A stretch of 64,000 nt of DNA. Source: Candidatus Omnitrophota bacterium (lineage in GTDB: Bacteria > Omnitrophota > Gorgyraeia > Gygaellales > Profunditerraquicolaceae). The notes beneath the pieces were generated by a model. That model had not been told where the DNA came from, did no database searches, and saw only the letters and a program-made list of their open reading frames with translations. This document shows positions 1 through 64,000 of this stretch, one piece after another. The position numbers were made by a program, and so were the translations under genes. The stretch covers positions 515,244 through 579,243 of the forward strand of contig JBAZKC010000001.1 in the NCBI GenBank assembly GCA_041651035.1, given 5' to 3'. Positions within the stretch are counted from its first letter, which is position 1. Every line of letters begins with the position of its first letter.

Positions 1-629
1 CGCTCATGACAATGTTTATGGCTACGCAGTCAGGAATGACCACCGATCAATTTGAAAAATCTGTTAAGGACTGGATCTCTACTGCAAGACATCCTAAAAC
101 CAAGCGGTTATATACAGAGATGGTATACCAGCCTATGCTTGAACTGCTTGTTTACTTACGCGCGAACGGATTCAAAACTTATATTGTCTCCGGTGGTAGT
201 GTTGAGTTCATGCGTCCATGGTCGGAAAGGGTCTATGGTATACCACCTGAACAAGTCATTGGAACCAGCAACAAGATGAAGTTTGAACTTCGAAATGGTA
301 TGCCGGTGCTCGTGGAGACTTCGGAGCTTAACTTCGTCGATGATAGAGGAGGTAAACCCGTAGGCATCGAGTCTTGTATCGGCCGTCGACCGATTGCCTC
401 GTTCGGCAATTCCGATGGGGACCTGCAAATGATGCAATGGACTGCCGCCGGTAGCGGAGCCCGTTTTTGTCTTTATATACACCATACCGATGCCCAGCGT
501 GAGTGGGCTTATGACCGTCAGTCGGTTATCGGCCGTTTCGACAAAGCTCTCGACGAAGCCTTGGCCAAAGGCTGGACGATTGTAGACATGAAGAACGACT
601 GGAAGATCATTTATCCGGGTGATAAATAA
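1..629 (+). CDS. HAD-superfamily hydrolase, 5'-partial (N-terminal DxDxT motif lies upstream of the window)
   Basis: ORF 6..629. Contains YIVSGGS and GNSDGD (HAD motif IV-like) but no motif I, so the true start is probably before position 1. Confidence 0.5.
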   Translation, partial: LMTMFMATQSGMTTDQFEKSVKDWISTARHPKTKRLYTEMVYQPMLELLVYLRANGFKTYIVSGGSVEFMRPWSERVYGIPPEQVIGTSNKMKFELRNGMPVLVETSELNFVDDRGGKPVGIESCIGRRPIASFGNSDGDLQMMQWTAAGSGARFCLYIHHTDAQREWAYDRQSVIGRFDKALDEALAKGWTIVDMKNDWKIIYPGDK

Positions 630-640
630 ATGCGGAAGCG

Positions 641-1690
641 ATGCGTAGAAGTATAATATCTTTTTTGTGCTCGGTTTTATCGATTCTAAATTTCGTATTC
701 ATAAGCTCTGCCTTTGCCGGGGAGCAAGGACATTATGCCCCTGCGCCTATGGCACTGAGAGATTATGTTATGCCGCCTAAGGGTTTTTATGTGATCGGCT
801 ATGATACTTATTATCATGCAGACAAAATGAAAGACTCAAGCGGTAGCACCCTAGACTCAGTGAGTGTTTCAGGTTTATGGAGAGGGACTGTTAAATCAGT
901 ACCGATCACAATCACGGGTACTCTTAACGCGAACTTGGATTTTAATATACATAGCGCGATGCAGACCCTTGCGCTTGCCTGGGCTACCGATAAAAAGATC
1001 TTGGGAGCTGATTATGGGTTTATGATAATACCATCATGGGGCTATACGAGCGTTAATGTCGCGGTCCAAGGGACAGCATCAGGTACGATTAAGGTAGGAT
1101 CGCATTCCCGGGATTTTTCCAAGGGAGAAGAAGTTAAAATTAAGGGCGAGCAGTGGGGGCTCGGAGATTTAATTGTTCAGCCTCTGTGGCTAGACTGGAG
1201 AGGCAAGAGACATGATGTGGCTTTTAGCTATGCTGCAACGTTTCCGACCGGAGCCTACGATAAAGACAAAGTCGCTAACGTTGGTATGGGATTTTTTTCG
1301 CAGCGCCTGCAGGCAGCTACATATTTTTATCCGTTTGAAAATAAAACCACGGCCTTTATGTTTACTCCTACCTATGAATGGAATAGTAAGAAAATCGATA
1401 CGGATATTCAGCCGGGCCAGACCATGACAATTGAATATGGCGTAAGCCAGTATGTGCATCCGCGTGTTGAAATTGGGCTTAGCGGGTATAATCAGTGGCA
1501 GATTACTGATGATTCTGGAAGCGCGGCTACGGATAAGACCAGGGATGCTATTGGCGGTGTTGGGGCGCAGATTGTTTACTGGGCGATTAAAGATAAATGT
1601 TCTTTTACTGTAAAGGTCAGTAAGGAGTACGCAGGAAAAGATCGGCTTGAAGGAATTTTTGAGTCGTTGAACTTTGTGTGGATTTTTTGA
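641..1690 (+). CDS. Putative outer-membrane beta-barrel protein (MetA-pathway/transporter-like)
   Basis: N-terminal signal peptide (…SSAFAGE). Alternating beta-strand-like pattern. C-terminal ...FVWIF ends in an aromatic residue, typical of an OMP barrel. Confidence 0.45.
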   Translation: MRRSIISFLCSVLSILNFVFISSAFAGEQGHYAPAPMALRDYVMPPKGFYVIGYDTYYHADKMKDSSGSTLDSVSVSGLWRGTVKSVPITITGTLNANLDFNIHSAMQTLALAWATDKKILGADYGFMIIPSWGYTSVNVAVQGTASGTIKVGSHSRDFSKGEEVKIKGEQWGLGDLIVQPLWLDWRGKRHDVAFSYAATFPTGAYDKDKVANVGMGFFSQRLQAATYFYPFENKTTAFMFTPTYEWNSKKIDTDIQPGQTMTIEYGVSQYVHPRVEIGLSGYNQWQITDDSGSAATDKTRDAIGGVGAQIVYWAIKDKCSFTVKVSKEYAGKDRLEGIFESLNFVWIF

Positions 1691-1804
1691 CCCGCCTTAC
1701 TTAGTTGTATCCTGCCTGCGCAAAAAATAGCTTCTTTTGGCATATGTCACCCTCCAGAGAGGTGATAAGTGACATTAAATCTATATCTTATAGCCTATAA
1801 CTTC

Positions 1805-1832
1805 TTGATATTTGCTTAACTTCCTATATAAT
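1805..1832 (+). promoter_or_regulatory. Candidate sigma70-type promoter (TTGATA-N16-TATAAT) upstream of the sugar-modification cluster
   Basis: TTGATA at 1805-1810 and TATAAT at 1827-1832 with a 16-nt spacer, about 270 nt upstream of the 2100 start. Confidence 0.3.
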
Positions 1833-2099
1833 TATACTACTGTCCGGTAAAAATTGGTTTCCCTTGGTGTCATTCCCGCGAAAGCGGGAATCCACTGACG
1901 AGAGCCGCTTCATTGATGCTTGCTTACGCAGGCATGACATAAAGAATAGTATTTTTTCGCCATCCATAACATGCATATTCGCAAAGAGATGCAATTTGGC
2001 GGACAGGAGTGATATAATTATTGGAATTAGTTTAATATCACGCAGAACGAGAAGTAAATATTGTAATATCAAAAAACATCCAATAACAATACAGAAATC

Positions 2100-3542
2100 A
2101 TGCCGAACGGTAATAACATGTTAAAGCAGCATTTGGGATTAAGCGCCATTCATTTAGAAATTGGTAAGTCACAATACTTTATATCTTCATCTAGTACTGA
2201 TGTCGATCGTGCCATTAGTTTGCTTTCCGAATTCAACAATGCTGTTTTTATAGTTGAGGATCAGAAACAGGCTGGGAATAGACTAATTGCCGAAACGGTT
2301 AATAAATTTTCTCGTGATGCATCAGGGCAGATTGTGAGAAAGGGTTTTCAATTAGATGCTAAAGAATTCATAAATGCTTCCAGTGGTCAAATAGAGATTC
2401 GTCTCGAAGAAATACTTGGTGTTTTAGAAAATGAGAGAGAAAAGTCATTGTTAGTTATTACATCTTTAGAAGAGTTTGCTAGAAATGAACGGCTGGCAAA
2501 GTTACTTCAAAAAGTTGTAAAAGCATCTTCTTTTTCTATATTGGGCATAACTACGATTGATGGGTTTCGCCAATTAGAAAAAAATCCGGAACTCGCCGGT
2601 TGCTTACAATTTATCCTTTCCGAAAAATCCCCCCGGATACATAAGCGTAGTGAATCAGTGTTGATTATAGGCGCGACTTCGTTATTTGGAAATGCGGTAT
2701 ATCAGCTTTTTAGCCGGGAATATAAGTTTGTTAGGGGGACTGGTTTTAGTAAAGCAGGTCTTTTAGGTTTTGATAAATTAGACGTTATGTCCGAGGAGGA
2801 AATTAAGGAGTATTTTGCGGTGCATCCGGCTTTTGATATTATTATCTATATTACCGGTGAAGCTGATGCGGATGTAGCTGAAAAGGAAAGAGATAGAGCT
2901 AAGGCATTAAATGTTGATGCGGTTACTATTATCGCGCGATATGCGAAAAATAACAAGTTTGTTTATATCTCTTCTGAATATGTGTTTGATGGTAGCACAT
3001 GGCCTTATGGTTCGTATTCAGAGGCTAGGCCGATCAATTATTACGGACGCACGAAATTGGAGGGGGAGGGAGTTTCTTTAAAGAATTTTCCTGATGCTTT
3101 GGTATTGCGTTTGGGTGCTCTTTACGGGTATAACAGCCCACGCGACAAGAAGACATCAGTCAGTAAGATTATTGCCAGTTTTGATAAGAACGAAGTTCTT
3201 AAGGTAGATAATATTCAAATTAAACATCCGATTTTACTCGAAGATGCTGCCAAGACACTATTAAAACTTCTTGATTATGGTGCTACCGGGATATATCAGG
3301 CCAATGGCCCAGAAGGATTAAATAAACAAGAAATGGCAAAGCAAATCGTGGAGGTGTATAGCGATGTAGCCAGCCGTACTTTTTCTTCTCCTATTGTTGG
3401 TATTGAGCAACCGGCCGCTGCAGCCAAACCTCTTAATACTCATATGGTAAATGTGGACACTCCAAGGTCTTTTAGGGAAGGGATTCGTTTTATGCTTCTA
3501 AAGCAGAAAACATCCAGCCAGAAAGACAATAATGGACATTAA
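2100..3542 (+). CDS. Two-domain protein: unknown N-terminal domain (about 190 aa) plus RmlD-like NAD(P)-dependent sugar reductase (dTDP-4-dehydrorhamnose reductase family)
   Basis: Rossmann motif IIGATSLFGNAV. YGRTK matches the RmlD Y-x3-K catalytic motif. SDR-extended fold pattern. Confidence 0.55.
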   Translation: MPNGNNMLKQHLGLSAIHLEIGKSQYFISSSSTDVDRAISLLSEFNNAVFIVEDQKQAGNRLIAETVNKFSRDASGQIVRKGFQLDAKEFINASSGQIEIRLEEILGVLENEREKSLLVITSLEEFARNERLAKLLQKVVKASSFSILGITTIDGFRQLEKNPELAGCLQFILSEKSPRIHKRSESVLIIGATSLFGNAVYQLFSREYKFVRGTGFSKAGLLGFDKLDVMSEEEIKEYFAVHPAFDIIIYITGEADADVAEKERDRAKALNVDAVTIIARYAKNNKFVYISSEYVFDGSTWPYGSYSEARPINYYGRTKLEGEGVSLKNFPDALVLRLGALYGYNSPRDKKTSVSKIIASFDKNEVLKVDNIQIKHPILLEDAAKTLLKLLDYGATGIYQANGPEGLNKQEMAKQIVEVYSDVASRTFSSPIVGIEQPAAAAKPLNTHMVNVDTPRSFREGIRFMLLKQKTSSQKDNNGH

Positions 3543-4659
3543 GAGTACTAAGTTTCTTGATCTTGATCAAGGACTAACACCGCAGAGTTTAACCTTAAGC
3601 AATAAAGATATGGATTTTTTGACCAAATTTCCCATTAAATTCATAGAGGGAAATTTTGCTAATTATATATGGGGAGGGCGTTATCTTTATGCTCTGAAGG
3701 GTATGCCCTATGATGGGAATACCCCGATAGCAGCCGAATCTTGGGAAGTCTCCGGCCATAAGAAATATTCTTCGCGTATTCTAATGCCGGATAAAAGAAT
3801 TTTTACTCTCAATGATATACTAAAAGATGAGCAATTAGCGCGGCTGATCTTGGGAGATATTGTTGTGGAGCATTTTGGGCAGGGTTTCCCCATACTTGTT
3901 AAGTTTATTGATGTGCATCAGCATATGTCAGTACATTTGCATCCTTCTCATAAAAATGCGAAGGCATTCGGAGAAGAGGACCCGGGCAAAGAAGAGATAT
4001 TTATAGTTATTGATTTACATGAAGATGCGGAGAACGTGTTATACCTAGGTTTAAAAGATAGTGTAAGCCCTAAGGATTTCGAAGCCGTTGTTAACAGGGG
4101 CGAGAATATTCTTGGTTTACTGCATAAGATCTGCGTTTCTCCGGGGGATATATTCCGCATACCTTCTGGTATTTTACATTGTTGGGCAGGGGGGGTTATT
4201 GCGGTTGAAATTGCCGAATCCAGCGATTTGACTTACCGCGTATATGATTTTCTTCGGCAAAGGCCTATGCATATTAAAAAAGGGTTGGCTTCTATTGATT
4301 ATAGATTTAACTTGAGCCCCACACTAAAAAAAGAATGTAAGGGCAAGTGGGAAACGATGTTAACTAAAGGAGTTGATTCTGTTGTAACTCGTAATGCCAT
4401 AAAGGTTGAGCGTATAAGGCTTGGTTTCGACAGCGATTCGATTAAGATTAATAACCGCGAAATATTTGAGGTATTAATGGGAATTGAGGGCGTGGTTGAG
4501 ATCACGTCTTTAAAAGATGATTGGTCTATTCACCTACATAAGGGGGTCTCGGTTCTCATTCCGGCTAGTGCCGGAGATTATCTACTCAAAGGCATTGATG
4601 AATTAAACAAAAACCGTGCACTTCGTATTAGTATGAGGATACTTGAAAGGAGCAGTTAA
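3532..4659 (+). CDS. manA: Mannose-6-phosphate isomerase, class I (cupin)
   Basis: ESWEVSGH, SVHLHP (zinc-site 'QVHP'-type) and IPSGILHCWAGGVIAVEIAESSDLTYRVYDF align with the ManA signatures ELWMGAHP / LSIQVHP / HAY..G..LEVMANSDN.LR. Confidence 0.7.
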   Translation: MDIKSTKFLDLDQGLTPQSLTLSNKDMDFLTKFPIKFIEGNFANYIWGGRYLYALKGMPYDGNTPIAAESWEVSGHKKYSSRILMPDKRIFTLNDILKDEQLARLILGDIVVEHFGQGFPILVKFIDVHQHMSVHLHPSHKNAKAFGEEDPGKEEIFIVIDLHEDAENVLYLGLKDSVSPKDFEAVVNRGENILGLLHKICVSPGDIFRIPSGILHCWAGGVIAVEIAESSDLTYRVYDFLRQRPMHIKKGLASIDYRFNLSPTLKKECKGKWETMLTKGVDSVVTRNAIKVERIRLGFDSDSIKINNREIFEVLMGIEGVVEITSLKDDWSIHLHKGVSVLIPASAGDYLLKGIDELNKNRALRISMRILERSS

Positions 4660-4663
4660 TAAT

Positions 4664-6070
4664 ATGGTAACAATGCAAGGATTGGAAAAAAGGCTTTTGA
4701 AGGAAGAATCCCGGCACTGTTCTTATGGAGATACCGCTCATTATTTAAAAGAGCCAAAAATTTTCTCTGAATGCGAGGGTTCATTTTTATACGATTGTAA
4801 CGGCATGCCATATCTAGATCTTCAAATGTGGTATTCCGCAGTAAATTTGGGCTACAAGAATAAACGAGTGAATGATACAGTCAGGTGTCAACTTGATCAT
4901 CTGCCTCAATTAGCCAGCCAGTATTTACATAGGGAGAAAATTGAACTCGCTAGTATTATGGCTAAACAAATGCAAAAATCTTTTCAAAGCAAAGGCAGGT
5001 TACATTTTAATGTAGGCGGATCCCAGGCCATCGAAGATAGCATCAAGCTTATTCGTAAGACAACAGGCAAAACGCAATTCTTTGCATTTCAGGGGGGATA
5101 TCATGGGAGGACAATTGGTGCCTCGGAGATCACATCAAGCTATCGTTATAGGAAACCCTACGGTCATTTTTCTAATAGGGCGCAATTTATTCCATATCCC
5201 TATTGTTTTCGTTGTCATTATGGTAAACAGCCTGACTCTTGTAAATATTATTGCGTAAGCCAATTCGAGAAGTTGTTTGAAACGGAGTATAATTCTATCG
5301 TCGATACCAAAACCAATGAATGCGAATTCGCGGCTTTTTATATCGAACCTATTCAGGGTACAGGCGGTTATATTATACCGCCTCCCGAGTACTTCAAGAA
5401 GATTAAGAAAATTTTAGACTATTATAAGATTTATCTTGTTGATGATGAAATGCAAATGGGTTTCTATCGAACAGGGCGATTCTGGGCACTTGAGCATTTT
5501 GGTATTAAGCCCGATGTATTAGTTTTTGGCAAGGCACTCACCAATGGCATGAATCCTTTGTCTGGCTTCTGGGCTAAAGAGGAACTTATTAAGCCAGAGG
5601 TTTTCCCTCCCGGATCAACGCACTCCACATTTTCATCTAATCCCATGGGTACTACCGCGGGGTTAGAGGTGATGAAGATACTTCAAGATAAGACATTAGC
5701 CAATCGGATAAATAGCAGCGGCAAGAAGTTCGTAAGTATGCTTAAGAAACTTCAAAAAAAATATAAAGAGATTGGTGATGTTACAGGCATAGGGTTAGCT
5801 ATCCGTCTTGAGATCTGCGAGAAAGACGGTATTACGCCGAATAGGCGATTGACAGATCAGATATTTCAAGCAGGGCTTAAGGGCGGCCTGGAATACAACG
5901 GAAAGAAATACGGTTTAGTACTGGACGTCGGGGGTTATTTTAAGAACGCCTTTACGTTGGCCCCTTCTTTTTACATCACCGAAGAAGAAATCGGAATGGC
6001 ATATAAGTTTTTAGATGAGTTATTCGGTCGTTTTACTGCTTCGAAACGCCGCCCGAAACAAAAAATATAA
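4664..6070 (+). CDS. Class III PLP-dependent aminotransferase
   Basis: GGYHGRT, LVDDEMQMGFYRTGRFWALEHFGIKPDVLVFGKAL (PLP lysine). Start moved to the ATG at 4664 (AAAGGAG 8 nt upstream); the track's 4643 start is TTG. Confidence 0.65.
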   Translation: MVTMQGLEKRLLKEESRHCSYGDTAHYLKEPKIFSECEGSFLYDCNGMPYLDLQMWYSAVNLGYKNKRVNDTVRCQLDHLPQLASQYLHREKIELASIMAKQMQKSFQSKGRLHFNVGGSQAIEDSIKLIRKTTGKTQFFAFQGGYHGRTIGASEITSSYRYRKPYGHFSNRAQFIPYPYCFRCHYGKQPDSCKYYCVSQFEKLFETEYNSIVDTKTNECEFAAFYIEPIQGTGGYIIPPPEYFKKIKKILDYYKIYLVDDEMQMGFYRTGRFWALEHFGIKPDVLVFGKALTNGMNPLSGFWAKEELIKPEVFPPGSTHSTFSSNPMGTTAGLEVMKILQDKTLANRINSSGKKFVSMLKKLQKKYKEIGDVTGIGLAIRLEICEKDGITPNRRLTDQIFQAGLKGGLEYNGKKYGLVLDVGGYFKNAFTLAPSFYITEEEIGMAYKFLDELFGRFTASKRRPKQKI

Positions 6071-6284
6071 CCAAAGAATTTACGAGCGTTTAGGCGAGGG
6101 GCCAAGCTTATATCGTAGAGGGTTCTTATCCGGAGTAAAATAATAAAAGGTGAGGTCTTAAATTCAGGCAATAGCAGTCAACGCTATTTCAGATTAAATT
6201 CTCCCTCCGTGTTTTATTTCTTGCCAGGTTGATTTTAAATATTTAGCTTTTAAATAATATAACATTAACAGGGGATTTTGACAA

Positions 6285-7733
6285 ATGGCCAAGGTTATTT
6301 TTTGCCAAAGATTTGTTTATTCCTATTTCGGCATCATGTCCATATCAGCTTTGCTAAAAAGAGAGGGGCATCAGGCAGGGCTGGTTATGGAGGCGGATAT
6401 CAAGAAAGCAGTCTTGAAAATAATTCATGCTGATCCGGAGGTAGTTATGTTTTCAACCCTTACGGCAACAGGGGATTTTGAGTGGTCGCTGGAGGTCGCC
6501 AAAGGGTTAAAACAAAAAAATAAAAACATTTTGGTGGTTTTCGGGAATTTACATCCCACCTTATTCCCGGAAGAAACGATGAGACAGGAAGCCGTGGATG
6601 TTATTTGCCGGGGGGAGGGAGAATTCCCCATGTTGGAGTTATGTAACCGGTTAGAGCGCGGGGTGAGCTATTTTGATATTCCCGGATTATGGGTTAAGTC
6701 ACCCGAAGGCATTGTCAGGAATCCTCTGGGGGCGCTCATAGAGGATTTAGACGTTTTGCCTTTTCCTGACCGCGATCTTTATCAGCAATATGGATATTTT
6801 GACAACTTAGATTCCATTGATGTGATCGCCGGTAGAGGCTGTATTTTTAGCTGTAGTTATTGTATGAATCCGGCATTAAAGGAAATATTCCGGGATAAAG
6901 GAAGATTTGTCCGTAAATTCAGCCCGTCCTATATTATCAGCGAACTGGAAGAAGTTAATAATAAGTTTAAACCCAGGTCATTTACTTTTGTTGATGAATT
7001 ATTTACGGTAAACAAGGGATGGCTTAGAGAATTTTCTGAAATGTATAAGGCGCGTATCAATTTGCCTTTCGTCTGCAATATTACCGCCGATACCATTGAC
7101 GAAGAAAGTATTTCTTGGTTAGCTAAGGCAGGAGTTTCCAGGGTATGTATGGGCGTGGAAACAGGCAATGAAGGGGTCCGTAATAAACTCCTTAATAAAC
7201 ATCTAAGCAACGCCCAGATCGAAGAGGCGGCGGCCAGGCTGCATGAGCATAACATTAAGTTTTTAACCTCAAATATTATCGGCCTGCCCGGAGAAACGGT
7301 AAAGGGCGCTTTTGAGACGATAGAATTCAATCAAAAGATAAAAACAGATTTTGTCTATTTTTCGGTATTTCAGCCCTACCCTAAACTTCCCTTAACGAAG
7401 AAAATGCAGGAGGAGGGGGTCCTTGAGCCAATACAGCCGGCGGATTTTAACACCACGTTCTTTAAGGACTCGGTTCTAAAGCAGCGCAATATTAATCAAT
7501 TGGTCAACTTGCATAAGTTCTTTTTCCTGGTTTTCAGATTCCCGTGGATAAAGCCAATTGTTAAGCTTTTAATCCATTTACCGCCCAATCGTTTCTTTGA
7601 GCAAATCTTTATTTTGAGTTATGGCTGGCTGGCCTTAAGTTGTTTTCGCAGGCATCCTCTACAACTTCTGGCCATGGGCCGCGGCAACACGAAGATCTTT
7701 TATGGCGACAAAGGAGTTGCCGGCAGCGCATAA
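6285..7733 (+). CDS. B12-binding radical SAM protein (class B radical-SAM, methyltransferase-like)
   Basis: N-terminal cobalamin-binding-like domain. CIFSCSYC matches the CX3CX2C radical SAM cluster motif. Confidence 0.65.
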   Translation: MAKVIFCQRFVYSYFGIMSISALLKREGHQAGLVMEADIKKAVLKIIHADPEVVMFSTLTATGDFEWSLEVAKGLKQKNKNILVVFGNLHPTLFPEETMRQEAVDVICRGEGEFPMLELCNRLERGVSYFDIPGLWVKSPEGIVRNPLGALIEDLDVLPFPDRDLYQQYGYFDNLDSIDVIAGRGCIFSCSYCMNPALKEIFRDKGRFVRKFSPSYIISELEEVNNKFKPRSFTFVDELFTVNKGWLREFSEMYKARINLPFVCNITADTIDEESISWLAKAGVSRVCMGVETGNEGVRNKLLNKHLSNAQIEEAAARLHEHNIKFLTSNIIGLPGETVKGAFETIEFNQKIKTDFVYFSVFQPYPKLPLTKKMQEEGVLEPIQPADFNTTFFKDSVLKQRNINQLVNLHKFFFLVFRFPWIKPIVKLLIHLPPNRFFEQIFILSYGWLALSCFRRHPLQLLAMGRGNTKIFYGDKGVAGSA

Positions 7734-7771
7734 TTTCTGGAAATCTTCCAGAATTGCTATATAATAAACCT

Positions 7772-8257
7772 ATGGCTAGTCGGTCGTCTCGAAGATCTAA
7801 AGGCGTTACGATATTTGGCATCCTGCTGATCTTGAGCTCTCTTATGCACATGCACAAGTTGCTCACAGAAGGAGCGCAGTACGCTAATATCTACAGTTAT
7901 TTGCCCGCGTGGCTGATCACAGTACGGTATTCTTTTTCCTGGTTACAAAGAATTATTGGGATCTTTACGGGATTCGGGATCTTAGCTAAGAAAGAAATCG
8001 CCCGTAAAATAGCGATCGCCATAGGGTGTTTTACTATTTTGACCGTTTACTGGAAACATCCCTATCCGGCGGTTAAGCTTCATACCCAATATTTAGAGGA
8101 ACAGTTTGGATACATCCTAGCTCAAACAGGTACAGGGGTGACATTTCCATCGATGGCCCTGTTTGCCGTTATCGCCCTGTGTATTTGCGATATTATTTTC
8201 TGGGGTATCTCTATTTATTTTCTTACCCGTCCGGCAGTCAAGAACCAATTTAAGTAG
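7772..8257 (+). CDS. Small polytopic membrane protein, unknown function
   Basis: Four hydrophobic helices. The track ORF starts at 7640 and overlaps the previous gene out of frame; the internal ATG at 7772 (MASRSS…) is the more plausible start. Confidence 0.35.
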   Translation: MASRSSRRSKGVTIFGILLILSSLMHMHKLLTEGAQYANIYSYLPAWLITVRYSFSWLQRIIGIFTGFGILAKKEIARKIAIAIGCFTILTVYWKHPYPAVKLHTQYLEEQFGYILAQTGTGVTFPSMALFAVIALCICDIIFWGISIYFLTRPAVKNQFK

Positions 8258-8262
8258 GATTC

Positions 8263-8901
8263 ATGAGCGCACCCTATTCTCTAAAGGGGTCTCATTACCG
8301 CAGCGAATTTCTTTATACTGCCCTAACCCTGTTAAAACTCGGCCCAGGCTATCATCTTCGTTACCGGATCGCCGCGCGATATATCCATCCCAAAGAATCT
8401 GTTATTGATGTTTGTTCCGGATCCGGAGGCCTTAAATATTTTATTCCCAAAGACTGCCCGTATACTGCCGTTGAAGCGAGCCCGGAATTCAGCGCTATTC
8501 TTCAGAAGAAAGGCCTCAACCATATTACCTGTGATCTCCACGCAGGGCTGCCGCATCCTGCCTTATCATCCGACGTTATAGTAATGCTTATTTCCCTTTG
8601 TCAATTCCGTAACGCCTCGGCAGGCTTTTTGCTGGAGAGTTTTAAGAAAATGGCAAAGCGTGTTGTCATTATAGAAGATGTTTTATCCTGTCCGAGGAGC
8701 GAAAGATCTTTGGTTTATCGTGCCATTAATTATCTTTGCGCAACTGATTATTGCCTGCCTTTTTCTTTGTATACGCGTTTGGAATTCACGGAGTTAATGC
8801 GAAACCATGGCTATGCATGCGAGGACGCCGGCGGCCGGTATATGGTTGGATCATACGGTTATGACCCAGAACAGGGGGAAATTAGCTATCAGAAAGAATA
8901 A
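8263..8901 (+). CDS. Class I SAM-dependent methyltransferase
   Basis: Motif I VIDVCSGSGG; acidic motif II region. Confidence 0.5.
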   Translation: MSAPYSLKGSHYRSEFLYTALTLLKLGPGYHLRYRIAARYIHPKESVIDVCSGSGGLKYFIPKDCPYTAVEASPEFSAILQKKGLNHITCDLHAGLPHPALSSDVIVMLISLCQFRNASAGFLLESFKKMAKRVVIIEDVLSCPRSERSLVYRAINYLCATDYCLPFSLYTRLEFTELMRNHGYACEDAGGRYMVGSYGYDPEQGEISYQKE

Positions 8902-8905
8902 TACT

Positions 8906-10006
8906 ATGAATATACCCTGGGCGCGGCCGTATTTCTGGGGTAGGGAACAAGAGTTTGTGGCTGACGCGTTAAATTCATCCTGGATTTCCAGCGGCCCGTA
9001 TGTCGGAAGATTTGAAAAGGAATTTGCCGATTATCACGGCGCGCGGTTTTGCATTACCACGTCGAGCGGGACCAGCGCGCTGCATTTGGCTCTTTTGGCT
9101 ATAGGTGTAGGCCCGGGAGATGAAGTTGTTGTGCCGGGCTTTACATTTATCGCTCCGGTCAATATGATCATTGCTGTAGGTGCTAAGCCGGCCTACGCTG
9201 ATATCGATCCGGATACCTGGTGTGTTGATACGGCATGCGTCGAGCGGAATATCTCAGCCAAGACAAAAGCGATTATGGCGGTCCATCCCTACGGGAACGT
9301 CTGTGATATGGCAGCTCTGCGGCGTTTAGCTGATCGGCGCGAACTTTATTTGGTTGAGGACTCCGCTGAGGCGTTATTTTCAAGATACCGCGGTAAATTA
9401 GCCGGGACATTCGGAGATATCGGCTGTTTTAGTTTTCAGGCAACCAAGGCCATCACTACCGGAGAAGGCGGTTGCGTTATTACATCAAATAAGGAATTAT
9501 CTTCCAGGATGCGTCTTATCCGCGACCACGGCATGTCTGGGCCGCGGAAGTATTGGCACGATATCTTAGGATACAATTTCCGGTTGACTAATATACAGGC
9601 GGCGTTGGGGTGCGCGCAGTTTAAAAACGCGTCGAAGATCATATCAGCCAAACGTAAAATATACTCTCTCTACCTGCGGCATCTTAAGAATGAGGAAGGG
9701 ATCAGATTACAATTCATTAAGCCTAAGGTCGAGCCTGTATTCTGGTGCGTAGCCGTTGAAATAGACCCCGCGGTTTTTGGCGTAAGCAGAGATTCGCTTA
9801 TGAGGCGTCTGTTATTATCCGGGATCGAGACCCGCCCGGGATTCTATCCCGCAAGCCTTATGCCTTTTTACCGCGCGCCAGCTTTACCTGTGTCTGAACA
9901 TATCAGCGCCAGGGCTATAAGCCTTCCCTCGTTTCTGGCGTTAACGGAGCCCCAGATCAGATACGTATGCAGCCGCTTAAAGAAATTAAGGAAAAAGGGC
10001 GTATGA
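8906..10006 (+). CDS. DegT/DnrJ/EryC1/StrS-family sugar aminotransferase (PLP-dependent)
   Basis: MNIPWARPYFWGREQEFVADAL…, FSFQATKAIT (PLP lysine), DHG…NFRL. Start at ATG 8906, directly after the upstream stop. Confidence 0.75.
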   Translation: MNIPWARPYFWGREQEFVADALNSSWISSGPYVGRFEKEFADYHGARFCITTSSGTSALHLALLAIGVGPGDEVVVPGFTFIAPVNMIIAVGAKPAYADIDPDTWCVDTACVERNISAKTKAIMAVHPYGNVCDMAALRRLADRRELYLVEDSAEALFSRYRGKLAGTFGDIGCFSFQATKAITTGEGGCVITSNKELSSRMRLIRDHGMSGPRKYWHDILGYNFRLTNIQAALGCAQFKNASKIISAKRKIYSLYLRHLKNEEGIRLQFIKPKVEPVFWCVAVEIDPAVFGVSRDSLMRRLLLSGIETRPGFYPASLMPFYRAPALPVSEHISARAISLPSFLALTEPQIRYVCSRLKKLRKKGV

Positions 10007-10701
10007 ATAAGATCTCGGTGATCCTGCCCGCGTTTAATGAACGGGGAAATATAGTATTTCTCATACGCGCTATCCATAATGAGCTGGGAGATTCTCCCCA
10101 TGAAATATTGGTAGTTGACGATCAGAGCCCCGACGGGACGGCGCAGGCTGTTATAGATATGCGGGATTCCGCCTCCCGCCTGATTACTCGGGATAGAGAT
10201 CACGGTTATGCCAAATCTATACGGTGCGGTATTGAACAGGCCGCGGGCGACATCTTGATTATCATGGATTCCGATTTTAATCATAGCCCGCGGTATATCC
10301 CCCAGATGGTAGAGATGTTGTCGCGCTATAGTTGTGTCTCTGCCTCCAGGTTTCTTAACGGAGGGCAGATGGTTCCTGCCTGGCGGGGTATATCCAGCAG
10401 GATTTTTAACATATTTGTTCGTAGGATTACCGGCGGGAGGATGACTGACAACCTCTATGGTTTCTTTGGTCTTAAGCGCGAAGCACTTAAGGGCTGCCCT
10501 TTTGATGATATTTTCTGGGGGTTTGGTGATTACGCCATACGCCTGTTATTTTATCTGCAAAAGAACAAAGTAAATATTTCTGAATTTCCAGCGGTCTGCG
10601 GCCAGCGATTGTCCGGCCTAAGCAGGATGCGTTATTTCCACGCGCTTTGCCTGTATACTAAAGAAACGCTGGCGCTCGCCGGGAAGGGCAGGATACAATG
10701 A
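10003..10701 (+). CDS. GT2 polyprenol-phosphate glycosyltransferase (Dpm1/GtrB/ArnC-like)
   Basis: VILPAFNERGNI and VVDDQSPDGT match the Dpm1 signatures (VLLPTYNEREN / VVDDNSPDGT). ATGA overlap with the upstream gene. Confidence 0.7.
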   Translation: MNKISVILPAFNERGNIVFLIRAIHNELGDSPHEILVVDDQSPDGTAQAVIDMRDSASRLITRDRDHGYAKSIRCGIEQAAGDILIIMDSDFNHSPRYIPQMVEMLSRYSCVSASRFLNGGQMVPAWRGISSRIFNIFVRRITGGRMTDNLYGFFGLKREALKGCPFDDIFWGFGDYAIRLLFYLQKNKVNISEFPAVCGQRLSGLSRMRYFHALCLYTKETLALAGKGRIQ

Positions 10702-11969
10702 CTGGTTCTCAAATAGAAAAATGCCGCGTGTGCGGCAATCAGAATTTAATCCCTGTCTGCGACCTGGGAACCATGGCGTTTACAGGCGTATTTCCCAAAA
10801 AAGACGAACAAGGTGTTCCCGAAGGGCCGTTAGAACTCGTGAAGTGCCATAGTGACAGAAATGGGGCCTGCGGGCTTGTCCAGCTTAGGCATTCATTCGA
10901 CCCGCGTATTCTTTTTGGCGAAAGTTATGGTTACCGCTCAGGGTTAAACGGATCTATGCGGCAGCATTTGCAAGCACTCGCATGGAAGATCCGCAGTTTC
11001 GCGTCTCTTGAGGCGGAAGATATCATACTGGATATAGGCAGCAATGATGGAACATTACTTAGTTTCTTTTCCGGAGAAGATCTTATCCTGTTTGGAGTTG
11101 ATCCGACTGCCAGCCAGTTCAGGAGGTATTATCCTGAAGACGCCCGCGTAATCCCCGCTTTGTTTTCCAGCAGCCTTATTAAGAAAGATCTAGGGGCAAA
11201 AAAGGCAAAAGTCATCACGGCAATCGCTGTTTTCTATGATTTCCCCGCGCCGGTGGAATTTCTTAAGGAGGCCAAAGAGATCTTAAGTGATGACGGTATC
11301 TGTGTTTTAGAGCAGAGTTATTTACCTTCGGTGCTTGACAACTGCGCTTATGATATGGTCTGCCACGAGCACGCGGCTTACTATAGATTAAAACAAATTA
11401 AATGGCTGGCGGATCAGGCAGGCCTTAAGATAATCAGTTGCGAGTTAAACCAGGTTAACGGGGGGAGTTTATGCGTGGTCCTGGCACAAAAATGCTCCGC
11501 GTTTAGCGAAGATTCAGATACTGTTAAGCGGCTTATTAACCAGGAAGAGGGGATGTTATTGGATGCTTTATCTCCCTACGCAACTTTTCGCGAAAATATT
11601 CTTAAGCACCGCCAGGCTCTATGCCGCGCGATTGATTCTTTACGCGCTGAAGGCAGGCGTATCTTTGGCTATGGCGCTTCTACTAAAGGGAATGTTCTAC
11701 TACAGTTCTGCGGATTGAGCCCTCAGGAGGTTCCATTTGTGGCGGATATTAACGAAGACAAGTGGGGACGGGTCTGCCCGGGAACAAGGATCCCTATTAT
11801 TTCCGAAGAGGAAGCAATATCCAAGAAGCCGGATGTTTTTTTCGTCCTTCCTTGGCATTTTAAAGAAAGTTTCCTGGCAAAAGAGGAGAGATACTTGCGG
11901 CAGGGCGGCATGTTTCTTTTCCCATTGCCCAGGGTGGATATTATAAAAAAACAAGGATGTAAAACGTGA
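10698..11969 (+). CDS. NDP-hexose C-methyltransferase-like protein (TylC3 family: Zn-ribbon + MTase + C-MTase C-domain)
   Basis: N-terminal CRVCGN…CDLG…C…CGLVQL zinc-binding motif. DIGSNDGTLL MTase motif I. ATGA overlap with the GT2 gene. Confidence 0.6.
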   Translation: MTGSQIEKCRVCGNQNLIPVCDLGTMAFTGVFPKKDEQGVPEGPLELVKCHSDRNGACGLVQLRHSFDPRILFGESYGYRSGLNGSMRQHLQALAWKIRSFASLEAEDIILDIGSNDGTLLSFFSGEDLILFGVDPTASQFRRYYPEDARVIPALFSSSLIKKDLGAKKAKVITAIAVFYDFPAPVEFLKEAKEILSDDGICVLEQSYLPSVLDNCAYDMVCHEHAAYYRLKQIKWLADQAGLKIISCELNQVNGGSLCVVLAQKCSAFSEDSDTVKRLINQEEGMLLDALSPYATFRENILKHRQALCRAIDSLRAEGRRIFGYGASTKGNVLLQFCGLSPQEVPFVADINEDKWGRVCPGTRIPIISEEEAISKKPDVFFVLPWHFKESFLAKEERYLRQGGMFLFPLPRVDIIKKQGCKT

Positions 11970-11985
11970 TCCGGAGAGTGGTTTA

Positions 11986-12513
11986 TTATTTCTGTTCTTC
12001 CAGCCTGCCTTGTATATTTTGAAGTTCTTGGTTCTTCATGAGGCTCATAAACTTCTCATTTTTCATCAAAGACTTGATGTCCTGAGATTTCACAGCGTCG
12101 GCAATCTCCGGGTCTTTTAATATTTCCTGAAACTGGGGATCAAGAAGCAGTTTAGAAACGGATTTTATAGTTTCCGGGTCGTTTGCTATTTTTGACTGCA
12201 TCCGTTCCATTTCTGAATTTATGGCTTCTTTTGTCTGCGGAGAAGGCGTTTCCTGAGTTACCGGAGTCAGGTCCTTAGTTACAAGGATGGGCGCAATAGT
12301 TGTATTTTCTGTCGTAATACGGCGTATTTTTGCCAGGTTGATTTCAATTTTACCCAGGCTTGCCGTGTTTACGGTATAGGTGCCTTTATTAAGAGACGCG
12401 ATTTCTCCTTCAATTATACTGCCATCGGTTAGCTCTATTCTGCTTATCTGTCCGCAATAGGCGGGCATGCTTATGCCGAGAATGAGTGCCAGGCAGAGAG
12501 TGTATTTTTTCAT
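11986..12513 (-). CDS. Secreted/lipoprotein of unknown function
   Basis: MKKYTLCLALILGISMPAYCGQ signal peptide (start trimmed to M13 of the track ORF). Lys/Glu-rich C-terminal half. Confidence 0.4.
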   Translation of the reverse strand: MKKYTLCLALILGISMPAYCGQISRIELTDGSIIEGEIASLNKGTYTVNTASLGKIEINLAKIRRITTENTTIAPILVTKDLTPVTQETPSPQTKEAINSEMERMQSKIANDPETIKSVSKLLLDPQFQEILKDPEIADAVKSQDIKSLMKNEKFMSLMKNQELQNIQGRLEEQK

Positions 12514-12520
12514 GCCAAGG

Positions 12521-12961
12521 CTATTTAGCGGTAGATAACATATAATCAATAAGCTTGTCGCTTGCTTTATTCTGTTTTAGGTAAGTGATGATCTCCGAGT
12601 TAAGTTTGTATACCGAATGCGTCCTGTCAATTTCGCTGATTATAACAGCGTCGGGAGTGCCTTGGGATGTCATTTCAGCTATTTTAGTTAAAGATATGTG
12701 GTTAGGGTTTACTGCTGTCGCTTCTTTATCCTTCTTGTCCATGGCGTTGCCGATCAGGCCGCCGCCCAATACTCCCGCTACTGCGCCAATCCCCGCTCCT
12801 TCCAGTCCATGGCCGCTCTGATGCCCGATTATTCCTCCAGCGGTAGCGCCGATCAACCCTCCGGCGACCGCCCCGGTTTTCGTTTTCGGCCCCAGAGATT
12901 CACACCCCGCGGCTATTAAAGCCAATACCGCGAATAAAACTAATAATTTTCCTTTTTTCAT
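12521..12961 (-). CDS. Lipoprotein with glycine-zipper domain (SlyB/17-kDa-antigen-like)
   Basis: Lipobox LIAAGC. GGLIGATAGGIIG…GAGIGAVAGVLGGGLIG glycine zipper. Confidence 0.5.
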   Translation of the reverse strand: MKKGKLLVLFAVLALIAAGCESLGPKTKTGAVAGGLIGATAGGIIGHQSGHGLEGAGIGAVAGVLGGGLIGNAMDKKDKEATAVNPNHISLTKIAEMTSQGTPDAVIISEIDRTHSVYKLNSEIITYLKQNKASDKLIDYMLSTAK

Positions 12962-13118
12962 GCCTAGCCTCCTTCTTGTCCGCGCCGGTTTTTATAAACA
13001 GATATATTTTTACATAAAAATTAATATAAAACAAGAGTTTATTATTGCTTTATTTTCTGATATAGTAATAGATATAGTTCTTAGTGTCTTTTAGAAGGGT
13101 AGCGAAGGGAGGGGTAAG

Positions 13119-13514
13119 ATGGCAGAGTTAAAAGAGTTGCTGCAGGGCGCGGACTGGAAGCAGGAAAAACACGTTCCGGTAATTGAGGCGGCTGATAAAG
13201 CAAAAAAGGGGGAATTCCTTACTGTTAAAGTCAGCGTAGGCAAAGAAATCCCTCACCCTAATACTACGGCACATCATATCCGCTGGATAGAAGTTTATTT
13301 TCTAGCCAAAGGGGAGAAATTTCCTTATCAGATCGGAAGGTTTGAATTCAATTCTCATGGAGAATCAACGCAGGGGCCGGATACAAGCAGCATATATACC
13401 CATCCCGAAGCAGATTTGAAGTTTAAGACAGATAAGCCAGGCGTAATTCTTGCCTCTTCTTATTGCAACATCCACGGGCTCTGGCAAAATTCCAAAGATT
13501 TGGAAATAGTATAG
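13119..13514 (+). CDS. Superoxide reductase (desulfoferrodoxin/neelaredoxin family)
   Basis: EKHVPVI, HPNTTAHHIRWIE and CNIHGLW match the SOR Fe-centre ligand pattern (H, H, H, C, H). GAAGGGAGG RBS upstream. Confidence 0.7.
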   Translation: MAELKELLQGADWKQEKHVPVIEAADKAKKGEFLTVKVSVGKEIPHPNTTAHHIRWIEVYFLAKGEKFPYQIGRFEFNSHGESTQGPDTSSIYTHPEADLKFKTDKPGVILASSYCNIHGLWQNSKDLEIV

Positions 13515-13578
13515 ATTTATTCTTTCCCGCTTGACTTAATTCCTGTCATAAAGTAGAATTAATTTGATGTGATGGTAC

Positions 13579-13662
13579 GCGCGGGTGGTGGAATGGCAGA
13601 CACGCTACTTTGAGGGGGTAGTGGGGCAACCCGTGAGAGTTCAAGTCTCTCCCCGCGCACCA
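13579..13662 (+). tRNA. tRNA-Leu (anticodon GAG), class II with long variable arm, CCA encoded
   Basis: Acceptor GCGCGGG/CCCGCGC. D-stem GTG/CAC. Anticodon stem CTACT/GGTAG, loop TTGAGGG with G37. 13-nt variable arm. T-arm GAGAG-TTCAAGT-CTCTC. ACCA 3' end. Confidence 0.8.
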
Positions 13663-13670
13663 AATCCCCC

Positions 13671-14612
13671 CTAGTTTTCTTTATCAACTTTACGCTTATC
13701 TTTTACGTAATTACTTTTCTCAAGGCTCTTGGCGAGAGATTTTAATTCCGCCCCGATCTCCCCGATCTGGGCAACATGGGTAATCTTACGGAACTCATTT
13801 GTTACTACTCCGATAGACACAGACAGAAGCGGTATTTTTCGTTCTTTGCCTTGCCTGTCGAAGGCAAAGATATAGCCTTTTTCCCGGTCAGTCTCATTAT
13901 AAAAGGTAGGGGAGGTCTTCTCGAAATCGGCGATTATCGTCTCGCAGATATTGTCTACGAATTTGGGGGTGGTGATGACCACAAAATCATCTCCGCCGAT
14001 ATGGCCGATGAAATCTTCCGGGCTGCCGGCTTGCTGCGTCGAGCGTATTAATATGCGGGCAGTCTCGCGGATAACTTCATCCCCGTGCTCAAAGCCGTAT
14101 TTATCATTATACGCCTTGAATTTATCCAGATCTACGTAGCAGACGGCAAGGTCGGACTTATTCTCTATTCTGCGCGAAAGCTCGGTTAGGATAGAAACAT
14201 TGCCGGGCAGGCGCGTTAACGGGTTAGCCTCAAGGTCTCTTTCCGTGCGCCGCAAGCTCATACGGATGCGGGCCAGTAATTCTTTGGGTTCAAAAGGTTT
14301 TACCACATAGTCATCGGCTCCCGCGTCAATGCCGTCTACTTTATCGCTAATATCCCCTTTTCCGGTAACCATGATTATAGGCAGGTGCCTAAGCAGCAGG
14401 TCTTTTTTAACTGTCCTGCAGACCTGCCTGCCGTCGATCTTGGGTATCTTATAATCCAGCAATACCAGATTAAGAGGTTTTGAGTTAATGATCTTTAAGG
14501 CTTCTTCTCCGTCGCCGGCCTCGAAGATCTCGTAGTTTTCTTCCGAAAGCGTGAGTTTCAATATGTCCCGTATGTCGGGGTCATCATCAACAATAAGTAT
14601 TCGTATGGCCAT
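13671..14612 (-). CDS. Response regulator with GGDEF-family output domain (variant GGDDF motif)
   Basis: REC domain (DDDPDIRD…D…K) plus a GGDEF-type domain with HIGGDDFVVI. The E-to-D change at motif position 4 makes cyclase activity uncertain. Confidence 0.7.
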   Translation of the reverse strand: MAIRILIVDDDPDIRDILKLTLSEENYEIFEAGDGEEALKIINSKPLNLVLLDYKIPKIDGRQVCRTVKKDLLLRHLPIIMVTGKGDISDKVDGIDAGADDYVVKPFEPKELLARIRMSLRRTERDLEANPLTRLPGNVSILTELSRRIENKSDLAVCYVDLDKFKAYNDKYGFEHGDEVIRETARILIRSTQQAGSPEDFIGHIGGDDFVVITTPKFVDNICETIIADFEKTSPTFYNETDREKGYIFAFDRQGKERKIPLLSVSIGVVTNEFRKITHVAQIGEIGAELKSLAKSLEKSNYVKDKRKVDKEN

Positions 14613-14617
14613 AGTAT

Positions 14618-16099
14618 TTATATAGGTTGCGGTATAGTAAAGCTAAAGGTTGATCCGGAGTTGAATTTGCTTTTTACCCAGATTTTTCCGTCGTGCGCTT
14701 CGATGATATGTTTTACCACGGCTAATCCCAGGCCCGTACCCTTTGCTTTTTGGTTGATAAGGTTATCCACACGGTAGAATTCTTCAAATATCTTTTCTTG
14801 GGCTTCTTCCGGTATGCCGCATCCGGTATCAGTGATATCTATCTGCACCCCTTTCTCCGCCTTATGCGCCGATACGGTGATCTTTCCTGCCGGAGGAGTA
14901 AATTTCATAGCGTTACCGATGAGGTTTATAAAGACGCGTTCGATCTGGCTGCGGTCCGCGGATATGGTATTAGCGTCGGCGCTAATATTATAACCAAATT
15001 CTATCTGCCGTTCTTTTAATTGCATCGATAATAGATCAGAAACATTTTCAATGATGTTTTTTAGTTCCAGGGATTCTTTTTTCATGACCACCCTGCCGCT
15101 TTCGATGCGCGCTATATCCAGAAGGTCGTTTACCAGGTGCACCAGCTCGTCGCTATGCCTGTTGATCTTATCCAGGCGTTCCCTGATCTCGGAAGGGATA
15201 TCGCCTAACTTTCCGGTAAGCAGGATCGAGGCATACCCTTTTATGGACGTAAGAGGGGTCCTTAGTTCATGCGATACACTGGAAACAAAATCGGTCTTCC
15301 GGTTATTTATTATTTTTACTTCATTTAACGCGTTTGTTAAATCGCGGGTCCTTTCTTCAACCCTTTTCTCCAGAGCCTGCTGTGTGCGCCAGGTTTTTTC
15401 AAACAGCCGCGCGTTTTCCAACGCCTGGCCCAGCTGGTTAGCCAAAATAGTGATTAGCTCTTCGTCGCCCTCGTTTATTAAGGTGTCTATGTTTTGCGTG
15501 CCTACAAAAAGGAAACCTTTCTCTCCTTCTTTAGGCAGGACAGGGGAGATGATAAAAGAAACAACCTTAAATACCCGGTCCTTGGCTTCTTTAAACACAG
15601 CATCAATTGGCAAGGATATCGAGGACACGGCTTTCTCGGCCGTTATTAGATCCAGGTATTTGTTTTTGTTCAGTCCTACGTAAGACTGGATTGTTTCAGT
15701 TTCATCTTGTGAATAACCTATATACATCTGGGGCAGGAATTTCTTTTCTACCTCGTTCCATAAGAAAACGCAGGCTTTCTCAAATCCCAGTTCATCTAAG
15801 TCCGCACCCTGCATCATTTTGAAGATCTGGTTTTCTTCCAGGGTTGTGCTTATCGTCCGTGATAATCTCTGCAGAGTGTAGAGCCCGGTTAATTTTTTAT
15901 CCAGGTCCTCTTGAGTCTTACTTAATTCCATGTCCGTGCGCACGATAAGCTTGGCTTGCTCGTCCATTTCATCTACTGATTTCTTCAGGCTATTAAACGC
16001 TGCCCGCAGCTGCCGTATTGTTTCTATCTTATAGGTAAGCATTATAGCCAGCGCGGCTATTGCCAGAAGGCCGATCAATCCGAGTATCCCTGTCAGCAT
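14618..16099 (-). CDS. Sensor histidine kinase (TM + GAF-like + HisKA + HATPase_c)
   Basis: H-box HELRTPLTSIKGY. G-boxes DTGCGIP and GTGLGLAVV. N-terminal TM helix. Confidence 0.75.
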   Translation of the reverse strand: MLTGILGLIGLLAIAALAIMLTYKIETIRQLRAAFNSLKKSVDEMDEQAKLIVRTDMELSKTQEDLDKKLTGLYTLQRLSRTISTTLEENQIFKMMQGADLDELGFEKACVFLWNEVEKKFLPQMYIGYSQDETETIQSYVGLNKNKYLDLITAEKAVSSISLPIDAVFKEAKDRVFKVVSFIISPVLPKEGEKGFLFVGTQNIDTLINEGDEELITILANQLGQALENARLFEKTWRTQQALEKRVEERTRDLTNALNEVKIINNRKTDFVSSVSHELRTPLTSIKGYASILLTGKLGDIPSEIRERLDKINRHSDELVHLVNDLLDIARIESGRVVMKKESLELKNIIENVSDLLSMQLKERQIEFGYNISADANTISADRSQIERVFINLIGNAMKFTPPAGKITVSAHKAEKGVQIDITDTGCGIPEEAQEKIFEEFYRVDNLINQKAKGTGLGLAVVKHIIEAHDGKIWVKSKFNSGSTFSFTIPQPI

Positions 16100-16100
16100 A

Positions 16101-17306
16101 TTAATAAGCCCCCATTCCTAAAATAGCGATTGTCTGGTTATGGAAATATGCCCTGCCCTGGTAATTAACGGCTTTTAAAGGGGCTTCTTCCCCATAGGTA
16201 TATATCCCGATTATAGGGGTATCTTTGCCCAGCCTGTCTTTGATTATTTCCAGTTCTTTATTTGCCTGCCTGCCCAGCAGTATATACCTTGAGACAGAAT
16301 CAAATACGAATACAAAATTACTCGCGTGTCCCCGCAGTCCGTTTTTTACTTCTTCTGCCGCCTGCGCGGTCGCAGCCAGGCAGGATTCTTTTGTGCCGAT
16401 CATTAATCTTATCAGGCTTCCTTCAGGCACGTCGCTTTGGAACACCAAAGCGCCGCTGTCCTCCATAGAGATGATATTCCTTAAAAGGTATTCTTCTTCT
16501 CCTTGAAGATATATGCCTATCGGGTATAATATGGATATGCGCTTTAGTTCTTTTCTTAATTGAACCAGGTCGGAGGCGAAATAATCTTTATAGATTTCCG
16601 CGGCGGGGGCTTTATCTATTTCATATACGATGTTCCCGCTCGACTTGGTTACGTAGCGAGGTTTGCCCAAAGGCTTCCATCCGTGTTTAACCCCTAAGCC
16701 AAAATTTAGCTTGCCTCCCCAGAGCACCCCGCAAGCCGCGTCGCTGAATACTTCGTCGTTAAAGTAGACGGATGTCTTTTTAAAAGCAAGGTTATCCGAG
16801 GCTGCCGCGCCTGCCAAAGGGAAGCTTATTCCCAATTTTTCCTGCAGGCCGTAGAGGAAGCTGGATTCATCGCGGAGGAGGCCGTCGGAGAATATCACGC
16901 TGAGATCCCTGCGGATATTCTTGAAGCCATACAATAGTCTTTCGCCTAATTCTCCTCCCGCGGAAACGGCTGGCCTGGCGCTTATTCCTTTGACATAGGC
17001 AGTATTGAAATATATCCCTTCCGGGAAACTTAAAAGCATGACTGCCAGGCCATGTTTGAATACGCCTGTATTAGATATGATCCCTAAACCGGTGCAGCCG
17101 ACTATTCTTGCCGATCCCAATAAGCTGGAGGCTATTTTTAAAAAAGCCGGATGGGCGGCGAATTCTATTGAACTAAAGACTATCGCTAAGTCTATTTTTT
17201 CCGTATGTATGTTTGATTTTGCCTGCATAACCGCGGCCTGGGTTGCCCGAAAGACATCTTTTTCCGTGCTTAAACCTATGCCTATCTGTATGCCCATTTT
17301 TGCCAA
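16101..17306 (-). CDS. FIST-domain sensory protein
   Basis: FIST_N/FIST_C-like pattern (…VFSSIEF…GCTGLG…; …AAASD…VLWGG…). Translationally adjacent to the HK and RR genes, as in an operon. Confidence 0.55.
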   Translation of the reverse strand: MAKMGIQIGIGLSTEKDVFRATQAAVMQAKSNIHTEKIDLAIVFSSIEFAAHPAFLKIASSLLGSARIVGCTGLGIISNTGVFKHGLAVMLLSFPEGIYFNTAYVKGISARPAVSAGGELGERLLYGFKNIRRDLSVIFSDGLLRDESSFLYGLQEKLGISFPLAGAAASDNLAFKKTSVYFNDEVFSDAACGVLWGGKLNFGLGVKHGWKPLGKPRYVTKSSGNIVYEIDKAPAAEIYKDYFASDLVQLRKELKRISILYPIGIYLQGEEEYLLRNIISMEDSGALVFQSDVPEGSLIRLMIGTKESCLAATAQAAEEVKNGLRGHASNFVFVFDSVSRYILLGRQANKELEIIKDRLGKDTPIIGIYTYGEEAPLKAVNYQGRAYFHNQTIAILGMGAY

Positions 17307-17457
17307 GTCCCCGGTTTATGCCACAAAGGGTTGTGGCTCGGATCTAATTTGCGCCAACAATAATATACATCATTTATTTAAAAATTCAATCGTAATAATT
17401 GGTTAAAATTTATTGACCCGGAGGCGTCTTTATATTACAATAGTTAAACTAAATTTT

Positions 17458-17535
17458 GGCCCCATCGTCTAGCCTGGTCTAGGACGTCAGGTTCTCAGCC
17501 TGTAAACACCGGTTCAAATCCGGTTGGGGCTACCA
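17458..17535 (+). tRNA. tRNA-Glu (anticodon CTC), CCA encoded
   Basis: Architecture close to E. coli tRNA-Glu (…TCGTCTAG…GGAC…). Anticodon loop TTCTCAG. T-arm ACCGG-TTCAAAT-CCGGT. Acceptor GGCCCCA/TGGGGCT with a G1-U72 wobble and a U27-U43 mismatch. Confidence 0.65.
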
Positions 17536-17612
17536 AATCAGATTTTTGGGTGGAGTTTGGTTGCAACTGTTTGAAGAGTAAAAAGGTTAAGCGGCAATCT
17601 TAACAGTATTCG

Positions 17613-18953
17613 TCATTCCTCTAGGACGGCTAGGATAGTTTCGCCCCCTCTTATTTTTTCCCCGATCTTTGCCTTTATTTTAAAATTCCGGGGTATATAC
17701 ACCTGGACACACGAGCCGAATTCAATAATCCCTATCCTGTCGCCCTGTCTAACAAGGTCATTCTTTTTACAATAACAGGAAATCCGTCTGATCAATTTTC
17801 CGGAAATCTGCCTTACCATTATCTTAAACCGGCTGTTGGTTATCGCAATCAGGTTGTTTTCATTATCTGCCGCTTTGTTTTTGTTAAAAGCGAAATGAAA
17901 TTTTCCGGGAGAATATATTATTGATTCCACTATCCCGCTGACAGGGGAACGGGTGGTATGGACATCAAAGAGCGACAGGTAGATAGATATCCTTGTATAA
18001 GGCCCGCTTGGGACACTATCACAAAGGGCAATATCTGTCAGGCGGCCGTCCGCGGGAGATAAGATGGCCTTCTCGGAAAGCGGGATGGCCCTCTCGGGGT
18101 CGCGAAAGAAAAATGCGATAAAAGTAGCGAAGGCTAGTAAAAATATTCCTAGGAAAAGATTGGCGGCCAACACGACCAACCCAATAGCCAATAGCCAGAC
18201 TACATAAGGCTGTTTTCTCTTGACGATGCCGAATTCTTTAAAATAAAGATAGAATCCGGAGATAGAGAAGGTTATTATTGAGAAAAATTGCGCGTGGGTC
18301 AGGCCGTACAGGAAAATAGGATTAGTTCTGTAGAATTCTATTAAAAACCTGTAAATTGAATACAGGAATATCCCTGTCCAAAACGTCTGGCCGTCATATC
18401 GTCGTTGTTTCTGCAGGCGCATTAAAAATCCCATAATGGCCAGTTCGCTGAAAAACATATATATTTGGGCCGGATGCACAGCTACGCCAGGGTTAAACGG
18501 GAATCTTATAGCCCACGGCACGTTGGCGGGTTTTCCTATGCAGCATCCCTGCGCCAGGCACCCTATCCTTCCAATGGTGCTCATGATCATCGCCGAGACC
18601 ATAAAGTTATCCATGATCTTCTTGACGGGCCATTTAAGGGCCCTCGATATTAAAATGAAATATACCAATACTGATAAGAAACAGCTGTGGAAAAATCTTC
18701 CCGGACAGCCCCTCAAGAGATTGAACATCGGATTCTGATGAAGGATGAACTTTCGATAGAGGAAGGGGATCACCATTCCTCCGTACAGCTGTACCATGAA
18801 GCCGGATAAGATGGCAAAAAACAGCCAGGATCTGCTTAGATGCAGGCCGGCGCCCGCCCTGTACCAATAATAAGAGGCCATGGCGTAACCCAACACGGCC
18901 ATTAAATTGTAAACAAGAATATGGTGGCCAAATATAATTATATAGGGATGCAT
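17613..18953 (-). CDS. lgt: Fusion protein: prolipoprotein diacylglyceryl transferase (Lgt) plus phosphatidylserine-decarboxylase-like (Psd) domain
   Basis: N-terminal half carries GRIGCLAQGCCIGKP…PWAIRFP…HPAQIYMFF…IEFYR, matching the Lgt signature (GRLGNFINGE…PFAMLFP…HPSQLYE…VEFFR). C-terminal half has the PSD-proenzyme pattern with an FGS(C) cleavage-site-like motif. Confidence 0.6.
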   Translation of the reverse strand: MHPYIIIFGHHILVYNLMAVLGYAMASYYWYRAGAGLHLSRSWLFFAILSGFMVQLYGGMVIPFLYRKFILHQNPMFNLLRGCPGRFFHSCFLSVLVYFILISRALKWPVKKIMDNFMVSAMIMSTIGRIGCLAQGCCIGKPANVPWAIRFPFNPGVAVHPAQIYMFFSELAIMGFLMRLQKQRRYDGQTFWTGIFLYSIYRFLIEFYRTNPIFLYGLTHAQFFSIITFSISGFYLYFKEFGIVKRKQPYVVWLLAIGLVVLAANLFLGIFLLAFATFIAFFFRDPERAIPLSEKAILSPADGRLTDIALCDSVPSGPYTRISIYLSLFDVHTTRSPVSGIVESIIYSPGKFHFAFNKNKAADNENNLIAITNSRFKIMVRQISGKLIRRISCYCKKNDLVRQGDRIGIIEFGSCVQVYIPRNFKIKAKIGEKIRGGETILAVLEE

Positions 18954-19034
18954 TTTTTCCTTTTAAATTTCCTTGTTTAGACTATAATTTAAACAAGGAC
19001 TATATATAGAATGTAATCTTATCATATTATTATA

Positions 19035-19679
19035 ATGCCAGTCAAGAAGGTATTGGGTAATATCGGGATAAAAATAAGGGTTTTTATCTTCTATTCTCTC
19101 GCTGGGATCGCCAAAATAATTTACTTGCTCTATGTGGCCACAATAGAGCCCAGGACAGTGACGATTAACCCAAAATATCATCCGCGCGGGATACCCACGG
19201 AGTTTAACGCTATCTATGTGTACTGGCATTCGAAGTTATTTATGATAATGCCTATGTGTAGAAATTCCCGTTTGGTGGGATTAACGCTCCTTGACTGGAA
19301 GAATTTTTTTTATGACAAATTATGCAGAGTTTTTGGATATTATACTATTCCTTTGACCAGTGATGCTAGCGCCGCAAGAAAGCTTAAACAGATGGCTGAC
19401 GATGGTTTCAATATTGCCTTGGCCGTAGACGGCCCGCGGGGCCCTTTAGGCGTGGTAAGGCCCGGTGCCGCATATCTGGCTCAAAAGACAAAAAGGCCGA
19501 TAATCAGCGCAAATATCAAATTTGACAAGAGCATAAGGCTGTGGAGAAGGTGGGATAAGCTTGAAATCCCGTTTCCTTTTAGCAGGGCAACCCTTACCTT
19601 TGGAGAACCTATCTATCCTGATGGAAAAAGTATCAAAGAAATATCTGACGAACTCAAAATGAAGTTAGGCGATTGCTGA
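19035..19679 (+). CDS. DUF374 (lysophospholipid acyltransferase-like) protein
   Basis: AVDGPRGP motif, characteristic of the DUF374 family. Confidence 0.45.
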   Translation: MPVKKVLGNIGIKIRVFIFYSLAGIAKIIYLLYVATIEPRTVTINPKYHPRGIPTEFNAIYVYWHSKLFMIMPMCRNSRLVGLTLLDWKNFFYDKLCRVFGYYTIPLTSDASAARKLKQMADDGFNIALAVDGPRGPLGVVRPGAAYLAQKTKRPIISANIKFDKSIRLWRRWDKLEIPFPFSRATLTFGEPIYPDGKSIKEISDELKMKLGDC

Positions 19680-19725
19680 CAAAAATCGTGTCCGGCTCTT
19701 GAGAGGCAGATGATATTAATTAAAA

Positions 19726-21990
19726 ATGGCTAACGCATTATTTTCTAATAATCTTTGGGTAAAGTTGGAAAAATACTTAGGGATCTTTTCCGTCGTAGCG
19801 GCATTCTGCCTGATTCTTGTTATGGCCCATCGCTCGATCTTTGATTTGGATATATGGCTGCATCTTAAGGCAGGCGAATTTATTGTTCAGAATAAGCTTG
19901 TTCCTTCCGCCGATATTTTTTCTTTTACTATGCAGGGAAAACCCTGGGTTGATCATTCCTGGTTTTTCCAGGTAATTTCTTATTTAGTCCATTCTAAATG
20001 GCAGGCGGACGGCCTGATCGTTTTAGGGTGCGTACCTATAATATTATCGTTCCTGGTTTTATTCCTGATGGGCAATGCCATGATAAGGTCATACCTGGAA
20101 GTAGCGGTATTAATTACGGCTGCCGCTTTAGCCTCGGTGACCAGGTTTAATATCCGCCCTGATATTTTCAGTTTATTTTTCTTCGCGATATATTTATACA
20201 TATTAAGATTACATATTAACAAGAGGTTGATCTGGTTTCTTGTGCCGGTACAGGCCCTTTGGGTCAACTTCCATGGTTATTTCTTTCTTGGGCCGCTGCT
20301 GGTCGCGTTATTTATAACTGCTGAATTCTTAAGGCGCAGGCTTAAGTTCCTGCCGATAGCCTGGAGGGAAGAATTCGCTTTAAGCCAGGAGGCATACCGG
20401 CGCTTAAAAGTATTATTTATCTTCGTAGTATTGGCTTGTTTTCTAAACCCCCGTGGTTACCAGGGGGCGCTCTATCCTTTTTTTGTATTTAAAGAATTGC
20501 TATCAGGCAGGGTCCAGATATTCTTGAAGTATATACAGGAATTACAGCCCACCCTTGGGCTGGGGCGCGTCCTCGGCAGTTATTATATAATGATCGTTCT
20601 TTGTTTTCTATTAATGGCGGCTAACTACAAGCGGCTAAAGATAGTAGAGATTATTCTTGCGCTATTTTTCTTTTTCTTTTCATTATCGCTGCGCAACGCG
20701 GCATTTTTTCTATTTGTAACTTATATGATCATCGCTTCTTATTTTGGAGATTACTTAAGCAAGATAACTGCGTATCTTAGATCACAGTCCCTTTCCAGGC
20801 AGAGATTGTTTATTTTATTCAAATGCGCGGCCTCAGCCATATTCATAATCTGTTTGGTGCAGGCGATAGATAGAAAACTAGGTTCGAATTATTATGATTT
20901 TGACAGCCAGGAATTTAAGAGCGGCCTTATGGGCATAGACAAAAGGGTTTATCCTAAAGGAGGCGTAGATTTTATTTCCGAAAATAATATTCCTGCTGGC
21001 ATGTTTAACGATTTTAATTCTGGCGCGTATCTTATTGGCAATACTTATCCTGAGAGAAAAGTATTCATTGACGGCCGCACTGAACTTTACGGCCCCGAGT
21101 TCTTCGCGGAGTATATGAAGATGCTAAAAGGAGATATTTCCAGTTTTGAAAGGATAACCGGTAAATACCGCCTTAATGCCATGTTATTCAGCACGGCACT
21201 TGCTTCTTTGCCGGATATCATAGGGTATATTTATAAAAACCCTCACTGGAAACTGGTTTTTCTCGACGAATCAGCCGTGGTTTTCTTAAAAGATGTCCCC
21301 CAGAGCCAGGAACTTATAAAACGGTATAGGGTCGATTTTAAAAAATACACGGTTCCTAAAATAGATGTAAAGAGTTTACGCGTGAGGATGGTGTATCCCG
21401 CGCCTTTTATTAAGCGCGCCGCGTTGTTTAATATCTTTAAAGAAGATGAGTTAGCGGCTTTAGAATGCAAAGAGGCCTTGCGTATAATGCCTAACTGCGC
21501 TGAAGCGTATCATCTTTTGGGTAAGATGTATTTGCGTAAAGGCTTATATCAAGACGCTCTGGATAACCTGCATTCGTCGCTGGTACTCCTGCCCGGCAAT
21601 GTAGAGGCGCTCCTGGACCTGGGTGTTTGTTTTATGGAGCTGAAAGAAGATAAGTTGGCAATAAGCAGTTTTAAAAAGGCAATAAGGATCCGGAATAATT
21701 ACGCGCCTGCTTATTACCGCCTGGGCTGTATATATTTGACTCTAAACAATGATAGCGAGGCTATACATTTATTTAAGAAGGCAATAAGATACGAATCAGA
21801 AGAGCCGCGCTATCATTATAAATTGGGCCAGGCTTTATATGAAAAGGCTAAAAGGCTAAAAGGCGGCTCATATCTGGCGCAGGCAAGGCTGGAATTGGCT
21901 AAAGCCCGGGAATTAAATATGGGGTATCAAGACAAAGAGTTGGACAAGGAAATAGAAAGCAAGTTAGAAGAGATATCAGAAGGCAAATAA
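19726..21990 (+). CDS. Polytopic membrane protein (about 11-13 TM) with C-terminal TPR repeats; possible GT-C-fold (PMT/TMTC-like) glycosyltransferase
   Basis: N-terminal 520 aa is highly hydrophobic, with an FDLDIW…PWVDHSW first loop. C-terminal 170 aa has at least 4 TPR units (AEAYHLLGKMYLRKGLYQDALDNL…). Confidence 0.45.
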   Translation: MANALFSNNLWVKLEKYLGIFSVVAAFCLILVMAHRSIFDLDIWLHLKAGEFIVQNKLVPSADIFSFTMQGKPWVDHSWFFQVISYLVHSKWQADGLIVLGCVPIILSFLVLFLMGNAMIRSYLEVAVLITAAALASVTRFNIRPDIFSLFFFAIYLYILRLHINKRLIWFLVPVQALWVNFHGYFFLGPLLVALFITAEFLRRRLKFLPIAWREEFALSQEAYRRLKVLFIFVVLACFLNPRGYQGALYPFFVFKELLSGRVQIFLKYIQELQPTLGLGRVLGSYYIMIVLCFLLMAANYKRLKIVEIILALFFFFFSLSLRNAAFFLFVTYMIIASYFGDYLSKITAYLRSQSLSRQRLFILFKCAASAIFIICLVQAIDRKLGSNYYDFDSQEFKSGLMGIDKRVYPKGGVDFISENNIPAGMFNDFNSGAYLIGNTYPERKVFIDGRTELYGPEFFAEYMKMLKGDISSFERITGKYRLNAMLFSTALASLPDIIGYIYKNPHWKLVFLDESAVVFLKDVPQSQELIKRYRVDFKKYTVPKIDVKSLRVRMVYPAPFIKRAALFNIFKEDELAALECKEALRIMPNCAEAYHLLGKMYLRKGLYQDALDNLHSSLVLLPGNVEALLDLGVCFMELKEDKLAISSFKKAIRIRNNYAPAYYRLGCIYLTLNNDSEAIHLFKKAIRYESEEPRYHYKLGQALYEKAKRLKGGSYLAQARLELAKARELNMGYQDKELDKEIESKLEEISEGK

Positions 21991-22055
21991 AAATAAAAAT
22001 TTATCTTGCAATTCTTGGCACTTCGTGCTAAAACTTAAACAAACAAGGAGGTCAG

Positions 22056-22298
22056 ATGCGTGAACATTTAGGTTTTCTTAAGACATCCAGCGCGGTAGTA
22101 AAGACAGCGGCCTGGATTTTTTTATTGCTTGGTTTTATCGGCGGGGTGTCCATTATTTTAGGGCTTGTGCCGGGTAATCCCCGTTGGATGGGGCTGTTGA
22201 TTTTGGTGATATACGCGTTCTTTTTCTTCTTTCTTTACCTTATCGCCAAGATCGCGGATCTATTGATAAAAATAATTAACGAAGTAAAAAAGCAATAA
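22056..22298 (+). CDS. Small membrane protein (2 TM), unknown function
   Basis: AAGGAGG RBS. Two hydrophobic helices. Confidence 0.35.
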   Translation: MREHLGFLKTSSAVVKTAAWIFLLLGFIGGVSIILGLVPGNPRWMGLLILVIYAFFFFFLYLIAKIADLLIKIINEVKKQ

Positions 22299-22318
22299 TT
22301 CAAAAAGGAGCTGGTAAA

Positions 22319-23287
22319 ATGAGCAATTCTGCGAAAAAAAGCGGATTCGGCGTTTTTTTATTTTCTGCCCTTATCATCGCGTTCTCTACCTTGTCCATAG
22401 GCTGCGATAAAATTAATTTTTTAAGCCCCAAGAAAACCTCCACGGATAAGGCCTCCTCCGGCACAGCCGCGGTAAAGGGCACGGTTATCGCTAAAGTGGA
22501 TAATACGCCCATTACTTTAGAGGAATTAAGCCGTTATATAGACATTTATAACGCCAGCCTGGATCTCAGGCAGGATTTGACCCCTGACCAAAAGAAGGCG
22601 GAGAAGATCGATACCCGCGATAAGAAGATAAATTATTTAAAAGAGCTGCTCGTGCGCCAGACAGTATTTTACCAGGCGGCGATAGACAAAGGCTTAGACA
22701 GAAAGCCGGAAGTAAGCGACATGATGGATAGGTATAAAATGGCGTTGCTAGCACAGGAGATGCAAAGCGACATTGTCAAAAATATAGAGGTCAGCTCCGC
22801 GGAGGTAGAAGAGGCTTACAAGAACAACCAGAATTTATTTAAAGAGCCGGAATCCCGTAAAGTGCGCGAGATCGCCAGCACAACAGAAAACGACGCCAAA
22901 CAAATACTCGTAGAGTTATTGCAGGGAGCGGATTTCGCTAATATTGCCAGGAGCCGCTCTATAGCGGATTCGGCTAAGACCGGCGGCGATATGGGTTATA
23001 TAAAGAGGGGGCAGAAGGGAGAAAAATTTGCCAATTACGACGATGTAGCTTTCTCTTCCGCCTTACAAGAAGGCTCGATAAGCAGCGTATTTAAGGGTAC
23101 GGACGGATACTATTATATTGTGAAGGTTGAGGATATCAAGGAAGGCAAGCAGGTTTCTTTGTCTGAGGCATGGGATACGATAAAAGCGCTTTTACTGGCC
23201 AGAAAACAAAAGGAAGAGCTGGATAAATCCTATTCACAGTTAAACCGTGAGCATAAGATAGAAATATATGAAGGGGAGATAAAATAA
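22319..23287 (+). CDS. Parvulin-type peptidyl-prolyl isomerase lipoprotein (PrsA/SurA-like)
   Basis: Lipobox LSIGC. PpiC domain (…GGDMGYIKRGQ…YYYIVKVEDI). Confidence 0.6.
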   Translation: MSNSAKKSGFGVFLFSALIIAFSTLSIGCDKINFLSPKKTSTDKASSGTAAVKGTVIAKVDNTPITLEELSRYIDIYNASLDLRQDLTPDQKKAEKIDTRDKKINYLKELLVRQTVFYQAAIDKGLDRKPEVSDMMDRYKMALLAQEMQSDIVKNIEVSSAEVEEAYKNNQNLFKEPESRKVREIASTTENDAKQILVELLQGADFANIARSRSIADSAKTGGDMGYIKRGQKGEKFANYDDVAFSSALQEGSISSVFKGTDGYYYIVKVEDIKEGKQVSLSEAWDTIKALLLARKQKEELDKSYSQLNREHKIEIYEGEIK

Positions 23288-24190
23288 ATGCAAAAGCAGC
23301 GCATAATTCTATTAGCCGGCGTGGGTTTGGCTTTGATAGTGGTAGTCCTTATCAAAGTTTACCTTGACCAGCAAAAGCAGGTCGCAAGTGAAGAGGCGCG
23401 CAGAGAAGCGGCGAGATTGCGGGCATCGTCGGTAGCGGTGCTTATAGCCAAAGATAATATACCCAAGGGGACGCTGGTCAAACAGGAATTATTAGAGACA
23501 AAGGTAGTGCCTTCCCAGGAGCTTATGCCGCAGGCAGCCACTTCTTTAGACAGGATCTCCGGCATGGTTACTATGGTAGTAATACCTAAGGGCCAGCAGA
23601 TTACTTTAAATACGCTGAGTTTCCCCCGGCAGGCAGGCGGTTTAGCGGAGGTGACTCCGGTTGGCAAGCGCGCGGTTACTATTAACGCGGACAATATCGC
23701 CAGCCTCGCGGGAATGATCAAGCCGGGAGATTATGTGGATATGATCGCCATGATCCCTGTATCCGTGCAAATCTCTGAAGGGAAACAGGCGACCCAGTTA
23801 GCCTCAGTGCCATTATTTCAGAACGTACTTGTTTTAGCCGTGGGCCAGGATATAGGTACAATGGCTCAGGCGGGAGCGGGAGGCAGGTACAATAAAGGAG
23901 AAGGGGTCCAGCAGCAACGGCAAGAAATTTCTTCTCTTATTACCATCGCCCTTAATCCCCAGGAAGCAAGCCTTATTTCATTTGTTCAGGAACAAGGTAA
24001 ATTACGCTTAGCTTTGCGTTCGCCTGCGGATTCTCAAACCCAGCAACTAAAGCCGATAGGATGGGAAGCCCTCTTCCAGTATTTGATGCCCGCGGATACA
24101 GCCAAGCAGCCGAAAGAAGAGATTAAGCCGGTCGGATATGTAGAGATATACCGCGGCCTTAAGAAAGACAAGGTTTCTTATCCAAAATAA
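23288..24190 (+). CDS. cpaB: Flp pilus assembly protein CpaB/RcpC
   Basis: N-terminal TM anchor followed by a SAF/CpaB-like domain. Gene order sits upstream of the secretin. Confidence 0.7.
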   Translation: MQKQRIILLAGVGLALIVVVLIKVYLDQQKQVASEEARREAARLRASSVAVLIAKDNIPKGTLVKQELLETKVVPSQELMPQAATSLDRISGMVTMVVIPKGQQITLNTLSFPRQAGGLAEVTPVGKRAVTINADNIASLAGMIKPGDYVDMIAMIPVSVQISEGKQATQLASVPLFQNVLVLAVGQDIGTMAQAGAGGRYNKGEGVQQQRQEISSLITIALNPQEASLISFVQEQGKLRLALRSPADSQTQQLKPIGWEALFQYLMPADTAKQPKEEIKPVGYVEIYRGLKKDKVSYPK

Positions 24191-24200
24191 AGGAGCAGTA

Positions 24201-25802
24201 ATGAAAAAAGCCTTATCAATTGGTCTCTTACTTATATTTAATTTTATGAGCCTTCCTTTGGCAGGCTATGCTTTGGATGAGAGCGGAGGAGAAATCAAGT
24301 TAGTCGTCGGAGAAGTTACGATAATGCCGGTCAATAATCCTACGCGTATTGTCATAGGCAATCCTGATATAGCAGATGTTTCCGATGTTGCCAAGAATGA
24401 AATGACCATTGTACCCAAAGCCCCGGGCACGACTAATATGGTATTATGGGATAACTTTGGTGAACAGTCTTATGAGGTCAGGGTTATCGCTGAGAATATG
24501 GACGCGGTTAAGCGCCGCATTGATATATTAATAGGAAGGCTTAATCTACCGCAGGTCTATACCCAGATAGCGGAAGACGAAGGCAAGGTCCTTCTTTTAG
24601 GAAGAGTTAAGGCTCCGGCGGACAGAGAAAGGATCGCTACTGCCCTGGGTCCGTTAAAAGATAAAACAACAGACCTCATTGTAGTAAAAGAAGAAGAGGC
24701 AGTGGTAAATATTGACGTGCAGGTTTTAGAGTTAAGTAAAGATGCTACTAGCACTCTGGGATTTACCTGGCCGGGAGCCATAACATTAACTGATGTCTCC
24801 GCGGCCACGACTACAGCGACAACCGGGCTAGAGAAAGTTTTCCGTGTTTCCCAATTTACGCGTACAGCCTTTAATGTTACCTTAGATGCCTTGGTGCAGG
24901 AAGGCAAGGTCAATATTCTTTCCCGTCCGCGGCTTTCCTGTCAAAGCGGCAAAGAGGCGGAATTATTGGTGGGCGGAGAGAAGCCGATTTTTACCACGAC
25001 AGTCGCTGCTACTACCGGCGCATCGGGCACATCCATAGAATATAAGGAATACGGTATTAAGCTTAAGATAAAACCCACCGTAACCGACGATAAGAAAGTA
25101 AAGCTGGCATTAAACGTAGAAGTAAGCGAAGTAGGCACTGTGGATACTATCGGGACTACTTCTACCGGTGAAGTCACGGCTAAGGCCTATCCTTTGACTA
25201 AACGCAACGCTTCCACTGAGCTTCTCCTTAATGACGGGCAGACTATGGCCATAGGCGGGCTGATGAAGCAGAAGACCGAAGAAGCCGTCCGTAAGACTGC
25301 CTGGGCGGGAGATCTGCCTATAGTGGGGGCGCTCTTCAGGCAAAAGACTACCAAGGTGGGCGGAGGCATAGGCGAAAGAGGCAATACAGAATTATTTATC
25401 ACTCTTACCCCTACCGTATCCAGTGAAGAGAAGAAGGCGCCGGAAGTTAAAAAAGAGATCACGCCAAAAATAAGTTCTTCCGGAGCCAGCGATATTAGTG
25501 GAAATACTTTAGGCCCTAAGGCCTTATACGCCACAATTATACAGAAACGCATATTAGAGAATATGATTTATCCTTCTTTAGCCAAAGAAGCTGGTTTCCA
25601 GGGGGAATTAAAGTTGAGCCTGCTCTTGTCTTATCGGGGCGAACTTTTAGAGGCAAGGCTTAAAGAATCCTCGGGGTATAAGATATTGGATGACCAGGCT
25701 GTCAATGTGGCTAAGGGGATTGCTACGTATCCTCCTTTCCCTTCCTCTATAGAGCAAAAGGAACTCTGGATAGATGTTCCCATAGCCTATCAGTTGGATT
25801 AA
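24201..25802 (+). CDS. cpaC: Tad secretin CpaC/RcpA with a C-terminal TonB_C-like domain
   Basis: Secretin domain (…LSRPRLSCQSGKEAELLVGGEKP…GGLMKQKTEE…IPIVGALFR…). Last 100 aa (YPSLAKEAGFQGELKLSLLL…SSGYKILDDQAVNVAKGIATYPPFP) match the TonB C-terminal domain pattern. Confidence 0.7.
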   Translation: MKKALSIGLLLIFNFMSLPLAGYALDESGGEIKLVVGEVTIMPVNNPTRIVIGNPDIADVSDVAKNEMTIVPKAPGTTNMVLWDNFGEQSYEVRVIAENMDAVKRRIDILIGRLNLPQVYTQIAEDEGKVLLLGRVKAPADRERIATALGPLKDKTTDLIVVKEEEAVVNIDVQVLELSKDATSTLGFTWPGAITLTDVSAATTTATTGLEKVFRVSQFTRTAFNVTLDALVQEGKVNILSRPRLSCQSGKEAELLVGGEKPIFTTTVAATTGASGTSIEYKEYGIKLKIKPTVTDDKKVKLALNVEVSEVGTVDTIGTTSTGEVTAKAYPLTKRNASTELLLNDGQTMAIGGLMKQKTEEAVRKTAWAGDLPIVGALFRQKTTKVGGGIGERGNTELFITLTPTVSSEEKKAPEVKKEITPKISSSGASDISGNTLGPKALYATIIQKRILENMIYPSLAKEAGFQGELKLSLLLSYRGELLEARLKESSGYKILDDQAVNVAKGIATYPPFPSSIEQKELWIDVPIAYQLD

Positions 25803-25808
25803 AAAACA

Positions 25809-27980
25809 ATGGCCAAGAGAATAGTTATATTCAGTACAAAGGGCGGAGTAGGTAAAACCTTAATCGCGGCTAATTTAGGCGTAAGCCTCGCCAAAGAACA
25901 AGGCCGGAGAGTTTGTTTGGTAGATCTAGACCTGCAAGGCTTAGGCGATATGTCCAGGATGCTGTATCTTGACCCGCAAAAGGCAATGGTAGATCTAATC
26001 CCCGTTATCAGGAAGCAGCCTCAAGTTGCAGCCTCGGGTTTTAATAAAAAAGACTTTTTGACTTCAAGCACGCTGGGCCTGGATTTCTTGCCCGGAGTTT
26101 TAAGGCCGCAGCAATCATCCCATCTTGATCCGTCAGCGGTTAAAGAAGTATTCAGCCTACTAGATAAAGATTATGATTATATAATTATAGACGCGGGCAA
26201 TAATTTCAGTGAAGTCTTTATTGCCACATTGAATCAAGCGAATCTGCTTCTTTTGGTAGCTACCCCCGACATACTCTCCATACATCAAACCAAATGGGCC
26301 TTAGAGACCCTGCAGCTCTTGCATTTACCTTTATCTATGGTGAAGATTGTTCTTAACAGGGCAGAATCCACCTCGAGCATTAGCTGGCAAGAGGTAATGG
26401 TTAGCGTACCCTGTGATATTATCGCTCAGATACCCTCTGAAGGAAAAGCAGCGGGCATGGCGGTAAATCAGGGTATCCCCGTGGTTGTGGACAGCCCCAA
26501 GGCAAAGATCTCTCAAGCCATAAGCAAGCTTGCCAAGCAATTGGCCAGTGAACAGAATTTATTTACCGAGTTAAAAGAGATAGACCAGTTACACGTTAGA
26601 GAAGTTACAGTAGAAAAGGCGGGGGAATTATGGGAAAAGGAAGGTTTGGTTGAGCCTTTGGTTGAAGATGCTCTTAGCGAAGAAGCAGACGAGATACTGG
26701 TATTGAAGCGCCGCATAAATAAACGGCTTATAGATGAACTGAATATTAAGAGGCTGGATTTAAAGTTGTTCAGCGATACTAAGAAGACCAAGGAGTTAAG
26801 GACAAAGGCTGAAACAAAAGTGGCTAATCTTATGACTGAAGAAGCAGGCAGCCTTATCCCTTCTCCTGATGTGCGCAAGAAATTAATAAAGGAGATCCTG
26901 GATGAGGCTTTAGCCTTAGGCCCTTTAGAAGACCTGCTGGCGGATACCAGCATAACCGATATTATGGTTAATAATAAAGATGAGATATATATTGAGCGCA
27001 ACGGTAAGATCGAGCTCACGGATAAGAAATTTATTTCCAATGAACAGGTCAGGACTATCATTGAGCGTATAATTGCCCCTATCGGCAGGCGTATTGATGA
27101 ATCTGTGCCTATGGTAGATGCCAGGCTTCTCGATGGTTCCCGCGTAAATGCCTTAATTCCGCCTCTTTCATTGACTGGCCCGACACTGACCATAAGGAAA
27201 TTCCGGAAAGAAAGGTTCAAGATCGAGGAACTGGTTAGGCTTAGGGCCGTGAATTCGAACATGGCGGAATTTTTAAGGGCCTGCGTATTATCCAGGAAGA
27301 ATATGATCATATCCGGAGGTACGGGCTCAGGCAAGACCACCGTGCTTAATATCCTTTCGGAGTTCATACCGGATAACGAGCGTATTATTACTATTGAAGA
27401 TGCGGCGGAATTAAAACTTCATCAGGAACACTGGATAAGATTAGAGTCCAGGGCGCCCAACATTGAAGGCAAGGGCGCGGTTACCGTAAGGGATTTATTC
27501 AGGAATACGTTGAGAATGAGGCCGGATAGGATTATTATCGGCGAGTGCCGTGGCATTGAAAGCCTGGATATGCTTCAGGCAATGAATACAGGCCACGATG
27601 GTTCAATGACCACAGTGCATGCCAATTCTACCCACGACGTCTTAATGAGGCTTGATTCTATGATCCTAATGTCGGGGGTTGAGCTTCCCATAAGGGCGAT
27701 CCGCGAGATGATCGCCTCAGCCATAGATTTGGTCGTCCATACCGCCCGTCTTTCAGATGGGAGCCGGAAAGTCATCCAGGTAACAGAATTAGTCGGGATG
27801 AAGAATGATATAGACGTTAACCTTCAAGATATCTTTGTTTTTAAGCAGACAGGTATAGATAACAATGGTGCTGTTATGGGTGATTTCCAGGCTACCGGCT
27901 ACGTTCCTTCCTTTATTAAAGAGATAAAGATGAAAGGTATATCTTTATCTGATAATGTCTTTACTCCCCCCGTTTCCTAG
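25809..27980 (+). CDS. cpaF: Fused CpaE-like ParA/MinD ATPase plus CpaF/TadA secretion ATPase
   Basis: N-terminus has FSTKGGVGKT (deviant Walker A). C-terminal half has ISGGTGSGKTT plus VirB11/TadA-type motifs (…RPDRIIIGECRG…). Confidence 0.75.
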   Translation: MAKRIVIFSTKGGVGKTLIAANLGVSLAKEQGRRVCLVDLDLQGLGDMSRMLYLDPQKAMVDLIPVIRKQPQVAASGFNKKDFLTSSTLGLDFLPGVLRPQQSSHLDPSAVKEVFSLLDKDYDYIIIDAGNNFSEVFIATLNQANLLLLVATPDILSIHQTKWALETLQLLHLPLSMVKIVLNRAESTSSISWQEVMVSVPCDIIAQIPSEGKAAGMAVNQGIPVVVDSPKAKISQAISKLAKQLASEQNLFTELKEIDQLHVREVTVEKAGELWEKEGLVEPLVEDALSEEADEILVLKRRINKRLIDELNIKRLDLKLFSDTKKTKELRTKAETKVANLMTEEAGSLIPSPDVRKKLIKEILDEALALGPLEDLLADTSITDIMVNNKDEIYIERNGKIELTDKKFISNEQVRTIIERIIAPIGRRIDESVPMVDARLLDGSRVNALIPPLSLTGPTLTIRKFRKERFKIEELVRLRAVNSNMAEFLRACVLSRKNMIISGGTGSGKTTVLNILSEFIPDNERIITIEDAAELKLHQEHWIRLESRAPNIEGKGAVTVRDLFRNTLRMRPDRIIIGECRGIESLDMLQAMNTGHDGSMTTVHANSTHDVLMRLDSMILMSGVELPIRAIREMIASAIDLVVHTARLSDGSRKVIQVTELVGMKNDIDVNLQDIFVFKQTGIDNNGAVMGDFQATGYVPSFIKEIKMKGISLSDNVFTPPVS

Positions 27981-28036
27981 GGACACCCTTTTTGCCAATC
28001 GAGGGACACCCAGTTTGCCAAAGCTAAGGGTGTCCC
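27980..28036. repeat. REP cluster A: GGGACACCC x2 (direct) plus GGGTGTCCC (inverted)
   Basis: Copies at 27980-88, 28003-11 and 28028-36. Same unit architecture as clusters B and C. Confidence 0.7.
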
Positions 28037-28054
28037 TTTACTTATAAATAATTT

Positions 28055-28396
28055 ATGAAGATAATTAATAAAACCAAAAATACAATATTAGCGCAGAATG
28101 CCATTGTCGCGGATACGGTTTTTAAGAGAGCCAAAGGGCTTCTCGGCAGGAAGGATCTTAAGCAAGGCGAGGCTTTAATATTAAAGCCCTGTAATTCCAT
28201 CCATACCTTTTTTATGCAATTCCCTATCGATGTCTTATTTGTGAACAGGCATAATCAGATAATAAAGGCGATTCTTTCTTTAAAGCTTTGGAGCCTCACC
28301 CCGGTATATTTTAATGCTGCTTTTGTTATTGAGCTCCCCGCCGGTACGTTAGAATTAACTTCTACTCAAGAAAATGATATTCTCGCCTTAGAATAA
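28055..28396 (+). CDS. DUF192-family protein
   Basis: …RAKGLLGRKDL…ALILKPCNSIHTFFMQFPIDVLF…FVIELPAG fits the DUF192 (COG1430) pattern. Bracketed by REP clusters A and B. Confidence 0.5.
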   Translation: MKIINKTKNTILAQNAIVADTVFKRAKGLLGRKDLKQGEALILKPCNSIHTFFMQFPIDVLFVNRHNQIIKAILSLKLWSLTPVYFNAAFVIELPAGTLELTSTQENDILALE

Positions 28397-28400
28397 ATTA

Positions 28401-28457
28401 GGGACACCCTTTTTGCCAATCGAGGGACACCCTCTGAGCCAATCGGGAGGGTGTCCC
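28401..28457. repeat. REP cluster B: GGGACACCC x2 plus GGGTGTCCC
   Basis: Copies at 28401-09, 28424-32 and 28449-57. Near-identical to cluster A, including the tttttgccaatcga spacer. Confidence 0.7.
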
Positions 28458-28476
28458 CGTTATTTGCACAAATTTA

Positions 28477-28959
28477 CTAAGTAGAATCAGGAAAATCTAT
28501 TAGTCCTGTTTTGTTACCAAAAACCCTGTCTTTATAACTGCTCCAGGGATAATCTGTAAGTATAGAGACTAAACCCGCCCTTAGCGGATTCATTTCAATA
28601 TAATAAACACAATCAATAAAATAATTGTCTTTTTGGATAACCATACTTTTGAATCTTCCTTGCCAGAGACGGCCTGGTTTTTTGTATTTGTTGTTGAACC
28701 AAACAGTGTACGTCTGGGTTAAGCCTTGCATAAATAATGCCAGATCATTAGGGTTTTTCGGCTCTAAAATGAGATGAATATGGTTTGGCATAAGGCAATA
28801 ACCAAATATTCTAAAGGCATATTTCTTCTTAAAGTGCTTTAATAGTTGCAGGTATTTCTCGAAATCCGCATTTTCTAGGAATATTCTTTGTTTTTGATTA
28901 CCCCTATTGACAACATGATAGCATGCATTATTTAAGATAATTCTTGCTCCTCTAGGCAT
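28477..28959 (-). CDS. REP-associated tyrosine transposase (RAYT; IS200/IS605 TnpA-like, Y1/HUH)
   Basis: HUH motif MPNHIHLIL. YHVVNRG near the N-terminus. C-terminal catalytic Tyr region (YIEMNPLRAGL). Flanked by REP clusters B and C in inverted arrangement. Confidence 0.7.
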   Translation of the reverse strand: MPRGARIILNNACYHVVNRGNQKQRIFLENADFEKYLQLLKHFKKKYAFRIFGYCLMPNHIHLILEPKNPNDLALFMQGLTQTYTVWFNNKYKKPGRLWQGRFKSMVIQKDNYFIDCVYYIEMNPLRAGLVSILTDYPWSSYKDRVFGNKTGLIDFPDST

Positions 28960-29024
28960 ACTTTTACCTCCCTATCATAATAGACGTAGCAGCTGCTAGA
29001 TTCTAACAGCATTTTACAATAAAC

Positions 29025-29072
29025 TAAGCTTCAGGGGACACCCTTAGCTTTGGCAACTTGGGTGTCCCTAAT
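29025..29072. repeat. REP cluster C (GGGACACCC / GGGTGTCCC) followed by an ATGTCCAATCT motif
   Basis: 29026-34 and 29051-59. ATGTCCAATCT at 29062-72 recurs three times upstream of the giant gene. Confidence 0.65.
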
Positions 29073-29081
29073 GTCCAATCT

Positions 29082-29110
29082 GGATATAACTTGACAATGT
29101 CAGGACGCTA
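29082..29110 (+). promoter_or_regulatory. Consensus sigma70-type promoter TTGACA-N17-TATACT
   Basis: TTGACA at 29082-87, TATACT at 29105-10. Spacer contains GGACGCTAT, shared with the promoter at 39475. AGGAGG RBS and a TTG start at 29173 lie downstream. Confidence 0.55.
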
Positions 29111-29172
29111 TGTTATACTCTAATTGAGCTCAAGAATGTCCAAACTAGGGCTTATAAACGAGGAGGCACAAG

Positions 29173-31128
29173 TTGGGAGTTGTCTATAAATTAAAAGATG
29201 AAATAAGAGATTTTATCGTAGAGAAAAAGAGATCAAACCAGGTCTTAAGTTGCCGGCGTATGTCTCTTTTAATTGAGGAGAAATTTAAGTCAAGGATATC
29301 TAAATCCAGCATTAACGCCATTATGAAAGAGGCCGGCTTGAGTATGCCGGTAGGAAGAAGGTTAAAAAAGAGAAGGCGCGGGCAGCAGGTGCCGCCTAAT
29401 TTGATAGAATTCAAGCCTATAGATGTGCCTTCTGAGATCAAAGAAGCGATCTCGCCTCTTAAGCCTATTACAGTTCAATCAAATATAACCCCTCCATCTG
29501 AACCAGTTATACCTCTGCCTGTTGTACCCTCGGCACCAGAACCTATTGTGGAGCAGCCTGTTGCGACTCCGGAGCCAGAACATATTGCGGAGCAACCAGT
29601 TACACCATCTCAGCCCGAGCCTGCTATAGAACAACCAGCAGTTATTCCTCCGCCTGAGCCGATTATAACCCCGCCAGCTGAGGTCCCGCCACCGCAACCT
29701 ATTGTGGAACAACCAGTTGTGGAGCAGCCTGTTATAGAACAACCGGTTCCTGCGGCACCTACGCCGGTTGCCGCGCCAACACCAATAGAAGAGCCAGTTG
29801 TCGCGCATATTGAGCCTCCGTCGGAGACGGAATGCACAGGGGCGATATTACTTAAGGCCACAGATTATTTAATAAAAGGTAGTTTCAATATCGCAGAGGC
29901 AGTCAAAGGCCGGTTAAGTAAACAAGAAGGAGATCTTTTGACTAAAACAGAAAGCCTGATTTATCTATCTTTATTTGAAAAGGATCTTCCCGGACTTTGG
30001 GCGTTTATAGACAGGCAGTTATCCGCAGAAGGCATAACAACTTATCTCAATGAACTGCAATCAGTTAGCGCATTAAACTCAAATATTCTTCGTGCTATTT
30101 CCAGCGCCTTACAAGAAGTCCGTTGTATCAAAGCTAATTGTTTGGGCGGGGATATTTTTTATTTAGATGGCCAGATGCACACTGTTTGGTCAACCCAGTA
30201 TATACCGTATGATTTCTCCGCAACTATTTACGACACAAAGAGTTGCATAAATAGATATTTCTTCGGAAGCGATCCTTTTGTTTTGTTTGTGGCGCCTGGC
30301 TATGATATCCCTACCAGGGAATTCTTTAATTTTATCTTAAGCCTAGCCTCCAAAGAGAAAACAATCGCCAACTTAACTCTTTATAATAATAAACTTGAGG
30401 AATTAGAGGTTGTCCATTTGGGCCAGCCAAAGAAGCGTTATTTTATTTGCGGGTTCTACCCCTGGCAATATGTGGAGTACCGCAAGGTCTATAAAATAGG
30501 GGAATTCAGGCCGTTCTACGCGGAGGCATTGCATAAAGATATTTATGGCGCGGACATAGAGATTGAGCTATCACAAACAGTTGGTATACAACATGTTATG
30601 TTAAGGGGGTGTGCTTTAAAAATGACTCCGGATGAGAAGACGCGCCTGGTAGTATTAAGCAATTTCGCCTATGGAGAGATCAAACCGGAAGATCTGGCAA
30701 ATACTTACCTGAACCACTGGCCAAACCTGGAAGAATGTTTTCAGGATTTCAGCCGAAAAATAGAGCTCTTTACTTACACCGCTGCCTCACGGCGTTTTTT
30801 CTCTCCGGATTTCCTTAATTTTGACAGCGGATCCAGCCAGGATATCAAGACGCTCTTTAATAATTACCTGAAAGCGCTTGATCTGTATATCAGATGGCAC
30901 TTCCTGCCGCTGGGTTATGAAGACAGCGATTTCTCGACGGTAAATGAGCGTTTTTACAGCCTAAAAGTCAGGCTTAAAAGAGAAAAAGGATATTGCCTGG
31001 CAATTTTTCAGCCTCCCTCAGGTTATGCTTATCTAAAGGAACTTGAATACGCCTGCCGCCGCGTAAACGAAAAAGAGATAATTGATCTCCACGGCAAAAA
31101 ATTACAGTTCAGCGTTGCTTCCCAGTAA
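29173..31128 (+). CDS. Hypothetical protein: N-terminal HTH-like region, proline-rich tandem-repeat linker (PEPIVEQPV-type), and a 430-aa C-terminal domain with faint DDE-transposase (IS4/IS1634-like Y..[RH]W..E…K) resemblance
   Basis: TTG start with AGGAGG 6 nt upstream. Residues 90-215 are a Pro/Glu/Gln-rich imperfect repeat. YLNHWPNLEECFQDFSRK resembles the Y-x2-R-W-x-I-E-x2-F-x3-K signature of IS4-superfamily transposases. Confidence 0.45.
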   Translation: MGVVYKLKDEIRDFIVEKKRSNQVLSCRRMSLLIEEKFKSRISKSSINAIMKEAGLSMPVGRRLKKRRRGQQVPPNLIEFKPIDVPSEIKEAISPLKPITVQSNITPPSEPVIPLPVVPSAPEPIVEQPVATPEPEHIAEQPVTPSQPEPAIEQPAVIPPPEPIITPPAEVPPPQPIVEQPVVEQPVIEQPVPAAPTPVAAPTPIEEPVVAHIEPPSETECTGAILLKATDYLIKGSFNIAEAVKGRLSKQEGDLLTKTESLIYLSLFEKDLPGLWAFIDRQLSAEGITTYLNELQSVSALNSNILRAISSALQEVRCIKANCLGGDIFYLDGQMHTVWSTQYIPYDFSATIYDTKSCINRYFFGSDPFVLFVAPGYDIPTREFFNFILSLASKEKTIANLTLYNNKLEELEVVHLGQPKKRYFICGFYPWQYVEYRKVYKIGEFRPFYAEALHKDIYGADIEIELSQTVGIQHVMLRGCALKMTPDEKTRLVVLSNFAYGEIKPEDLANTYLNHWPNLEECFQDFSRKIELFTYTAASRRFFSPDFLNFDSGSSQDIKTLFNNYLKALDLYIRWHFLPLGYEDSDFSTVNERFYSLKVRLKREKGYCLAIFQPPSGYAYLKELEYACRRVNEKEIIDLHGKKLQFSVASQ

Positions 31129-31168
31129 AATATCCAGGAAACCGCTTTCCCAACAGCCAAAAATATCC

Positions 31169-31197
31169 TTGACACTTTTTTTAACAGATGGTATATT
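31169..31197 (+). promoter_or_regulatory. sigma70-type promoter TTGACA-N17-TATATT driving the flp gene array
   Basis: TTGACA at 31169-74, TATATT at 31192-97. About 200-nt leader before the first flp ATG. Confidence 0.5.
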
Positions 31198-31220
31198 TTA
31201 AGTGGCAAATTATAATTATG

Positions 31221-31384
31221 GCAGCGAAAAAGGGGAGGGCAATTCCACTAGGAGGAAGTGGATGCGCAAAGCCACGGGACCATGCTCGCTGAAAGAGCCT
31301 TTTTATATTTATTTATTTTTGGGTAGAAACGGTGATAATATCCGGGTTACCGAAAGCCGGGAAATTTTGGTAACCCGGTTTTGT
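31221..31384 (+). ncRNA. Candidate c-di-GMP-I (GEMM-like) riboswitch with intrinsic-terminator expression platform
   Basis: Ordered blocks AGGGCAAttCC, hairpin CCACt-AGGAGGAA-GTGG, GCGCAAAGCCACGGG, … CCGGGTTACCGAAAG resemble remembered GEMM-I conserved blocks (GGCAAACC / ACGCAAAGC…CGGG / GGGUUACCGA). The 3' block is the 5' arm of a perfect 10-bp stem (CCGGGTTACC at 31342-51 with GGTAACCCGG at 31369-78) followed by TTTTGT. Confidence 0.35.
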
Positions 31385-31401
31385 ATTATTAGGGGTTAAT
31401 A

Positions 31402-31590
31402 ATGGGTTTTAGAAAGTTCTTAAAAATTGTTTCCACGACGAAGGCGCAGTCTTCTTTAGAGTATTTTATTTTATTCGCTGTGATCGGCGGCTTGACTCTT
31501 ATAACCCTAAGCTCTTTTTTGCCTCAAGTAAAGCAATCCGGCGAAGACCTGTTCACTAACGCGGCGAACAGGATCATTAATCCTAAATGA
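31402..31590 (+). CDS. flp: Flp-family pilin (short form, 62 aa)
   Basis: …TKAQSSLEYFILFAVIGGLTLITL… Flp motif (x-x-x-E-Y plus a hydrophobic helix). Confidence 0.65.
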   Translation: MGFRKFLKIVSTTKAQSSLEYFILFAVIGGLTLITLSSFLPQVKQSGEDLFTNAANRIINPK

Positions 31591-31591
31591 A

Positions 31592-31741
31592 ATGAAAAAA
31601 GCGCAGAGTATTTTAGAATACGCGATGATCATCTCGGTAGTGGTAGCGGCTTTAATGGCGATGAATATTTATGTTCAGCGTTCAGTACAGTCGAATCTCA
31701 AGACGATAGAAGACAGGGTTAATGCTAAACCCGCGAATTAA
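31592..31741 (+). CDS. flp: Flp-family pilin (49 aa; below the ORF-track size cutoff)
   Basis: Manual translation: MKKAQSILEYAMIISVVVAALMAMNIYVQRSVQSNLKTIEDRVNAKPAN. Confidence 0.55.
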   Translation: MKKAQSILEYAMIISVVVAALMAMNIYVQRSVQSNLKTIEDRVNAKPAN

Positions 31742-31755
31742 AGGAGGATGGTAAA

Positions 31756-31920
31756 ATGAGGAGTAATAATGGTCAAAGTGTATTGGAATATGTCATTATT
31801 CTAACCGCTGTTATCGCTGTAATTATCCTCGCGGCGCAGAATATTATCAGGCCCGCGGTAAACCAGATAATGACCAACGCGGCAAGTTCTATGAATAGAG
31901 CGGCAAACCAATTGCCTTAA
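31756..31920 (+). CDS. flp: Flp-family pilin (54 aa; below the ORF-track size cutoff)
   Basis: Manual translation: MRSNNGQSVLEYVIILTAVIAVIILAAQNIIRPAVNQIMTNAASSMNRAANQLP. AAGGAGG RBS upstream. Confidence 0.6.
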   Translation: MRSNNGQSVLEYVIILTAVIAVIILAAQNIIRPAVNQIMTNAASSMNRAANQLP

Positions 31921-31937
31921 CTTATAAGGAGGGAAAG

Positions 31938-32261
31938 ATGCTGCATATCCTAAGGAACAAGAAGGCCCAGACTACCGCAGAATACGCCATACTTATAGGT
32001 TTAGTAGTAGCGGCTTTAATCGCTATGCAGACTTATGTAAAAAGAGGCCTGCAGGGCAGGATGAAAGACGCTACCGATACCTTTGCCACAGAGACTACTA
32101 ACCTCGGAGCTACGACTCAATATGAGCCGTATTATTTAAATCAGGCCAGCACCGGCACGAGCAGCTCTCAGCAAAGCGAAGGCATAACCGAAGGCGGCGG
32201 AGTGAGTAGGACTCAAAATGCCACATCCACCAGGACGGGCACGCAGTCATACGGTTGGTAA
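31938..32261 (+). CDS. flp: Flp-family pilin, long form with Ser/Thr-rich C-terminal tail (107 aa)
   Basis: KKAQTTAEYAILIGLVVAALIAMQTYVKRGLQG… followed by a T/S/G/Q-rich 60-aa tail. AGGAGGG RBS upstream. Confidence 0.65.
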   Translation: MLHILRNKKAQTTAEYAILIGLVVAALIAMQTYVKRGLQGRMKDATDTFATETTNLGATTQYEPYYLNQASTGTSSSQQSEGITEGGGVSRTQNATSTRTGTQSYGW

Positions 32262-32291
32262 AAAGAGCTTTTATTTAAGCAGGAGGAATAA

Positions 32292-32630
32292 ATGAAATCA
32301 AGGGGTTTTAAGAAAGGGCAGGGCACATTAGAATACGCGGTTATCGTGGTGGTGGTTATAGGCGCGCTTATCGCGATGCAGTGGTATATTAAAGGAGGCT
32401 ATCAGGGAAAGCTCAGGCAGGCTTCCGACGATATGGGTGAACAGTTCTCGCCGACGCGCACGACCACTAATTATGTTACAAGCACATCATCTTCTACGAA
32501 TGAGCAGGTTTCAGGGGGTTCGTTAGGCAGCAACGTCATGCCGGTAAGTTCCACTAATTTTACCCAAACCCAAAGCAGGGCGGGGAGCGAAAGTGTGGAG
32601 AGCTTAAGCACGACAAGCGACCAGAGATAG
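32292..32630 (+). CDS. flp: Flp-family pilin, long form with Ser/Thr-rich tail (112 aa)
   Basis: KKGQGTLEYAVIVVVVIGALIAMQWYIKGGYQG… followed by an S/T-rich tail. Confidence 0.65.
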   Translation: MKSRGFKKGQGTLEYAVIVVVVIGALIAMQWYIKGGYQGKLRQASDDMGEQFSPTRTTTNYVTSTSSSTNEQVSGGSLGSNVMPVSSTNFTQTQSRAGSESVESLSTTSDQR

Positions 32631-32657
32631 GCCGTTTTAATGTAGGATGTTTTAAAT

Positions 32658-32981
32658 ATGTTTAAACAATTTACTAAGGCGCAGAGCCTTGTAGAATATT
32701 CTATTATCCTGGCGGTGGTACTGGCTGCTTTAATGGGGATGCAGTTATATATGAAACGCGGCCTGCAGGCAGGAGTAAAGGTTGCCGCCGATCAATTAGG
32801 TTCCCAGGAGAGCGCGGATGTATTAATAAACTTTAAAAGGCAGGCAAATACAGTCAGTAATACTACGGCTCTAAAATCCGGCGTAGTTAGGACACAGGTT
32901 TCTGAAGGAGGGAGTCAAACCAAGGCTACAGATATTACTGATACTGTAGTTAGCTCTTCAGTATCTACGATGCAGGAATAA
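32658..32981 (+). CDS. flp: Flp-family pilin, long form with Ser/Thr-rich tail (107 aa)
   Basis: TKAQSLVEYSIILAVVLAALMGMQLYMKRGLQAG… followed by an S/T-rich tail. Confidence 0.65.
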   Translation: MFKQFTKAQSLVEYSIILAVVLAALMGMQLYMKRGLQAGVKVAADQLGSQESADVLINFKRQANTVSNTTALKSGVVRTQVSEGGSQTKATDITDTVVSSSVSTMQE

Positions 32982-32984
32982 AGG

Positions 32985-33326
32985 ATGGAGGAGATGAAAA
33001 ATAAGCTGATAAGGGCGCAATTCAGTTTGGAATACGCGGTAGTTATCGTCTGTATAATTATAGCTCTTATAGCTATGCAGGCTTATATGAAACGCGGCAT
33101 GCAAGGAAAGATGCGCCAGACCGCCGACAGTATCGGCGAACAGTATGACCCGGCAAGCACCACTTCGGACAGCACAATGGCCTTTAATTCAGTTACTAAT
33201 ACTTTAACGACTACTATAGATAACAGCGGCTCAACTACTACCAATACCGTTTCTAATTTTGAAGAGACACAGACCCGCACAGGTACTGAAACGGTCGGGC
33301 CGCTGGAGAACGCTACTTTAGAATAA
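32985..33326 (+). CDS. flp: Flp-family pilin, long form with Ser/Thr-rich tail (113 aa)
   Basis: IRAQFSLEYAVVIVCIIIALIAMQAYMKRGMQG… followed by a T/S/N-rich tail. Confidence 0.65.
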   Translation: MEEMKNKLIRAQFSLEYAVVIVCIIIALIAMQAYMKRGMQGKMRQTADSIGEQYDPASTTSDSTMAFNSVTNTLTTTIDNSGSTTTNTVSNFEETQTRTGTETVGPLENATLE

Positions 33327-33337
33327 AAGGATGAACT

Positions 33338-34300
33338 ATGAACGCGCGCAAATATACCAGGCTATCAGGGCAGGCAATATTGGAATTGGCTATCTTTGGC
33401 GCTATTATCATCATGCTTTTAGGTATACTACTTAATTACGGTTTAAGGTATAGCTTGGAACAGAAGGTGATGATGAACACTTTTAGAGAGGCATTACAAG
33501 ACACTGCTAACTCTGTTACCGGTGGGCAAGGCAGTATCACCGTGATTCAGGATAAACATGTCCCCAATCCGGCTGACCCTTTTGGCGTGGGCACGGTAAC
33601 TCCTTTTGCTTCTAGCTCCAGCGTAACCCGTAGTTACAAATTACATGAGACCCCGGATACCTACGCGGAATTGCCTCGCGCCACCTTTCAAATACAGGAT
33701 AAAAAGTTCTCTTATAAGACCGCAGGGTTCAGGGATGTAGATAGTGCGTCAGGATTGAGTAAATATGAGGAGGTATACGGCGGCAGTAATGTCTGGGCAG
33801 TTGGAAGCGGGTTAAGGATACTTGATTCCTGCGAGGGTGAGATAATGAGCTATGATAACTGCAAGAGGCAATGCCGGATGATCACAGATACGGATTTCTG
33901 CGTCAAGGAATGCAACAGGGGCAAACTGGTGGGTAGCAGCACGGATTGCACTGCAGTCTGCGCCCAGGAAATAGAAACACCTTGGTATTGTAACTCGCTC
34001 GACAGTGTCTTTAATTTTGCCATTGCGACGAATAAGCCTAAGGCAATGGGGGTGCAGTCTGAGTATAGCAAACAGACTGTAGTAAGCAATATCCTAAGAA
34101 AACAGGAATCCGCAGGTAAAATAGCTACTACTGATACTATAGACTGGTCTGATACCACCAAGAGAATGATACTTTATAACGAGCGAGTAGTAAGTCCAAG
34201 CGGGGCGATGCAGCCTGGTATTAATATTCAGTCAACTCCGGTTGAGACTACAGTCGGTGAAACAACCACGCAGGAATGTCAGGACGGAGTTTGCCAATAA
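33338..34300 (+). CDS. TadE/TadG-like pseudopilin with cysteine-rich C-terminal domain
   Basis: N-terminal …LSGQAILELAIFGAIIIMLLGILLNYGL (TadE-like motif). C-terminal region has at least 10 Cys (CEGEIMSYDNCKRQCRMITDTDFCVKECNRG…C…C…C). Confidence 0.55.
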   Translation: MNARKYTRLSGQAILELAIFGAIIIMLLGILLNYGLRYSLEQKVMMNTFREALQDTANSVTGGQGSITVIQDKHVPNPADPFGVGTVTPFASSSSVTRSYKLHETPDTYAELPRATFQIQDKKFSYKTAGFRDVDSASGLSKYEEVYGGSNVWAVGSGLRILDSCEGEIMSYDNCKRQCRMITDTDFCVKECNRGKLVGSSTDCTAVCAQEIETPWYCNSLDSVFNFAIATNKPKAMGVQSEYSKQTVVSNILRKQESAGKIATTDTIDWSDTTKRMILYNERVVSPSGAMQPGINIQSTPVETTVGETTTQECQDGVCQ

Positions 34301-34311
34301 AGGAGAATGTG

Positions 34312-34746
34312 ATGGAAAGAAAGAAAATAAGCCTTATAGCGTTACTAGCGGCTGTATTATTTATATCGGGTTGCACGGGTGCAGAGACCGATGCCCAGTT
34401 TACCAAACGCGTTTTTAACGGTTTGGTCAAGGGGAACCAGAAAATACAGGATTCCATAGATTGGGAGAAATTCAAGGCCTTTGGAATAGACACAGGTCAG
34501 GCTTATTCAAATATAGTGTCTGAAAAAGAAAGGGCGGACTACCGGAAGATATTTTTATATAATTGCGCCTTTACTTTTAGAGCCGCCAAAGGTAAGCCGG
34601 CCGTCATTTCTAACTGGCGGGTAAAGAGCAGGGAAGGCGATAATACAATTGTAGCGGCGGATACCCCTGTAGGGAAGGCTTTATTGTTTACTTTAACTTT
34701 TAGCAAAGGTAAACGCAAGCTTGCCGCCATAAATTGGCAACAGTAA
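34312..34746 (+). CDS. Lipoprotein of unknown function
   Basis: MERKKISLIALLAAVLFISGC lipobox (start trimmed to the internal ATG at 34312). Confidence 0.45.
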   Translation: MERKKISLIALLAAVLFISGCTGAETDAQFTKRVFNGLVKGNQKIQDSIDWEKFKAFGIDTGQAYSNIVSEKERADYRKIFLYNCAFTFRAAKGKPAVISNWRVKSREGDNTIVAADTPVGKALLFTLTFSKGKRKLAAINWQQ

Positions 34747-34766
34747 GGATTACGAAGGTAGTAAAT

Positions 34767-35009
34767 ATGATAAGAGAAGGCAGCCAAGCTAAAAAAGCAC
34801 AAGTAACTTTAGAGTTGGCTACCGCCCTTATCTGTATTTTCCTGTTACTTCTGGCGAGTGTAAAGCTCGGTACTTGGCTAATAGGCAGGATGGTAGTCAG
34901 GCAGGAAGATTATGAAACCAGCAGGGTAGCAGCAGGCAGCACAAATATAGGAGAAGCAGTTGATGAATCGGACACTACAAGATATAAAAACCTGCACTTC
35001 TTTAAATAA
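34767..35009 (+). CDS. Small TadE-like protein
   Basis: …KKAQVTLELATALICIFLLLLASVKLG… TadE-like N-terminal segment. Track ORF 34734 uses TTG; ATG 34767 preferred. The 3' end overlaps the tadG start by about 47 nt in another frame. Confidence 0.4.
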   Translation: MIREGSQAKKAQVTLELATALICIFLLLLASVKLGTWLIGRMVVRQEDYETSRVAAGSTNIGEAVDESDTTRYKNLHFFK

Positions 35010-37251
35010 TCTCAAGAAAGATAGGCTATCGGCGCAAGTAGCCACTCTGCTTATCTTGGTTATCGCGGGTATACTTATTTTTATCCTGGCAGTGGCAAAT
35101 ATCGGGCATATTTCTAATTATGCCACAAACCTTTCCAATGCTGCGGATGCCGCCAGTCTTTCTTTAGCCTCCCAGTTAGGCACAAAATCATTTCAGTTTT
35201 CCGCTTCCTTAATGAAATCTTGTCACAAGGCGGATAAATGTTGTCAGAAAACCGGACTGCTAAGTGTTCTTTTAGCTATAGTTATAGCGATTATAGTGAT
35301 AATAATTGTTATTGTTTCATGGGGTTCGGCAGCGCCGTTAGGAGCAACTTTTTTGGGGGCTGCTTTTACGATGTTACAAACAACGGCCGGAGCAGCATTT
35401 ATGACCGCCGCCGCCGCTGTTGGCGGAGCTGTTGGCGGAGCTGTTGGCGGAGCAATTGCGGGAACAGGAGCTTTGCAAGGGGCAATCCAGGGTTTTATGA
35501 TTGGAGCGGCCCTTGGTTCTATAGTATCACTTGGAGCGGGTCTAGCAGGCGGAGGGGCTGTAGCTGGGTCGGGCGGAACATCTGTTGCTTGGGATTTTTC
35601 TATTCCTAGTATTGGTCTGGAGCTTGCGCCAATCTCGATTACTATACCCGCCGGAGCAGCTATACCCTCTTTTGTAACATCAGGAGTAGCAGCAGGGGTA
35701 GCAACAATAGGGGCAAGCAGCCTTGCTATTGCCAGTGTGTCAGGTGCTATTACTGGTGCCGTTGCTGGCGTAACTCTTTCCGCTGCTTCCAGTATCTACA
35801 GCGCCTATGCCAAGGACGCTATGCAGGATGCCGCAATGGCTGACGCGGTCAGGAAATTAAATGGCCTGCCCGAAGGTACCCGCTACCGGGAAAGCATATT
35901 TTTACAGGCATTATCTCAAACTGTAGATGATCCAAATAAGGCGGTGGATACCTATGATTCCGACGGTGACGGCGATACCGCAGAAGAAGTTCCATATTTT
36001 CAAATCTGGTGGGACAATCGTATTGCTTTTTTAAAAGGAGAATATGCCGTTAGTTTAGAGGAGGCAAAAGAGGTAGTTAACGCGTTCATACAACTGTATC
36101 CGTCTTCCAGCGCAAAATATTCTTTCCAAGGCGCGGTAAGGACGTTTGAAACAGCCAGCAGCACTTTTAAGGCTGCCCTATCCAGACTAGAACTGGAATC
36201 TTCCGACGGCAGCGTGGTTGAGCTTTTACGCGCCTTAGAAAATGCCGGCTATGATGTTTCTTTCTGGGAATCGGGTCCAACCTACTCCGCGTATAAGGCT
36301 TGGATGGAATCTACTGATGAAGACTCTGAGGCCCCCACAGGTTATGATGAATTGGATTATGTTATCGGGGAACTGGATGATTTTAACGATGAAATTGATA
36401 CGTTAAGGTCAATGATATCATCAAATTTTGACGATTTGATATACAACTGGGAAAGTTGGCTTACTGCTTTTTATGACCCCGAATCTTATAACGTCAGTTG
36501 CACGGATGGCGTATGCTCCGGAGGCGATTATTATACTATCTTTCAACGGATGATAAACGGATATTCCGCTGATTCTCCCCCGCAGGTAGGCTTAAACGGC
36601 TGGGTTAGTGGAATAGAAAACATCAGGGAGCGGCTTCCTGTCTGCACTTATGGTACTAATAGATATGATAGAGACGGCAACTTTTTGGGGTGTCTTACTT
36701 ATACCAATTCTACTGATTGTATCTTAAGCGATCCACCCTGTAGGTGGCATCCTGCCGATCCCACATTTGGAACTATAGATAAGGATTTTGATGATGAATT
36801 CCAGGCTGTCCAGGATGCCATAAATAATTTTGCCGCGGCAACCGAGGCATTTCGTCAGCACTCGGTGGATTTTTATAATGCCCTTGTTGCCGCCTTAGAT
36901 CCCGATATGCAAAGATTGGCTGGCTACGGAGGCTCTAACCCTATAACTTACAAATGGGCTGATTCCCGCGGTGACCATAATGTTGCTGTAACGCTTGGCA
37001 GTTTTAATATCCCTCGCTTGATACGCAAGAAATACGGCAACTGGTTGAAAGGTAAAAAGTGCATAATCCTGGTAGACCATACCCAAAATGTAACCGTAAC
37101 CATAAAAAGGCAAGACCCTGCCAATAAAGAAATGGGCATATTGGGCTCTTGGAATCCTTCTTTCAACGGGATAATCCAGCGTAAATCCACGGCCCAGTAC
37201 CGGGGGTTAGCAGGAAATAATAACGGTTACGTAAAATTAGTAGGAAAATAA
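34963..37251 (+). CDS. tadG: TadG-like Flp pilus assembly protein (763 aa) with Gly/Ala-rich low-complexity core
   Basis: N-terminal …DRLSAQVATLLILVIAGILIFILAVANIG… (Tad-like N-domain). Long G/A/S-rich region, including (VGGA)x3 from a 12-nt tandem repeat at 35418-53. Confidence 0.6.
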   Translation: MNRTLQDIKTCTSLNNLKKDRLSAQVATLLILVIAGILIFILAVANIGHISNYATNLSNAADAASLSLASQLGTKSFQFSASLMKSCHKADKCCQKTGLLSVLLAIVIAIIVIIIVIVSWGSAAPLGATFLGAAFTMLQTTAGAAFMTAAAAVGGAVGGAVGGAIAGTGALQGAIQGFMIGAALGSIVSLGAGLAGGGAVAGSGGTSVAWDFSIPSIGLELAPISITIPAGAAIPSFVTSGVAAGVATIGASSLAIASVSGAITGAVAGVTLSAASSIYSAYAKDAMQDAAMADAVRKLNGLPEGTRYRESIFLQALSQTVDDPNKAVDTYDSDGDGDTAEEVPYFQIWWDNRIAFLKGEYAVSLEEAKEVVNAFIQLYPSSSAKYSFQGAVRTFETASSTFKAALSRLELESSDGSVVELLRALENAGYDVSFWESGPTYSAYKAWMESTDEDSEAPTGYDELDYVIGELDDFNDEIDTLRSMISSNFDDLIYNWESWLTAFYDPESYNVSCTDGVCSGGDYYTIFQRMINGYSADSPPQVGLNGWVSGIENIRERLPVCTYGTNRYDRDGNFLGCLTYTNSTDCILSDPPCRWHPADPTFGTIDKDFDDEFQAVQDAINNFAAATEAFRQHSVDFYNALVAALDPDMQRLAGYGGSNPITYKWADSRGDHNVAVTLGSFNIPRLIRKKYGNWLKGKKCIILVDHTQNVTVTIKRQDPANKEMGILGSWNPSFNGIIQRKSTAQYRGLAGNNNGYVKLVGK

Positions 37252-37410
37252 ATGGGAAAAAGAGGGGCATTCTCTATAGAATACGCGGTGTTCATCGTTG
37301 TCCTAATTGCTTCTTTGGTAGCCATGTCCGTTTATATTACGCGGGCAGTCTGCGGTAAATTCAGGGAATCCGCCGATACATTTGGCCACGGCAGGCAATA
37401 TGCGCCTTAA
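37252..37410 (+). CDS. flp: Flp-family pilin (52 aa; below the ORF-track size cutoff)
   Basis: Manual translation: MGKRGAFSIEYAVFIVVLIASLVAMSVYITRAVCGKFRESADTFGHGRQYAP. Starts immediately after the tadG stop. Confidence 0.55.
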   Translation: MGKRGAFSIEYAVFIVVLIASLVAMSVYITRAVCGKFRESADTFGHGRQYAP

Positions 37411-37449
37411 GACAATCCAACCCAATTTAAACCTTTTTAGGAGGCAGGC

Positions 37450-38307
37450 ATGTTGGTAATATTGCAGTTGCTCATCCTTATTTTATTATTTGCTTCCGTA
37501 TATCTTATCGCCCAGCCGATAATCCCTTTTGTAACCGATAAACTCCAGCGCGCGCAGGCAAAAAAAGTATCGCAGGCAGAGAAGCAGCTTGACGAGATGT
37601 TCCTGCTGGTTAAGCGCGAGAAATTATTCTTGTATTATACCTTAAGCCCGGTTGTGCTGGCCGGTTTAGCCATGCTATTGTTCCATCAGGTAGTTATTGC
37701 CGTAATCGCGGGAGCCGTTGGTTTTCTCCTGCCGGCATTCGTGATCAAACAGATGGAAATACAGCGTAAAGAAAAATTTCTCAATCAGCTCGTTGATGGG
37801 CTAATGATCGTTTCGTCTTCGCTAAAAGGAGGGCTTTCTTTTATCCAGGCAATAGAAGTCCTGGTGGAAGAGATGCCGCCTCCGATATCCCAGGAGTTTG
37901 GGTTGATCTTAAGAGAGAACAAAATAGGGTTAACTTTAGAGGATAGCCTTAAGCGTTTAAATGACAGGTTGAAGATGAATGAATTAGGCCTGGTTATCAA
38001 TTCTATCCTTGTAGCAAGAGAGACAGGAGGGGATTTAACCAAGGTTTTTAGTAAGCTTTGTTCTACTTTCCGGGATAACCATAAACTAAAGGAGAATATA
38101 CGCACCTTGACCTTGCAGGGCAGATTACAGGGCATAATTATGTCTGTGCTGCCTATTGTATTTGTCTGGTGGGTCCTGACCTTTAACCGCCAGCATTTCG
38201 ATATCATGTTAAACACAGAGCAAGGAAGGATGCTTTTATTGGTAGCTGTGGTGTTACAGATAGTAGGTGTTTTGCTTATCCGCAAGTTCAGTATGGTCAG
38301 GATATAG
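37450..38307 (+). CDS. tadB: Flp pilus assembly protein TadB (T2SS-F domain inner-membrane platform)
   Basis: T2SSF-like core (…QEFGLILRENKIGLTLEDSLKRLNDRL…GGDLTKVFSKL…) plus TM helices. Confidence 0.7.
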   Translation: MLVILQLLILILLFASVYLIAQPIIPFVTDKLQRAQAKKVSQAEKQLDEMFLLVKREKLFLYYTLSPVVLAGLAMLLFHQVVIAVIAGAVGFLLPAFVIKQMEIQRKEKFLNQLVDGLMIVSSSLKGGLSFIQAIEVLVEEMPPPISQEFGLILRENKIGLTLEDSLKRLNDRLKMNELGLVINSILVARETGGDLTKVFSKLCSTFRDNHKLKENIRTLTLQGRLQGIIMSVLPIVFVWWVLTFNRQHFDIMLNTEQGRMLLLVAVVLQIVGVLLIRKFSMVRI

Positions 38308-38337
38308 ATCATAATATAAATACGAAAGAGAGGGGAT

Positions 38338-39192
38338 ATGCTTCTGGTAATTTATATATTCTTAGCTGCGGCAGCCGCGCTTGTCATAATTGGTATATCA
38401 GGCTCTATCCAGCCTGGAGCGAGGCGCGCCCCGCTTCCCCATCCGCAGGCGAACAGGCCGCGAGTAAGCTTCTCTTTCAGCCAGAAATTATTAGAGAAAC
38501 TCAAATTGGATGTAAAAATAAAGAATAAATTAGCCGCTGCCCATGTGATGAACATTACAGCCGGCCAGTTCTTTGATATCAGGCTTGCCCTGCTGGTTAT
38601 CGCGGGCAGTATGAGTTTTCTCCTTCTAAAGAAGATCGACCCTCCGGTAATGCTTATATTCCTTGCCTTGGCATATCTTATTCCCGATCTGTGGCTGAAA
38701 AGGAAGATAAGCCAGCGTAAATACGAGATCGCCCGGGTCCTGCCCGAGACAGTAGATCTGCTGGGTTTATGCGTAGAGGCAGGCCTGGATTTTACTACGG
38801 CAGTAAAATGGGTCATTGAAAAGAAGGTCTCTGCTAACCCTATGGTTGAAGAATTAGCCCTGGTATTGGATGAGATAAAATGGGGCAAGCCGCGCAGCCA
38901 GGCACTAAAGGATATGGCTAAGAGATTGAATGTCCCGGAAGTAAGTTCCTTTGTCCAGGCCCTGGTGCAGGCAGAGCGCATGGGTACGCCTGTAGGAGAG
39001 GCATTTGGCATCATATCTGAAGATACCCGTTTACAGCGTTTTCGCAGGGGAGAGCGTTATGCCCTGCAAGCTCCCATAAAGATCCTTCTGCCTTTGATTT
39101 TCTGTATATTGCCGGTAATCGGTATTATCATTGGCGGCCCTATACTCTTACAGTTTACTCAAGGCGGTTTATTCACCGGATTTGCTAAATAG
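38338..39192 (+). CDS. tadC: Flp pilus assembly protein TadC (T2SS-F domain)
   Basis: T2SSF-like core (…ALKDMAKRLNVPEVSSFVQALVQAERMGTPVGEAF…) plus TM helices. Confidence 0.7.
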   Translation: MLLVIYIFLAAAAALVIIGISGSIQPGARRAPLPHPQANRPRVSFSFSQKLLEKLKLDVKIKNKLAAAHVMNITAGQFFDIRLALLVIAGSMSFLLLKKIDPPVMLIFLALAYLIPDLWLKRKISQRKYEIARVLPETVDLLGLCVEAGLDFTTAVKWVIEKKVSANPMVEELALVLDEIKWGKPRSQALKDMAKRLNVPEVSSFVQALVQAERMGTPVGEAFGIISEDTRLQRFRRGERYALQAPIKILLPLIFCILPVIGIIIGGPILLQFTQGGLFTGFAK

Positions 39193-39193
39193 C

Positions 39194-39361
39194 AATGTCC
39201 AATCTAGTCTTAAATCAAGCTAGTAATGTCCAATCTATAGGGACTGTCCCCAGCCTTAGTTATGATGCACCATTCTTAATCCATTAAATGTCCAATCTAA
39301 TAGATACAGGGACTGTCCCCGAAATGTAGCTTCTGGTGGGCTGTTCTTAGGGGACTGTCCC
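39194..39361. repeat. Array of short repeats: 3x AATGTCCAATCTA interleaved with 3x GGGACTGTCCC(C) quasi-palindromes
   Basis: AATGTCCAATCTA at 39194-206, 39225-37 and 39287-99. GGGACTGTCCCC at 39240-51 and 39309-20, and GGGGACTGTCCC at 39350-61. Confidence 0.7.
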
Positions 39362-39474
39362 TAGATTTTGAGCTATTTTTGCCCCAAATCAACAAGATTA
39401 TTGGCCTTGTTAACCCATTACTAATGCAAAGGATTGCGGAAAAGAAAGCGCTCTCTTTAGAAGCAAAAACACAC

Positions 39475-39504
39475 TTGACATGGACGCTATCTATATGTTA
39501 TACT
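39475..39504 (+). promoter_or_regulatory. sigma70-type promoter TTGACA-N17/18-(T)TATACT for the giant gene
   Basis: TTGACA at 39475-80. Spacer contains GGACGCTAT, as at 29088-104. TATACT at 39499-504. About 190-nt leader before ATG 39697. Confidence 0.5.
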
Positions 39505-39642
39505 TGCGATGTAAACAGAAAGATTTGAAAGGCAATTTTTATTTCAGCTCTTTATAAGAAGTTTCACAAAGGACTTAATATTTACGTATGAAAAGCGTTA
39601 ATCTGAGCGCTATGATGAATAGAAAAAGTCTTCGGGGTAAGG

Positions 39643-39666
39643 GGAAAACTGTGCTTTTTCCTTTTT
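39643..39666 (+). terminator. Weak terminator/attenuator-like hairpin in the giant-gene leader
   Basis: GGAAAA-ctgtgct-TTTTCC followed by TTTTTAT; only 2 GC pairs, so it is weak. Confidence 0.2.
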
Positions 39667-39696
39667 ATATAGGTATTACCGTAACAGGTGAATAAA

Positions 39697-42600
39697 ATGG
39701 ATAAAGGCGGATACAAGAAAACCGAACCAGAGAATAAGCCACTAGGAAAAAAGGGACTGTCCCCGCAGGGGACTGTCCCTGGAACGTTCAAGTCTAGTTT
39801 CAAGGCTTGGATCCGCGTAGTGGCTTTTTTAGTGGTCGCGGTTTTCTTGCCTGAACAAGTAGCCCAGGCAGTGGAATATGACTGGCGCGTTATCTGGCAA
39901 AAGCCGGCTGTCTATACTTCCTCTTATGCCAATACCAAAGATATACACAATGCCGACATACCGCTTGCCATCAGGGACATCCTAAAAGATATATCAGGCA
40001 AGCCCGTAAATGCTATAAAGATCTCGCCCACCGTAACCGTAGAATTAAGCAAGCCGTTAAATATCTCCAAACAGAGAATTGAAGAAATATACAACTGGTT
40101 AAGAGGCAAGACCTGCGGCTCAAAGGCATTATATGACCTATTAAGCTACAAGGGTTTTAAGGTTGCTGAGCAGGATATCGCGGTCATGGCCTTGACCATA
40201 GATATATTAAACGATGTAGTAAAGGCTGAAGGCAACCCCAAGGTTATTAAGACGTCTTTATACGCCTTGTCTAAGGCATCAGAATCCTTCGGTTTAAAGC
40301 TTTACCCCGTAAAAATGGATTTATCACAGGGACTATCCCCAAAGGGGACTGTCCCTTTCATTGCTCACCTGAATTCCGACCACTATATCCTGGTAACCCG
40401 CGTAACCGATGAAAAAGTTTATTTTGTAGAGGAGCACAAAGAGGAGTTCCTGCCTAAAGAAAAGTTCCTGAAAGATTTCTCCGGGTATTGTCTGATAAGC
40501 CGCCAGCCTTCAGCTATTGGTCTGGAATCAGTTAACGATGCCGAAGCTAAGAAGATACTCGGCGCGCGTTCTTACAAAGGGGAATATGCCGATTTATCTT
40601 CCTTATTTGAAAAGCCGTCAACCAGTGATTTATTGATGAGCTTAGGCATGACTGTAGCTACGGTCGCCATAGGCGGGATTGGTGGAGGATTCTCCAACGC
40701 GATTGTTAGTTTCGGGACAGCCTGTTTTACCAGCCAGGTAAGCGGAGCGCTTACTACTATGGCGCAAAAAGAACTTGGCTGGAGTCCACAAGCTTCAGCG
40801 CTTTTAGGCATGGCTGTAGGCAGCGGGTTGAATATGGGCCTTAGCGCAAGTATGTCCTCTACTATATTGGGCTCTGGGAAAACCGGCACGTTTACCTCGT
40901 TTAAATATGCCCCGGCTGGTGTCCAGGCTTTTGCGGCAAATCATCCTTTTGTGGCCGGTTTTGCCGCAGGCACGCTTATGGGTGCCGCTCAAGGCGGTTT
41001 ACAGATTGTTTTAAATGATGCTTTTAGCGGCATGGATTCTTCACTTAGATATGGTTTATCCGGATTATTGAGTTCTACCGCGGTAACCTTTGGCTCTAAT
41101 GCTTTAATGGGTGCGCTTCCTGGGGGGAGTGGCGGCTGGGATGCCATAAAAGACACTTGGAATGCTAACAATAAACAGCTCCCCAAATATATGCTTACTC
41201 AAGGCATTGCTTTAGGAGTTGAGTATTTAGCTACAGAGACAGGTTTTATGAAACCCGAATATAGCCGTATCTTAGGCCAGGGTTTGGGTTCTTTAATTAC
41301 AGGATTTGCTTTCAAATCACCCGGAGGAATCGAACAACCCGGTAGATGGTTTACCATAGAGGATTCTCCTTTAGTGACTACGCTGGGCAATGCGGTTATA
41401 GATGGTTTAATTAGTGGGGGTATATCTGTTGGGTTAACTAAACTATCCAATGCCACCGAAGGGAATGAGTTTTTAGATGCGGCAACACCTTATATGGCTA
41501 TGTTGGTTTCAAACGTGCTTTATGCCGGGTATCATAGCTGGATAGCGAAAGATTTGTATTCTGCTCCTAGCCTTAGCGGAAATGGCACTATTTATGGAAC
41601 TGAAAAGCAATTGAGGGAACTTGGTATAACCAACCTGGATTTAACGCAGCATGCTACTTTTCTGGATCTAGCGTATGGGCAATCACAAAATATAGCGCGC
41701 GAGCACCTGACTTTTGGATACAGTTCTCCTTTTACACCCGCTGCATGGTTACAAGGCCAGCAGGAATATACCACTTTTAACTTCGCTTTATTCAATAACA
41801 AGATGTGGGATTTTACCGGCTTGACCTATTATGTTGACGCAGCCAAGCAGGCACAGGATACCTTAAGGAAGAACGGCGGGAATCCTGATGATTGGAGGAA
41901 ACAACAGATCCTGCCCGATTTTATGCAGTCCCTGGTTTATTATAACCGTTCATTTGCCAATGCCCAGGCAACCAATACCTTCGCCGATTTATTCAGAGAT
42001 GTCTATGCCAATGATCTAGGTGGCAATAAATTAGGAGCGTATCAAGCGGGGTGGGTACTAAAAGACGGGGAATTGACGAAAGTTAGTTTTAATAACGCGT
42101 TAAAGACATCGTACGGCAATAATGTGTTCGGCACTTATAATTCTCTTGCAGATGTATATGGGAAACAATTATCTTGGAATCAATCTTTTTATTCTAACAT
42201 CGGACTTACAAATGAATGGTGGCTGGGAATGTCATCAAGCTATATATACCCGGTTTTCGGGGGCAGGCTCGGTAATGATATCTTCCCTATGGTAGATGGG
42301 TCACCAATAAAGGAAAATACCACAGGTAGCTTAACCACTACTCTAGACATTTATAAAAATAAAGGCGGTATCTCTACAGTAAACATAGATACTGACACTC
42401 GGAAAACAATATTAGAAGTGGCGGGAAAATATAAGCAGGATATGGGATTAGAGGAGATGCCTTTAATCCAACGCTACAAGAAAGATAATGGTGGCGAAAT
42501 CATTTTATCTGAAGTCTTAATAGGGCCTTTAGATGGGAAGATGCCCCTTTCTACGAGAGATTGGGATTTAGTGCAAACGCTTGGTGGCCAGCCTACGCTT

Positions 42601-45600
42601 GCAATGCACTTCTGGGGGAAGCAAGAAATCCGCCGCACCGATGGAAGTAAAGATTATGGAATCGAAGGAAAGCTTTCTATTACGGATGGCATATTATCTG
42701 GCAGCGTTATAAACAAAGATGGAAAAGGTATAGTTGGCGGCGCAACTAAAGGCGGTATTGAGATAAAGGATTACGATAACGGCGCGACCACAATTTTATT
42801 ACCATCATTTGGGAATATTTCTTACACCGGAGAGGGCAAGAATAATAATTTCTCTCTCAAATCCTCTAATACCACTGTGGATGCGTCAGTTATCAGATTC
42901 AACCCCGGAAAGGATTCCGCTGTCCCCGAAATATCCATAGGGATAACCGGGGAAGTTGGTAAGTCAGTGCCAATGCTTTATAAGAATATTCCACTCTTAT
43001 CGGGAGGTTCAGGATCTTCCTCAAAAATTAAGGCTCCGACAAAATCAATTGGCATTGACCAAATTGTTTCTGGTAGCACCTTAAAAGATGGTGTAGTAGC
43101 TACTCCAGAGCAACTCCTTAATAGCTTGCTCGTCTTTACTTTTACCGAACAGGGAGTTTATTTATTTGTAGATAAGGACACTCTTTCTGTTGAAATGCCT
43201 TCCGATGTTTATATGGCTGTTGGAGCGGGTAACAAAGTAGCTCTTCCGACGGATAATTATAAGCTGGTTAAAGAGTTTATAGGCTTGGAAAATAAATCTC
43301 TGATGGTTACCAATAATGGTGCGGTCCGTGTGGATCGCTCATTAATTCAATGGACCCCCGGCTTTGGAGCAGTTGGATACGATGTGCGCACAGATGGCTA
43401 TTATAAAACTACTGTCGGCGAAGACGGGAAATTATCTAAACTGGACGCTTATGTGCTTGGTGATACAGGCACGAGAGATATAACACTCAACGAGCAGGAA
43501 TGGACAGAAACTTACACAAACAATGGTTCTACATATTGGATTGGAAAGCCGGGAGGGTTGCCGGCTATCGCCGCTGAAAAAGACAAGACGATTACCAGTG
43601 AATTTGCCAACGCCGATAGAACATTAACTTTTAAAGGAGTGGCTACTACGCGTTCCTATGATAATGGTAAAAATCATGCCGCTCCCGCCACAGTCTTTAT
43701 TTATAATGATCCCAGCGGAAAATTCCCGCGGTTTGCCGTTGAAAAGGGAATAACCAAGGGTAAGTCTTCTATAGATCCAACCAATCCTTATGCTGTTCCG
43801 ACTTCAGCGAACTTCAAGACCACTCACGAAAACCTCTTATTGGCCCAGAGTGGAATCTTTTCTATGGTTAATAATGTGAAATACAGCCCTGTGGTTAAAA
43901 AAGTTGAAAAGTCGGCTTTCGAAAAAGAAGTAGATAGACATAAAGAGGTAATAGCAAAGGCGATAACAAAGGATAAGATCTCAAGCAACATAATTAAATC
44001 ACAGCCCGATACTAAAGAAGCCAAAAAGTTTATTGCTCAATCTGGAGTTGCCCAAACCAATAATTCAAAACCCATACCTCTCGGCTTAATTATATCCTTG
44101 GGAGCCAAAACACTGACGACAGGATTTGAAGAAATGCACGCGGAGACATCTATGGCAGTGCCGGCTAAGAAGATTGGTGGGGAAATTAAGGAGATTGCTG
44201 ATGGTATTCTTAGTAAATTAGGCACGGGCCAAGGCCATAAAAGCCGAAGAGAGTTTGTAACAAAAGTCATAAGTGATGGTATGTCCGGCAATTTTAATGA
44301 TACAGCTTTCGTGGCTTCTCTCCCTGGGAAGATTCGTCAATATATGGAGACGACAGGAGATCATTTTAAAGAACTTAAGGATTCTAATGGTAAATCACGT
44401 TATAGTGGGAGAGGAAAAGAATATGACTTTGCTGCCTATCTTCTTGCAACAGTAAAAGATTCCGCTTCTTGGGTTGATTACAAAAAGATAATTGAAGCTG
44501 GCGGGGATGCGGTGCTAAATTCTAACAAGACGGTTAAAGATACTGCAGAAGCTGACAAAAAGCAACGCGATGCGGAAATGGCTGTTACGGAGAAGTATGG
44601 TTATTCCCGCGAAGGATATCAGGGGCGGGATGGCTATACAGAAGAAGGACTTAATTCATTACAAGATAATTATAACAGGCCTATTTTCCGGGAAAGTGTG
44701 CTAGCTAAACTTGATGCCAATTCTGCAAGAACAGAATTTGGAACCTTAAAAAGCGATCGGACTACACCTTATAAGGTGGATAAAGCTATAGAAGAGACTA
44801 TAAAAGAATCAGGTGGTTATAGCCCTAGAGACTTGCTTGATGAGACTACCCGTCATACGGTATTCAGTAATGATTATATTAAGAATTATAATAATGAATC
44901 TCTTTTTTGGAATCTTGTGTTGAATATGGCTAGTTCTGCAGGGTTAGTAGACCCTAAGACAGGAGCTTTGAAAGAGGGGTTGCAAGACTCCTATGAGTTA
45001 GGGAAAATATTTGAAGCCGCTTCAGAAAAATTGCATTATTACCCTGAAGGATTCTCTGGGAGGACTGGATATGCATATAAAAATGTTAATTCACTGCGTG
45101 ATACCTATAATAATGATAATTTTAGCGCTACTGTTAATAACGCTATTAAGGTAGCGAGCGATATTAATAAATATGCCAAGGGTGATACTATTTCAACGCT
45201 TTCTAGGATGACAGGTTCAGGCTATTATATACCTGTTTTAACCAAAGAAGATTTAGTAGTTGAGATGTCTGCTATAGGTACAATGGCGAAATATATAGCC
45301 AAGGATATAGTGGTAAACCCGGCCGTAAGTCTTATTTCTAGCGGTATTGCTAAATTAGTCGCGCCATCTCCAGTAGCGTTATTTTTGAACAATAGCAAAA
45401 TAATATCCACACCAAGTCCAATAGGACGTTTATTGTCATCGTCTATTTCTAAGTCTTTAAGTGTTCAGGCTATTTTGGAGAGCGTATCTGCAATGTTTAT
45501 GGCAAATAGCGTAGTAGCAGATCTTTATTTGTCGAAAGACGACAAAAAGGCAACATTTGAAGAGGCTTATAGAAGCTCTGGTCTAAAAGGGCTAGGATAC

Positions 45601-48600
45601 GATATGAAAGTTGAAAATTTTGGAATAAAATCTCTTTACTCTGCGGCAATGGATACAGGAATAAATGAGTTTGCTCATGGGGATTATGTGCGTGGCACAC
45701 TTAGTTACGGTTTGGGTTTTGGAGGACAGTTGTCAGCTACGACCGCAGCAATAATAGCTGTAGCCGCAACTGGCGGCCTCGGCAGTGTTACAGTTCCAGA
45801 AGTTATCGGGGCTATGGGATTGCCAGGTTTTCTCCTCGCAGGAGATACTGTAGCTGCTAATATAGAAATGCAACACCCTCTACATGAAGGAATAGGTGCT
45901 TTGAGTTCTTTAACAGGGGCCGGGTTTACTGCTGGTAGGGGTATATTGTGGTCTTTTGGCCGGGTAGGAGATTATGTAGGATTAGAAAATGATTTAGTCT
46001 CGCGAGTAGACAGTATAAATAAAACGGAGATGGAACAACTAAATACAGCTTTGCGAAGCCTACGGGGTGGAGAATATTGGGGACCTGCGGCCATGGCTGT
46101 AATTTCTGGCGCAAGAGCATATACTCAAGCATATACAGGGAGCTATATAGTGCAATTTATAGCTGCTCCGCATGAAGCAATAGCAGGTATGGTTAATTTG
46201 ATTCTTAAGCCTGGAGAAACACTTGGGGCAGGCAAGTGGGACCGGTTTGATGTTGCAGCGGTTACCGGTAGCTTTGTGGGCGGTTCATTAGGTTTCAGAG
46301 GATCATTGGTATTTGGAGATAAAGTATTTAAGAATTTAAATATTCCAAGCTTAGCCAGAAATATTAGTAAGTTTAAAGGAAGCACTATTGGAGATATCGG
46401 GATTTCAATTGCTAAAGGCGCGCCCACCGCTTATTTGGTTACAGTAGGATCTAGCTTAGTTTACCCTGTTCTTACTAACCGCAGTATAAGTAGTTTTAGC
46501 ATGAGTCCTTTTGGCCAATTGGGGGCAGATACGGATTCTTTATGGCGGGCTTCTGTAGGGTTTAGCGTTATAGGCAGTAGTACCCTCGCGCCTGTCTTTA
46601 AATACTTAAAAACAGGAGAGTTATCTGCCAAGCTGATTAAGAGTAGCATGGCTGGAGGGATGGCGTTAGGGACAGATTATCTTGTTTCTCGTGTCCAGGG
46701 ACAGGAATACAGTCTTGGAAGAGGCGCTATTGTATTTTCAACCGCAGCCCTGTCTGCCTTTGGGCTTTCTTACTTGGGTGGTAAGTTACCCGCATTATTA
46801 ACAAAAGAATATGTGAGTTATACTTTAGGCGCAGGCGTATCTTCACTTATGGGCGGTATAGCAAGTAATATTGCAATTAACGGAAAATATAATTTTATAT
46901 CTACAGACCCGTTAATGCATTTTGGTATTCCGGCCATTATTACTTTGGCAGCTAGACTTTCTGCGAAAGATATAGGCAAGCTTGATAGTAACATTTCTAT
47001 ACAGGCTACTAATTTCGGGAGAAACTTAGTCAGCCGAATATCCCCGATTCATAAGTTTAATCCTGCCACTGGGGTACTTGCAAAAGGATTTAATATATGG
47101 GGAACTATACCGTTGGCTTTGACTGCTTCGGGAGTTGTCATAAACAACATAGATAGCATACCCGCAGACACAAAAGAGCTCATTAATTTAGCTTTGCTTA
47201 CCGCAGGCGCAATGTATATAACATGGGGATTACGAGGAGAGGCAGGTGGCGGTAGTGGTATAAAAGCTATTGCTGAGAGAATGTTCAAGAAAGAAATCAC
47301 AAAAACTGGTGCCAAGGTTAATTGGAAGAGTCCGGATGTGTGGGGTATTGTTTCTAACGCGAGTATCCCTGCTTCGGTTTCCGCGCTTGCTATTTTAAAT
47401 TCCAAAGGCGATAATGGCCAATACGAACATTTTAAGAATATGTCTGAAAACTTAAGGTTTACCCTTACCTTAATAAGCGGTGCCACGTTATTTGCAGGTA
47501 TAGGAGGGTATAAAGAACTTTGGACTAATTTAACAAGAGGAGAAAACGTCTTTACAGGCAAAGTTCTGGTAAAAGAAAAGGGGGCATGGAAGTGGGAACT
47601 TTTCAAAAAGAGCGCGGATGGTAAACTGACAGAGCCAATCAATATATATACTCCGCGCGCTATGCTAAATTTATTAGGTAACAGAGGGGTATATTGGGGG
47701 GCTACTGCCGTTTGGGTTTTTGGAGGAGGGAAGTTATCAGACAATGAAACCTTTAAGACGATACATACTGTTACCAGTATTGGGTTGTTAGCGGCAGGAG
47801 TGATTATCCCCGGGGTAAAGCCTTTTGTTAAGAATCTCGGCAGAAGCTACAATCTTTTAACAGGCGAACTTGGCGGAAAGAGTGGGCCGTCCTTATTTGC
47901 CTATGAAATCGCCAAGACAGCCCTTCCTATTGTGCCTGCTTTAACAATCGGCATGGCAGGTTATACAGATGTGCAAAGCTATATCTATTCAATGAAAGAT
48001 AGCCAGGTAACGAACATCTTAAAGTATGCTTTTGGATTAAACGAGTTTAAGGATTCAGTAATTATAACGGGCCGGTCTTATTATAAAGATAATACGCTTA
48101 CCTATGAACAGATTAAAGATAGATTTGAATCAGAATATAAGAAACCGTTTGATTATCTTCATGCGAGCTGGTTTATGACGCTGGCCTCTATTAAAGAGGA
48201 GCTGAAGAAGGAAGGCCTTAGCGATGCGCAAAGAAAAGGCCTGGAAGAAAAACTGAAATATTACCAGGGTCTTTCCGAAAAGGATTTTGCAGTTGGCACC
48301 GGGAAATTCCGCTGGCTCATGAGGGCTCAATCTGGATACGAGGGCTTTAAGATGGCTTTATGGTTTGGTCCTGTTTTATACTTTGTCCGGCCTTTATTAG
48401 AAGCGGGCCTCAGGCGCATGCCTATTTCAGGTGAAGTGCAGGCATTTTTAGGAGAAAAGGGCATGGGAGATTCACTTATTCCTAAGGCCAAGTTGCCAGG
48501 AACCAACATATTTTCTAAATTGGCAAATAAATATGCCCTTAGGCCTTTCTATATGGCACAAGGCTTAATAATGGAAGAACAGGTTAGAGAAAATATCTTT

Positions 48601-51600
48601 AGTTTTATGTTCAATCCTTTTGTTACTTCCGCCGGCGTAAGGCTTAATACTGATCCTTCTTCGGATGGATACAGGACACAGCAGCAGCTTCTCGAAGGCC
48701 TGCAGGAAAGCAATGATTTTATGGGCGGTAGATTCGGGATTAGTAATATTAACTCCAGAGTTATAAAAGGCCTAGCAGAAGGAGGATTTACCGTTACCGG
48801 AATCAGTACTCCAAAAGTAGAAGATGCTACCAATGTTCCGGATGCCGCGGAGATAAACAATAAACTCGCAACCAATTACACAGAAGGATTAAATATGATT
48901 AAAGATCTACCGGCAGGCGCTGTTATAACTATCAATATTCCCGCTGAAAAGCATTCATCGGAAATGGCGGCTGGTAATTATCGCTATGAAATTACAAGCA
49001 AGTCCGCATGGAGTAAGTCAATTGAGCTGTATATTACAGAAAAGGGAATAAATCAAGGTCTTAAAACCGGAAGCCGAGATCCAGTTGTAACACTAACGCA
49101 AGCAAAGGATTATGCTGTTGATCCTGTAACCAAAGAAGCATCAGAGCGCGTGTTAGTAAGCAGATTTAACACAGAACAAATAAACGCAGTTATCAGTGGA
49201 TCAGACGATATCAAGATCACCTTTAAGAATAAAGAAGGGTCTAGTTGGGTTTTTACGGCGCGTGAACTTATGCCCGCGGTATATGAGCGTTTAGAAAATG
49301 AGCCGGCTTTGCGCGAGCAAGTAAATGCGCTGCCAGCATTTCAGGGACTTGAAGTCATCCAACAGGTCAGCTTTCTTGAATCAGGTATGCCTCGTTCTCC
49401 GCCATCAGAACAACAGATTAAAGCCCGAATTGAAGAAATAGAAGGTGAATACAGCACACTGCTGCAGCGGTATAATTCCTCCCAAGACAAAAATCTTATT
49501 CCTGGAATTCAAGCTTTGGATAATAGAAGGATTGAATTAGAGCAAGGATTAGTTACTAATCAAACAGTGGTTGATAAGGAATTATCAGGCATAACCATTA
49601 TTGTCCAAAATATCGCCCCTTATTCCAAAAGAAGCCGTCGCTTTGTTGAAAAGGACCGGGAGCTCCATCTTGCGTATACACAGTTCCAGCGTAGCCAGGA
49701 TCCTCTTTCTGTATCAGCTATCTTGGAGCTTGAACAGGAAGTTAAGGATTTGCATAAGGAAGTCGTTTATGAGCATGCTTTATTGAAGCACGGCGGTGAT
49801 AAGATTGCTTTAAGGAAAGAAATTATTGATTCCCGGATTCAGGAATCAACATCAGCAATCAGTTTCCTAGAAGATCTTAAGGCGCAGATTACAGACAAAG
49901 AGAACGGTATGGATGATGAACGATATGAGGAGCATCTTATTGCTGTTGAAGAACAGAAGATGATGCTTGCGAAGAAAGACGCTGAAGCAATTTCAAAACG
50001 CATTGTAGAAGTAAAGAAGCAAATCGCCGAAGAGGGCACAGAATCTTTTAGAACCGAGGAAGCTAAAGATATTGAAGGGCAACTCAAGGATTTGAATAAG
50101 ATAAAATTGCAGATACAAAAAGGAAGGGCTATAAATGTTAAAGAAATAACTTACCAAGATTTCTTAAGCGCTAAAAAGTGGGAATCCATATTCAGGGAGG
50201 AACTTACTAGCCCTCAATATAAATTCCCCGCAGGGTTGTTTAGAGGAGTTGATGAGAGCGCTCCCCAGTATGCGCGTGATTTCGTGGAATATTTAATAAA
50301 GGTAAGGGCGAACAATCAACCGGGATTGAATGAGGCAACGCTAAAAAAGAGAGAAGGGTTATTTAGGGGATACTTTACATATAGTTATACGGGAAAAAAT
50401 GTCGCGGCATTAAGGATTGAGTTTGGAGATAACCTATTTAAGTTATTCAGCCTTCTTGATTCTACAGCCACAAGAGAAAGCACCTTTGATCTTGCCAAGG
50501 CATTATTTGACCAGCGTAAACAGATAGCGGGGTTATATTCTGAACAGCTTATAAATTTAAGCGAAATTATTTATCAGGCGCTAAAAGATGACGGGAAGAC
50601 TAGAGAATTAATTGATAACCTGCCAGCTATCTTAAATGAAATACAGAATTCAGAGGTTAAAGGGCTTCCTCCCACATATCGTCTTTTAGGCGAAGAAAGA
50701 GAACAGGCCAAAAATGAGCGTCGGTTGAATAAAGAGCAGGGAACCGTGAATATAGATATTCAACCGACGCCTATTGAAAATGTAACTTACGCTCTATATG
50801 GGGAGGATGGTATTGAATTAGATATACAGAAGATGGGTAGTTTGTTAGATATACTAAAGAATTATAGCCATGAATTAAATCACGCCATATTTAAATCTTT
50901 GTCTGTTAAAGAGAAAAAAGCAATTTATGATATTTTCGAATCCGATGAGGTTGTAAATAGATTGAGATACGCGATGCTTTATTTCAGGCTTATGGAGCAG
51001 GGCGGTGAGTGGCGAGAAGAATTACTGAGTAAGTTCGGCATAGATTTAGAACATATGGATCCTAGCGAAGTATTTAACGTAGTAGATAAGATAAAGGATA
51101 CTTTAAGCGCACATGAATATATGTTTGGTATAATAAGCCGGTCGGCCAATAAGGAAGAAGGGGAATCTAGGAAGAAGGATTTGATAGAAGAATCTTTAGC
51201 TGTATACCAGGGTTACCTAATTCTCAAAGGTGCCCAGGAGGAATTAGAAAATGACCCGAATAATGCTTATTTGCAAACGGTATTTACTCCGCAATTACAG
51301 CGGGAACTAAAAGCGTTAAGCAAAATCGCAGAGATTATAGGACCGGCGATAAAAGATCACCCCGATGTATTTGAAAAAGTTAAAGATTCTCTTGAGACAA
51401 TTGAGGCAAATGGAGGAACATTAAGGAAGCAGCAGGAAGAAAATGCTGAGGCTGCAGACGACGCGTCTAAGCCTTCTTCACCGTTAGTTACAAAAATGAG
51501 CCAAGATGAGATTATGGCCAAGACCTTGGAGGCAGTTGCTAAGGCCGAAGGAGACAAAAATGCCAAAGTCAAAACTTCTTCGCCGATTGAGCAAATAGAA

Positions 51601-54600
51601 CAAACAGCCTTAATGAATATAAAGAGTGACGAGAGGACGTATATTGAAAAAGTTTTAAGCAACAGGGAATTCTTCATTAACTCATTCCAGAACTTGGGTA
51701 TGGATGCTGAGCGCATTATTAATGTAGGTCAGAGATTTTACGGAAAGCAAAAAGCAGTGTATCAGGCAACAGTGCTTTTAAAAGATGGGACAAGTAGAGA
51801 ATTTGCTTTGGTGGTAATTAAGGGCGGTGATAGCGTATTGAGAGATTTAGAATTCCAGAAGACGGTTAATAATAGAGACACTGCTATTACCCAAAAGCTT
51901 GGTGGATGGTCCGGGGAAGTAGAGAGAGGTGTTAGAGTAAAAATAGAGGAGTATGTTAGTGGGCTATCGCTGGAGAGTATACTGGATAGCCTAAGGGCGC
52001 AACTTAAGGATTCTCAGATCAGTGATAAAACAGCCAATAAAATAAAGCTATTAATGGAGGTACTGGTAAGAAAAGCTAATATGATAACTGTTCGGCTTTG
52101 GAATGTGACTGGTGAGTTAAATGATATAGATTATAGTAATTATAAGTTTGATAAGAAGAAAGGAGAGAAATTCCTCGCGCCGCGCATAGTGGATTTAGAT
52201 GCTCCGGATGATTTTGATCCCCGAACGCCAGATAACTTTGAAAAATCTACAGCGGGAGATTTGGTTACTTTATTAAGCGTCGATACTACTAATACCCTTG
52301 GCTTTGCTTCTATATTAGATGAATCTATCGCAAGAGCTATAAGCCAGGGTAGAGCTTTTGAAGAAGGTAAATTAGAAGGTATTAAGATTCTTAAGGATGC
52401 TTTGGCAGAACTCGCCATAAAGGCAAAAGAAGAAGCTCTCTATCCTTACGATAAACTGGTTCAGAGTCTAAAGAACTATCTCAGTGAAGAAGGAGGCGTT
52501 AAGGATTATGAATATGTTGATTACACTATAGATCGTTTCAAGCTTCCTGTCGCAGAAGAAGCCATTAACAGAATACCGCTATATAGCTCTTCGCCGGTTG
52601 TCGTCATAGCCGAGATTATGGATAAGCTTCAGACAAAAGACCTCACTATTATACAACGCAGGGAATTAATAGATGAGGTCAATAAGGTGCTTGTAGAGAA
52701 TCCTAAAGAGAGCAAAGAAGCCTTGATTGTTTGGCTTGTGAAGAATGCCCAAGATAAGCCATGGCCAGATGTATTAAAGGGTATTAGTGCTCTAGGATTA
52801 GGGGAAATCATGGCCGTAAAGGTGCCTTTTGGAGTGGATATCAATACCCTATTTGAAGGCTTATCATCCAAGGGGATAGTAAAAGAAATGGCTGTATCTC
52901 TTTATACAATGAAGCCGGGCATTACTCCTTACGATTACATATTGGCCAAAGATACAGCAAGAGGCCAGGCTTATTTGGTTGCATATGACAATAATGGTAT
53001 TACCGGAGTCTTTGAAGGCGCCGATATGGTCAAACAGCTTGAGACGATAGGCCTGATTAACCCGGATCCCACAGCCGCCACCACAGGCGTGGTATTGATA
53101 CAGACATCACTGGCAGGCACTGGGTTTGATAAGGCTATTTATGCAGAAGCCAAGGCCATTTTACATACCCATCCTCTTGCATATAAAACAGATAAAGGAC
53201 CTTCTAAGCCTTCGGAATCCGATAGGGAGTTATATAATTTAAGAAGAGGGAGAAAGCAGATTACTTCTTCTCCTCTCACATTACCTTCGGACGAAGGCCG
53301 CCAAGCAGACAAATTGCCTATACAGCCTATGTTACCTGCAACCATACCCTTATCTTCTCAACAGCAGCCTGTTGTAGGGTCCTTGGTGGGTATTTCAAGC
53401 AGCTCAATCATTGTCAATCCAGTTAATTCTGCGATTCTGCCCGGATTATTCGGGAGATTGACAGCCAATATACGGTTACCTATTAAGTCGTCAGTTCTGC
53501 ACCTTGCAAGTGGTCTTGCCCCGCCTGACAAGTCCGACTCGACTAAATCTAAGGCTGGTGTCGCGCAGATTAGAGTCGAGGTATCCATAGGCGCGGCTGA
53601 ATTAGTACAATTTGGTGCAATAGAAGTTGAAGAAAGCTCGGCTGATGCAGCTAATGTCAGTGGAACTACGAGTGCAGCCTCTAGAAACGCAGAGAAACAA
53701 GGAGTGAGGGCTGTCTCTGAGGAAACCGAGAAGTCCACCACTATACTTAGGGAGTATATAGGTATAGAAGGGGCATTACCTGATCAGGATGTAACAGTAA
53801 GTACTGCGGTTTACGCTAGAGTAATTGCGGAAATCGTCAACGCCCTAGGTGCAACCTTTGAAGTTGTAAAGGCCGGCATCGAAGAATTGCTAACCGGTAT
53901 CTTTGCAGTTAACAAGAAGCCGGTTGTTAGCGTGGCTGGTAACGCAGGCGTAATAAGCAGAGATCCTAATCTGATAGTTCCATCCTTTGGAACTGGTGAA
54001 ATCGGAGCTTCAAGGATTGTAGCCTCAACTCCGCTTGGAAAAATAGAAAGCGGCCGTTTTGTTCCCGAAATTTCTGCTAGCGCAGCTTCCCCCGTAACTA
54101 TTAATTTCAATACCACAAAAGAAATAGTAAGAAATATCACTGAAGCTAAGTCTCGCTTGAATTCTATAATAAGGGATGTCAAGAATGGAAAGGATCACAA
54201 TGGTTCTGTTAGAATAAAAGTCATGGAACTAGTGGATTGGTCTGAAGCTGAGAAAGAAATATACGCGCAAGATTTAAAAGATAGAATATACGCAAGTGAA
54301 GCTATAGAAAGCGAGGTTTTAGGAGTAGAAAAAGTATTAAAGGGCATTGCCGCAATGGATATTAAAAACGAACTAATTAGTTTGAGCGATGATCCTACTC
54401 AGATTTTGGCTCTTGTAGACAATGGATTAAGAGCGTTAGCCGAATTGTTAAGAAGTAATCCCGAGCTGCGTAAGAAGTTTATTGAAGAAATAGTTCCTGT
54501 TAGCTATCGTGGTTTATATAGGAAATTAGAAAAAGAAGATGTGGATAAAAAACAGTCAGCCAATAAGCTAGATAGCATAGAAGAGAAAACAAAAGGCATA

Positions 54601-57600
54601 GAAGAGAAAATCCAGGCATTAGAAAAAGATTTTGGGGAATTTAAGGAAGAAGTGAGAAAGGCTATAACAGCTTTAAAAGAAGCTGGGGAGCTCACAGAGC
54701 AGAAAATAGAAGAATTATACAAGAAATTCGCGGTATTAGAGCTTAATATGAAAAAAGGCGATATTAGCAAAGAAAGGATTGAAGAAAGAGCACGCGAATT
54801 AATTGAGAAAGCAAGGAAAAGAGGCGAAAAAGTCCTGCCGTCAGAAGAGCATCATTATTGGATGAGAGCGGCTGAAGAGCTATACAAAGAAGTCAGCGAA
54901 ATGGGTAACTGTTTGATAGGTACAGCAGTAGTTGACCCAACTTATAGAGAAGAGGTTATTCTTGAAGCTAGAAGGGCTGTTAAAAAGATGACTGGTTCGT
55001 TCTTTATAAAAATAAATACTTTCTTAGAAGTTATGAAGCGGGTTACCAAGCAGGAATGGAAAGGATACTGGGTAGATGCTGATAAGCTAAAGAACTCTAG
55101 TGATGCCGTCGCGAATAAGGTTATGATTGTGTATAAAGAAGGAAACCAATATCATAGCTTTAGGTTCAGTGAATACAAGGATGGTTATTTCTACGGATAT
55201 GCTGGTAATGATTTTGGGGAAACTATGCCGGTTAAGATACACGAATCAAAGGTTATTACCAATAATGGAAAGTTAACCAAGAAGTTAGAGATAATGATAG
55301 TATCTGCGAAAGAAATTAAGGATAAGTATTTCGTAAGCGAAAGAGAGCTATCCGAGGAAGAAAAAGAGATAGAAGTTGGGCAGAGGGGCGGCAGTGGTTC
55401 AGCCGGCGGCTCTACAGCCGGCCCTGGGACAGGAAGTACGGGTGCAGCAAATGCCGGTGGTGAAGGAAATGGTGCAGTTGGCCCTGGTTCTGACCCGGAT
55501 AAAGATGCCGCTGCTGACGAAGACGGTACGTACGAGTTTGGCCAAATCAATAATATAGATACGAATTACAGCGCCAGCACCCCAGTAATAAATTCTACAG
55601 CTAATTTTAATGCTAACAGCAGCCTTGCTCCTCCTGGCGTGGTTCATAAAGCGTCTTCTTCTCTTGCAAGATCCTTCCAGAAAATAATCCTCGTAGCGGC
55701 AATAGCGATAGCTATATTCTCAGCAGCCAAACCAGTTAACGCAGCAACTTATTATAGAGATAATTCAGGCGCAGCATGTGTCCGAGTAGATAAGGGAGAC
55801 ACATTCGGCGGGATTTTACAGGATATCCGCGTTAAGTTTAACGCTGTTGATTCTCAAGCATATAAAAGTTCAGGAGTATTCGGAGAATATTGGGGCCCCG
55901 GCGGTGCAGTTGAGCGCGCATGGGGTGAGATTTTCGCAGGCCAGCGTTCCAAGCCAGATCTTATTTATGCCGGAGAAGAATTCTCACTTGAGAATCTTCA
56001 TTTGCCTCCGATTGTTGAAGAGGCATTGACAGGTATGCCTGGCCCGAATCCTCCAAGCGAAGAAAATAAACCTACAGATTCTGCAGAGCCTTTAGGGGGA
56101 TCTCCTCAAACAACTAAGCAGGTAACCTCTATTAAGAAATACATAATTATTGCAGCGGTAGCTATAGCAGCGCTTGCATGTCTAATCTTATGGTTGCGTT
56201 CATTTAAGAATAAGAATACCAAGAAAAATGATCCTAAAGAAGTTCCTCCGTCCGGTACTTCCTATTATTACTATGACGGCGGGGAGCAGATTGAAATTAG
56301 AGAAGAAACAAGAAAGAAAGTTAATAATCTTAAAGACTCGGTTGGGGATGGAGATACGGCTGCTATTGACGAGTTAAGTAATTTGGCGAAGTCAGGCAAG
56401 CAAGATGAAAAGATATTGGCTCTGAAAGCGTTAATCAATCTGGCTGAAAATGGAAATGAAGCTACAAAGAAGGCAATTGAGAAATTGTTAGGTATAGATA
56501 TTTCCGGAATTAGAAAAGCGCTTTTTGTAAATGCCTTGTACGCAGGCATGGGTGATGAAATTATTCGTTTCCAACTTATACAAGCATTGCTGGCATATAA
56601 CCCGGATATAGAAGTAGACATAGTTACTAACCGTCCTTATATATATAACAGTTTAAAGGGTGAGTTTAAGGTACGTATAATTGATATTAGCAAGACACCG
56701 CATATGGATGCCCGGTTTGATGAAAAGGCCTCCGGCTCGTATTATGACGGACACGTGATTGATTTAACCAGGGCCCCGGTTGACTTATTAGCTGAAGAGT
56801 ATGATTTTGTTTTCTATGTTGGCCATAGAGAAGGTATGTTACCTTTCCGCGCGCCAGTAAAGATAGCTCTTAGTAACGTATGCCCGCATACAGCACCTCT
56901 TGAATTAACCGTAAGTAACGGAGATGTTTTCTTATTAGGCGGAGAAAAGAATGTTTATGCCACTAATCTTCTACTTGCCAGGGCTCTTGGTTTGCCGACA
57001 AGATTCGTGTTGCCTGAACTTTTTGTTTCAGAGGATGCTAGAGAATTTAAAGAAACAAGGGCGTGGTTAGAAGCTAACGGATTAAGAATTAATGAAGAAG
57101 GACGAAAGCCCGTAGTAGTCTTAGAGGCATTTGGCGGAGGACAGCAGGATAAAGGATTTTATCGCAATACTAAAGCGATAGCTGCCTTAGCCGAAAGTTT
57201 AAGAGACGCAGGGTATACAGTGGTTATTTCTCGTAATGATAGGGCAAATGCCGATAAGATTGCCGCCATAAAGAAAGAAATGGCAAATACTGCCGGTATC
57301 ATATTTATGCCTTCTCCTACTGAGCAGCCAGCCGCTTGGTTTAAATACTTCTTAAATATAGCTGACGCTGTTCTTGCTGTTGAGGGCGGTAGTCCTCATT
57401 TTGCATATGCTTTAGGCAAACCATTTATTATTATAGTTTCTCAGCCGGTTATGGCTCGTATGAATGGTTATGGTGAGCCGATTGAAATGTGGTTCTCGGA
57501 ATATGCGGATCGCGCCAAGCAAGATTATGTGGCATTTAATAAAGAATTTGATGAATTCTCCGCAGCAGATATAGCGAAAATAGTCAATAGGTTTACACAA

Positions 57601-60600
57601 ATATTACCTGTTTCTACATCGGTTTCAGCAGCCAGCCCGGTTTCTTCAAGAAGTCTGCCAGTAATCCCGGCCATCCCTGTAAGCTTAGCCGAGCAAAACT
57701 TAGTTAAAACAACAGCTAAGATTAGTTCCGGTGTTAATAGAATAGCTAGGATCTTAGATGCTACAAGAGAAATCCGCGAAAACTATAGAGAAAAATATGA
57801 CACGCTAGTAAATAGGTTTAAGGCAAATGGTGAAGGGACCACACGTATGTATAGGGCACCTCCTTATGGCCTTGCCAAGGCTGTTTTAGCAGCGATTTGG
57901 AACGCAATCAAGGAGGTGCTAAATGGACAAGAGAGAGGAACGAGAAGAGTTGATGAAGGAAGAGCTAATGGAAGAGGTAAGGAAGCGGCGCGCGCAATTC
58001 TTGCTTTTCTGGGTGGCACAACAGGCAGCAGAGAGAAAGGCAAGGAATCAGTAAGTTATGCTCTTGATGTTGCCTTCAGAAGCATTAAAACCGCGATAAC
58101 CAACGCAGCAAACCGTATTTATCTTACCTATATTAGTAAAGCCGGCTTAACAAGAAGCCCACCGTTAGTCAATTCCGTAACAACCAATATTAAGAATTTA
58201 TTAACCAGGCCGCAAGTCCTAATAACTACCGTGGCAGATTTATTAGGGTTAGCGGTTATTGTTGTGTATGGGGGCTTCCCAGGAGCCCTCCTCCGGGGAC
58301 TGACCTCTCCTCGGGAGGCCCTCATTACAACCTACGCTACAATAAAAGGAGGTGTACCATGTGCCCCATCAAAGTTGATGAATTACGCTTTGACCATCTT
58401 GTTGAATTCCTCAGAGATTCAACAGTATTTGCTGCAGCTAGGGAAAATGGTTATGGGTATCTCAGGTTATTCCTTATCAATGGTGAGAACGTCTACGCTC
58501 GTAATGGACGGGCTCAAGCCTGGGAGATCCTTACCGGCAGTATGCGCGAGAGCGTTATCGCTGGTATCACCGCAGCAAGGAATAACCACATCCCGGTCTA
58601 CAGAATCAACGGAGAAGGGCCTCATCAAGCCAACTAGAATACTTGGGGCCTTCTCTACCCCCACCGTCTCCAGTCCGATTGGTTATACGGCTCGCCATGA
58701 TGCAGGGATAGAGTTGTTTAGATTAATCATTGGATTTATGGTTGCAAAGACAAATAAGGATAGGTCAGATAAGGAAGTGGAAGCCGAACTTCTATCTGGT
58801 CTTCGGAATAAGAAGATAATAGATGTAGGTTGTGGCCGAATTCATAAATTGGTTGACTATCTGAGAAACGTAATAAAAGCAAAAGAAGTTTATGGCGTGG
58901 ATTACGCTCTGGGACAGGAAGTAGAATATGATATAAACACCGGGCTAATCAAAGGCGACGCACACGAGTTATCGGATTTATTAAAACGCAATGGAATAGA
59001 AGAGGTTGAGGTTGTGATAGCTACGGCATTCTTTAATTCGGAATGCGTAGAGATTTACACATTAGACAGATTACGAGTGTTACAGCAAATATACCAGGTT
59101 TTAGTCTCCGGCGGGAAGGTTTATTTAACCTCTTGTGCGAGAGACAAGGATTTAGAGGCTGAATTTGAAAAAGCAGGTTTTGACTTTGAGAATGTAAACA
59201 CTAGTGGATACTTAGGGATATATGTTTTGACCAAGCCTGGTAATGTTGTGGTTGTATCTAGTCCAATTGAATTTAGAAAGTTATTTTCTGGATCTCAGCC
59301 CAAAGATATCTTATTTCATAACACAACCTTAGCTGCTGTAGTAAGCGCTATAGCTAGAGAAGGTCAATTTGGTCCAGCTCCGCGTGAAGGCGTAGTGTAT
59401 ATGGCTGAGCAGCCGGTAGGCCCCAGCGACAGCTTTAATAATAGGGTTAGGAACGGAGACCTTAAATTCTTAAAACAAGGTATTGAGAAGACAGCTGCCA
59501 AATTAAATATTCCCCAAGGCAAGTTATGGAAATCTATTGAATTAAGCTTTAATAAGGACGCTTTAGCTTACGAAAATTATGGCTATATTATCGCCACCGG
59601 AGTTCATCTCAATATGTTATCTCTGGAAAGTAAGAAGATAATTCTAAAAGCTATCCCAACCTTGAGTCCTGATGACCATACTTGGATGGATGAGGGGTGG
59701 GCTATAGTAAAAGATTCCTCCAGTCCTATTTCTCTTAAAGATACAAATGCGGAAGAGTTGAGAATGGCGCTAAGTAAGTGGTCGATAGAGAGCCATTTTG
59801 AATGTTTCTTGTTCCGGGAAGAGAATTGGCCATCTTCTAATTCAGGCGCCGTGCTTCGTAAGATTGAGAAAGACGGAAAATTGGCAGGGTTCATTTCATA
59901 TTTAGTCGGAGATAGGGTATCCATAAAAGCGTTTATTGTTGATCCGAGCAAAAGAGGAGACGGAATAGGGAGTGAAGTTATTGAGTTAATTGCCGCAGAG
60001 AATATCGGTAAGGATATTGTTGTTGATCCTTTAAGCGATCGCGCGGTAGAGTTTTACAAGAGGCTCGGATTTAGAGTAGGCTTCGGTGGGAATTATGTAA
60101 GGTCAGCAGCTGAAATAATTAAATTTCTCCGCGCAGGCCCGCAACTTGACAAGGTTTTGAATAAATTCAATATTTTTTCTATAGACATAGGCCGGATAAA
60201 TGATATTGATACTCTCGCTCAAGAAGGTAAGCTCAACCTGGCTGCCGGCGGTGTGGTTATCGAAAACGGGAAGGACACATGCTTAAAGTGGACTGTGCGT
60301 GATGTATGTCAACTTGCCGCTAAACTTAGCGGTAGGCTTCTTTGTCATCCCGCCCTCGTTTCATTATACACAAGGGACAGTGTTTTGGAATTTGTCTTAC
60401 GGGAAGCCATTAAGAATTCATTGGCTCATGCCGTCCGTAATGGAGGAAAAGTTTGGATTACCTGGGAAATCAAAAATGATAAACTTATATTACAGGTAAT
60501 AGACGAAGGAAAACAGTCGTTTAAATTATCGACAAAAAGCTCTAAGGTTCAAATATCAGATTCATTTTCTCAACCTCTTGCGGGAGCCGGCCAAGGCTTA

Positions 60601-63600
60601 GAAATGATAAGAGAATACGCAGATCGCATTAAGATTACTCCCGTATACGATAAAAAGGGCAAAATAGCAGGTAATAGGATAATCCTTACAATATTCATAG
60701 CCCACCACCAGGCCAGAGAGGCTGAGCCTGCTTCCCCAGTCCAGCCCGGAGTTGTAAAAGAAGAAGGGCAGAAGAGCGAAGATGGCAGCGACTTTACCTC
60801 CAGCCCGCTTAAAGACACATTCGGCGCAGTGGTAAGGATTACCGGTGAGCAGAATAATACTACTGCCAGAGGCTCTTTTGTGGCAGGTTTAGTGGCATTG
60901 GCAGTTACAGGCGCAAGCATCTTAACATTATTACAATGGCCGTTTATTACTGTAGCTATTGCCGTTGGTTTAATAACAATTCCTTCGGTTATCAGCGCGG
61001 TTCTATTCTTTTCTCAAGGACTAAGAATTATCCACGCGTTTAATAAGGCCGGAGGGGTTAGAGGGTCGCCTTTAACCGCCCCAATCGCCTATGTTGTTAA
61101 TAACACAAAAACCACGGAATATGATCCTGCTTACAAGGAATTACATCCTAATCTGCAGAGGTCCATAGGATATCATGAGCAGGCCCATATAAACGGCAAG
61201 GGTGAAATAGCTGCTTATTTGGCGCAGGCAGGTTATTCTTTAAGGAAGAGTATTTACTTTATTATTCCTTCCGCGATATTTCTTTCCTCGGCTTATCTTC
61301 TAACTTTGCCTTTTATTGGTATCTTAGCATCATGGCAGGCAGCAGTATTATTTATAACGGCCGGCAGCTTGGTAATGTATGGTTTATTCAGCTTTGTAGA
61401 GAATGCAAAGATACTTAAAAGAGGCGAAGAGTTAGTATCAAGCTTTGGCATAAAGCTAAGCGAAGTAAAAAGCTTACCTCTAGATAAAATATTAGCCATT
61501 AATAATTACTTTAATAAGCATATTTATCCTGAATTACATAAACAAAGCCAGATTACCTTGGGTGGTAGTATAAAACGCATCCGCACCAATCCTTTAAGAA
61601 TGATTGTTTACGGCGGTTTAGGGGTTTTGGTTGCGGTTACTTTCCCACATCATTCCTTGCTTGCGATAATAGCTCTTATCGGCCTGTCAATTGTCCTTCC
61701 TTTTGTAGCTTTTGTAACTTATGATTTCTTCCACGCCGGCATGATTAAGGCAAAAGCTAGGGTTGAATTTTTCAGAGACTACTTAAGTGGTAAGTTGGAC
61801 GCAAATACTAAAGGAAAAGTTAAAGAAGAGATTACAAAATACGCAGAATCTCTGGAGAAAAATAATATTTCGTTTATCGCCAAATACCGGGCAGAGGTAA
61901 AAGGCCTCTGGGTAACATTCACATTATGCTGCCCGGCGATTTCAGGTATCGTTGTTTTCGCTTTAGGAAGAGGCCAGATGATTTTCTGGGGTTCTGTTGT
62001 CGCTTCAACTCTTATGCCGCTTATATTCACAACCCCCGCAGCTGCGGCAGGTTCAGTTTTGGTGTTCCTTCTGCCTGCCTTAAGCACTTTTGGGCTTGGG
62101 GCGTGTATAGGTCAATGTGCTGCTTTCCTTGGCGCATGGGGGCTTTCTTATACTTGGGGTGGTTTGTTAAGAATAGCTTTTATAGTGTGGGGTTTAAGGC
62201 TGGCTTCAATACCGATATTGCGCAATAAAATCCAGGATACCTATATGGTACGCAGATATGGATTCCCGGTTTTGAGCGGAGACTGGATTTATGATAATTG
62301 GGAGAAACTCGGCGAAGCGCATAAAATGATTATCAAGTATTATATTACAAAAGGATTAGTGCGTTCCGATGGTGTGCCTGGATTAACCGATTTAATCCGG
62401 AAAAAGGTTGGAGTCGGCAGGGAAAAGGAATATAAGAAAGGAGCGGCTTATCAATTATTCTATTATGTTTTATTTGATATTGCTGCATTAGGGTTTATTT
62501 TGATTTCTCCTTTGTTCGGCTTAAGATATGGCGTTGCCTATTTAGCGGGAAAGATAAATACAAAATTATTAGGACGTGAGAAAGAATCATTAGAAGAATT
62601 CTTAAAAGAAATAGAGAAAGAGTCTCCTTTATATCATATTTTATTAACTACCGGCGCCCAGTGGTGGATAAGCTATGGGCATATGTGGATTATCAGCGCA
62701 GAAATCGGCGCGGTCATAAAGAGCGGGGAATATTTAGCCGAACATCCTTACCTTAACTTTATCGGCCGACCCATTGATGCTGTAGCTAAGGCGTTGGAAG
62801 GTCAATACGGTTGTATTGCCTGGGGCTCCCATTTATTAAATATCGCTGATGATTCTCTGGGATTTAGCATGGCCCAGGTATTACATTCTGCCTTCCGTGG
62901 CACGGAAGATGTAAACAAATGGAACAATGAATTTAATTTAATATCATCCTTATATCAGGCGCAGTCTGGAACCGATAAGTTAACGCGTCTGGAATTGCGG
63001 ATAGAAGAATTAAGATCCAGAATTGATAAGGAAAGTGATGAGAATAAGAAGGGAAAACTCAATAAAAAATTAGAGAAATTAGAGAGAGAAAAAGAAGTAT
63101 TTGTTCTTAAGACGCAAAAGGAGGAAATAGCAGAATTTTTAGCAAAGAATAAGAAGACTTTCAAAGTGGGAGATCAAGCTTGGCAGATAGCTTATGTGCG
63201 AGAGATATTAAAGCTCTGGTTTAAGGGTAATGTTGGCATTAGTATAGGAGGGGTTAGTGATTGGGCATTTACTCCAGCAGTTACTGATCTATTTGAAGCT
63301 ATGGCATTAGAACCCCAGGAGTTTTATACAGATACAGTTGGTGCATATGTCCGTTTAGCACAGATGATGTCTGGCCTTGAGGCAACAGGTGTATGGGATA
63401 AAAAGACCCAGGAGAAAATAGGTACTATTGTCCTCGCTAACCTGGATGAAGCAATAGAAGGTAAGGAGACATCTGTAGAGGTGGATACTGAAGTTAAAGT
63501 AGTAGGATCGAATGAAACTATTCTCAACGTTACCAAGGCTCCATTGATTACGAGAGCCGAGAAAACCATAGAGTCGTTTGGGGCATTGTTAAGGCAAGGG

Positions 63601-64000
63601 CCTTCAGGCGTTTTTACAAGCTTGCTTAATAAAGAGCTCACTACGCCGATAGCTGGCATTTTACGCGATGCCTCCAGAGCGAATGATAGGACAGGAATTG
63701 ATGGTATAACAGAAGAAAAAGGACTTGAGCCTATCAGCATGCCTTTGAACAATGAGCCGGGTAATGAATGGATATTCCCTGTTAAAGGCGATTATTATAT
63801 CAGCTCGGGTTATGGCCTGAGAGATCCTATTAAGTTCGATAAAGCAAAGGAAGACGGCCTTGCTCCTGTGGGAGGGGATAACGTTGTTCCTGTAACGGAT
63901 AAAGATGTTGCTGAATCTATAGTTGAAATAGAAATCCCAGGAGCCGTAGTGGGAGTAGAGAATCCTGAATCTACGATAAAAGGAGAAAGCTCTGAGCCCT
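39697..64000 (+). CDS. Giant gene (3'-partial; at least 24,304 nt / at least 8,101 codons in window). Membrane-anchored mosaic protein: C39-like peptidase N-domain, TM-rich and coiled-coil regions, and LysM-, HEAT-, GT9-, SAM-MTase-, GNAT- and GHKL-ATPase-like modules
   Basis: ATG 39697 has AGGTG 6 nt upstream and an in-frame TAA at 39682-84. I read frame ≡1 (mod 3) codon by codon to position 64000 without meeting a stop. The ORF track lists no plus-strand ORF in this frame across the region, only short ORFs in the other frames and antisense. Recognisable motifs are listed in the findings. Confidence 0.75.
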   Translation, partial: MDKGGYKKTEPENKPLGKKGLSPQGTVPGTFKSSFKAWIRVVAFLVVAVFLPEQVAQAVEYDWRVIWQKPAVYTSSYANTKDIHNADIPLAIRDILKDISGKPVNAIKISPTVTVELSKPLNISKQRIEEIYNWLRGKTCGSKALYDLLSYKGFKVAEQDIAVMALTIDILNDVVKAEGNPKVIKTSLYALSKASESFGLKLYPVKMDLSQGLSPKGTVPFIAHLNSDHYILVTRVTDEKVYFVEEHKEEFLPKEKFLKDFSGYCLISRQPSAIGLESVNDAEAKKILGARSYKGEYADLSSLFEKPSTSDLLMSLGMTVATVAIGGIGGGFSNAIVSFGTACFTSQVSGALTTMAQKELGWSPQASALLGMAVGSGLNMGLSASMSSTILGSGKTGTFTSFKYAPAGVQAFAANHPFVAGFAAGTLMGAAQGGLQIVLNDAFSGMDSSLRYGLSGLLSSTAVTFGSNALMGALPGGSGGWDAIKDTWNANNKQLPKYMLTQGIALGVEYLATETGFMKPEYSRILGQGLGSLITGFAFKSPGGIEQPGRWFTIEDSPLVTTLGNAVIDGLISGGISVGLTKLSNATEGNEFLDAATPYMAMLVSNVLYAGYHSWIAKDLYSAPSLSGNGTIYGTEKQLRELGITNLDLTQHATFLDLAYGQSQNIAREHLTFGYSSPFTPAAWLQGQQEYTTFNFALFNNKMWDFTGLTYYVDAAKQAQDTLRKNGGNPDDWRKQQILPDFMQSLVYYNRSFANAQATNTFADLFRDVYANDLGGNKLGAYQAGWVLKDGELTKVSFNNALKTSYGNNVFGTYNSLADVYGKQLSWNQSFYSNIGLTNEWWLGMSSSYIYPVFGGRLGNDIFPMVDGSPIKENTTGSLTTTLDIYKNKGGISTVNIDTDTRKTILEVAGKYKQDMGLEEMPLIQRYKKDNGGEIILSEVLIGPLDGKMPLSTRDWDLVQTLGGQPTLAMHFWGKQEIRRTDGSKDYGIEGKLSITDGILSGSVINKDGKGIVGGATKGGIEIKDYDNGATTILLPSFGNISYTGEGKNNNFSLKSSNTTVDASVIRFNPGKDSAVPEISIGITGEVGKSVPMLYKNIPLLSGGSGSSSKIKAPTKSIGIDQIVSGSTLKDGVVATPEQLLNSLLVFTFTEQGVYLFVDKDTLSVEMPSDVYMAVGAGNKVALPTDNYKLVKEFIGLENKSLMVTNNGAVRVDRSLIQWTPGFGAVGYDVRTDGYYKTTVGEDGKLSKLDAYVLGDTGTRDITLNEQEWTETYTNNGSTYWIGKPGGLPAIAAEKDKTITSEFANADRTLTFKGVATTRSYDNGKNHAAPATVFIYNDPSGKFPRFAVEKGITKGKSSIDPTNPYAVPTSANFKTTHENLLLAQSGIFSMVNNVKYSPVVKKVEKSAFEKEVDRHKEVIAKAITKDKISSNIIKSQPDTKEAKKFIAQSGVAQTNNSKPIPLGLIISLGAKTLTTGFEEMHAETSMAVPAKKIGGEIKEIADGILSKLGTGQGHKSRREFVTKVISDGMSGNFNDTAFVASLPGKIRQYMETTGDHFKELKDSNGKSRYSGRGKEYDFAAYLLATVKDSASWVDYKKIIEAGGDAVLNSNKTVKDTAEADKKQRDAEMAVTEKYGYSREGYQGRDGYTEEGLNSLQDNYNRPIFRESVLAKLDANSARTEFGTLKSDRTTPYKVDKAIEETIKESGGYSPRDLLDETTRHTVFSNDYIKNYNNESLFWNLVLNMASSAGLVDPKTGALKEGLQDSYELGKIFEAASEKLHYYPEGFSGRTGYAYKNVNSLRDTYNNDNFSATVNNAIKVASDINKYAKGDTISTLSRMTGSGYYIPVLTKEDLVVEMSAIGTMAKYIAKDIVVNPAVSLISSGIAKLVAPSPVALFLNNSKIISTPSPIGRLLSSSISKSLSVQAILESVSAMFMANSVVADLYLSKDDKKATFEEAYRSSGLKGLGYDMKVENFGIKSLYSAAMDTGINEFAHGDYVRGTLSYGLGFGGQLSATTAAIIAVAATGGLGSVTVPEVIGAMGLPGFLLAGDTVAANIEMQHPLHEGIGALSSLTGAGFTAGRGILWSFGRVGDYVGLENDLVSRVDSINKTEMEQLNTALRSLRGGEYWGPAAMAVISGARAYTQAYTGSYIVQFIAAPHEAIAGMVNLILKPGETLGAGKWDRFDVAAVTGSFVGGSLGFRGSLVFGDKVFKNLNIPSLARNISKFKGSTIGDIGISIAKGAPTAYLVTVGSSLVYPVLTNRSISSFSMSPFGQLGADTDSLWRASVGFSVIGSSTLAPVFKYLKTGELSAKLIKSSMAGGMALGTDYLVSRVQGQEYSLGRGAIVFSTAALSAFGLSYLGGKLPALLTKEYVSYTLGAGVSSLMGGIASNIAINGKYNFISTDPLMHFGIPAIITLAARLSAKDIGKLDSNISIQATNFGRNLVSRISPIHKFNPATGVLAKGFNIWGTIPLALTASGVVINNIDSIPADTKELINLALLTAGAMYITWGLRGEAGGGSGIKAIAERMFKKEITKTGAKVNWKSPDVWGIVSNASIPASVSALAILNSKGDNGQYEHFKNMSENLRFTLTLISGATLFAGIGGYKELWTNLTRGENVFTGKVLVKEKGAWKWELFKKSADGKLTEPINIYTPRAMLNLLGNRGVYWGATAVWVFGGGKLSDNETFKTIHTVTSIGLLAAGVIIPGVKPFVKNLGRSYNLLTGELGGKSGPSLFAYEIAKTALPIVPALTIGMAGYTDVQSYIYSMKDSQVTNILKYAFGLNEFKDSVIITGRSYYKDNTLTYEQIKDRFESEYKKPFDYLHASWFMTLASIKEELKKEGLSDAQRKGLEEKLKYYQGLSEKDFAVGTGKFRWLMRAQSGYEGFKMALWFGPVLYFVRPLLEAGLRRMPISGEVQAFLGEKGMGDSLIPKAKLPGTNIFSKLANKYALRPFYMAQGLIMEEQVRENIFSFMFNPFVTSAGVRLNTDPSSDGYRTQQQLLEGLQESNDFMGGRFGISNINSRVIKGLAEGGFTVTGISTPKVEDATNVPDAAEINNKLATNYTEGLNMIKDLPAGAVITINIPAEKHSSEMAAGNYRYEITSKSAWSKSIELYITEKGINQGLKTGSRDPVVTLTQAKDYAVDPVTKEASERVLVSRFNTEQINAVISGSDDIKITFKNKEGSSWVFTARELMPAVYERLENEPALREQVNALPAFQGLEVIQQVSFLESGMPRSPPSEQQIKARIEEIEGEYSTLLQRYNSSQDKNLIPGIQALDNRRIELEQGLVTNQTVVDKELSGITIIVQNIAPYSKRSRRFVEKDRELHLAYTQFQRSQDPLSVSAILELEQEVKDLHKEVVYEHALLKHGGDKIALRKEIIDSRIQESTSAISFLEDLKAQITDKENGMDDERYEEHLIAVEEQKMMLAKKDAEAISKRIVEVKKQIAEEGTESFRTEEAKDIEGQLKDLNKIKLQIQKGRAINVKEITYQDFLSAKKWESIFREELTSPQYKFPAGLFRGVDESAPQYARDFVEYLIKVRANNQPGLNEATLKKREGLFRGYFTYSYTGKNVAALRIEFGDNLFKLFSLLDSTATRESTFDLAKALFDQRKQIAGLYSEQLINLSEIIYQALKDDGKTRELIDNLPAILNEIQNSEVKGLPPTYRLLGEEREQAKNERRLNKEQGTVNIDIQPTPIENVTYALYGEDGIELDIQKMGSLLDILKNYSHELNHAIFKSLSVKEKKAIYDIFESDEVVNRLRYAMLYFRLMEQGGEWREELLSKFGIDLEHMDPSEVFNVVDKIKDTLSAHEYMFGIISRSANKEEGESRKKDLIEESLAVYQGYLILKGAQEELENDPNNAYLQTVFTPQLQRELKALSKIAEIIGPAIKDHPDVFEKVKDSLETIEANGGTLRKQQEENAEAADDASKPSSPLVTKMSQDEIMAKTLEAVAKAEGDKNAKVKTSSPIEQIEQTALMNIKSDERTYIEKVLSNREFFINSFQNLGMDAERIINVGQRFYGKQKAVYQATVLLKDGTSREFALVVIKGGDSVLRDLEFQKTVNNRDTAITQKLGGWSGEVERGVRVKIEEYVSGLSLESILDSLRAQLKDSQISDKTANKIKLLMEVLVRKANMITVRLWNVTGELNDIDYSNYKFDKKKGEKFLAPRIVDLDAPDDFDPRTPDNFEKSTAGDLVTLLSVDTTNTLGFASILDESIARAISQGRAFEEGKLEGIKILKDALAELAIKAKEEALYPYDKLVQSLKNYLSEEGGVKDYEYVDYTIDRFKLPVAEEAINRIPLYSSSPVVVIAEIMDKLQTKDLTIIQRRELIDEVNKVLVENPKESKEALIVWLVKNAQDKPWPDVLKGISALGLGEIMAVKVPFGVDINTLFEGLSSKGIVKEMAVSLYTMKPGITPYDYILAKDTARGQAYLVAYDNNGITGVFEGADMVKQLETIGLINPDPTAATTGVVLIQTSLAGTGFDKAIYAEAKAILHTHPLAYKTDKGPSKPSESDRELYNLRRGRKQITSSPLTLPSDEGRQADKLPIQPMLPATIPLSSQQQPVVGSLVGISSSSIIVNPVNSAILPGLFGRLTANIRLPIKSSVLHLASGLAPPDKSDSTKSKAGVAQIRVEVSIGAAELVQFGAIEVEESSADAANVSGTTSAASRNAEKQGVRAVSEETEKSTTILREYIGIEGALPDQDVTVSTAVYARVIAEIVNALGATFEVVKAGIEELLTGIFAVNKKPVVSVAGNAGVISRDPNLIVPSFGTGEIGASRIVASTPLGKIESGRFVPEISASAASPVTINFNTTKEIVRNITEAKSRLNSIIRDVKNGKDHNGSVRIKVMELVDWSEAEKEIYAQDLKDRIYASEAIESEVLGVEKVLKGIAAMDIKNELISLSDDPTQILALVDNGLRALAELLRSNPELRKKFIEEIVPVSYRGLYRKLEKEDVDKKQSANKLDSIEEKTKGIEEKIQALEKDFGEFKEEVRKAITALKEAGELTEQKIEELYKKFAVLELNMKKGDISKERIEERARELIEKARKRGEKVLPSEEHHYWMRAAEELYKEVSEMGNCLIGTAVVDPTYREEVILEARRAVKKMTGSFFIKINTFLEVMKRVTKQEWKGYWVDADKLKNSSDAVANKVMIVYKEGNQYHSFRFSEYKDGYFYGYAGNDFGETMPVKIHESKVITNNGKLTKKLEIMIVSAKEIKDKYFVSERELSEEEKEIEVGQRGGSGSAGGSTAGPGTGSTGAANAGGEGNGAVGPGSDPDKDAAADEDGTYEFGQINNIDTNYSASTPVINSTANFNANSSLAPPGVVHKASSSLARSFQKIILVAAIAIAIFSAAKPVNAATYYRDNSGAACVRVDKGDTFGGILQDIRVKFNAVDSQAYKSSGVFGEYWGPGGAVERAWGEIFAGQRSKPDLIYAGEEFSLENLHLPPIVEEALTGMPGPNPPSEENKPTDSAEPLGGSPQTTKQVTSIKKYIIIAAVAIAALACLILWLRSFKNKNTKKNDPKEVPPSGTSYYYYDGGEQIEIREETRKKVNNLKDSVGDGDTAAIDELSNLAKSGKQDEKILALKALINLAENGNEATKKAIEKLLGIDISGIRKALFVNALYAGMGDEIIRFQLIQALLAYNPDIEVDIVTNRPYIYNSLKGEFKVRIIDISKTPHMDARFDEKASGSYYDGHVIDLTRAPVDLLAEEYDFVFYVGHREGMLPFRAPVKIALSNVCPHTAPLELTVSNGDVFLLGGEKNVYATNLLLARALGLPTRFVLPELFVSEDAREFKETRAWLEANGLRINEEGRKPVVVLEAFGGGQQDKGFYRNTKAIAALAESLRDAGYTVVISRNDRANADKIAAIKKEMANTAGIIFMPSPTEQPAAWFKYFLNIADAVLAVEGGSPHFAYALGKPFIIIVSQPVMARMNGYGEPIEMWFSEYADRAKQDYVAFNKEFDEFSAADIAKIVNRFTQILPVSTSVSAASPVSSRSLPVIPAIPVSLAEQNLVKTTAKISSGVNRIARILDATREIRENYREKYDTLVNRFKANGEGTTRMYRAPPYGLAKAVLAAIWNAIKEVLNGQERGTRRVDEGRANGRGKEAARAILAFLGGTTGSREKGKESVSYALDVAFRSIKTAITNAANRIYLTYISKAGLTRSPPLVNSVTTNIKNLLTRPQVLITTVADLLGLAVIVVYGGFPGALLRGLTSPREALITTYATIKGGVPCAPSKLMNYALTILLNSSEIQQYLLQLGKMVMGISGYSLSMVRTSTLVMDGLKPGRSLPAVCARALSLVSPQQGITTSRSTESTEKGLIKPTRILGAFSTPTVSSPIGYTARHDAGIELFRLIIGFMVAKTNKDRSDKEVEAELLSGLRNKKIIDVGCGRIHKLVDYLRNVIKAKEVYGVDYALGQEVEYDINTGLIKGDAHELSDLLKRNGIEEVEVVIATAFFNSECVEIYTLDRLRVLQQIYQVLVSGGKVYLTSCARDKDLEAEFEKAGFDFENVNTSGYLGIYVLTKPGNVVVVSSPIEFRKLFSGSQPKDILFHNTTLAAVVSAIAREGQFGPAPREGVVYMAEQPVGPSDSFNNRVRNGDLKFLKQGIEKTAAKLNIPQGKLWKSIELSFNKDALAYENYGYIIATGVHLNMLSLESKKIILKAIPTLSPDDHTWMDEGWAIVKDSSSPISLKDTNAEELRMALSKWSIESHFECFLFREENWPSSNSGAVLRKIEKDGKLAGFISYLVGDRVSIKAFIVDPSKRGDGIGSEVIELIAAENIGKDIVVDPLSDRAVEFYKRLGFRVGFGGNYVRSAAEIIKFLRAGPQLDKVLNKFNIFSIDIGRINDIDTLAQEGKLNLAAGGVVIENGKDTCLKWTVRDVCQLAAKLSGRLLCHPALVSLYTRDSVLEFVLREAIKNSLAHAVRNGGKVWITWEIKNDKLILQVIDEGKQSFKLSTKSSKVQISDSFSQPLAGAGQGLEMIREYADRIKITPVYDKKGKIAGNRIILTIFIAHHQAREAEPASPVQPGVVKEEGQKSEDGSDFTSSPLKDTFGAVVRITGEQNNTTARGSFVAGLVALAVTGASILTLLQWPFITVAIAVGLITIPSVISAVLFFSQGLRIIHAFNKAGGVRGSPLTAPIAYVVNNTKTTEYDPAYKELHPNLQRSIGYHEQAHINGKGEIAAYLAQAGYSLRKSIYFIIPSAIFLSSAYLLTLPFIGILASWQAAVLFITAGSLVMYGLFSFVENAKILKRGEELVSSFGIKLSEVKSLPLDKILAINNYFNKHIYPELHKQSQITLGGSIKRIRTNPLRMIVYGGLGVLVAVTFPHHSLLAIIALIGLSIVLPFVAFVTYDFFHAGMIKAKARVEFFRDYLSGKLDANTKGKVKEEITKYAESLEKNNISFIAKYRAEVKGLWVTFTLCCPAISGIVVFALGRGQMIFWGSVVASTLMPLIFTTPAAAAGSVLVFLLPALSTFGLGACIGQCAAFLGAWGLSYTWGGLLRIAFIVWGLRLASIPILRNKIQDTYMVRRYGFPVLSGDWIYDNWEKLGEAHKMIIKYYITKGLVRSDGVPGLTDLIRKKVGVGREKEYKKGAAYQLFYYVLFDIAALGFILISPLFGLRYGVAYLAGKINTKLLGREKESLEEFLKEIEKESPLYHILLTTGAQWWISYGHMWIISAEIGAVIKSGEYLAEHPYLNFIGRPIDAVAKALEGQYGCIAWGSHLLNIADDSLGFSMAQVLHSAFRGTEDVNKWNNEFNLISSLYQAQSGTDKLTRLELRIEELRSRIDKESDENKKGKLNKKLEKLEREKEVFVLKTQKEEIAEFLAKNKKTFKVGDQAWQIAYVREILKLWFKGNVGISIGGVSDWAFTPAVTDLFEAMALEPQEFYTDTVGAYVRLAQMMSGLEATGVWDKKTQEKIGTIVLANLDEAIEGKETSVEVDTEVKVVGSNETILNVTKAPLITRAEKTIESFGALLRQGPSGVFTSLLNKELTTPIAGILRDASRANDRTGIDGITEEKGLEPISMPLNNEPGNEWIFPVKGDYYISSGYGLRDPIKFDKAKEDGLAPVGGDNVVPVTDKDVAESIVEIEIPGAVVGVENPESTIKGESSEP

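Follow-up and report, generated by a model that had tools for sequence, protein, structure and literature searches.

A predicted GT-C glycosyltransferase at the head of a Tad pilus operon in Candidatus Omnitrophota

Gene content of the locus

The window, by which we mean the whole 64-kb stretch of DNA analysed here, comes from a Candidatus Omnitrophota genome. Near its start lies a cluster of sugar-modification genes (2100-11969), whose content and coordinates agree with a preliminary description of this DNA and whose domain calls stand with small corrections:

2100-3542, +, SDR with an RmlD_sub_bind match (1.4e-36) and a 186-aa unannotated N-terminal extension
3532-4659, +, class I PMI (TIGR00218, 117.2 bits against a cutoff of 116.2)
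4643-6070, +, class III aminotransferase (Aminotran_3, AT3; 5.7e-73)
6285-7733, +, B12-binding and Radical_SAM protein (B12-rSAM; Pfam/NCBIfam)
7775-8257, +, conserved 4-TM protein of ~160 aa, overlooked in the preliminary description
8263-8901, +, SAM MTase (weak Methyltransf_23 match, 26.9 bits against a cutoff of 27)
8807-10006, +, DegT aminotransferase, perosamine-synthase-like (DegT 6e-117)
9967/10003-10701, +, soluble Dpm1-like GT2 (GT2 9e-27; begun at residue 13 in the public annotation, giving 232 aa)
10698-11969, +, sugar 3-C-methyltransferase (Methyltransf_13/23/14)

The RmlD-like reductase is an SDR with the RmlD fold, to which MAT2B-type SDRs are closer than true RmlD. The proposed Dpm1-like character of the GT2 was borne out by its best solved relative, the Dol-P-Man synthase of P. 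furiosus (5mlz), which matches over the whole catalytic domain at 3.7e-25, and the C-methyltransferase is indeed TylC3/TcaB9-like (PDB relative at 4.6e-55). The DegT protein matches a GDP-perosamine synthase-like PDB relative at 8e-86. Six of these genes (6285..11969: rSAM, 4-TM protein, MTase, DegT, GT2, and 3-C-MTase) recur together as a module at three other loci (L084, L085, and L087), while the RmlD-like, PMI, and AT3 genes (2100..6070) give way to others next to it in L084 and L087. Conservation as a unit is confined to the 6285-11969 half of the cluster, and the remainder is variable. The module probably makes a polyprenyl phosphate-linked, C-methylated 4-amino-6-deoxyhexose, a sugar whose identity we infer.

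This module recalls the ArnB-ArnC-(ArnD)-ArnE/F-ArnT pathway in that a GT2 of the Dpm1/ArnC kind and a small multi-TM protein are encoded next to its DegT gene, and in L084 it is preceded by a Polysacc_deac_1 (ArnD-family) gene. However, its DegT protein resembles GDP-perosamine synthase more than ArnB, its GT2 lacks the TM helices of ArnC and falls far short of the ArnC cutoff (61.9 against 529 bits), C-methyltransferase and B12-rSAM genes are additional, and ArnA and ArnT orthologs are absent.

The sugar cluster and the gene for a 754-aa polytopic protein are set apart by 7.7 kb containing eight unrelated genes, of which six have the opposite orientation. The features from here through the Tad pilus locus are as follows:

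13671..17306, -, FIST sensor, histidine kinase (HK), and response-regulator-GGDEF (RR) genes (Pfam), divergent and upstream of the GT-C/Tad block
19726..21990, +, predicted GT-C-fold glycosyltransferase of the inner membrane, 754 aa (AF2, Foldseek, residue conservation)
22056..22298, +, 80-aa 2-TM protein (orf80), the first conserved gene 3' of the GT-C gene
22319..28396, +, first block of Tad machinery (Pfam), consisting of the next five entries
22319-23287, +, PpiC-type PPIase (Pfam)
23288-24190, +, RcpC/CpaB (Pfam)
24201-25802, +, secretin with a C-terminal TonB_C (Pfam)
25809-27980, +, ParA/TadZ-CpaF fusion ATPase (Pfam)
28055-28396, +, DUF192 (Pfam)
29173..31128, +, conserved 651-aa Tad-locus protein, HTH-like at its N-terminus and Pro-rich in the middle
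31402..31920, +, three short pilins of Flp type (62, 49, and 54 aa), processing motifs [GA]Q-x3-EY
31938..33326, +, four long pilin-like proteins of 107-113 aa whose N-termini are Flp-type, the proposed acceptors
33338..39192, +, remainder of the Tad locus, comprising two unannotated proteins (320 and 763 aa) and the TadB-like and TadC-like proteins below
37450-38307, +, TadB-like (T2SSF domain)
38338-39192, +, TadC-like (T2SSF domain)

The Flp paralogs with Ser/Thr-rich tails noted previously lie among seven Flp/class-III-signal pilin-like ORFs (31402-33326). The four long ones have weak Flp_Fap and Class_IIIsignal matches and C-terminal tails of 32-44% Ser+Thr. A pattern of three short and several long pilins is also found in L001, L004, L010, L014, L015, and L018, and long pilins with tails of 24-44% Ser+Thr recur across Tad-linked loci. 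The 651-aa protein has no Pfam match and has homologs in six Tad-linked loci; judged by eye from the sequences, a 298-aa neighbour in L018 looks related at the N-terminus.

Predicted fold and conserved residues of the 754-aa protein

As the preliminary description had it, the 754-aa protein is polytopic with C-terminal TPRs: about 11 hydrophobic TM helices span residues 1-385, the periplasmic α/β domain 386-560, and the TPR domain 560-754. Two AF2 models were obtained (pLDDT 90.9 and pTM 0.86; pLDDT 90.2 and pTM 0.89). When the TPR domain was left out of the query, the 15 Foldseek-PDB matches at E≤1e-3 were all GT-C enzymes (query-normalised TM 0.43-0.59), the GT-C matches including AglB, STT3A/B, DPY19, PglB, AftA, and ArnT (E 2e-8 to 8e-5), and no non-GT-C fold fell below E=0.09 among the matches listed. 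Oligosaccharyltransferases (OSTs) and DPY19 ranked on top, and the STT3 matches were full-length in structure comparison.

The first periplasmic loop contains an acidic D-x-D-x-W-x-H run that is at least 96% conserved; a predicted GT-C fold with a conserved acidic loop motif is what the preliminary description had called for. Across 103 sequences from all clades, D40, D42, W44, H46, D63, R140, R144, N181, and H183, and likewise E272, R323, D449, G450, R451, and E453, are conserved at ≥96%, and positive-inside loop charges put the conserved polar and charged residues in the periplasm. Candidate catalytic or donor-binding residues are D40, D42, H46, D63, R140, R144, N181, H183, E272, R323, D449, R451, and E453. 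From these models, the protein is very probably a glycosyltransferase of the GT-C type using a lipid-linked sugar.

Its placement among known families is another matter. Searches with the membrane part matched nothing in Pfam, NCBIfam, or the PDB sequences, and we detected no sequence-level link from the protein to any characterised GT-C enzyme, so we infer donor and acceptor from fold and architecture only. TMTC1-4 and PMT proteins (GT39) are GT-C enzymes that O-glycosylate Ser/Thr from polyprenyl-P monosaccharides, and TMTCs also bear C-terminal TPRs. The previously suggested PMT/TMTC-type membership was nevertheless not upheld, as no family member tested matched PMT, PMT_2, DUF1736, or DUF2723 in Pfam, the 754-aa protein has no MIR domain, and PMT1/2 structures are missing among the fold matches listed. 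Membership in PMT, TMTC, or OST families was rejected on the lack of Pfam matches, MIR, and WWDYG.

The best solved-structure fold matches are STT3, AglB, and PglB (E 2e-8 to 1.6e-5, query-normalised TM 0.45-0.59), which share with the 754-aa protein a polytopic core and a C-terminal periplasmic or luminal domain, and the TIXE/SVSE loop motif of OSTs may have an analogue in its I-Q-E272 element. OSTs, however, have 13 TM helices rather than ~11, and they lack the TPR arm. An AglB/STT3-like N-oligosaccharyltransferase acting at N-x-S/T sequons of archaeal-type (class III signal) pilins would also fit the proposed archaeal-pilus origin of Tad pili (PMC10710030), the requirement of archaeal type IV filament subunits for glycosylation in assembly (PMC4471445), and the single N-x-T sequon in each long pilin. 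We consider this reading very improbable: WWDYG was not found, the equivalent region being N-D-F-N-S-G-A-Y, there is no STT3 Pfam match, genes for oligosaccharide-PP-lipid assembly are absent nearby, and one sequon per 60-residue tail of 35-40% Ser/Thr is about what chance would give (composition-based estimate ~1.3).

In architecture the protein resembles human TMEM260, a protein O-mannosyltransferase of the DUF2723 family reported to have 11 TMH at 24-415, a Rossmann-like domain on the luminal side at 416-564, and TPRs at 565-706; its TM1-2 loop contains D52 and H67, and its α/β domain the catalytic D441 (preprint 10.64898/2026.03.17.711096). Its TPR arm is reported to grip the extended acceptor polypeptide while the α/β-domain Asp activates the acceptor Ser/Thr (10.64898/2026.03.17.711096). 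The 754-aa protein is similar in domain order and sizes, and in each of the two a conserved Asp/His occupies the TM1-TM2 loop and a further conserved Asp the α/β domain.

Linkage to the Tad pilus and distribution of the family

Ten of the 11 informative relatives (≥44% identity) share the order GT-C, orf80, PpiC, RcpC, secretin, TadZ-CpaF, DUF192, and pilins, with the first Tad block ordered identically in L001, L004-L006, L008, L010-L012, L014, and L015. The small orf80 is kept in nine Tad-linked loci at 40-81% identity, and the 65-bp gap between it and the GT-C gene carries an RBS (AAGGAGG) and nothing resembling a terminator hairpin. In L018 (40% identity, a separate clade), the GT-C gene is placed on the opposite strand, flanked by DUF192 and the pilin array. 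These gene orders support linkage of the GT-C gene with the Tad pilus in the window's lineage, where it is the first gene of the Tad pilus operon. The FIST/HK/RR genes upstream, kept in 10-11 loci, are a possible pilus regulator. As both flanks are syntenic in the window's clade, FIST/HK/RR included, adjacency could reflect inherited gene order, and the Tad-linked copies make up a single clade, which means that the observations are not independent.

The family is far larger than its Tad-linked part, with 3,958 clusters at E≤1e-30, named members found Omnitrophota-wide, and a public annotation of "TPR protein" only. At 35-41% identity, 67 of 68 loci have no Tad genes within 10 kb. The unlinked homologs occupy a conserved housekeeping block (PGK-TIM-SecG-ABC-GT-C-nucleotidyltransferase-FabV-ACP-SMC), often as tandem duplicates adjoining a sugar-1-P nucleotidyltransferase, and one clade member (L002/L016) is relocated beside ribosomal-protein and arginine-biosynthesis genes. 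In V. archaeovorus LiM, whose Tad locus lies at 12-30 kb (PMC10066038), the homolog is at ~896 kb, some 870 kb away.

These settings would suit a housekeeping envelope glycosyltransferase with a general, phylum-wide task, whose substrates would be numerous proteins of the periplasm or outer membrane, or else a lipid or glycan (lipid A, for instance, as with ArnT), and whose Tad position would reflect inherited gene order rather than specificity for pilins. The size of the family, the identity of the catalytic residues in all clades, and the presence of ArnT and AftA, with their non-protein acceptors, among the fold matches are in keeping with this general role, which we regard as a serious but less favoured alternative. 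TPR and α/β periplasmic modules are, however, protein-acceptor devices in known GT-Cs (TMTC, TMEM260), Tad linkage recurs in the second, different arrangement of L018, and the gene, on the same strand as the Tad genes, precedes them by 65 bp without an intervening terminator. A general role would, moreover, be compatible with pilins as one substrate.

The protein might instead be a non-enzymatic Tad assembly factor, with its periplasmic TPRs acting like TadD/PilF/PilW in the assembly of the secretin or pilus and the polytopic domain as an anchor. Its TPR region weakly matches PilW and Tgl, one source labels a homolog "Tfp pilus assembly protein PilF", and we saw no separate TadD-like TPR lipoprotein in the Tad locus. 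Such a role is hard to reconcile with polar and charged residues that hardly vary over 103 sequences in the membrane-periplasm loops and α/β domain, with a fold specifically of GT-C enzymes, with TPR-reduced variants (~2 repeats, P0074) that remain Tad-linked, or with the lack of Tad linkage in most of the family, and we think it highly unlikely.

Relationship of the sugar module to the GT-C

The preliminary description joined the sugar cluster and the 754-aa protein in one system, whereby 2100-11969 makes the sugar, the GT2 loads it onto polyprenyl phosphate, and the GT-C transfers it to pilins. A polyprenyl phosphate sugar from the module would need some GT-C-type user, since a soluble Dpm1-like GT2 implies a periplasmic consumer of that type, and no GT-C other than the 754-aa protein was seen in the 64-kb window. 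The very close relative L085 keeps the module, FIST, HK, and RR in the same order, an N_methyl pilin-like gene follows the module in L087, and the module's 4-TM protein aligns end-to-end but weakly (hhalign 15.8%, E 0.0016) with a small 4-TM protein encoded directly upstream of the GT-C gene in 10 related loci.

Comparative genomics nevertheless does not support the pairing. Beyond the window's closest relatives, none of 83 loci has sugar-module genes near a GT-C homolog, and the co-occurrence in L085 is inherited local synteny. In other genomes, polysaccharide clusters harbour the GT2/C-MTase/DegT/MTase module together with different polytopic membrane proteins: in L088 the module sits within a NeuB/CMP-sugar/capsule cluster followed by its own 599-aa 11-TM protein, 65 kb from the TPR-GT-C of that genome, and in L089 it is accompanied by a GT87 GT-C. 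A recombinase flanking the module in L084 suggests mobility. With unrelated, mostly opposite-strand genes intervening in the window and the RmlD-like, PMI, and AT3 genes not kept with the module, we find it unlikely that the neighbouring module supplies the donor, and the complete system improbable.

A possible role in pilin glycosylation

Pilin modification by a polytopic membrane glycosyltransferase has precedent in P. aeruginosa TfpW, which adds D-arabinofuranose, its precursor being proposed as lipid-carrier-built, and which requires a GtrA-like small membrane protein (preprint 10.1101/2020.04.19.049825). The small 4-TM ORF directly upstream of the GT-C gene in 10 related loci is a further likeness; TfpW, by contrast, acts on type IVa pilins, has Emb-like motifs, and has no TPR arm, whereas the 754-aa gene is Tad (type IVc)-linked. 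The Caulobacter Tad pilus, the only one solved at high resolution, has no glycan density (PMC10710030).

By analogy with TMEM260, we hypothesize that the GT-C would take a polyprenyl-phosphate sugar at the periplasmic face, the ~11 TM helices forming a site for the lipid-linked donor with a pocket of loop-1 D40/D42/H46 together with R144, N181/H183, E272, and R323. The sugar would pass to Ser/Thr of an unfolded protein segment gripped by the TPR and α/β domains, a segment-holding part that contains the invariant D449-G-R-x-E453 motif. That the acceptor is a protein is, on this analogy, somewhat favoured; that it is a pilin is a more tentative proposal, which the position of the gene at the head of the Tad operon suggests, as the enzyme may sugar-coat Ser/Thr-rich pilins. 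The likeliest acceptors would be the four long pilin-like proteins of Flp type (31938-33326), in their disordered tails rich in Ser/Thr.

More generally, the 754-aa protein belongs to a large and previously unrecognised family of predicted GT-C proteins in Omnitrophota. The best overall explanation, to which we give a probability of roughly 0.4, is that a member of this family, placed at the head of the Tad operon, may glycosylate the tails of the long pilins.

A predicted GT-C fold in the 754-aa protein

The 754-aa protein (19726-21990, + strand), encoded in a Candidatus Omnitrophota genome, is 100% identical to a public entry named "tetratricopeptide repeat protein", and its only profile matches were to TPRs: residues 1-560 had no match in Pfam (E≤10), NCBIfam, a phmmer search against the PDB, or two PDB profile searches. 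Its full-length AlphaFold2 model, built from a 45-sequence alignment (pLDDT 90.9, pTM 0.86), matched STT3 subunits in Foldseek-PDB at E of about 1e-7 over about 700 aligned columns. Because TPR matches crowded that list, residues 1-575 were re-modelled with AlphaFold2 (pLDDT 90.2, pTM 0.89), and all 15 Foldseek-PDB matches at E≤1e-3 were GT-C glycosyltransferases, namely AglB, STT3A/B, yeast STT3, DPY19, PglB, AftA, and ArnT (E 2e-8 to 8e-5; query-normalised TM 0.43 to 0.59). Weaker matches were to AftB, ALG6, and a GPI mannosyltransferase, and no other fold fell below E=0.09 among the matches listed.

Alignments place a near-invariant D40-x-D42-x-W44-x-H46 directly after TM1 and D63 further along the first extracytoplasmic loop, while R140/R144, N181/H183, E272, and R323 are also conserved and a D449-G-R-x-E453 motif lies in the periplasmic α/β domain. 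Key residues are ≥96% conserved across 103 sequences representing every clade, with D449 invariant, and loop charges (positive-inside rule) put the conserved residues on the periplasmic side. The preliminary description had made its assignment depend on a GT-C fold and an acidic loop motif; the polytopic core is predicted to have this fold, conserved acidic residues are present in the first extracytoplasmic loop, and the stated ground for refutation therefore falls away. Based on these models and alignments, we put the probability that the 754-aa protein is a GT-C glycosyltransferase at roughly 85%. The putative enzyme may use a polyprenyl-phosphate sugar, and the Dpm1-like GT2 encoded in the window is a sign only that such donors may be made.

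Comparison with known GT-C types

The narrower proposal of a PMT/TMTC-type enzyme did not survive comparison. Pfam profiles for PMT, PMT_2, DUF1736, MIR, STT3, and DUF2723 matched neither the 754-aa protein nor 20 other family members (thresholds of E≤10 or E≤0.1), and PMT1/2 were absent among the Foldseek matches listed for the residue 1-575 model. Unlike PMT (GT39), the protein has neither a PMT profile match nor MIR domains; it shares C-terminal TPRs with the TMTC type but not the PMT_2/DUF1736 membrane domain. It is likewise distinguished from STT3, AglB, and PglB, giving no STT3 profile match and lacking their WWDYG motif, as there is no WWD among the invariant residues and the region reads N428-D-F-N-S-G-A-Y435. 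An N-glycosylation (OST) reading was rejected on the absence of WWDYG and on the N-x-S/T sequons of the pilins, which occur at about the frequency expected by chance.

Of the architectures described, that of human TMEM260 comes closest: a 2026 preprint (10.64898/2026.03.17.711096) reports 11 TMHs (24-415) followed by a Rossmann-like luminal domain (416-564) and then TPRs (565-706). In that account the TM1-TM2 loop carries D52 and H67, the α/β domain supplies the catalytic base, D441, and extended acceptor peptide is bound by the TPR arm. The likeness is drawn from this preprint description: the secondary-structure order and domain boundaries of our model agree with TMEM260 as described; DUF2723, the profile of the TMEM260 family, matched no member tested. 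Judging from the predicted structure, the 754-aa protein and its relatives very probably constitute a new, unannotated GT-C family, which may be built like TMEM260. Protein glycosyltransferases of GT-C type that bear TPRs, and membrane glycosyltransferases specific to pilins, have precedents; what is new is the GT-C family described here, and Tad pili as its putative target.

An exhaustive HMMER search at E≤1e-30 recovered 3,958 clusters (50% identity) of this family, and a scan of GTDB species genomes at least 544 relatives. By label, the 83 loci we retrieved (L001 and following) are overwhelmingly from Omnitrophota, among them the complete genome of Ca. Velamenicoccus archaeovorus, with some from Planctomycetales or Margulisiibacteriota. 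The only source names seen were "tetratricopeptide repeat protein", "hypothetical protein", and "Tfp pilus assembly protein PilF". Near-invariance of the candidate catalytic residues makes a TadD/PilF-like scaffolding role improbable.

Linkage to the Tad pilus locus

Downstream of the GT-C gene lies a complete Tad/Flp (type IVc) pilus locus, in which Pfam and pilin motifs identified RcpC/CpaB, a secretin, TadZ and CpaF ATPases, TadB/TadC, and Flp-type pilins; no prepilin peptidase was identified within the 64-kb window. Two of its components are unusual for Tad systems and conserved in related loci: a single gene for a 723-aa fusion of a ParA/TadZ-like ATPase with a CpaF/T2SSE ATPase (25809-27980), and a secretin with a C-terminal TonB_C domain (24201-25802). 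An IS200/Y1-type transposase gene (28477-28959, -) sits inside the locus, between DUF192 and a 651-aa conserved protein.

The GT-C gene is linked to the Tad operon in the lineage of the window. Between it and the next gene are 65 bp, which contain an AAGGAGG RBS but nothing resembling a terminator hairpin, and the gene order of the window is common to 10 of the 11 informative genomes at ≥44% GT-C identity. This order consists of FIST, histidine kinase, and RR-GGDEF genes divergent upstream, followed by GT-C, an 80-aa 2-TM protein, PpiC, RcpC, the secretin with TonB_C, the TadZ-CpaF fusion, DUF192, a conserved unknown protein, and pilins. In the exception (L002/L016) the GT-C gene has moved and adjoins rplM/rpsI and arginine-biosynthesis genes. 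The divergent trio, a FIST sensor, histidine kinase, and response-regulator-GGDEF (13671-17306, -), precedes the GT-C/Tad block in 10-11 genomes (L004-L014), and its conservation suggests c-di-GMP control of the pilus.

The Tad-linked copies at ≥44% identity form one clade with synteny on both flanks, and Tad adjacency alone could therefore be inherited gene order. A locus from another clade (L018, 40% identity), in which GT-C and a small upstream 4-TM ORF interrupt a Tad locus in reverse orientation, with DUF192 on one side and the pilin array on the other, provides a partly independent case of linkage. Among the loci at 35-41% identity, 67 of 68 have no Tad genes within 10 kb of GT-C, the non-Tad context being a PGK-TIM-SecG-ABC transporter-GT-C(×1-2)-nucleotidyltransferase-FabV-ACP-SMC block. 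Hidden linkage was sought in intermediate tree clades, where L025 and L032 proved to lie in this housekeeping block and L074 to have no Tad genes. In V. archaeovorus LiM the GT-C homolog lies at about 896 kb (L043), and the Tad locus at 12-30 kb (PMC10066038). The main alternative is a glycosyltransferase acting generally on the envelope or on proteins, with its place beside Tad a matter of inherited synteny, which we hold to be possible if short of probable, with the housekeeping context of most relatives in its favor and L018 standing on the other side.

Tandem copies of the GT-C+TPR gene are frequent within the housekeeping block (102 family ORFs across the 83 loci; e.g. L003, L021-L023, L028, L036, L039, L045-L047, L050, L055, L056, L063, L066, L076, L078, and others), the two copies falling into separate subclades and both keeping the candidate catalytic residues. 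Directly upstream of the GT-C gene, and often overlapping it, 10 loci of three clades (L001, L007, L008, L010-L013, L015, L018, and L074; e.g. L011:9531-9977) carry a conserved ORF (129-148 aa) that has no Pfam match and is predicted to span the membrane four times. In the window this ORF is missing from the site, which is taken up by a 214-aa DUF374-like gene (19035-19679). The analogy of GtrA and ArnE/F suggests that the ORF could encode a flippase or subunit.

Pilins as candidate acceptors

Three of the pilins encoded in the window are short and Flp-type; four further pilin-like proteins measure 107-113 aa and have tails of 32-44% Ser+Thr. This pattern, of about three short Flp pilins and several pilin-like proteins of 100-128 aa, recurs in Tad-linked loci, where the tails of the long proteins are 24-44% S+T. 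Canonical Tad pilins are usually described as minimal helices of 40-60 residues, and the one solved structure, the Caulobacter Tad pilus, has no glycan density (PMC10710030). The nearest functional precedent is P. aeruginosa TfpW, a membrane glycosyltransferase that transfers D-arabinofuranose onto pilins and needs a small GtrA-like membrane protein to do so (10.1101/2020.04.19.049825). An enzyme able to grasp extended polypeptide could plausibly act on such Ser/Thr-rich tails, and glycosylation of these pilins by the GT-C is a possibility that we advance tentatively. The fuller proposal is that the protein is the first case of a dedicated Tad (type IVc) pilus glycosylation enzyme, belonging to a phylum-wide family of about 4,000 clusters at 50% identity, built like TMEM260 from a TM core, an α/β 'palm', and TPR 'fingers', and O-glycosylating the disordered Ser/Thr tails of the unusually long Flp-type pilins; we consider this, as a whole, less probable than not.

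The neighboring sugar cluster

ORF listing and Pfam/NCBIfam scans upheld the gene calls of the preliminary description at 2100-11969, and added a conserved 4-TM protein that it had missed.

Genes of the sugar cluster (coordinates, strand, product)
2100-3542, +, RmlD_sub_bind SDR (Pfam) with an unannotated 186-aa N-terminal extension
3532-4659, +, class I PMI, just passing TIGR00218 (117.2 vs 116.2 bits)
4643-6070, +, class III aminotransferase
6285-7733, +, B12-binding radical-SAM enzyme
7775-8257, +, conserved 4-TM protein of roughly 160 aa
8263-8901, +, SAM methyltransferase (weak)
8807-10006, +, DegT aminotransferase, closest to GDP-perosamine synthase (8e-86)
9967-10701, +, GT2 (PF00535 at 9e-27)
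10698-11969, +, C-methyltransferase, Methyltransf_13/23/14 (PF08421, PF13489, PF08484)

The GT2 had been called Dpm1-like, in agreement with its best PDB match, the P. furiosus Dol-P-Man synthase (5mlz, 3.7e-25, residues 14-222), followed by ArnC and GtrB, a similarity that takes in the interface-helix region; JGI names its homologs 'dolichol-phosphate mannosyltransferase', and all NCBIfam equivalogs score far below cutoff (e.g. ArnC, 61.9 vs 529). No hydrophobic helix that could serve as a membrane anchor is predicted in it, so that a separate partner would be needed, as is the case for human DPM1. The TylC3-like identity of the C-methyltransferase was borne out by full-length matches to D-mycarose 3-C-methyltransferase and TcaB9 (4rv9 at 4.6e-55; TcaB9 at 3.5e-44, residues 4-416) and by its Zn-binding N-domain, SAM MTase domain, and C-terminal Methyltransf_14. 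For the supposed RmlD-like reductase, the SDR with RmlD_sub_bind is confirmed, but its closest solved relative is MAT2B (5e-29) rather than RmlD (8e-16). MAT2B is the regulatory β subunit of methionine adenosyltransferase; the extension of this SDR has no Pfam match, and the cluster also holds several SAM-dependent enzymes. Neither a nucleotidyltransferase nor a 4,6-dehydratase was found within the window. It is reasonable to infer that the module product is a C-methylated 4-amino-6-deoxyhexose of GDP-mannose lineage carried on polyprenyl phosphate.

A metagenome scan with the GT2 gave 3 loci, and module context was taken instead from a homologous-protein search and contig look-ups (sugar-module loci L084, L085, L087, L088, and L089). 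The radical-SAM enzyme, 4-TM protein, methyltransferase, DegT, GT2, and C-methyltransferase form a conserved block in L084, L085, and L087, while the RmlD-like, PMI, and class III aminotransferase genes are replaced by others in L084 and L087; in L084 the block has an ArnD-family deacetylase upstream and a recombinase downstream. A GT2/C-methyltransferase/DegT/methyltransferase core occurs inside a NeuB/CMP-sugar/capsule cluster of another Omnitrophota genome (L088), 65 kb from the TPR-GT-C of the same genome, and with a GT87 GT-C in a Kofleriaceae polysaccharide cluster (L089). Directly following the core in L088, within this nonulosonic-acid/capsule cluster, is an unannotated 599-aa protein (L088:13874-15673) whose approximately 11 TM helices are followed by a soluble C-terminal domain; it may be a further unrecognised GT-C-type enzyme, and no homolog was found in the window or the 83 loci.

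The sugar cluster and the GT-C had been proposed to form one system. In the window they are 7.7 kb apart, separated by eight unrelated genes of which six are on the opposite strand, including those for desulfoferrodoxin, RR-GGDEF, a histidine kinase, a FIST protein, and an Lgt-PSD fusion. The last joins prolipoprotein diacylglyceryl transferase (Lgt) to phosphatidylserine decarboxylase in 446 aa (17613-18953, -). No sugar-module gene lies near a TPR-GT-C homolog in any of the 83 loci, and elsewhere the module has other membrane partners, which argues against a single system. One weak hint of a link comes from sequence comparison of the module 4-TM protein with the small ORF that precedes GT-C elsewhere: the two aligned end to end with an hhalign probability of 15.8%, BLAST was marginal, and an HMM search gave no match. 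That the neighboring cluster supplies the GT-C donor we regard as doubtful.

A giant ORF downstream of the Tad genes

Directly downstream of TadB/TadC, an ORF of at least 8,100 aa (39697-63999, +) remains open at the window end, its N-terminal region containing a TM segment and a Peptidase_C39 domain (3.6e-10). Omnitrophota are known for giant proteins, and that this one adjoins the Tad locus may be relevant; the sugar module of L087, too, directly follows an 18,951-aa gene. The near-palindromic 11-mer GGGACTGTCCC has seven sites in 39240-40355, six exact and one with a single mismatch, giving 13 matches over both strands vs 0.39 expected. Of the seven, three fall among AATGTCCAATCTA repeats in the intergenic region that precedes the giant ORF; the other four are within the 5' end of the ORF, where they encode G-T-V-P.

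Implications

If the 754-aa protein is a GT-C glycosyltransferase, a large unannotated family would join the superfamily, and thousands of database entries now named for their tetratricopeptide repeats would be open to re-annotation. TMEM260 is a disease-linked human enzyme, of which this family may be a distant bacterial counterpart; it could thereby inform how TPR-bearing GT-Cs choose their protein acceptors. The Omnitrophota of the fuller proposal would be ultra-small and probably predatory or parasitic. For the Tad pili of the phylum, a role in attaching to prey or hosts has been proposed (PMC10066038). Were the pilins its acceptors, pilin glycosylation would extend to Tad pili, and the enzyme would provide a first handle on surface glycosylation in this uncultivated phylum.

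Follow-up and report, generated by a model that had tools for sequence, protein, structure and literature searches.

A probable c-di-GMP-I riboswitch with an overlapping terminator ahead of the flp pilin operon of a Candidatus Omnitrophota bacterium

The leader of the flp pilin operon in a Candidatus Omnitrophota bacterium very probably contains, at 31220-31358 of the forward strand, the aptamer of a c-di-GMP-I (GEMM-I) riboswitch joined to a terminator platform at 31342-31384, as judged from sequence comparison. Positions refer to the window, the whole stretch of 64,000 nucleotides that was analysed. Homology in sequence and structure, covariation, conservation of the ligand-contacting residues, mutual exclusivity of aptamer and terminator, and position in cis before flp are all directly supported for this leader. 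Its parts are as follows.

31169..31197, forward strand: sigma-70-type promoter, TTGACA-17-TATATT, 11 of 12 matches, conserved almost base for base in the orthologous leaders
31169-31174, 31189-31190 and 31192-31197, forward strand: promoter parts, namely the -35 TTGACA, the extended -10 TG and the -10 TATATT
31220..31226, forward strand: 5' strand of the closing helix P1, GGCAGCG, placed by homology to the orthologue consensus GGCAGCGAAAA...ACCGAAAGCC
31227..31238, forward strand: junction J1/2, AAAAAGGGGAGG, ending in G31238, from the cmscan alignment
31239..31267, forward strand: GEMM hairpin 'P1' (P2 in crystal-structure nomenclature), from the cmscan alignment, with strong covariation
31268..31270, forward strand: invariant AAA linker, from the cmscan alignment
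31270..31348, forward strand: P2 hairpin, with a base helix of 7 bp (31270-31277 / 31342-31348) and a bulged A31274
31349..31350, forward strand: A31349 and C31350, the equivalents of Vc2 A91 and C92, from the cmscan alignment
31351..31358, forward strand: 3' strand of the closing helix P1, CGAAAGCC, invariant among the closest relatives
31342..31384, forward strand: intrinsic terminator, 14-bp stem 31342-31355 / 31365-31378, 9-nt loop, about -22 kcal/mol by folding, U-tract UUUUGU at 31379-31384
31391..31404, forward strand: Shine-Dalgarno sequence AGGGG (31391-31395) and the first flp ATG (31402); the relatives have AGGAG or GGGGG and then TTAATAATG

Transcription would start at about 31204-31206, giving a 5' UTR of roughly 197 nt. 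The order of promoter (31169-31197), competing terminator (31342-31384) and flp ATG (31402) was found in 42 of 42 leaders. All of the sequence blocks named in the earlier sequence-only reading are present in the window: AGGGCAATTCC at 31236-31246, the hairpin arms CCACT/AGTGG at 31245-31249 / 31257-31261, GCGCAAAGCCACGGGACC at 31264-31281, CCGGGTTACCGAAAG at 31342-31356, and CCGGGTTACC at 31342-31351 with GGTAACCCGG at 31369-31378 followed by TTTTGT at 31379-31384. The gap before the last core block is 60 nt and not the 65 nt given earlier. The hexamers CAGCGA and TCGCTG are also there, at 31222-31227 and 31286-31291, each one base away from where they had been placed.

The Rfam model of the c-di-GMP-I class, RF01051, matched 31228-31354 over its full length (1-87) with 28.4 bits and an E-value of 8.9e-4 when a 351-nt region was searched in E-value mode. 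Searched against the whole 64-kb window, the match had an E-value of 0.16 and ranked second behind a tRNA, and it was the sole riboswitch match. The gathering cut-off of the family, which served as the operational criterion, is 35 bits. The window copy falls below it and a default Rfam scan in gathering mode reported no riboswitch, the match being visible in E-value mode only. The low score goes along with an insertion of 62 nt at a place for which the model has 25 nt, with a non-GNRA loop and with a G-to-U change in AGCCGGG. There is no sign of a class II c-di-GMP aptamer: RF01786 gave no match at E-values up to 10 in 31100-31450 and none in the whole window.

Orthologous leaders were examined for the same element. 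A single-protein search of genome contigs with the anchor protein returned no relatives; an alignment-based search then found the loci. Of 47 related loci whose upstream DNA was long enough, 34 carried the element, and in 11 related Omnitrophota loci the leader before the first flp gene scored 36.8-45.8 bits with RF01051, above the cut-off. A covariance model, R2, was built from 13 orthologous leaders with the window sequence left out; five of these (L012, L071, L001, L103 and L107) pass the gathering score themselves or are near-identical relatives of copies that do. Run over the 64-kb window, R2 gave one match, at 31227-31357, with 82.3 bits and an E-value of 4.4e-22. We take this match, a comparison of sequence and predicted structure, as the decisive indication of homology to bona fide GEMM-I members.

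Across 43 aptamers, 91.5% of paired cells held a pair compared with 74.5% after shuffling, both sides had changed in 20 of 27 pairs, and the covariation score was 0.388 against 0.13 when shuffled and at most 0.067 with slid partners, the alignment having been fitted to the model and the counts thus leaning towards it. The window copy is the most diverged of its group, while the syntenic relative L107 carries an intact form of the element. Even so, its core segments GGCAGCG, GGCAA, AUGCGCAAAGCCACGGGAC and CCGGGUUACCGAAAGCC are identical to the consensus. Conserved structure is found in the homologous leaders both as covariation across the 43 aptamers and as overlap of terminator and aptamer in 42 of 42. 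The proposal of a c-di-GMP-I aptamer has stood up well, with a full-length RF01051 match (sub-threshold in the window and above threshold in the orthologues), ligand contacts that are kept and helices that covary.

The GEMM hairpin P1 has the 2-bp/3-nt/6-bp architecture of the class, with a 2-bp base (G31239-C31267 and C31240-G31266), a 3-nt internal loop AAU/UGC and a 6-bp stem 31244-31249 / 31257-31262; all eight of its stem pairs show changes on both sides in the 43 aptamers. The AAA linker between P1 and P2 is as expected for GEMM-I, where it is 'virtually always AAA' (Weinberg 2007, PMC1950547). The base of P2 has the expected GCCACGG / CCGGGUU strands and is invariant, whereas its distal part is divergent. 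This P2 extension is 64 nt long (31278-31341) and includes a distal helix, UCGCUG 31286-31291 / CGGUGA 31330-31335, with two G.U pairs, as well as a U-rich region followed by GGGUA. Distal helices covary in the relatives. The window copy has a broken helix between the base of P2 and the distal helix, and non-canonical pairs are flagged in its P2. RNAalifold applied to the P2 extension alone (19 sequences) gave no consensus past the base helix, the extension being too heterogeneous or the alignment too poor.

The closing helix P1 was read from the sequence by homology, with C31225-G31352 and G31226-C31351 beside the ligand pocket and GGC 31220-31222 facing GCC 31356-31358. Covariation gave no proof of this helix, since its CG/CG pairs, kept in 29-33 of the 43 aptamers, are almost invariant and hence uninformative. 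Junction J1/2 has about 7 extra, lineage-specific nucleotides at 31231-31237 (7 gap columns in all five relatives in alignment A6), and in L103 this site has independently taken up about 40 nt. Two other pairings were considered and rejected. The outer helix CAGCGA/UCGCUG, which had been thought to enclose the first part of the element, is broken in L005, L010 and others, and each hexamer has another conserved partner: CAGCG belongs to the 5' strand of closing P1 and pairs with 31351-31358, and UCGCUG pairs with CGGUGA 31330-31335. The GUGGC/GCCAC pairing of the minimum free energy fold (31202-31206 with 31271-31275) is absent from the relatives and was treated as chance.

The equivalents of the ligand-contacting residues of Vc2 are all in place, G20 being G31238, A47 being A31268 and C92 being C31350. 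A stands at position 47 in 40 of the 43 aptamers and C at position 92 in 42 of them. In Vc2, A47 stacks between both guanines of c-di-GMP, C92 is Watson-Crick paired to one of them and the G20 position decides specificity; the structural basis for these roles we take to be PDB 3IRW. The roles of G20, A47 and C92 in GEMM-I have been set out in the literature (PMC7288161), and the core features of the window copy (these three residues, the AAA linker and the P1 architecture) agree with the published descriptions (PMC1950547, PMC7288161).

The 5' arm of the terminator is made of the 3' strand of P2, the A91/C92 equivalents and part of the 3' strand of closing P1, and the aptamer and the terminator are therefore mutually exclusive. 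A simple terminator scan missed this hairpin because its 9-nt loop lies beyond the limit of that scan. The sequence-only reading had described a stem of 10 bp that shares the 3' strand of the aptamer directly ahead of flp; the overlap is confirmed and the stem extends to 14 bp. A hairpin and U-run overlapping the 3' end of the aptamer recurs in 42 of 42 orthologous aptamers, in at least two unrelated designs, CCGGGUUACC.../...GGUAACCCGG and ACCGAAAGCC.../...UUCGGU. As the designs differ between orthologues, it is the logic that is conserved and not just the sequence. The full leader folds to a minimum free energy of -55.3 kcal/mol compared with -38.7 kcal/mol for the fold constrained to the aptamer.

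Competition between terminator and aptamer implies an ON switch, in which high c-di-GMP would lead to pilin expression. Transcription would begin from the conserved promoter at 31169-31197. If c-di-GMP were bound, the nascent three-helix junction would be contacted through G31238, A31268 and C31350, and the P2 base and closing P1 would be locked. CCGGGUUACCGAAA would then be held in the aptamer, the terminator stem would be blocked and RNA polymerase would go on to transcribe the seven flp genes and probably the downstream tad genes. Were c-di-GMP absent, the much more stable terminator should form and transcription should stop at 31379-31384. Ligand binding, the direction and size of the regulation and full function of the diverged window copy are what we infer from the sequence; the earlier suggestion of c-di-GMP-dependent anti-termination fits the competition seen here at that same strength.

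The genes that would be controlled, and those downstream of them, are the following.

31402-31590, 31592-31741, 31756-31920, 31938-32261, 32292-32630, 32658-32981 and 32985-33326, forward strand: seven small pilin-like ORFs of Flp type, all carrying a (G/A)Q-x-x-x-EY motif of the processing type
33338-34300: TadG-like gene, downstream of the flp array
37450-39192: two T2SSF genes of TadB/TadC type, downstream, with T2SSF matches

The ORF at 31938-32261 also gave weak Flp_Fap and Class III signal matches. Genes for RcpC, a secretin and a TadZ-TadA fusion precede the leader. The window also codes for a REC-GGDEF protein at 13671-14612, a distance of 17 kb, which speaks for the c-di-GMP reading; it is the sole GGDEF protein of the window, and its unusual signature, GGDDF, speaks against.

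Divergence of the window copy leads to a different reading of it, as a relic. The core would have been inherited and the ligand response lost by peripheral damage, namely the J1/2 insertion, the broken middle helix of P2 and the missing GNRA-receptor clamp, leaving hairpin and U-tract as a constitutive, leaky attenuator. The window copy does have the lowest RF01051 score of its group (28.4 against 36.8-45.8 bits in the orthologues) and non-canonical pairs in P2, with the syntenic L107 intact. The class B riboswitch that stands before a giant ORF in relatives has been lost here, and the interrupted U-tract, UUUUGU, is weakish. However, the core segments all match the consensus, the P1 hairpin and the base of P2 are perfect, and L103 tolerates a J1/2 enlarged by about 40 nt. 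Furthermore, a dead aptamer before a terminator of -22 kcal/mol would silence the seven-pilin operon and selection should then remove the terminator, which is intact. We consider a relic unlikely and favour a working c-di-GMP-I riboswitch.

The terminal loop of P1 in this riboswitch is unusual. A GNRA tetraloop is 'almost always' present there in GEMM RNAs and often docks in a receptor in P2 (PMC1950547). The window instead has a 7-nt loop, AGGAGGA (31250-31256), and no recognisable tetraloop receptor was seen in its P2. The GGAG(G) loop is kept in about 25 low-GC relatives while the stem beneath it covaries freely, and GNRA is found at this locus in the high-GC relatives. The GGAGG loop co-occurs with a long P2 extension carrying GGGUCA. 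Watson-Crick kissing between loop and extension was unsupported, with a mean z of -0.17 in RNAduplex comparisons against shuffled targets in 20 leaders.

CsrA-type regulators recognise GGA in hairpin loops. The element could have two inputs, with the conserved GGAGG loop also binding a protein (a CsrA-type candidate) or the anti-Shine-Dalgarno sequence of the ribosome as a second layer of control. Conservation of GGAG(G) over a freely covarying stem, its replacement of a near-universal GNRA loop and its want of a Watson-Crick partner in the P2 extension would all suit such a role. The co-occurrence with a long P2 bearing GGGUCA fits equally well with a non-Watson-Crick tertiary contact that replaces the tetraloop and receptor, and there is no csrA gene in the window. 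The second input is pure inference. We rate it as quite unlikely.

The same fold might serve another cyclic dinucleotide, such as 3'3'-cGAMP as in the GEMM-Ib riboswitches of Geobacter, which share the GEMM-I fold, lie upstream of genes of extracellular function and have some relatives that occur in tandem. A G20A change lets a c-di-GMP-I aptamer bind cGAMP (PMC7288161), and position 20 does vary in the orthologous flp leaders: the A20 signature of GEMM-Ib is found in L098, L038, L004, L017, L100 and L101, with C in L084 and U in L091. The window, by contrast, has G31238 at this position, and its G20, A47 and C92 together are the signature of c-di-GMP, which makes another ligand very unlikely for this copy. 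Nor does it belong to the c-di-GMP-I-GGC variant RF03167, which is in the same clan (CL00126) and also models the closing helix. The consensus of that variant is GCGAA (G47), whereas the window and its relatives have GCAAA (A47) as in ordinary c-di-GMP-I.

That the region encodes a small protein (65 aa at 31202-31399, or 45 aa, MRKATG..., at 31262-31399) can safely be dismissed, although gene callers place an ORF on the L107 aptamer too and BLASTP gives 51% identity over 45 aa between the window and L107 ORFs, for this similarity reflects no more than conserved nucleotides in the RNA cores, the stems have compensatory substitutions, and frame, length and AUG all vary. The frame between the conserved cores is not kept, their distance being 76-86 nt in the relatives and 0, 1 or 2 modulo 3; ORF length ranges from 10 to 57 aa across relatives and the AUG is CUG in L071 and L098. 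The view that the 65-aa ORF is a structured leader was correct.

Compared with known RF01051 members such as Vc2 of Vibrio cholerae, the window element has in common the two-hairpin core, the 2-bp/3-nt/6-bp P1, the AAA linker, the bulged A of P2 and the closing helix. It is unlike them in its score below the gathering cut-off, its AGGAGGA loop, a P2 about 40 nt longer than the model, 7 extra J1/2 nucleotides and its Omnitrophota host. Its closest counterpart in design is the subtype of RF01051 with a terminator over the 3' side of P2, where the same competition, a 5' UTR site and predicted ON logic are found. In the original survey, terminators overlapped P2 in 78 of 322 GEMM RNAs, with ON logic predicted, and cpaA and pil genes were among the targets (Weinberg 2007, PMC1950547).

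In Clostridioides difficile, the c-di-GMP-II riboswitch Cdi-2-4 upstream of pilA1 forms a terminator without c-di-GMP, and with c-di-GMP allows read-through into the major pilin and downstream pilus genes (PMC6366702). The regulatory logic (predicted in the window) and the pilus output are the same. In contrast, the class II fold (RF01786) is unrelated and its output is type IVa-like pili in a Firmicute rather than a Flp/Tad (type IVc) pilus in a PVC-group bacterium.

Relatives carry a second riboswitch, class B, before the giant ORF, with RF03167 giving the best clan score for these aptamers. No second aptamer was found before the giant ORF in the window, using model R1 with filters off and Rfam in E-value mode. 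Its loss could mean that this lineage is relaxing control by c-di-GMP.

The Omnitrophota, ultra-small bacteria not in culture, are believed to attach to other cells or to prey on them. The literature on them, as far as papers were searchable, held nothing relevant on a riboswitch or a link to c-di-GMP; Tad pili and giant ORFs are discussed there, with nothing on how they are regulated. As a tentative suggestion, the element may represent a GGAGG-loop, long-P2 subclass of GEMM-I confined to low-GC Omnitrophota, its clamp replaced by another tertiary or protein contact. Together with the second, canonical aptamer of the relatives, it might then form a cyclic-dinucleotide regulon (c-di-GMP, or cGAMP in the A20 lineages) that switches on a presumed apparatus for host attachment or predation, the Tad pilus and a giant surface protein.

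The element is most probably a further c-di-GMP-I riboswitch, of a class already known. What is new is where it occurs, ahead of the Tad pilus genes of Omnitrophota, along with the second riboswitch that precedes the giant ORF in relatives. Default Rfam annotation overlooks it and gene callers put a spurious small ORF in its place, both in the window and in L107. The conserved GGAGG loop and long P2 offer a natural experiment on how the tetraloop-receptor clamp of a well-studied aptamer can be replaced. At the RNA level, the element would link the Tad/Flp pilus of Omnitrophota to cyclic-di-GMP signalling, and the adjacent giant ORF of the relatives would be linked to the same signal. The prediction that c-di-GMP turns the attachment genes on can be checked in vitro with synthetic RNA, for which no culture is needed.

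The leader lies inside a Tad/Flp pilus locus with the following genes and features.

23288-24190, RcpC/CpaB
24201-25802, secretin
25809-27980, TadZ-TadA fusion ATPase
28477-28959, reverse strand, IS200/Y1-type transposase gene
29173-31128, forward strand, 651-aa protein with a weak sub-threshold N-terminal HTH_33 match and a proline-rich repeat region
about 31204-31401, leader
31402-33326, seven small pilin-like ORFs with a (G/A)Q-xxx-EY motif
33338-34300, TadG-like protein
37450-39192, two T2SSF (TadB/C-type) genes
39685 to beyond 64000, forward strand, giant ORF (>8,105 aa) running off the window end

A sequence-only reading had proposed a c-di-GMP riboswitch and a terminator here. All the blocks that it listed are present, at most one base off the positions it gave; those below were read from the sequence, all on the forward strand.

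31169-31197, promoter TTGACA-17-TATATT with extended TG
31236-31246, core block AGGGCAATTCC
31245-31249 / 31257-31261, hairpin CCACT/AGTGG
31264-31281, core block GCGCAAAGCCACGGGACC
31342-31356, core block CCGGGTTACCGAAAG
31369-31378, 10-nt complement GGTAACCCGG, then TTTTGT
31402, first flp ATG

A default Rfam scan of the window reported a tRNA alone (17458-17532, forward strand, 54.2 bits), its sole gathering-level match, and no riboswitch. In E-value mode, a search of the kind proposed by the sequence-only reading, RF01051 (c-di-GMP-I) matched 31228-31354 over its entire model (1-87) at 28.4 bits against a gathering score of 35 bits, with E = 8.9e-4 in a 351-nt region and 0.16 in the full 64 kb, where it was the best match after the tRNA. 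No match to c-di-GMP-II (RF01786) was found in such scans of the leader region and the 64-kb window. The RF01051 alignment has no non-canonical pairs in the modelled helices, and its score is lowered by three things: a 62-nt insertion in P2 against the 25 nt of the model, a terminal loop of 7 nt in place of the model's tetraloop, and a few substitutions.

Related loci were gathered by alignment of homologues of the TadG-like protein (the anchor), giving 79 metagenome and 27 genome loci, nearly all labelled Omnitrophota. A pattern search, then a covariance model, R1, located a GEMM-I-like (c-di-GMP-I) aptamer 2-5 kb before the anchor on its coding strand, present in 34 of the 47 loci with enough upstream DNA. 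Every one is followed by a hairpin and U-run, a Shine-Dalgarno sequence and the first flp gene (...GQ[AS]xLEYF...), and the promoter is kept almost base for base. Eleven of these leaders exceed the RF01051 gathering score (36.8-45.8 bits). A second model, R2, built from 13 orthologues with the window left out, gave exactly one hit in the 64 kb (31227-31357, 82.3 bits, E 4.4e-22). From the orthologous leaders and the R2 result it follows that homology of the window element to RF01051 members is not in doubt despite its own sub-threshold score. Locus L107 has the synteny of the window, including the transposase gene (533-997) and a homologue of the 651-aa protein (1241-2848) between tadZ/A and the riboswitch, and carries an intact form of the element. 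Three high-GC loci (L019 3191-3523, L035 1756-2176, L048 3342-3641) have GEMM-I aptamers in tandem before the first flp gene, each followed by a terminator of its own.

The anatomy was assigned by homology with the Rfam consensus and the Vibrio cholerae aptamer Vc2, whose numbering is used for G20, A47 and C92; we take the ligand-pocket roles of these residues to be also those in PDB 3IRW.

31220-31222 / 31356-31358, closing helix P1, GGC with GCC; also C31225/G31226 with G31352/C31351
31227-31238, junction J1/2, last base G31238 = G20
31239-31267, GEMM 'P1' hairpin: 2 bp, 3-nt internal loop, 6 bp, loop AGGAGGA
31268-31270, AAA linker, A31268 = A47
31270-31277 / 31342-31348, P2 base helix with bulged A31274
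A31349 and C31350, ligand-pocket residues, C31350 = C92

The stems, loop and linker agree with the published GEMM motif, in which 2-bp and 6-bp stems are separated by a 3-nt loop and the linker is 'virtually always AAA' (PMC1950547), and the pocket agrees with the literature on G20, A47 and C92 (PMC7288161). The homologous leaders also show the conserved structure that the sequence-only reading had looked to them for: over 43 Omnitrophota aptamers, in an alignment fitted to the model so that the counts lean towards structure, 91.5% of cells were paired (74.5% in shuffles), changes on both sides had occurred in 20 of 27 pairs, and the covariation score was 0.388, compared with 0.13 in shuffles and no more than 0.067 when partners were slid. 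In an independent MAFFT/RNAalifold alignment of ten leaders, each pair of the P1 hairpin had 2-4 double changes. On homology and on every core structural criterion, the window element is of the c-di-GMP-I class, departing from it only in the Rfam score cut-off, which is operational, and the GNRA loop, which is non-absolute; the aptamer first proposed is thus borne out by the whole-model match, the R2 hit and the core criteria. The outer helix CAGCGA/UCGCUG drawn in the same reading was rejected, being absent as a conserved pairing among the orthologous leaders. Its suspicion that the ORF over the aptamer is spurious was justified: AUG is CUG in two relatives and neither frame nor length is kept, the core-to-core distance taking all three values modulo 3 and the ORFs stopping after 10-57 aa. 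BLASTP does find the window and L107 'proteins' similar, but this only mirrors conservation of the RNA. In L107 the gene caller likewise set a spurious 61-aa ORF over the riboswitch.

The terminator stem (31342-31355 / 31365-31378) has 14 bp and a 9-nt loop, about -22 kcal/mol, followed by UUUUGU. As had been supposed, it shares the 3' strand of the aptamer: its 5' arm is the P2 3' strand, A91/C92 and the first half of the P1 3' strand, so aptamer and terminator are mutually exclusive. The leader as a whole has an MFE of -55.3 kcal/mol, compared with -38.7 when the aptamer is imposed as a constraint; the terminator fold is favoured thermodynamically, as is typical of ON switches under kinetic control. 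The overlap of aptamer and terminator recurs after 42 of 42 orthologous aptamers with at least two terminator designs, CCGGGUUACC...GGUAACCCGG (window, L001, L005, L014, L071) and ACCGAAAGCC...UUCGGU (L010, L012, L032, L084, L103). The terminator sequence has turned over and the competition has been kept, which is the best evidence for a mechanism in which ligand-stabilised P2 and P1 would block termination and c-di-GMP would turn the flp operon ON.

The periphery is atypical. The P1 terminal loop is AGGAGGA instead of GNRA; about 25 low-GC relatives keep a GGAG(G) loop on a stem that covaries freely, and high-GC relatives have GNRA loops and short P2 hairpins at the same locus. The P2 extension, 64 nt in the window, holds UUUUAU...AUUU...GGGUCA and a distal helix CUCGC/GCGAG in relatives. 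In the window the helix joining the P2 base to the distal helix is broken and the distal helix persists (UCGCUG 31286-31291 / CGGUGA 31330-31335, two G.U pairs). J1/2 has 7 extra nt (31231-31237), at a site that tolerates insertions, since L103 carries an independent one of about 40 nt at the same point. Pairing of GGAGG with the P2 extension was unsupported (mean z -0.17), and RNAalifold did not resolve the internal structure of the extension. A literature search found no description of this GGAGG-loop, long-P2 architecture.

The giant ORF (N-terminus MDKGGYKKTEP...) is orthologous at its start to those of relatives (...FKSSFKxWIRIVAFxVVAVFLPEQVAQAVEYDWR) and has a Peptidase_C39 match at aa 186-269; such ORFs are a known Omnitrophota trait (PMC10066038). 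In 17 related loci, of the 34 whose downstream DNA reaches far enough, a second, canonical short c-di-GMP-I aptamer with a terminator (class B) stands before the giant ORF. Eight loci scanned with Rfam scored 57.8-66.6 bits (L002 11037-11113, L005 12696-12772, L010 12190-12273, L014 11693-11779, L027 12326-12410, L032 10578-10662, L084 12133-12260, L095 10131-10214), with RF03167 as the best-of-clan label in six and A47 in all eight. Neither R1 nor Rfam in E-value mode found this aptamer in 39200-39690 of the window, where a promoter-like TTGACA...TATACT (about 39475-39503) and, of the element itself, only a remnant of the terminator 3' side and the U-tract are left; to judge from these scans, it has been lost from the window. 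Still retained is a conserved leader, about 150 nt long, that separates the class-B terminator from the ATG of the giant ORF (window 39560-39690; L010 12324-12508, L014 11831-12015, L084 12281-12465 and 13 other loci). It ends in GGGGUAAGGGGRAAACU..GCUUUUYCCUUUUUAUAUAGGUAA, has no Rfam match and supports only a weak 7-bp hairpin, for the most part by one-sided changes and G.U pairs. Six copies of the palindrome GGGACTGTCCC surround the ORF start, three in the spacer (39240-39250, 39309-39319, 39351-39361) and three within the ORF (39753-39763, 39769-39779, 40345-40355), and the L084 flp riboswitch has two insertions of the complement form GGGACAGTCCC in its P2 extension (about 2790-2825); the palindrome is possibly a small REP-like or mobile element.

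The window copy is probably a working c-di-GMP ON switch. That it is a relic would fit the loss of the second riboswitch in this lineage and the peripheral decay (extra J1/2 nucleotides, broken P2 helix, non-GNRA loop), but is improbable given that every core segment matches the consensus exactly, the P1 hairpin and the base of P2 pair perfectly, and the strong terminator has stayed intact. A working switch is also favoured because, with a dead aptamer, the seven pilin genes would lie downstream of a terminator that forms constitutively.

The mechanism, gene association and terminator overlap are textbook for c-di-GMP-I RNAs. Weinberg et al. found terminator overlap in 78 of 322 GEMM RNAs, drew the same ON inference and already had cpaA and pil genes among the targets (PMC1950547); the closest functional analogue is Cdi-2-4, a class II riboswitch upstream of pilA1 in C. 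difficile (PMC6366702). No description of a c-di-GMP-I riboswitch in Omnitrophota was found in the literature search. A reverse-strand operon (13671-17306) encodes a FIST-domain protein (16101-17306), a HisKA/HATPase histidine kinase (14618-16099) and a REC-GGDEF response regulator (13671-14612) with the active-site motif GGDDF rather than GG(D/E)EF; this regulator is a candidate source of the c-di-GMP signal.

Position 20 varies among the orthologous flp leaders, being A in six (L098 1715-1850, L038 2682-2815, L004 2897-3031, L017 3776-3911, L100 1842-1949, L101 2016-2123), C in one (L084 2726-2872) and U in one (L091 2400-2535); G20 is present in 14 of 15 giant-ORF aptamers. A20 is the signature of GEMM-Ib RNAs, which sense 3'3'-cGAMP, and a different cyclic dinucleotide may control pilin expression in some Omnitrophota.

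Follow-up and report, generated by a model that had tools for sequence, protein, structure and literature searches.

What does a Tad machine gain from eight pilin genes, four of which encode proteins with long polar tails? In the textbook view, Tad pilins are bare helices of 40-60 residues, and the long class described here departs from that picture. The genes lie in a 64-kb stretch (hereafter the window) of a metagenome-assembled genome from an uncultured Candidatus Omnitrophota bacterium. Our reading, to which we give a probability of about 0.6, is that they encode co-transcribed Tad (type IVc) prepilins of two classes, with the long class projecting from the surface, the last gene (P8) supplying an adapter, and the array gated by c-di-GMP.

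All eight pilin ORFs are present on the + strand, seven within 31402-33326 and one at 37252-37410, and the NCBI record calls every one of them (WC723_02845-02875 and 02900), each as a "hypothetical protein". The genes are intact, have their own start sites, and belong to one operon. Three short Flp-like prepilins come first (↓, processing site): P1 (31402-31590; 62 aa, leader MGFRKFLKIVSTTKA↓QSSLEY, 47 aa mature), P2 (31592-31741; 49 aa, MKKA↓QSILEY, 45 aa mature), which has a helix like that of the long class, and P3 (31756-31920; 54 aa, MRSNNG↓QSVLEY, 48 aa mature). The long class follows with P4 (31938-32261; 107 aa, 97 mature), P5 (32292-32630; 112 aa, 103 mature), with a GEQFSP junction and an S/T-rich tail, P6 (32658-32981; 107 aa, 99 mature), whose tail is the most divergent, and P7, which carries a GEQYDP..TTSD junction and a C-terminal ETQTRTGTETVG motif. 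P7 ends at 33326 and could start at 32985 (113 aa) or at 32994 (110 aa); the latter is likelier, being favored by a GGAGG Shine-Dalgarno sequence and used in the NCBI record. P8 (37252-37410; 52 aa, MGKRG↓AFSIEY) is short, yet its helix is of the long-class type and its stop codon falls right after the junction motif (GRQYAP-stop), making it the sole junction-terminating pilin among 309 short pilins.

The sequence-only reading had taken these genes for eight Flp-family pilin paralogs sharing an E-Y pair and a hydrophobic helix. That holds: they encode class III-leader prepilins of the Flp/Tad type within a Tad locus. The count of three short pilins below 60 aa (P2, P3, and P8) is correct too. 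The leaders follow the pattern (K/R)(K/R)(G/A)↓Q-x-x-x-E-Y ahead of the hydrophobic helix, and the eight-way alignment has just two invariant columns, the Glu and Tyr of the x-x-x-x-E-Y motif. The proposed kinship of the long ORFs with Flp stands by alignment of this leader, but not by HMM score: none of the window pilins reached threshold against curated models, with at most 20.8 bits for Class_IIIsignal (cut-off 23.7) and at most 22 bits for Pfam Flp_Fap (cut-off 32.2). Across the family, Class_IIIsignal is the commonest Pfam match, though weak (26 of 100 members). Among 737 related pilins, the -1 residue is G or A (Ala in about 40%); in both classes, 96-97% have Q at +1 and 89-99% have Y at +6. 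The two ancient classes share one processing site, (K/R)(K/R)(G/A)↓Q-S-T-L-E-Y, and because of this common site the same prepilin peptidase presumably cuts both; no prepilin peptidase was found within the window.

The two length classes recur in related loci. Mature lengths in 120 Omnitrophota loci are bimodal, with one mode at 40-59 aa (292 pilins) and another at 90-119 aa (366), and short and long classes occur together in 76 of 78 complete arrays. Three short plus four long genes is the modal (and median) layout, and Ca. Velamenicoccus archaeovorus LiM has it too, within the Tad locus that was reported to be expressed in co-culture (PMC10066038). P1 falls in community C, the usual first gene 3´ of the riboswitch described below, and P3 in community A (133 members, 98 loci). 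P4-type genes are mostly single-copy (87 members, 79 loci) with a fixed place after the A-type short pilin, and P4 itself pairs one-to-one with an ortholog from Ca. V. archaeovorus, the tail-only score being 108 compared with at most 49 for any within-genome paralog. Of the long positions, only the first two show clear positional orthology (65%, with 25% expected by chance); at the third and fourth it is weak. When the four long paralogs were used as a profile, 4,493 cluster representatives matched at E<=1e-3, of which 1,567 reached E<=1e-10, and the best 150 of the 4,493 matches are 95-167 aa long and match through the tail. On sequence grounds, the long pilins are a large, undescribed class with a conserved extra C-terminal module.

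Counting from mature residue 46, the four long pilins have tails of 52-58 aa, with 0.31-0.47 S+T and 0.50-0.67 S/T/G/N/Q, compared with 0.11 and 0.25 in 17 other window genes. Four paralogs with Ser/Thr-rich C-terminal tails, atypical of Tad pilins, had been claimed, and the composition agrees. Nor are the tails frameshift artefacts, since the same length and the same tail motifs recur in hundreds of homologs. The suggestion of a "fuzzy coat" survives in part: the extensions are genuinely polar and S/T-rich, but they are not mere low complexity, as conserved anchor motifs frame variable arms. Three such anchors flank the two hypervariable polar arms: Q-[YF]-x-P at the junction, Gly at the turn, and R-x-G-x-(E/Q) at the C-terminus. 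The Q[YFW].P junction is present in 59% of long pilins, compared with 2% of short pilins and 0.6% of shuffled sequences, and [RKQ].G.[EQ] near the C-terminus in 33% vs 3%. The arms have a column entropy of 2.5-2.6 bits, compared with 0.85 bits for the helix. In the P4 orthogroup (703 clusters, 48-78% identity, uniform length), QYEPYY is invariant and G86/G87, R99, G101, and Q103 are conserved. With respect to glycosylation, N-x-S/T sequons are not enriched in the tails (1.15 vs 0.96 expected), and the operon encodes neither a glycosyltransferase nor an oligosaccharyltransferase. A sugar-biosynthesis cluster does occur in the window (2100-11969), 20 kb from the operon with unrelated genes between.

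Structure prediction suggests a fold for this module. AlphaFold2 (AF2) modeled P7 as a helix plus beta-hairpin (E67-78/E84-96, pLDDT 43-58), and an independent run gave the same arrangement for P4 (E68-84/E88-104, pLDDT about 71-73) with the turn on the conserved GGG; both are monomer models of low to moderate confidence. P4 would run from the helix through the invariant QYEPYY (61-66) to the predicted hairpin (68-84/88-104), with its GGG turn, and on to R99-T-G101-x-Q103. A Foldseek search for neighbors of the hairpin returned nothing significant (best E = 1.4), and a period-2 amphipathic pattern was not found in the arms. Given these two results and the low to moderate monomer confidence, the arms could be disordered, but most likely they form a long beta-hairpin or a closed loop projecting from the filament surface. 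We picture the long class (P4-P7) as the same ~45-residue helix followed by a Q-[YF]-x-P cap and a module of ~50 residues, in which two fully polar arms, hypervariable and rich in Ser/Thr, would lie between conserved ends and on either side of a conserved Gly turn. Ordinary helix-only Flp pilins would make up the short class (P1-P3), with 45-48 residues when mature.

Upstream of the array is a leader with the features of a regulated transcript. The region's best promoter candidate by consensus match is sigma-70-like, at 31169-31197 on the + strand (TTGACA-17-TATATT with an extended -10 TG; 11 of 12 matches). It is followed by a candidate c-di-GMP-I (GEMM-I, RF01051) aptamer at 31228-31354 (+). 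The element covers the full model (1-87, E about 7e-4) and has the RF01051 aptamer core (GGCAA..., CGCAAAGCCACGG, CCGGGUUACCGAA), but it departs from the standard in having 62 nt inserted into its second hairpin and, at 28.4 bits, is below the Rfam gathering score of 35. Elements at the same position in 19 related loci score 36.7-59 bits, above that gathering score, and the window aptamer aligns with them, with compensatory changes in the stems. In terms of homology and position, a c-di-GMP-I riboswitch precedes the array. A terminator-like hairpin followed by TTTTGTATT lies at 31342-31386 (+), with 14-nt arms at 31342-31355 and 31365-31378; its 5´ arm is the 3´ strand of the aptamer, forming a putative expression platform. 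This overlap recurs in 37 of 54 related elements, compared with 3% of shuffled controls, and in 50 of 55 loci the riboswitch is followed first by a short pilin gene. The riboswitch would gate transcription of the whole array, and since one strand serves both aptamer and terminator, c-di-GMP binding should allow read-through (an ON switch). Clostridioides difficile pilA1 is controlled by a class II c-di-GMP riboswitch, which is also an ON switch. The window element resembles c-di-GMP riboswitch-controlled pilin genes in its place in the 5´ leader of a pilus operon and in a terminator that shares the aptamer 3´ strand.

The surrounding genes, all on the + strand, place the array in a Tad locus. 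Domain matches identify a Rotamase_2 PPIase (22319-23287), RcpC/CpaB (23288-24190), a secretin with a C-terminal TonB_C domain (24201-25802), and a fused TadZ/CpaE-TadA/CpaF ATPase (T2SSE plus ParA-like domain; 25809-27980). Two further upstream genes are syntenic with those ahead of the pilin array in Ca. V. archaeovorus (E = 2e-20); they encode a DUF192 protein (28055-28396) and a protein of 651 aa (29173-31128) whose HTH-like N-terminus is joined by a Pro-rich linker. Between P7 and P8 are a 320-aa class-III-leader protein (33338-34300; G↓QAILELA), a putative TadE/F-like minor pilin with no Pfam or NCBIfam match; a predicted 156-aa lipoprotein (34276-34746; lipobox ...FISGC) with no Pfam match; a 91-aa TadE/F-like class-III-leader protein (34734-35009; A↓QVTLELA) with a weak TadE match (E = 0.18); and a 763-aa TadG-like candidate (34960-37251) with a Gly/Ala-rich region. 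The last had been called tadG, a label that its position, size, and N-terminal hydrophobic segment suggest but that no HMM match backs. TadB-like (37450-38307; E = 5e-16) and TadC-like (38338-39192; E = 2e-15) platform proteins with T2SSF domains follow P8. RcpC, the secretin, TadZ-TadA, TadB, and TadC would polymerize both classes via their N-terminal helices, and P8, as a long-class helix that lacks the hairpin and sits beside the TadE/F/G-like genes, is probably an adapter between tip complex and shaft.

Known pilins resemble parts of this system. Bacterial Tad/Flp major pilins (Caulobacter crescentus PilA, Aggregatibacter Flp1; PF04964) share the G/XXXXEY-type site with E5-Y6, the ~45-residue continuous hydrophobic-to-polar helix without Pro22, and the company of RcpC, secretin, TadZ/TadA, and TadB/TadC; P1-P3 and P8 fit their description as helix-only pilins of 40-60 residues. 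Unlike them, Omnitrophota pilins nearly always have Gln at +1, often Ala at -1, and Flp_Fap scores below the gathering cut-off. Archaeal pilins such as those of Sulfolobus islandicus are Ser/Thr-rich and heavily O-glycosylated. These, and the Geobacter split pilin PilA-N/PilA-C (PMC10710030), cover a short helical core with an added glycosylated or beta-rich outer layer, whereas the Omnitrophota module is fused to the helix, spans just ~50 residues, and shows no detectable homology with either. The EppA-processed Epd pilins of Methanococcus maripaludis (PF04021 Class_IIIsignal/DUF361) have the same short Gly-ended leader, +1 Gln, and +5 Glu, and pair a short major pilin (62 mature residues) with several longer minor ones (EpdA-C, ~2x, 130-156 aa; PMC3875500). 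They lack the +6 Tyr "Flp motif" that the Omnitrophota pilins keep, and the latter are bacterial and encoded in a secretin-containing Tad locus; no tail similarity to archaeal pilin domains was detected. The Kil system of Myxococcus xanthus, like ours a Tad system of a (putative) predator with many pilin genes, has a major pilin (KilP), small Flp-like adapters (KilK/KilO), and larger TadE/F/G-like tip pilins (KilL/M/N) encoded together, with variable exposed domains proposed for prey contact (PMC12075869). P8 compares with KilO, a small Flp-like gene beside the TadE/F/G-like genes. KilP is reported to be fully alpha-helical, the available part of the Kil description has no counterpart of a helix plus Q-Y-x-P plus hairpin, and Kil tips are multiple TadEFG paralog sets rather than tandem Flp-like paralogs.

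Where the long subunits sit is a point to be weighed. They could be low-abundance minor pilins that act in tip, priming, or adapter roles with the TadE/F/G-like proteins while a P1- or P3-type pilin builds the shaft, an option we put just short of even odds. Their genes stand together, without interruption, just upstream of those for the TadE/F/G-like proteins, the P4 type is usually single-copy at a fixed position, a short pilin leads the operon, the M. maripaludis minor pilins are about twice the major pilin in length, and Kil minor-pilin tips vary and adapt to prey. However, a locus can have 1 to 8 long pilins, the strongest Shine-Dalgarno sequences of the array belong to P4, P5, and P7, and a separate TadE/F/G-like set is already there for the tip. 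Depending on the locus, between 2 and 7 long pilins stand in a run, and this disfavors a complex of fixed stoichiometry. The same strong ribosome-binding sites speak for long pilins as major or co-major shaft subunits, with a helix core uniformly clothed in possibly O-glycosylated Ser/Thr-rich hairpins, much like heavily glycosylated archaeal pili and in keeping with the decorated surface of the sequence-only reading, as do the tail composition, the hypervariable and fully polar arms expected of an exposed surface, and the size of a family universally found alongside short pilins. This we consider rather unlikely, given at least four distinct long paralogs per genome with no single dominant gene, the lack of glycosylation enzymes in the operon with the sugar cluster 20 kb off, the sequon counts, and the Epd and Kil analogies, which indicate short major pilins. 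We lean slightly toward specialized or minor subunits rather than shaft co-subunits. In either place, long subunits would provide the fiber with an outer layer, or a distal segment, that is polar, differs among lineages, and makes contact with host or prey surfaces. If they are minor pilins, recognition of prey or host at the end of the pilus would fall to the variable hairpin arms.

Two further readings concern the array as a whole. Tandem paralogs with variable tails had suggested major-pilin cassettes that are recombined or phase-switched to alter an antigenic surface. That now seems very improbable: the paralogs are at just 25-36% protein identity, their DNA identity is 63-78% even where the helix is encoded, long identical or near-identical stretches are absent, the pilin genes have no tandem or homopolymer repeats, and the sole inverted repeat of the array region is the leader hairpin (31342-31378). 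All genes are intact in one operon, and both the orthogroups and the order of the genes are kept throughout the phylum. The paralogs are old and without DNA signatures of recombination or phase variation, so antigenic or functional variation through such switching is not supported. An ORF of more than 8,105 aa begins about 500 nt downstream of tadC. Its closeness, together with a 2026 preprint in which 13 of 14 giant genes have pilus or secretion flanks, raises the prospect that the machine is mainly a secretion or presentation system (a pseudopilus) for this giant protein, with the class-III proteins as pseudopilins. We regard this as unlikely, since the parts are of the Tad type (RcpC, the TadZ-like ParA domain, two T2SSF proteins), co-location alone establishes no substrate relationship, and the giant ORF has a promoter-like site of its own at 39475-39504. 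A pseudopilus would bear on the output of the machine and is compatible with a two-class description of the pilins.

Eight pilin genes are present on the + strand, as the sequence-only reading described, seven of them in tandem (P1-P7, 31402-33326, with spacers of 1-30 nt) and one further downstream (P8, 37252-37410). In each product the leader is short and basic, with Gly or Ala as its last residue, and precedes Q-x-x-x-E-Y and a hydrophobic helix; P8 differs at the processing site, with A-F-S-I-E-Y in place of Q-x-x-x-E-Y. When the eight are aligned, the Glu and Tyr of x-x-x-x-E-Y are the sole invariant columns. P1, P2, P3 and P8 have mature lengths of 45-48 residues, and P4-P7 have mature lengths of 97-103 residues, made up of a helix of ~45 residues and a tail of 52-58 residues. 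These four tails are indeed rich in Ser and Thr (31-47% Ser+Thr and 50-67% S/T/G/N/Q, compared with 11% and 25% in 17 other genes of the window). All eight pilins are called as genes in the NCBI record, each under the name 'hypothetical protein' (P7 is 100% identical to WC723_02875), and public annotations across the family are 'hypothetical protein', 'Flp pilus assembly pilin Flp' and 'gas vesicle protein'.

The long-tailed pilins, which the same reading proposed to look for in other genomes, form a large conserved family. A profile built from P4-P7 and run against 1.84 billion representative proteins gave 4,493 matches at E<=1e-3 and 1,567 at E<=1e-10, and the best 150 of the 4,493 are 95-167 aa long and aligned through the tail. 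Related loci were gathered from species-representative genomes with a back-translated DNA pattern (A-M-Q-x-Y-x-K-R-G-x-Q-G), which favours the long-tailed family and is no gauge of its occurrence outside Omnitrophota. This motif scan yielded at least 120 loci, almost all of them under the label Omnitrophota, among them the complete genome of Ca. Velamenicoccus archaeovorus (LiM), whose Tad locus is cited by Seymour et al. as expressed in Methanosaeta co-culture (PMC10066038). The mature lengths of the 769 Flp-like ORFs extracted from these loci are bimodal, with 292 at 40-59 aa, 366 at 90-119 aa and few between. Both length classes occur in 76 of the 78 loci with a complete array, the median being seven pilin genes (three short and four long), and LiM has the same layout of three short and four long genes as the window. 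The window thus carries the modal Omnitrophota arrangement, not one peculiar to this genome, and in this unusual phylum such a pilin array is nothing out of the ordinary.

Some loci carry the labels 'Planctomycetales', 'Dehalococcoidia' or 'Methanosarcinales', which probably reflect labelling or binning issues. Locus L009 (a binchicken assembly, 'uncultured Planctomycetales') shares 82% identity over 7 kb with L010 of Omnitrophota, and L117 (JBGLNK010000001.1, 'Dehalococcoidia', a 2.3-Mb scaffold) shares 99.7% identity over 3.8 kb with L105, from an Omnitrophota MAG of the same study. These two labels look unreliable, and we do not claim that the family occurs beyond Omnitrophota. A third contig, L020 (JAIWAR010000014.1, from a 'Methanosarcinales archaeon' MAG), holds a typical Omnitrophota array of four short and four long pilins at 5311-7900, preceded by a 59-bit c-di-GMP-I riboswitch, and is probably of Omnitrophota origin and co-binned with an archaeon. 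The co-binning is intriguing, given that Ca. V. archaeovorus attacks Methanosaeta.

The processing site is common to both length classes. All eight window pilins have a Flp-type leader with a predicted cleavage site before XXXXEY, residue -1 being Gly in P3, P5 and P8 and Ala in P1, P2, P4, P6 and P7; +1 is Gln in seven of the eight, with Ala in P8. Among 737 pilin ORFs from related loci, -1 is Gly in 56-60% and Ala in 37-43%, +1 is Gln in 96-97% (299 of 309 short and 410 of 428 long pilins) and +6 is Tyr in 89-99%; +5 Glu was demanded by the search signature used to collect these ORFs and is therefore not independent evidence. The leaders agree with the class III type as defined in PMC3875500 (short and closed by Gly, with Gln at +1 and Glu at +5). 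According to that study, the +1 Gln/+5 Glu rule belongs to archaeal EppA substrates, while bacterial Flp pilins are marked by the E5-Y6 'Flp motif', which is absent from M. maripaludis pilins; the Omnitrophota site merges the archaeal and bacterial patterns. Because the site is shared, a single prepilin peptidase presumably handles short and long pilins alike. No Peptidase_A24 prepilin peptidase was matched among the scanned window ORFs or in the 8-kb LiM locus.

In Pfam searches, no window pilin reached the gathering threshold of Flp_Fap (PF04964, 32.2 bits; scores of 12-22 bits, with P4 best at 22.0 bits and the others at <=14 bits or without a match) or of Class_IIIsignal/DUF361 (PF04021, 23.7 bits; window pilins 13.3-20.8 bits). 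P1-P8 were all without a match to TadE (PF07811), and an NCBIfam search of the eight gave nothing useful. Among 100 family members, matches at E<=0.01 were found to Flp_Fap in 14, to Class_IIIsignal in 26 (best E = 5e-6) and to TadE in three. As the curated thresholds are not reached, membership of the Flp/class-III superfamily rests on the processing motif, the helix and the Tad context. By length, P1, P2, P3 and P8 agree with the description of Flp pilins as all-helical, tail-free proteins of ~40-60 residues, whereas P4-P7 depart from it through a conserved, non-helical C-terminal module.

The Tad context is that expected of Flp pilins. On the + strand, a Rotamase_2 PPIase (22319-23287), RcpC/CpaB (23288-24190, E = 4e-23), a secretin with a C-terminal TonB_C domain (24201-25802, E = 2e-37) and a TadZ-like/TadA fused ATPase (25809-27980; T2SSE, E = 2e-62, joined to a ParA/AAA_31 domain) are followed by a DUF192 protein (28055-28396) and a 651-aa protein with an HTH-like N-terminus (29173-31128), with an IS200-type transposase on the opposite (-) strand at 28477-28959. 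P1-P7 come next, then a 320-aa protein with a class III leader (33338-34300), a lipoprotein (34276-34746), a 91-aa TadE-like protein (34734-35009; weak TadE match, E = 0.18), a 763-aa TadG-like candidate (34960-37251), P8, and TadB-like and TadC-like T2SSF proteins (37450-39192; E = 5e-16 and 2e-15), all on the + strand. The region's best promoter-like site (31169-31197, +, 11/12 matches) lies upstream of P1, and no + strand terminator-like sites were found inside the pilin array.

Several components of this locus are of interest in their own right. The fusion of a Tad secretin to TonB_C is unusual, as is the joining of a TadZ/CpaE-like ParA domain and a TadA/CpaF ATPase in a single 723-aa protein. 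The DUF192 protein and the large HTH-like protein, which has a Pro-rich linker in its window copy, separate tadA from the pilin array both here and in LiM (E = 2e-20; L077, the LiM locus, 2128-2544 and 2606-4177) and are conserved, uncharacterised locus components, possibly regulatory. The gap between the two is 62 nt in LiM and 777 nt in the window, where it is filled by the IS200/Y1-type transposase; this looks like an insertion within the Tad locus that broke no gene.

The tails were initially likened to a 'fuzzy coat', and this part of the interpretation has to be modified: conserved motifs at the junction and near the C-terminus rule against generic low-complexity sequence. A Q-[YFW]-x-P junction just past the helix is found in 59% of long pilins, compared with 0.6% of shuffles and 2% of short pilins, and [RKQ]-x-G-x-[EQ] near the C-terminus is found in 33% of long pilins, compared with 3% of shuffles. 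Conservation can be followed most closely in the P4 orthogroup (703 clusters at 90% identity), whose members among the matches listed are about 93-127 aa long, mostly 106-113, with no Pfam flp/pilin domain on record. Despite overall identities of only 48-78%, QYEPYY (P4 residues 61-66) is identical in 91 of 91 aligned sequences and could serve as a helix cap, an inter-subunit contact, or a modification or binding site. Residues G86-G87, R99, G101 and Q103 are conserved at 79-93%. Column variability in the two arms of the tail is 2.5-2.6 bits, compared with 0.85 bits in the helix; both arms are wholly polar, and neither a period-2 hydrophobic face nor an alternating hydrophobic pattern was found in them.

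AlphaFold2 monomer models of P7 and P4, which are different query proteins with largely separate alignments, both show a helix predicted with confidence and, after it, a two-stranded hairpin (P7 strands E67-78 and E84-96, pLDDT 43-58; P4 strands E68-84 and E88-104, pLDDT about 71-73, with the turn on a conserved GGG). Our reading is that a conserved frame of junction, turn and C-terminal clasp would present two variable, solvent-exposed arms, as either a hairpin or a closed flexible loop. An hmmsearch of PDB sequences with the family profile gave 0 matches at E<=10, and Foldseek found no significant structural relative of the P4 model in the PDB (best E = 1.4). The top Foldseek matches (E >=1.4) are beta-hairpin stems of pore-forming toxins; we set pore formation aside and take the likeness as that of any long hairpin. 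The arms, besides, have no alternating hydrophobic pattern.

The suggestion that the paralogs support antigenic or phase variation is not borne out: no signatures of recombination or phase variation were detected in the pilin genes. Paralog DNA identity is 63-78% even in the helix-coding part, no long identical tracts are shared between paralogs, and the genes contain no tandem or homopolymer repeats. P4 scores 230 over its full length and 108 over its tail against its LiM counterpart, and at most 145 and 49, respectively, against paralogs of its own genome, identifying an unambiguous ortholog. The LiM orthologs of P4 and P5 are BU251_00105 and BU251_00110. Unsupervised Louvain clustering (too coarse at resolution 1, over-split at resolution 2) recovered a recurring gene order of short C ... 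short A - long B - long D/M/I - long F - long J/G/O. Where a locus has four long genes and no more (23 loci), the first and second of them find their best match in other loci at the same position in 65% of cases, compared with 25% by chance, and the third and fourth in only 21-35%; strict four-way positional orthology is thus supported at long positions 1 and 2 only. Runs of long genes vary from 2 to 7 per locus. Together, orthology and gene order indicate an ancient origin of the classes and of at least two orthogroups, with the distal array turning over on evolutionary timescales. The pilin array is not a within-genome switching system.

Expression of the array may be set by its leader. The ~200 nt between the promoter-like site and P1 match RF01051 over the full model, and the element, including an overlapping terminator, occupies 31228-31386 (+). 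A 62-nt insertion in the second hairpin keeps its score (28.4 bits, E about 7e-4) below the gathering threshold of 35 bits. Five of 18 related loci scanned blind have RF01051 matches above the gathering score (36.7-59 bits), all just upstream of the first pilin gene. With 14 of 18 further matches to a lineage model also passing the Rfam curated threshold, 19 related loci in total lie above it, among them L020 (5311-5467), L059 (6510-6632, - strand), L010 (1991-2129), L007 (5454-5589, - strand) and L086 (1198-1341). The window element aligns with these above-threshold relatives, with compensatory changes in the first stem, and has the core sequences, the two-hairpin architecture and the 5'-leader position with an expression platform that define c-di-GMP-I riboswitches. 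The lineage model, which had the window element in its training set and scores it at 120 bits, finds one element in 56 of 121 sources, and 55 of these lie on the strand of the pilin array and ahead of all its genes (median gap 87 nt). The window match is weak alone, but the related loci make strong comparative evidence for a riboswitch.

A hairpin and U-run follow the aptamer in 37 of 54 elements, compared with 3% of shuffled controls, with the aptamer's conserved 3' strand serving as the hairpin's 5' arm; in the window, the terminator hairpin (31342-31378) is followed by TTTTGTATT. Given this overlap of aptamer and terminator, c-di-GMP binding is predicted to prevent termination and so turn the pilin operon ON. 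The prediction fits the presence of nearby c-di-GMP signalling genes, among them a GGDEF response regulator (13671-14612). PilZ and GGDEF genes have been described around giant genes (West-Roberts et al.), and no published link of Omnitrophota pilin operons to a riboswitch was found in the literature searched. The GGDEF regulator is part of a - strand signalling module (13671-17306) that includes a FIST-domain protein and a histidine kinase and is situated ~15 kb upstream of the putatively riboswitch-controlled operon.

What the long pilins do in the filament can be approached by comparison with other systems. By geometry, a module appended at the C-terminus would lie on the filament's outer side. 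The minor pilins EpdA-C of M. maripaludis are about double the length of its major pilin, which has 62 mature residues (PMC3875500). The Myxococcus Kil predatory Tad system (PMC12075869) has a shaft of helical Flp and prey-specific tips of TadE/F/G-like proteins that can be interchanged, and next to the tip genes are those for small Flp-like 'adapter' pilins. By analogy, candidate tips here are the 320-, 91- and 763-aa proteins. P8, which has a long-class helix ending right after the junction motif GRQYAP and is alone among 309 short pilins in ending at the junction, is a candidate adapter pilin. The long pilins themselves could be specialised or minor subunits, as the archaeal example might suggest, and the order of the long genes, their usual single-copy status and their position behind the short genes point this way. 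They could also be shaft subunits that co-polymerise with the short class, for which the strong ribosome-binding sites of P4, P5 and P7 and the variable copy number of long genes speak.

We suggest, tentatively and with a probability of roughly 0.3, that Omnitrophota build a structurally new type IVc filament, in which Flp-like helices carry a fused beta-hairpin with a conserved frame. The hypervariable Ser/Thr-rich arms would form an outer layer or a distal segment involved in host or prey recognition, perhaps bearing glycans, and the whole set would be switched on by c-di-GMP through the riboswitch. O-glycosylation of the arms, proposed earlier, is plausible from their composition; N-glycosylation sequons are not enriched in the tails, and the pilin operon contains no glycosyltransferase genes. 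If this model of the filament is correct, the long class would either retain or have independently regained the 'helix plus beta-domain' pilin plan, whose loss from Tad pilins is thought to have followed their transfer from archaea.

The Omnitrophota Tad locus and its association with giant genes have been published (Seymour et al., PMC10066038; West-Roberts et al.), and nothing in the literature searched described the two length classes, the conserved long-class module, the QYEPYY orthogroup or the riboswitch. The sequence-only reading was thus confirmed in its observation and partly supported in its interpretation. Tad pilins are currently described as bare helices of 40-60 residues, and the Caulobacter Tad pilus structure, the sole one discussed in PMC10710030, is helix-only. 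With thousands of Tad-locus pilins of ~100 residues that have a conserved C-terminal module, this generalisation fails for a whole phylum, and how a hairpin of ~50 residues fits onto the Tad helix core becomes a structural target. Omnitrophota are ultra-small putative predators or parasites, uncultivated except for Ca. V. archaeovorus; as their Tad loci lie beside giant genes with an implied role in predation, first contact with host or prey is likely to be made by the pilin repertoire. The riboswitch offers a concrete, testable regulatory input to the Tad machinery and a tie to the GGDEF and PilZ genes near giant genes, and a family model would correct annotation in hundreds of genomes.

The surroundings of the locus contain further features. 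A sugar-modification cluster 20 kb upstream of the pilins (2100-11969, +) encodes an RmlD-like reductase, a PMI-like protein, two aminotransferases (one DegT/DnrJ/EryC1), a GT2, a B12-radical SAM enzyme and methyltransferases including a C-methyltransferase. It could be a glycan source for surface proteins, and no link to the pilins was seen. A tRNA gene lies at 17458-17532 (+). Downstream, an open frame of more than 8,105 codons (39685-64000, +) starts ~500 nt past tadC, with its own promoter-like site (39475-39504), and leaves the window at its end. It has a Peptidase_C39-like domain (residues 190-273, counted from 39685) and, in its last 3,105 aa, GNAT, HATPase_c_2 and methyltransferase-like domains, with 4,000 aa between these domain regions giving no Pfam match. 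Its position beside the Tad locus agrees with the published link of Omnitrophota giant genes to a secretion/pilus locus.
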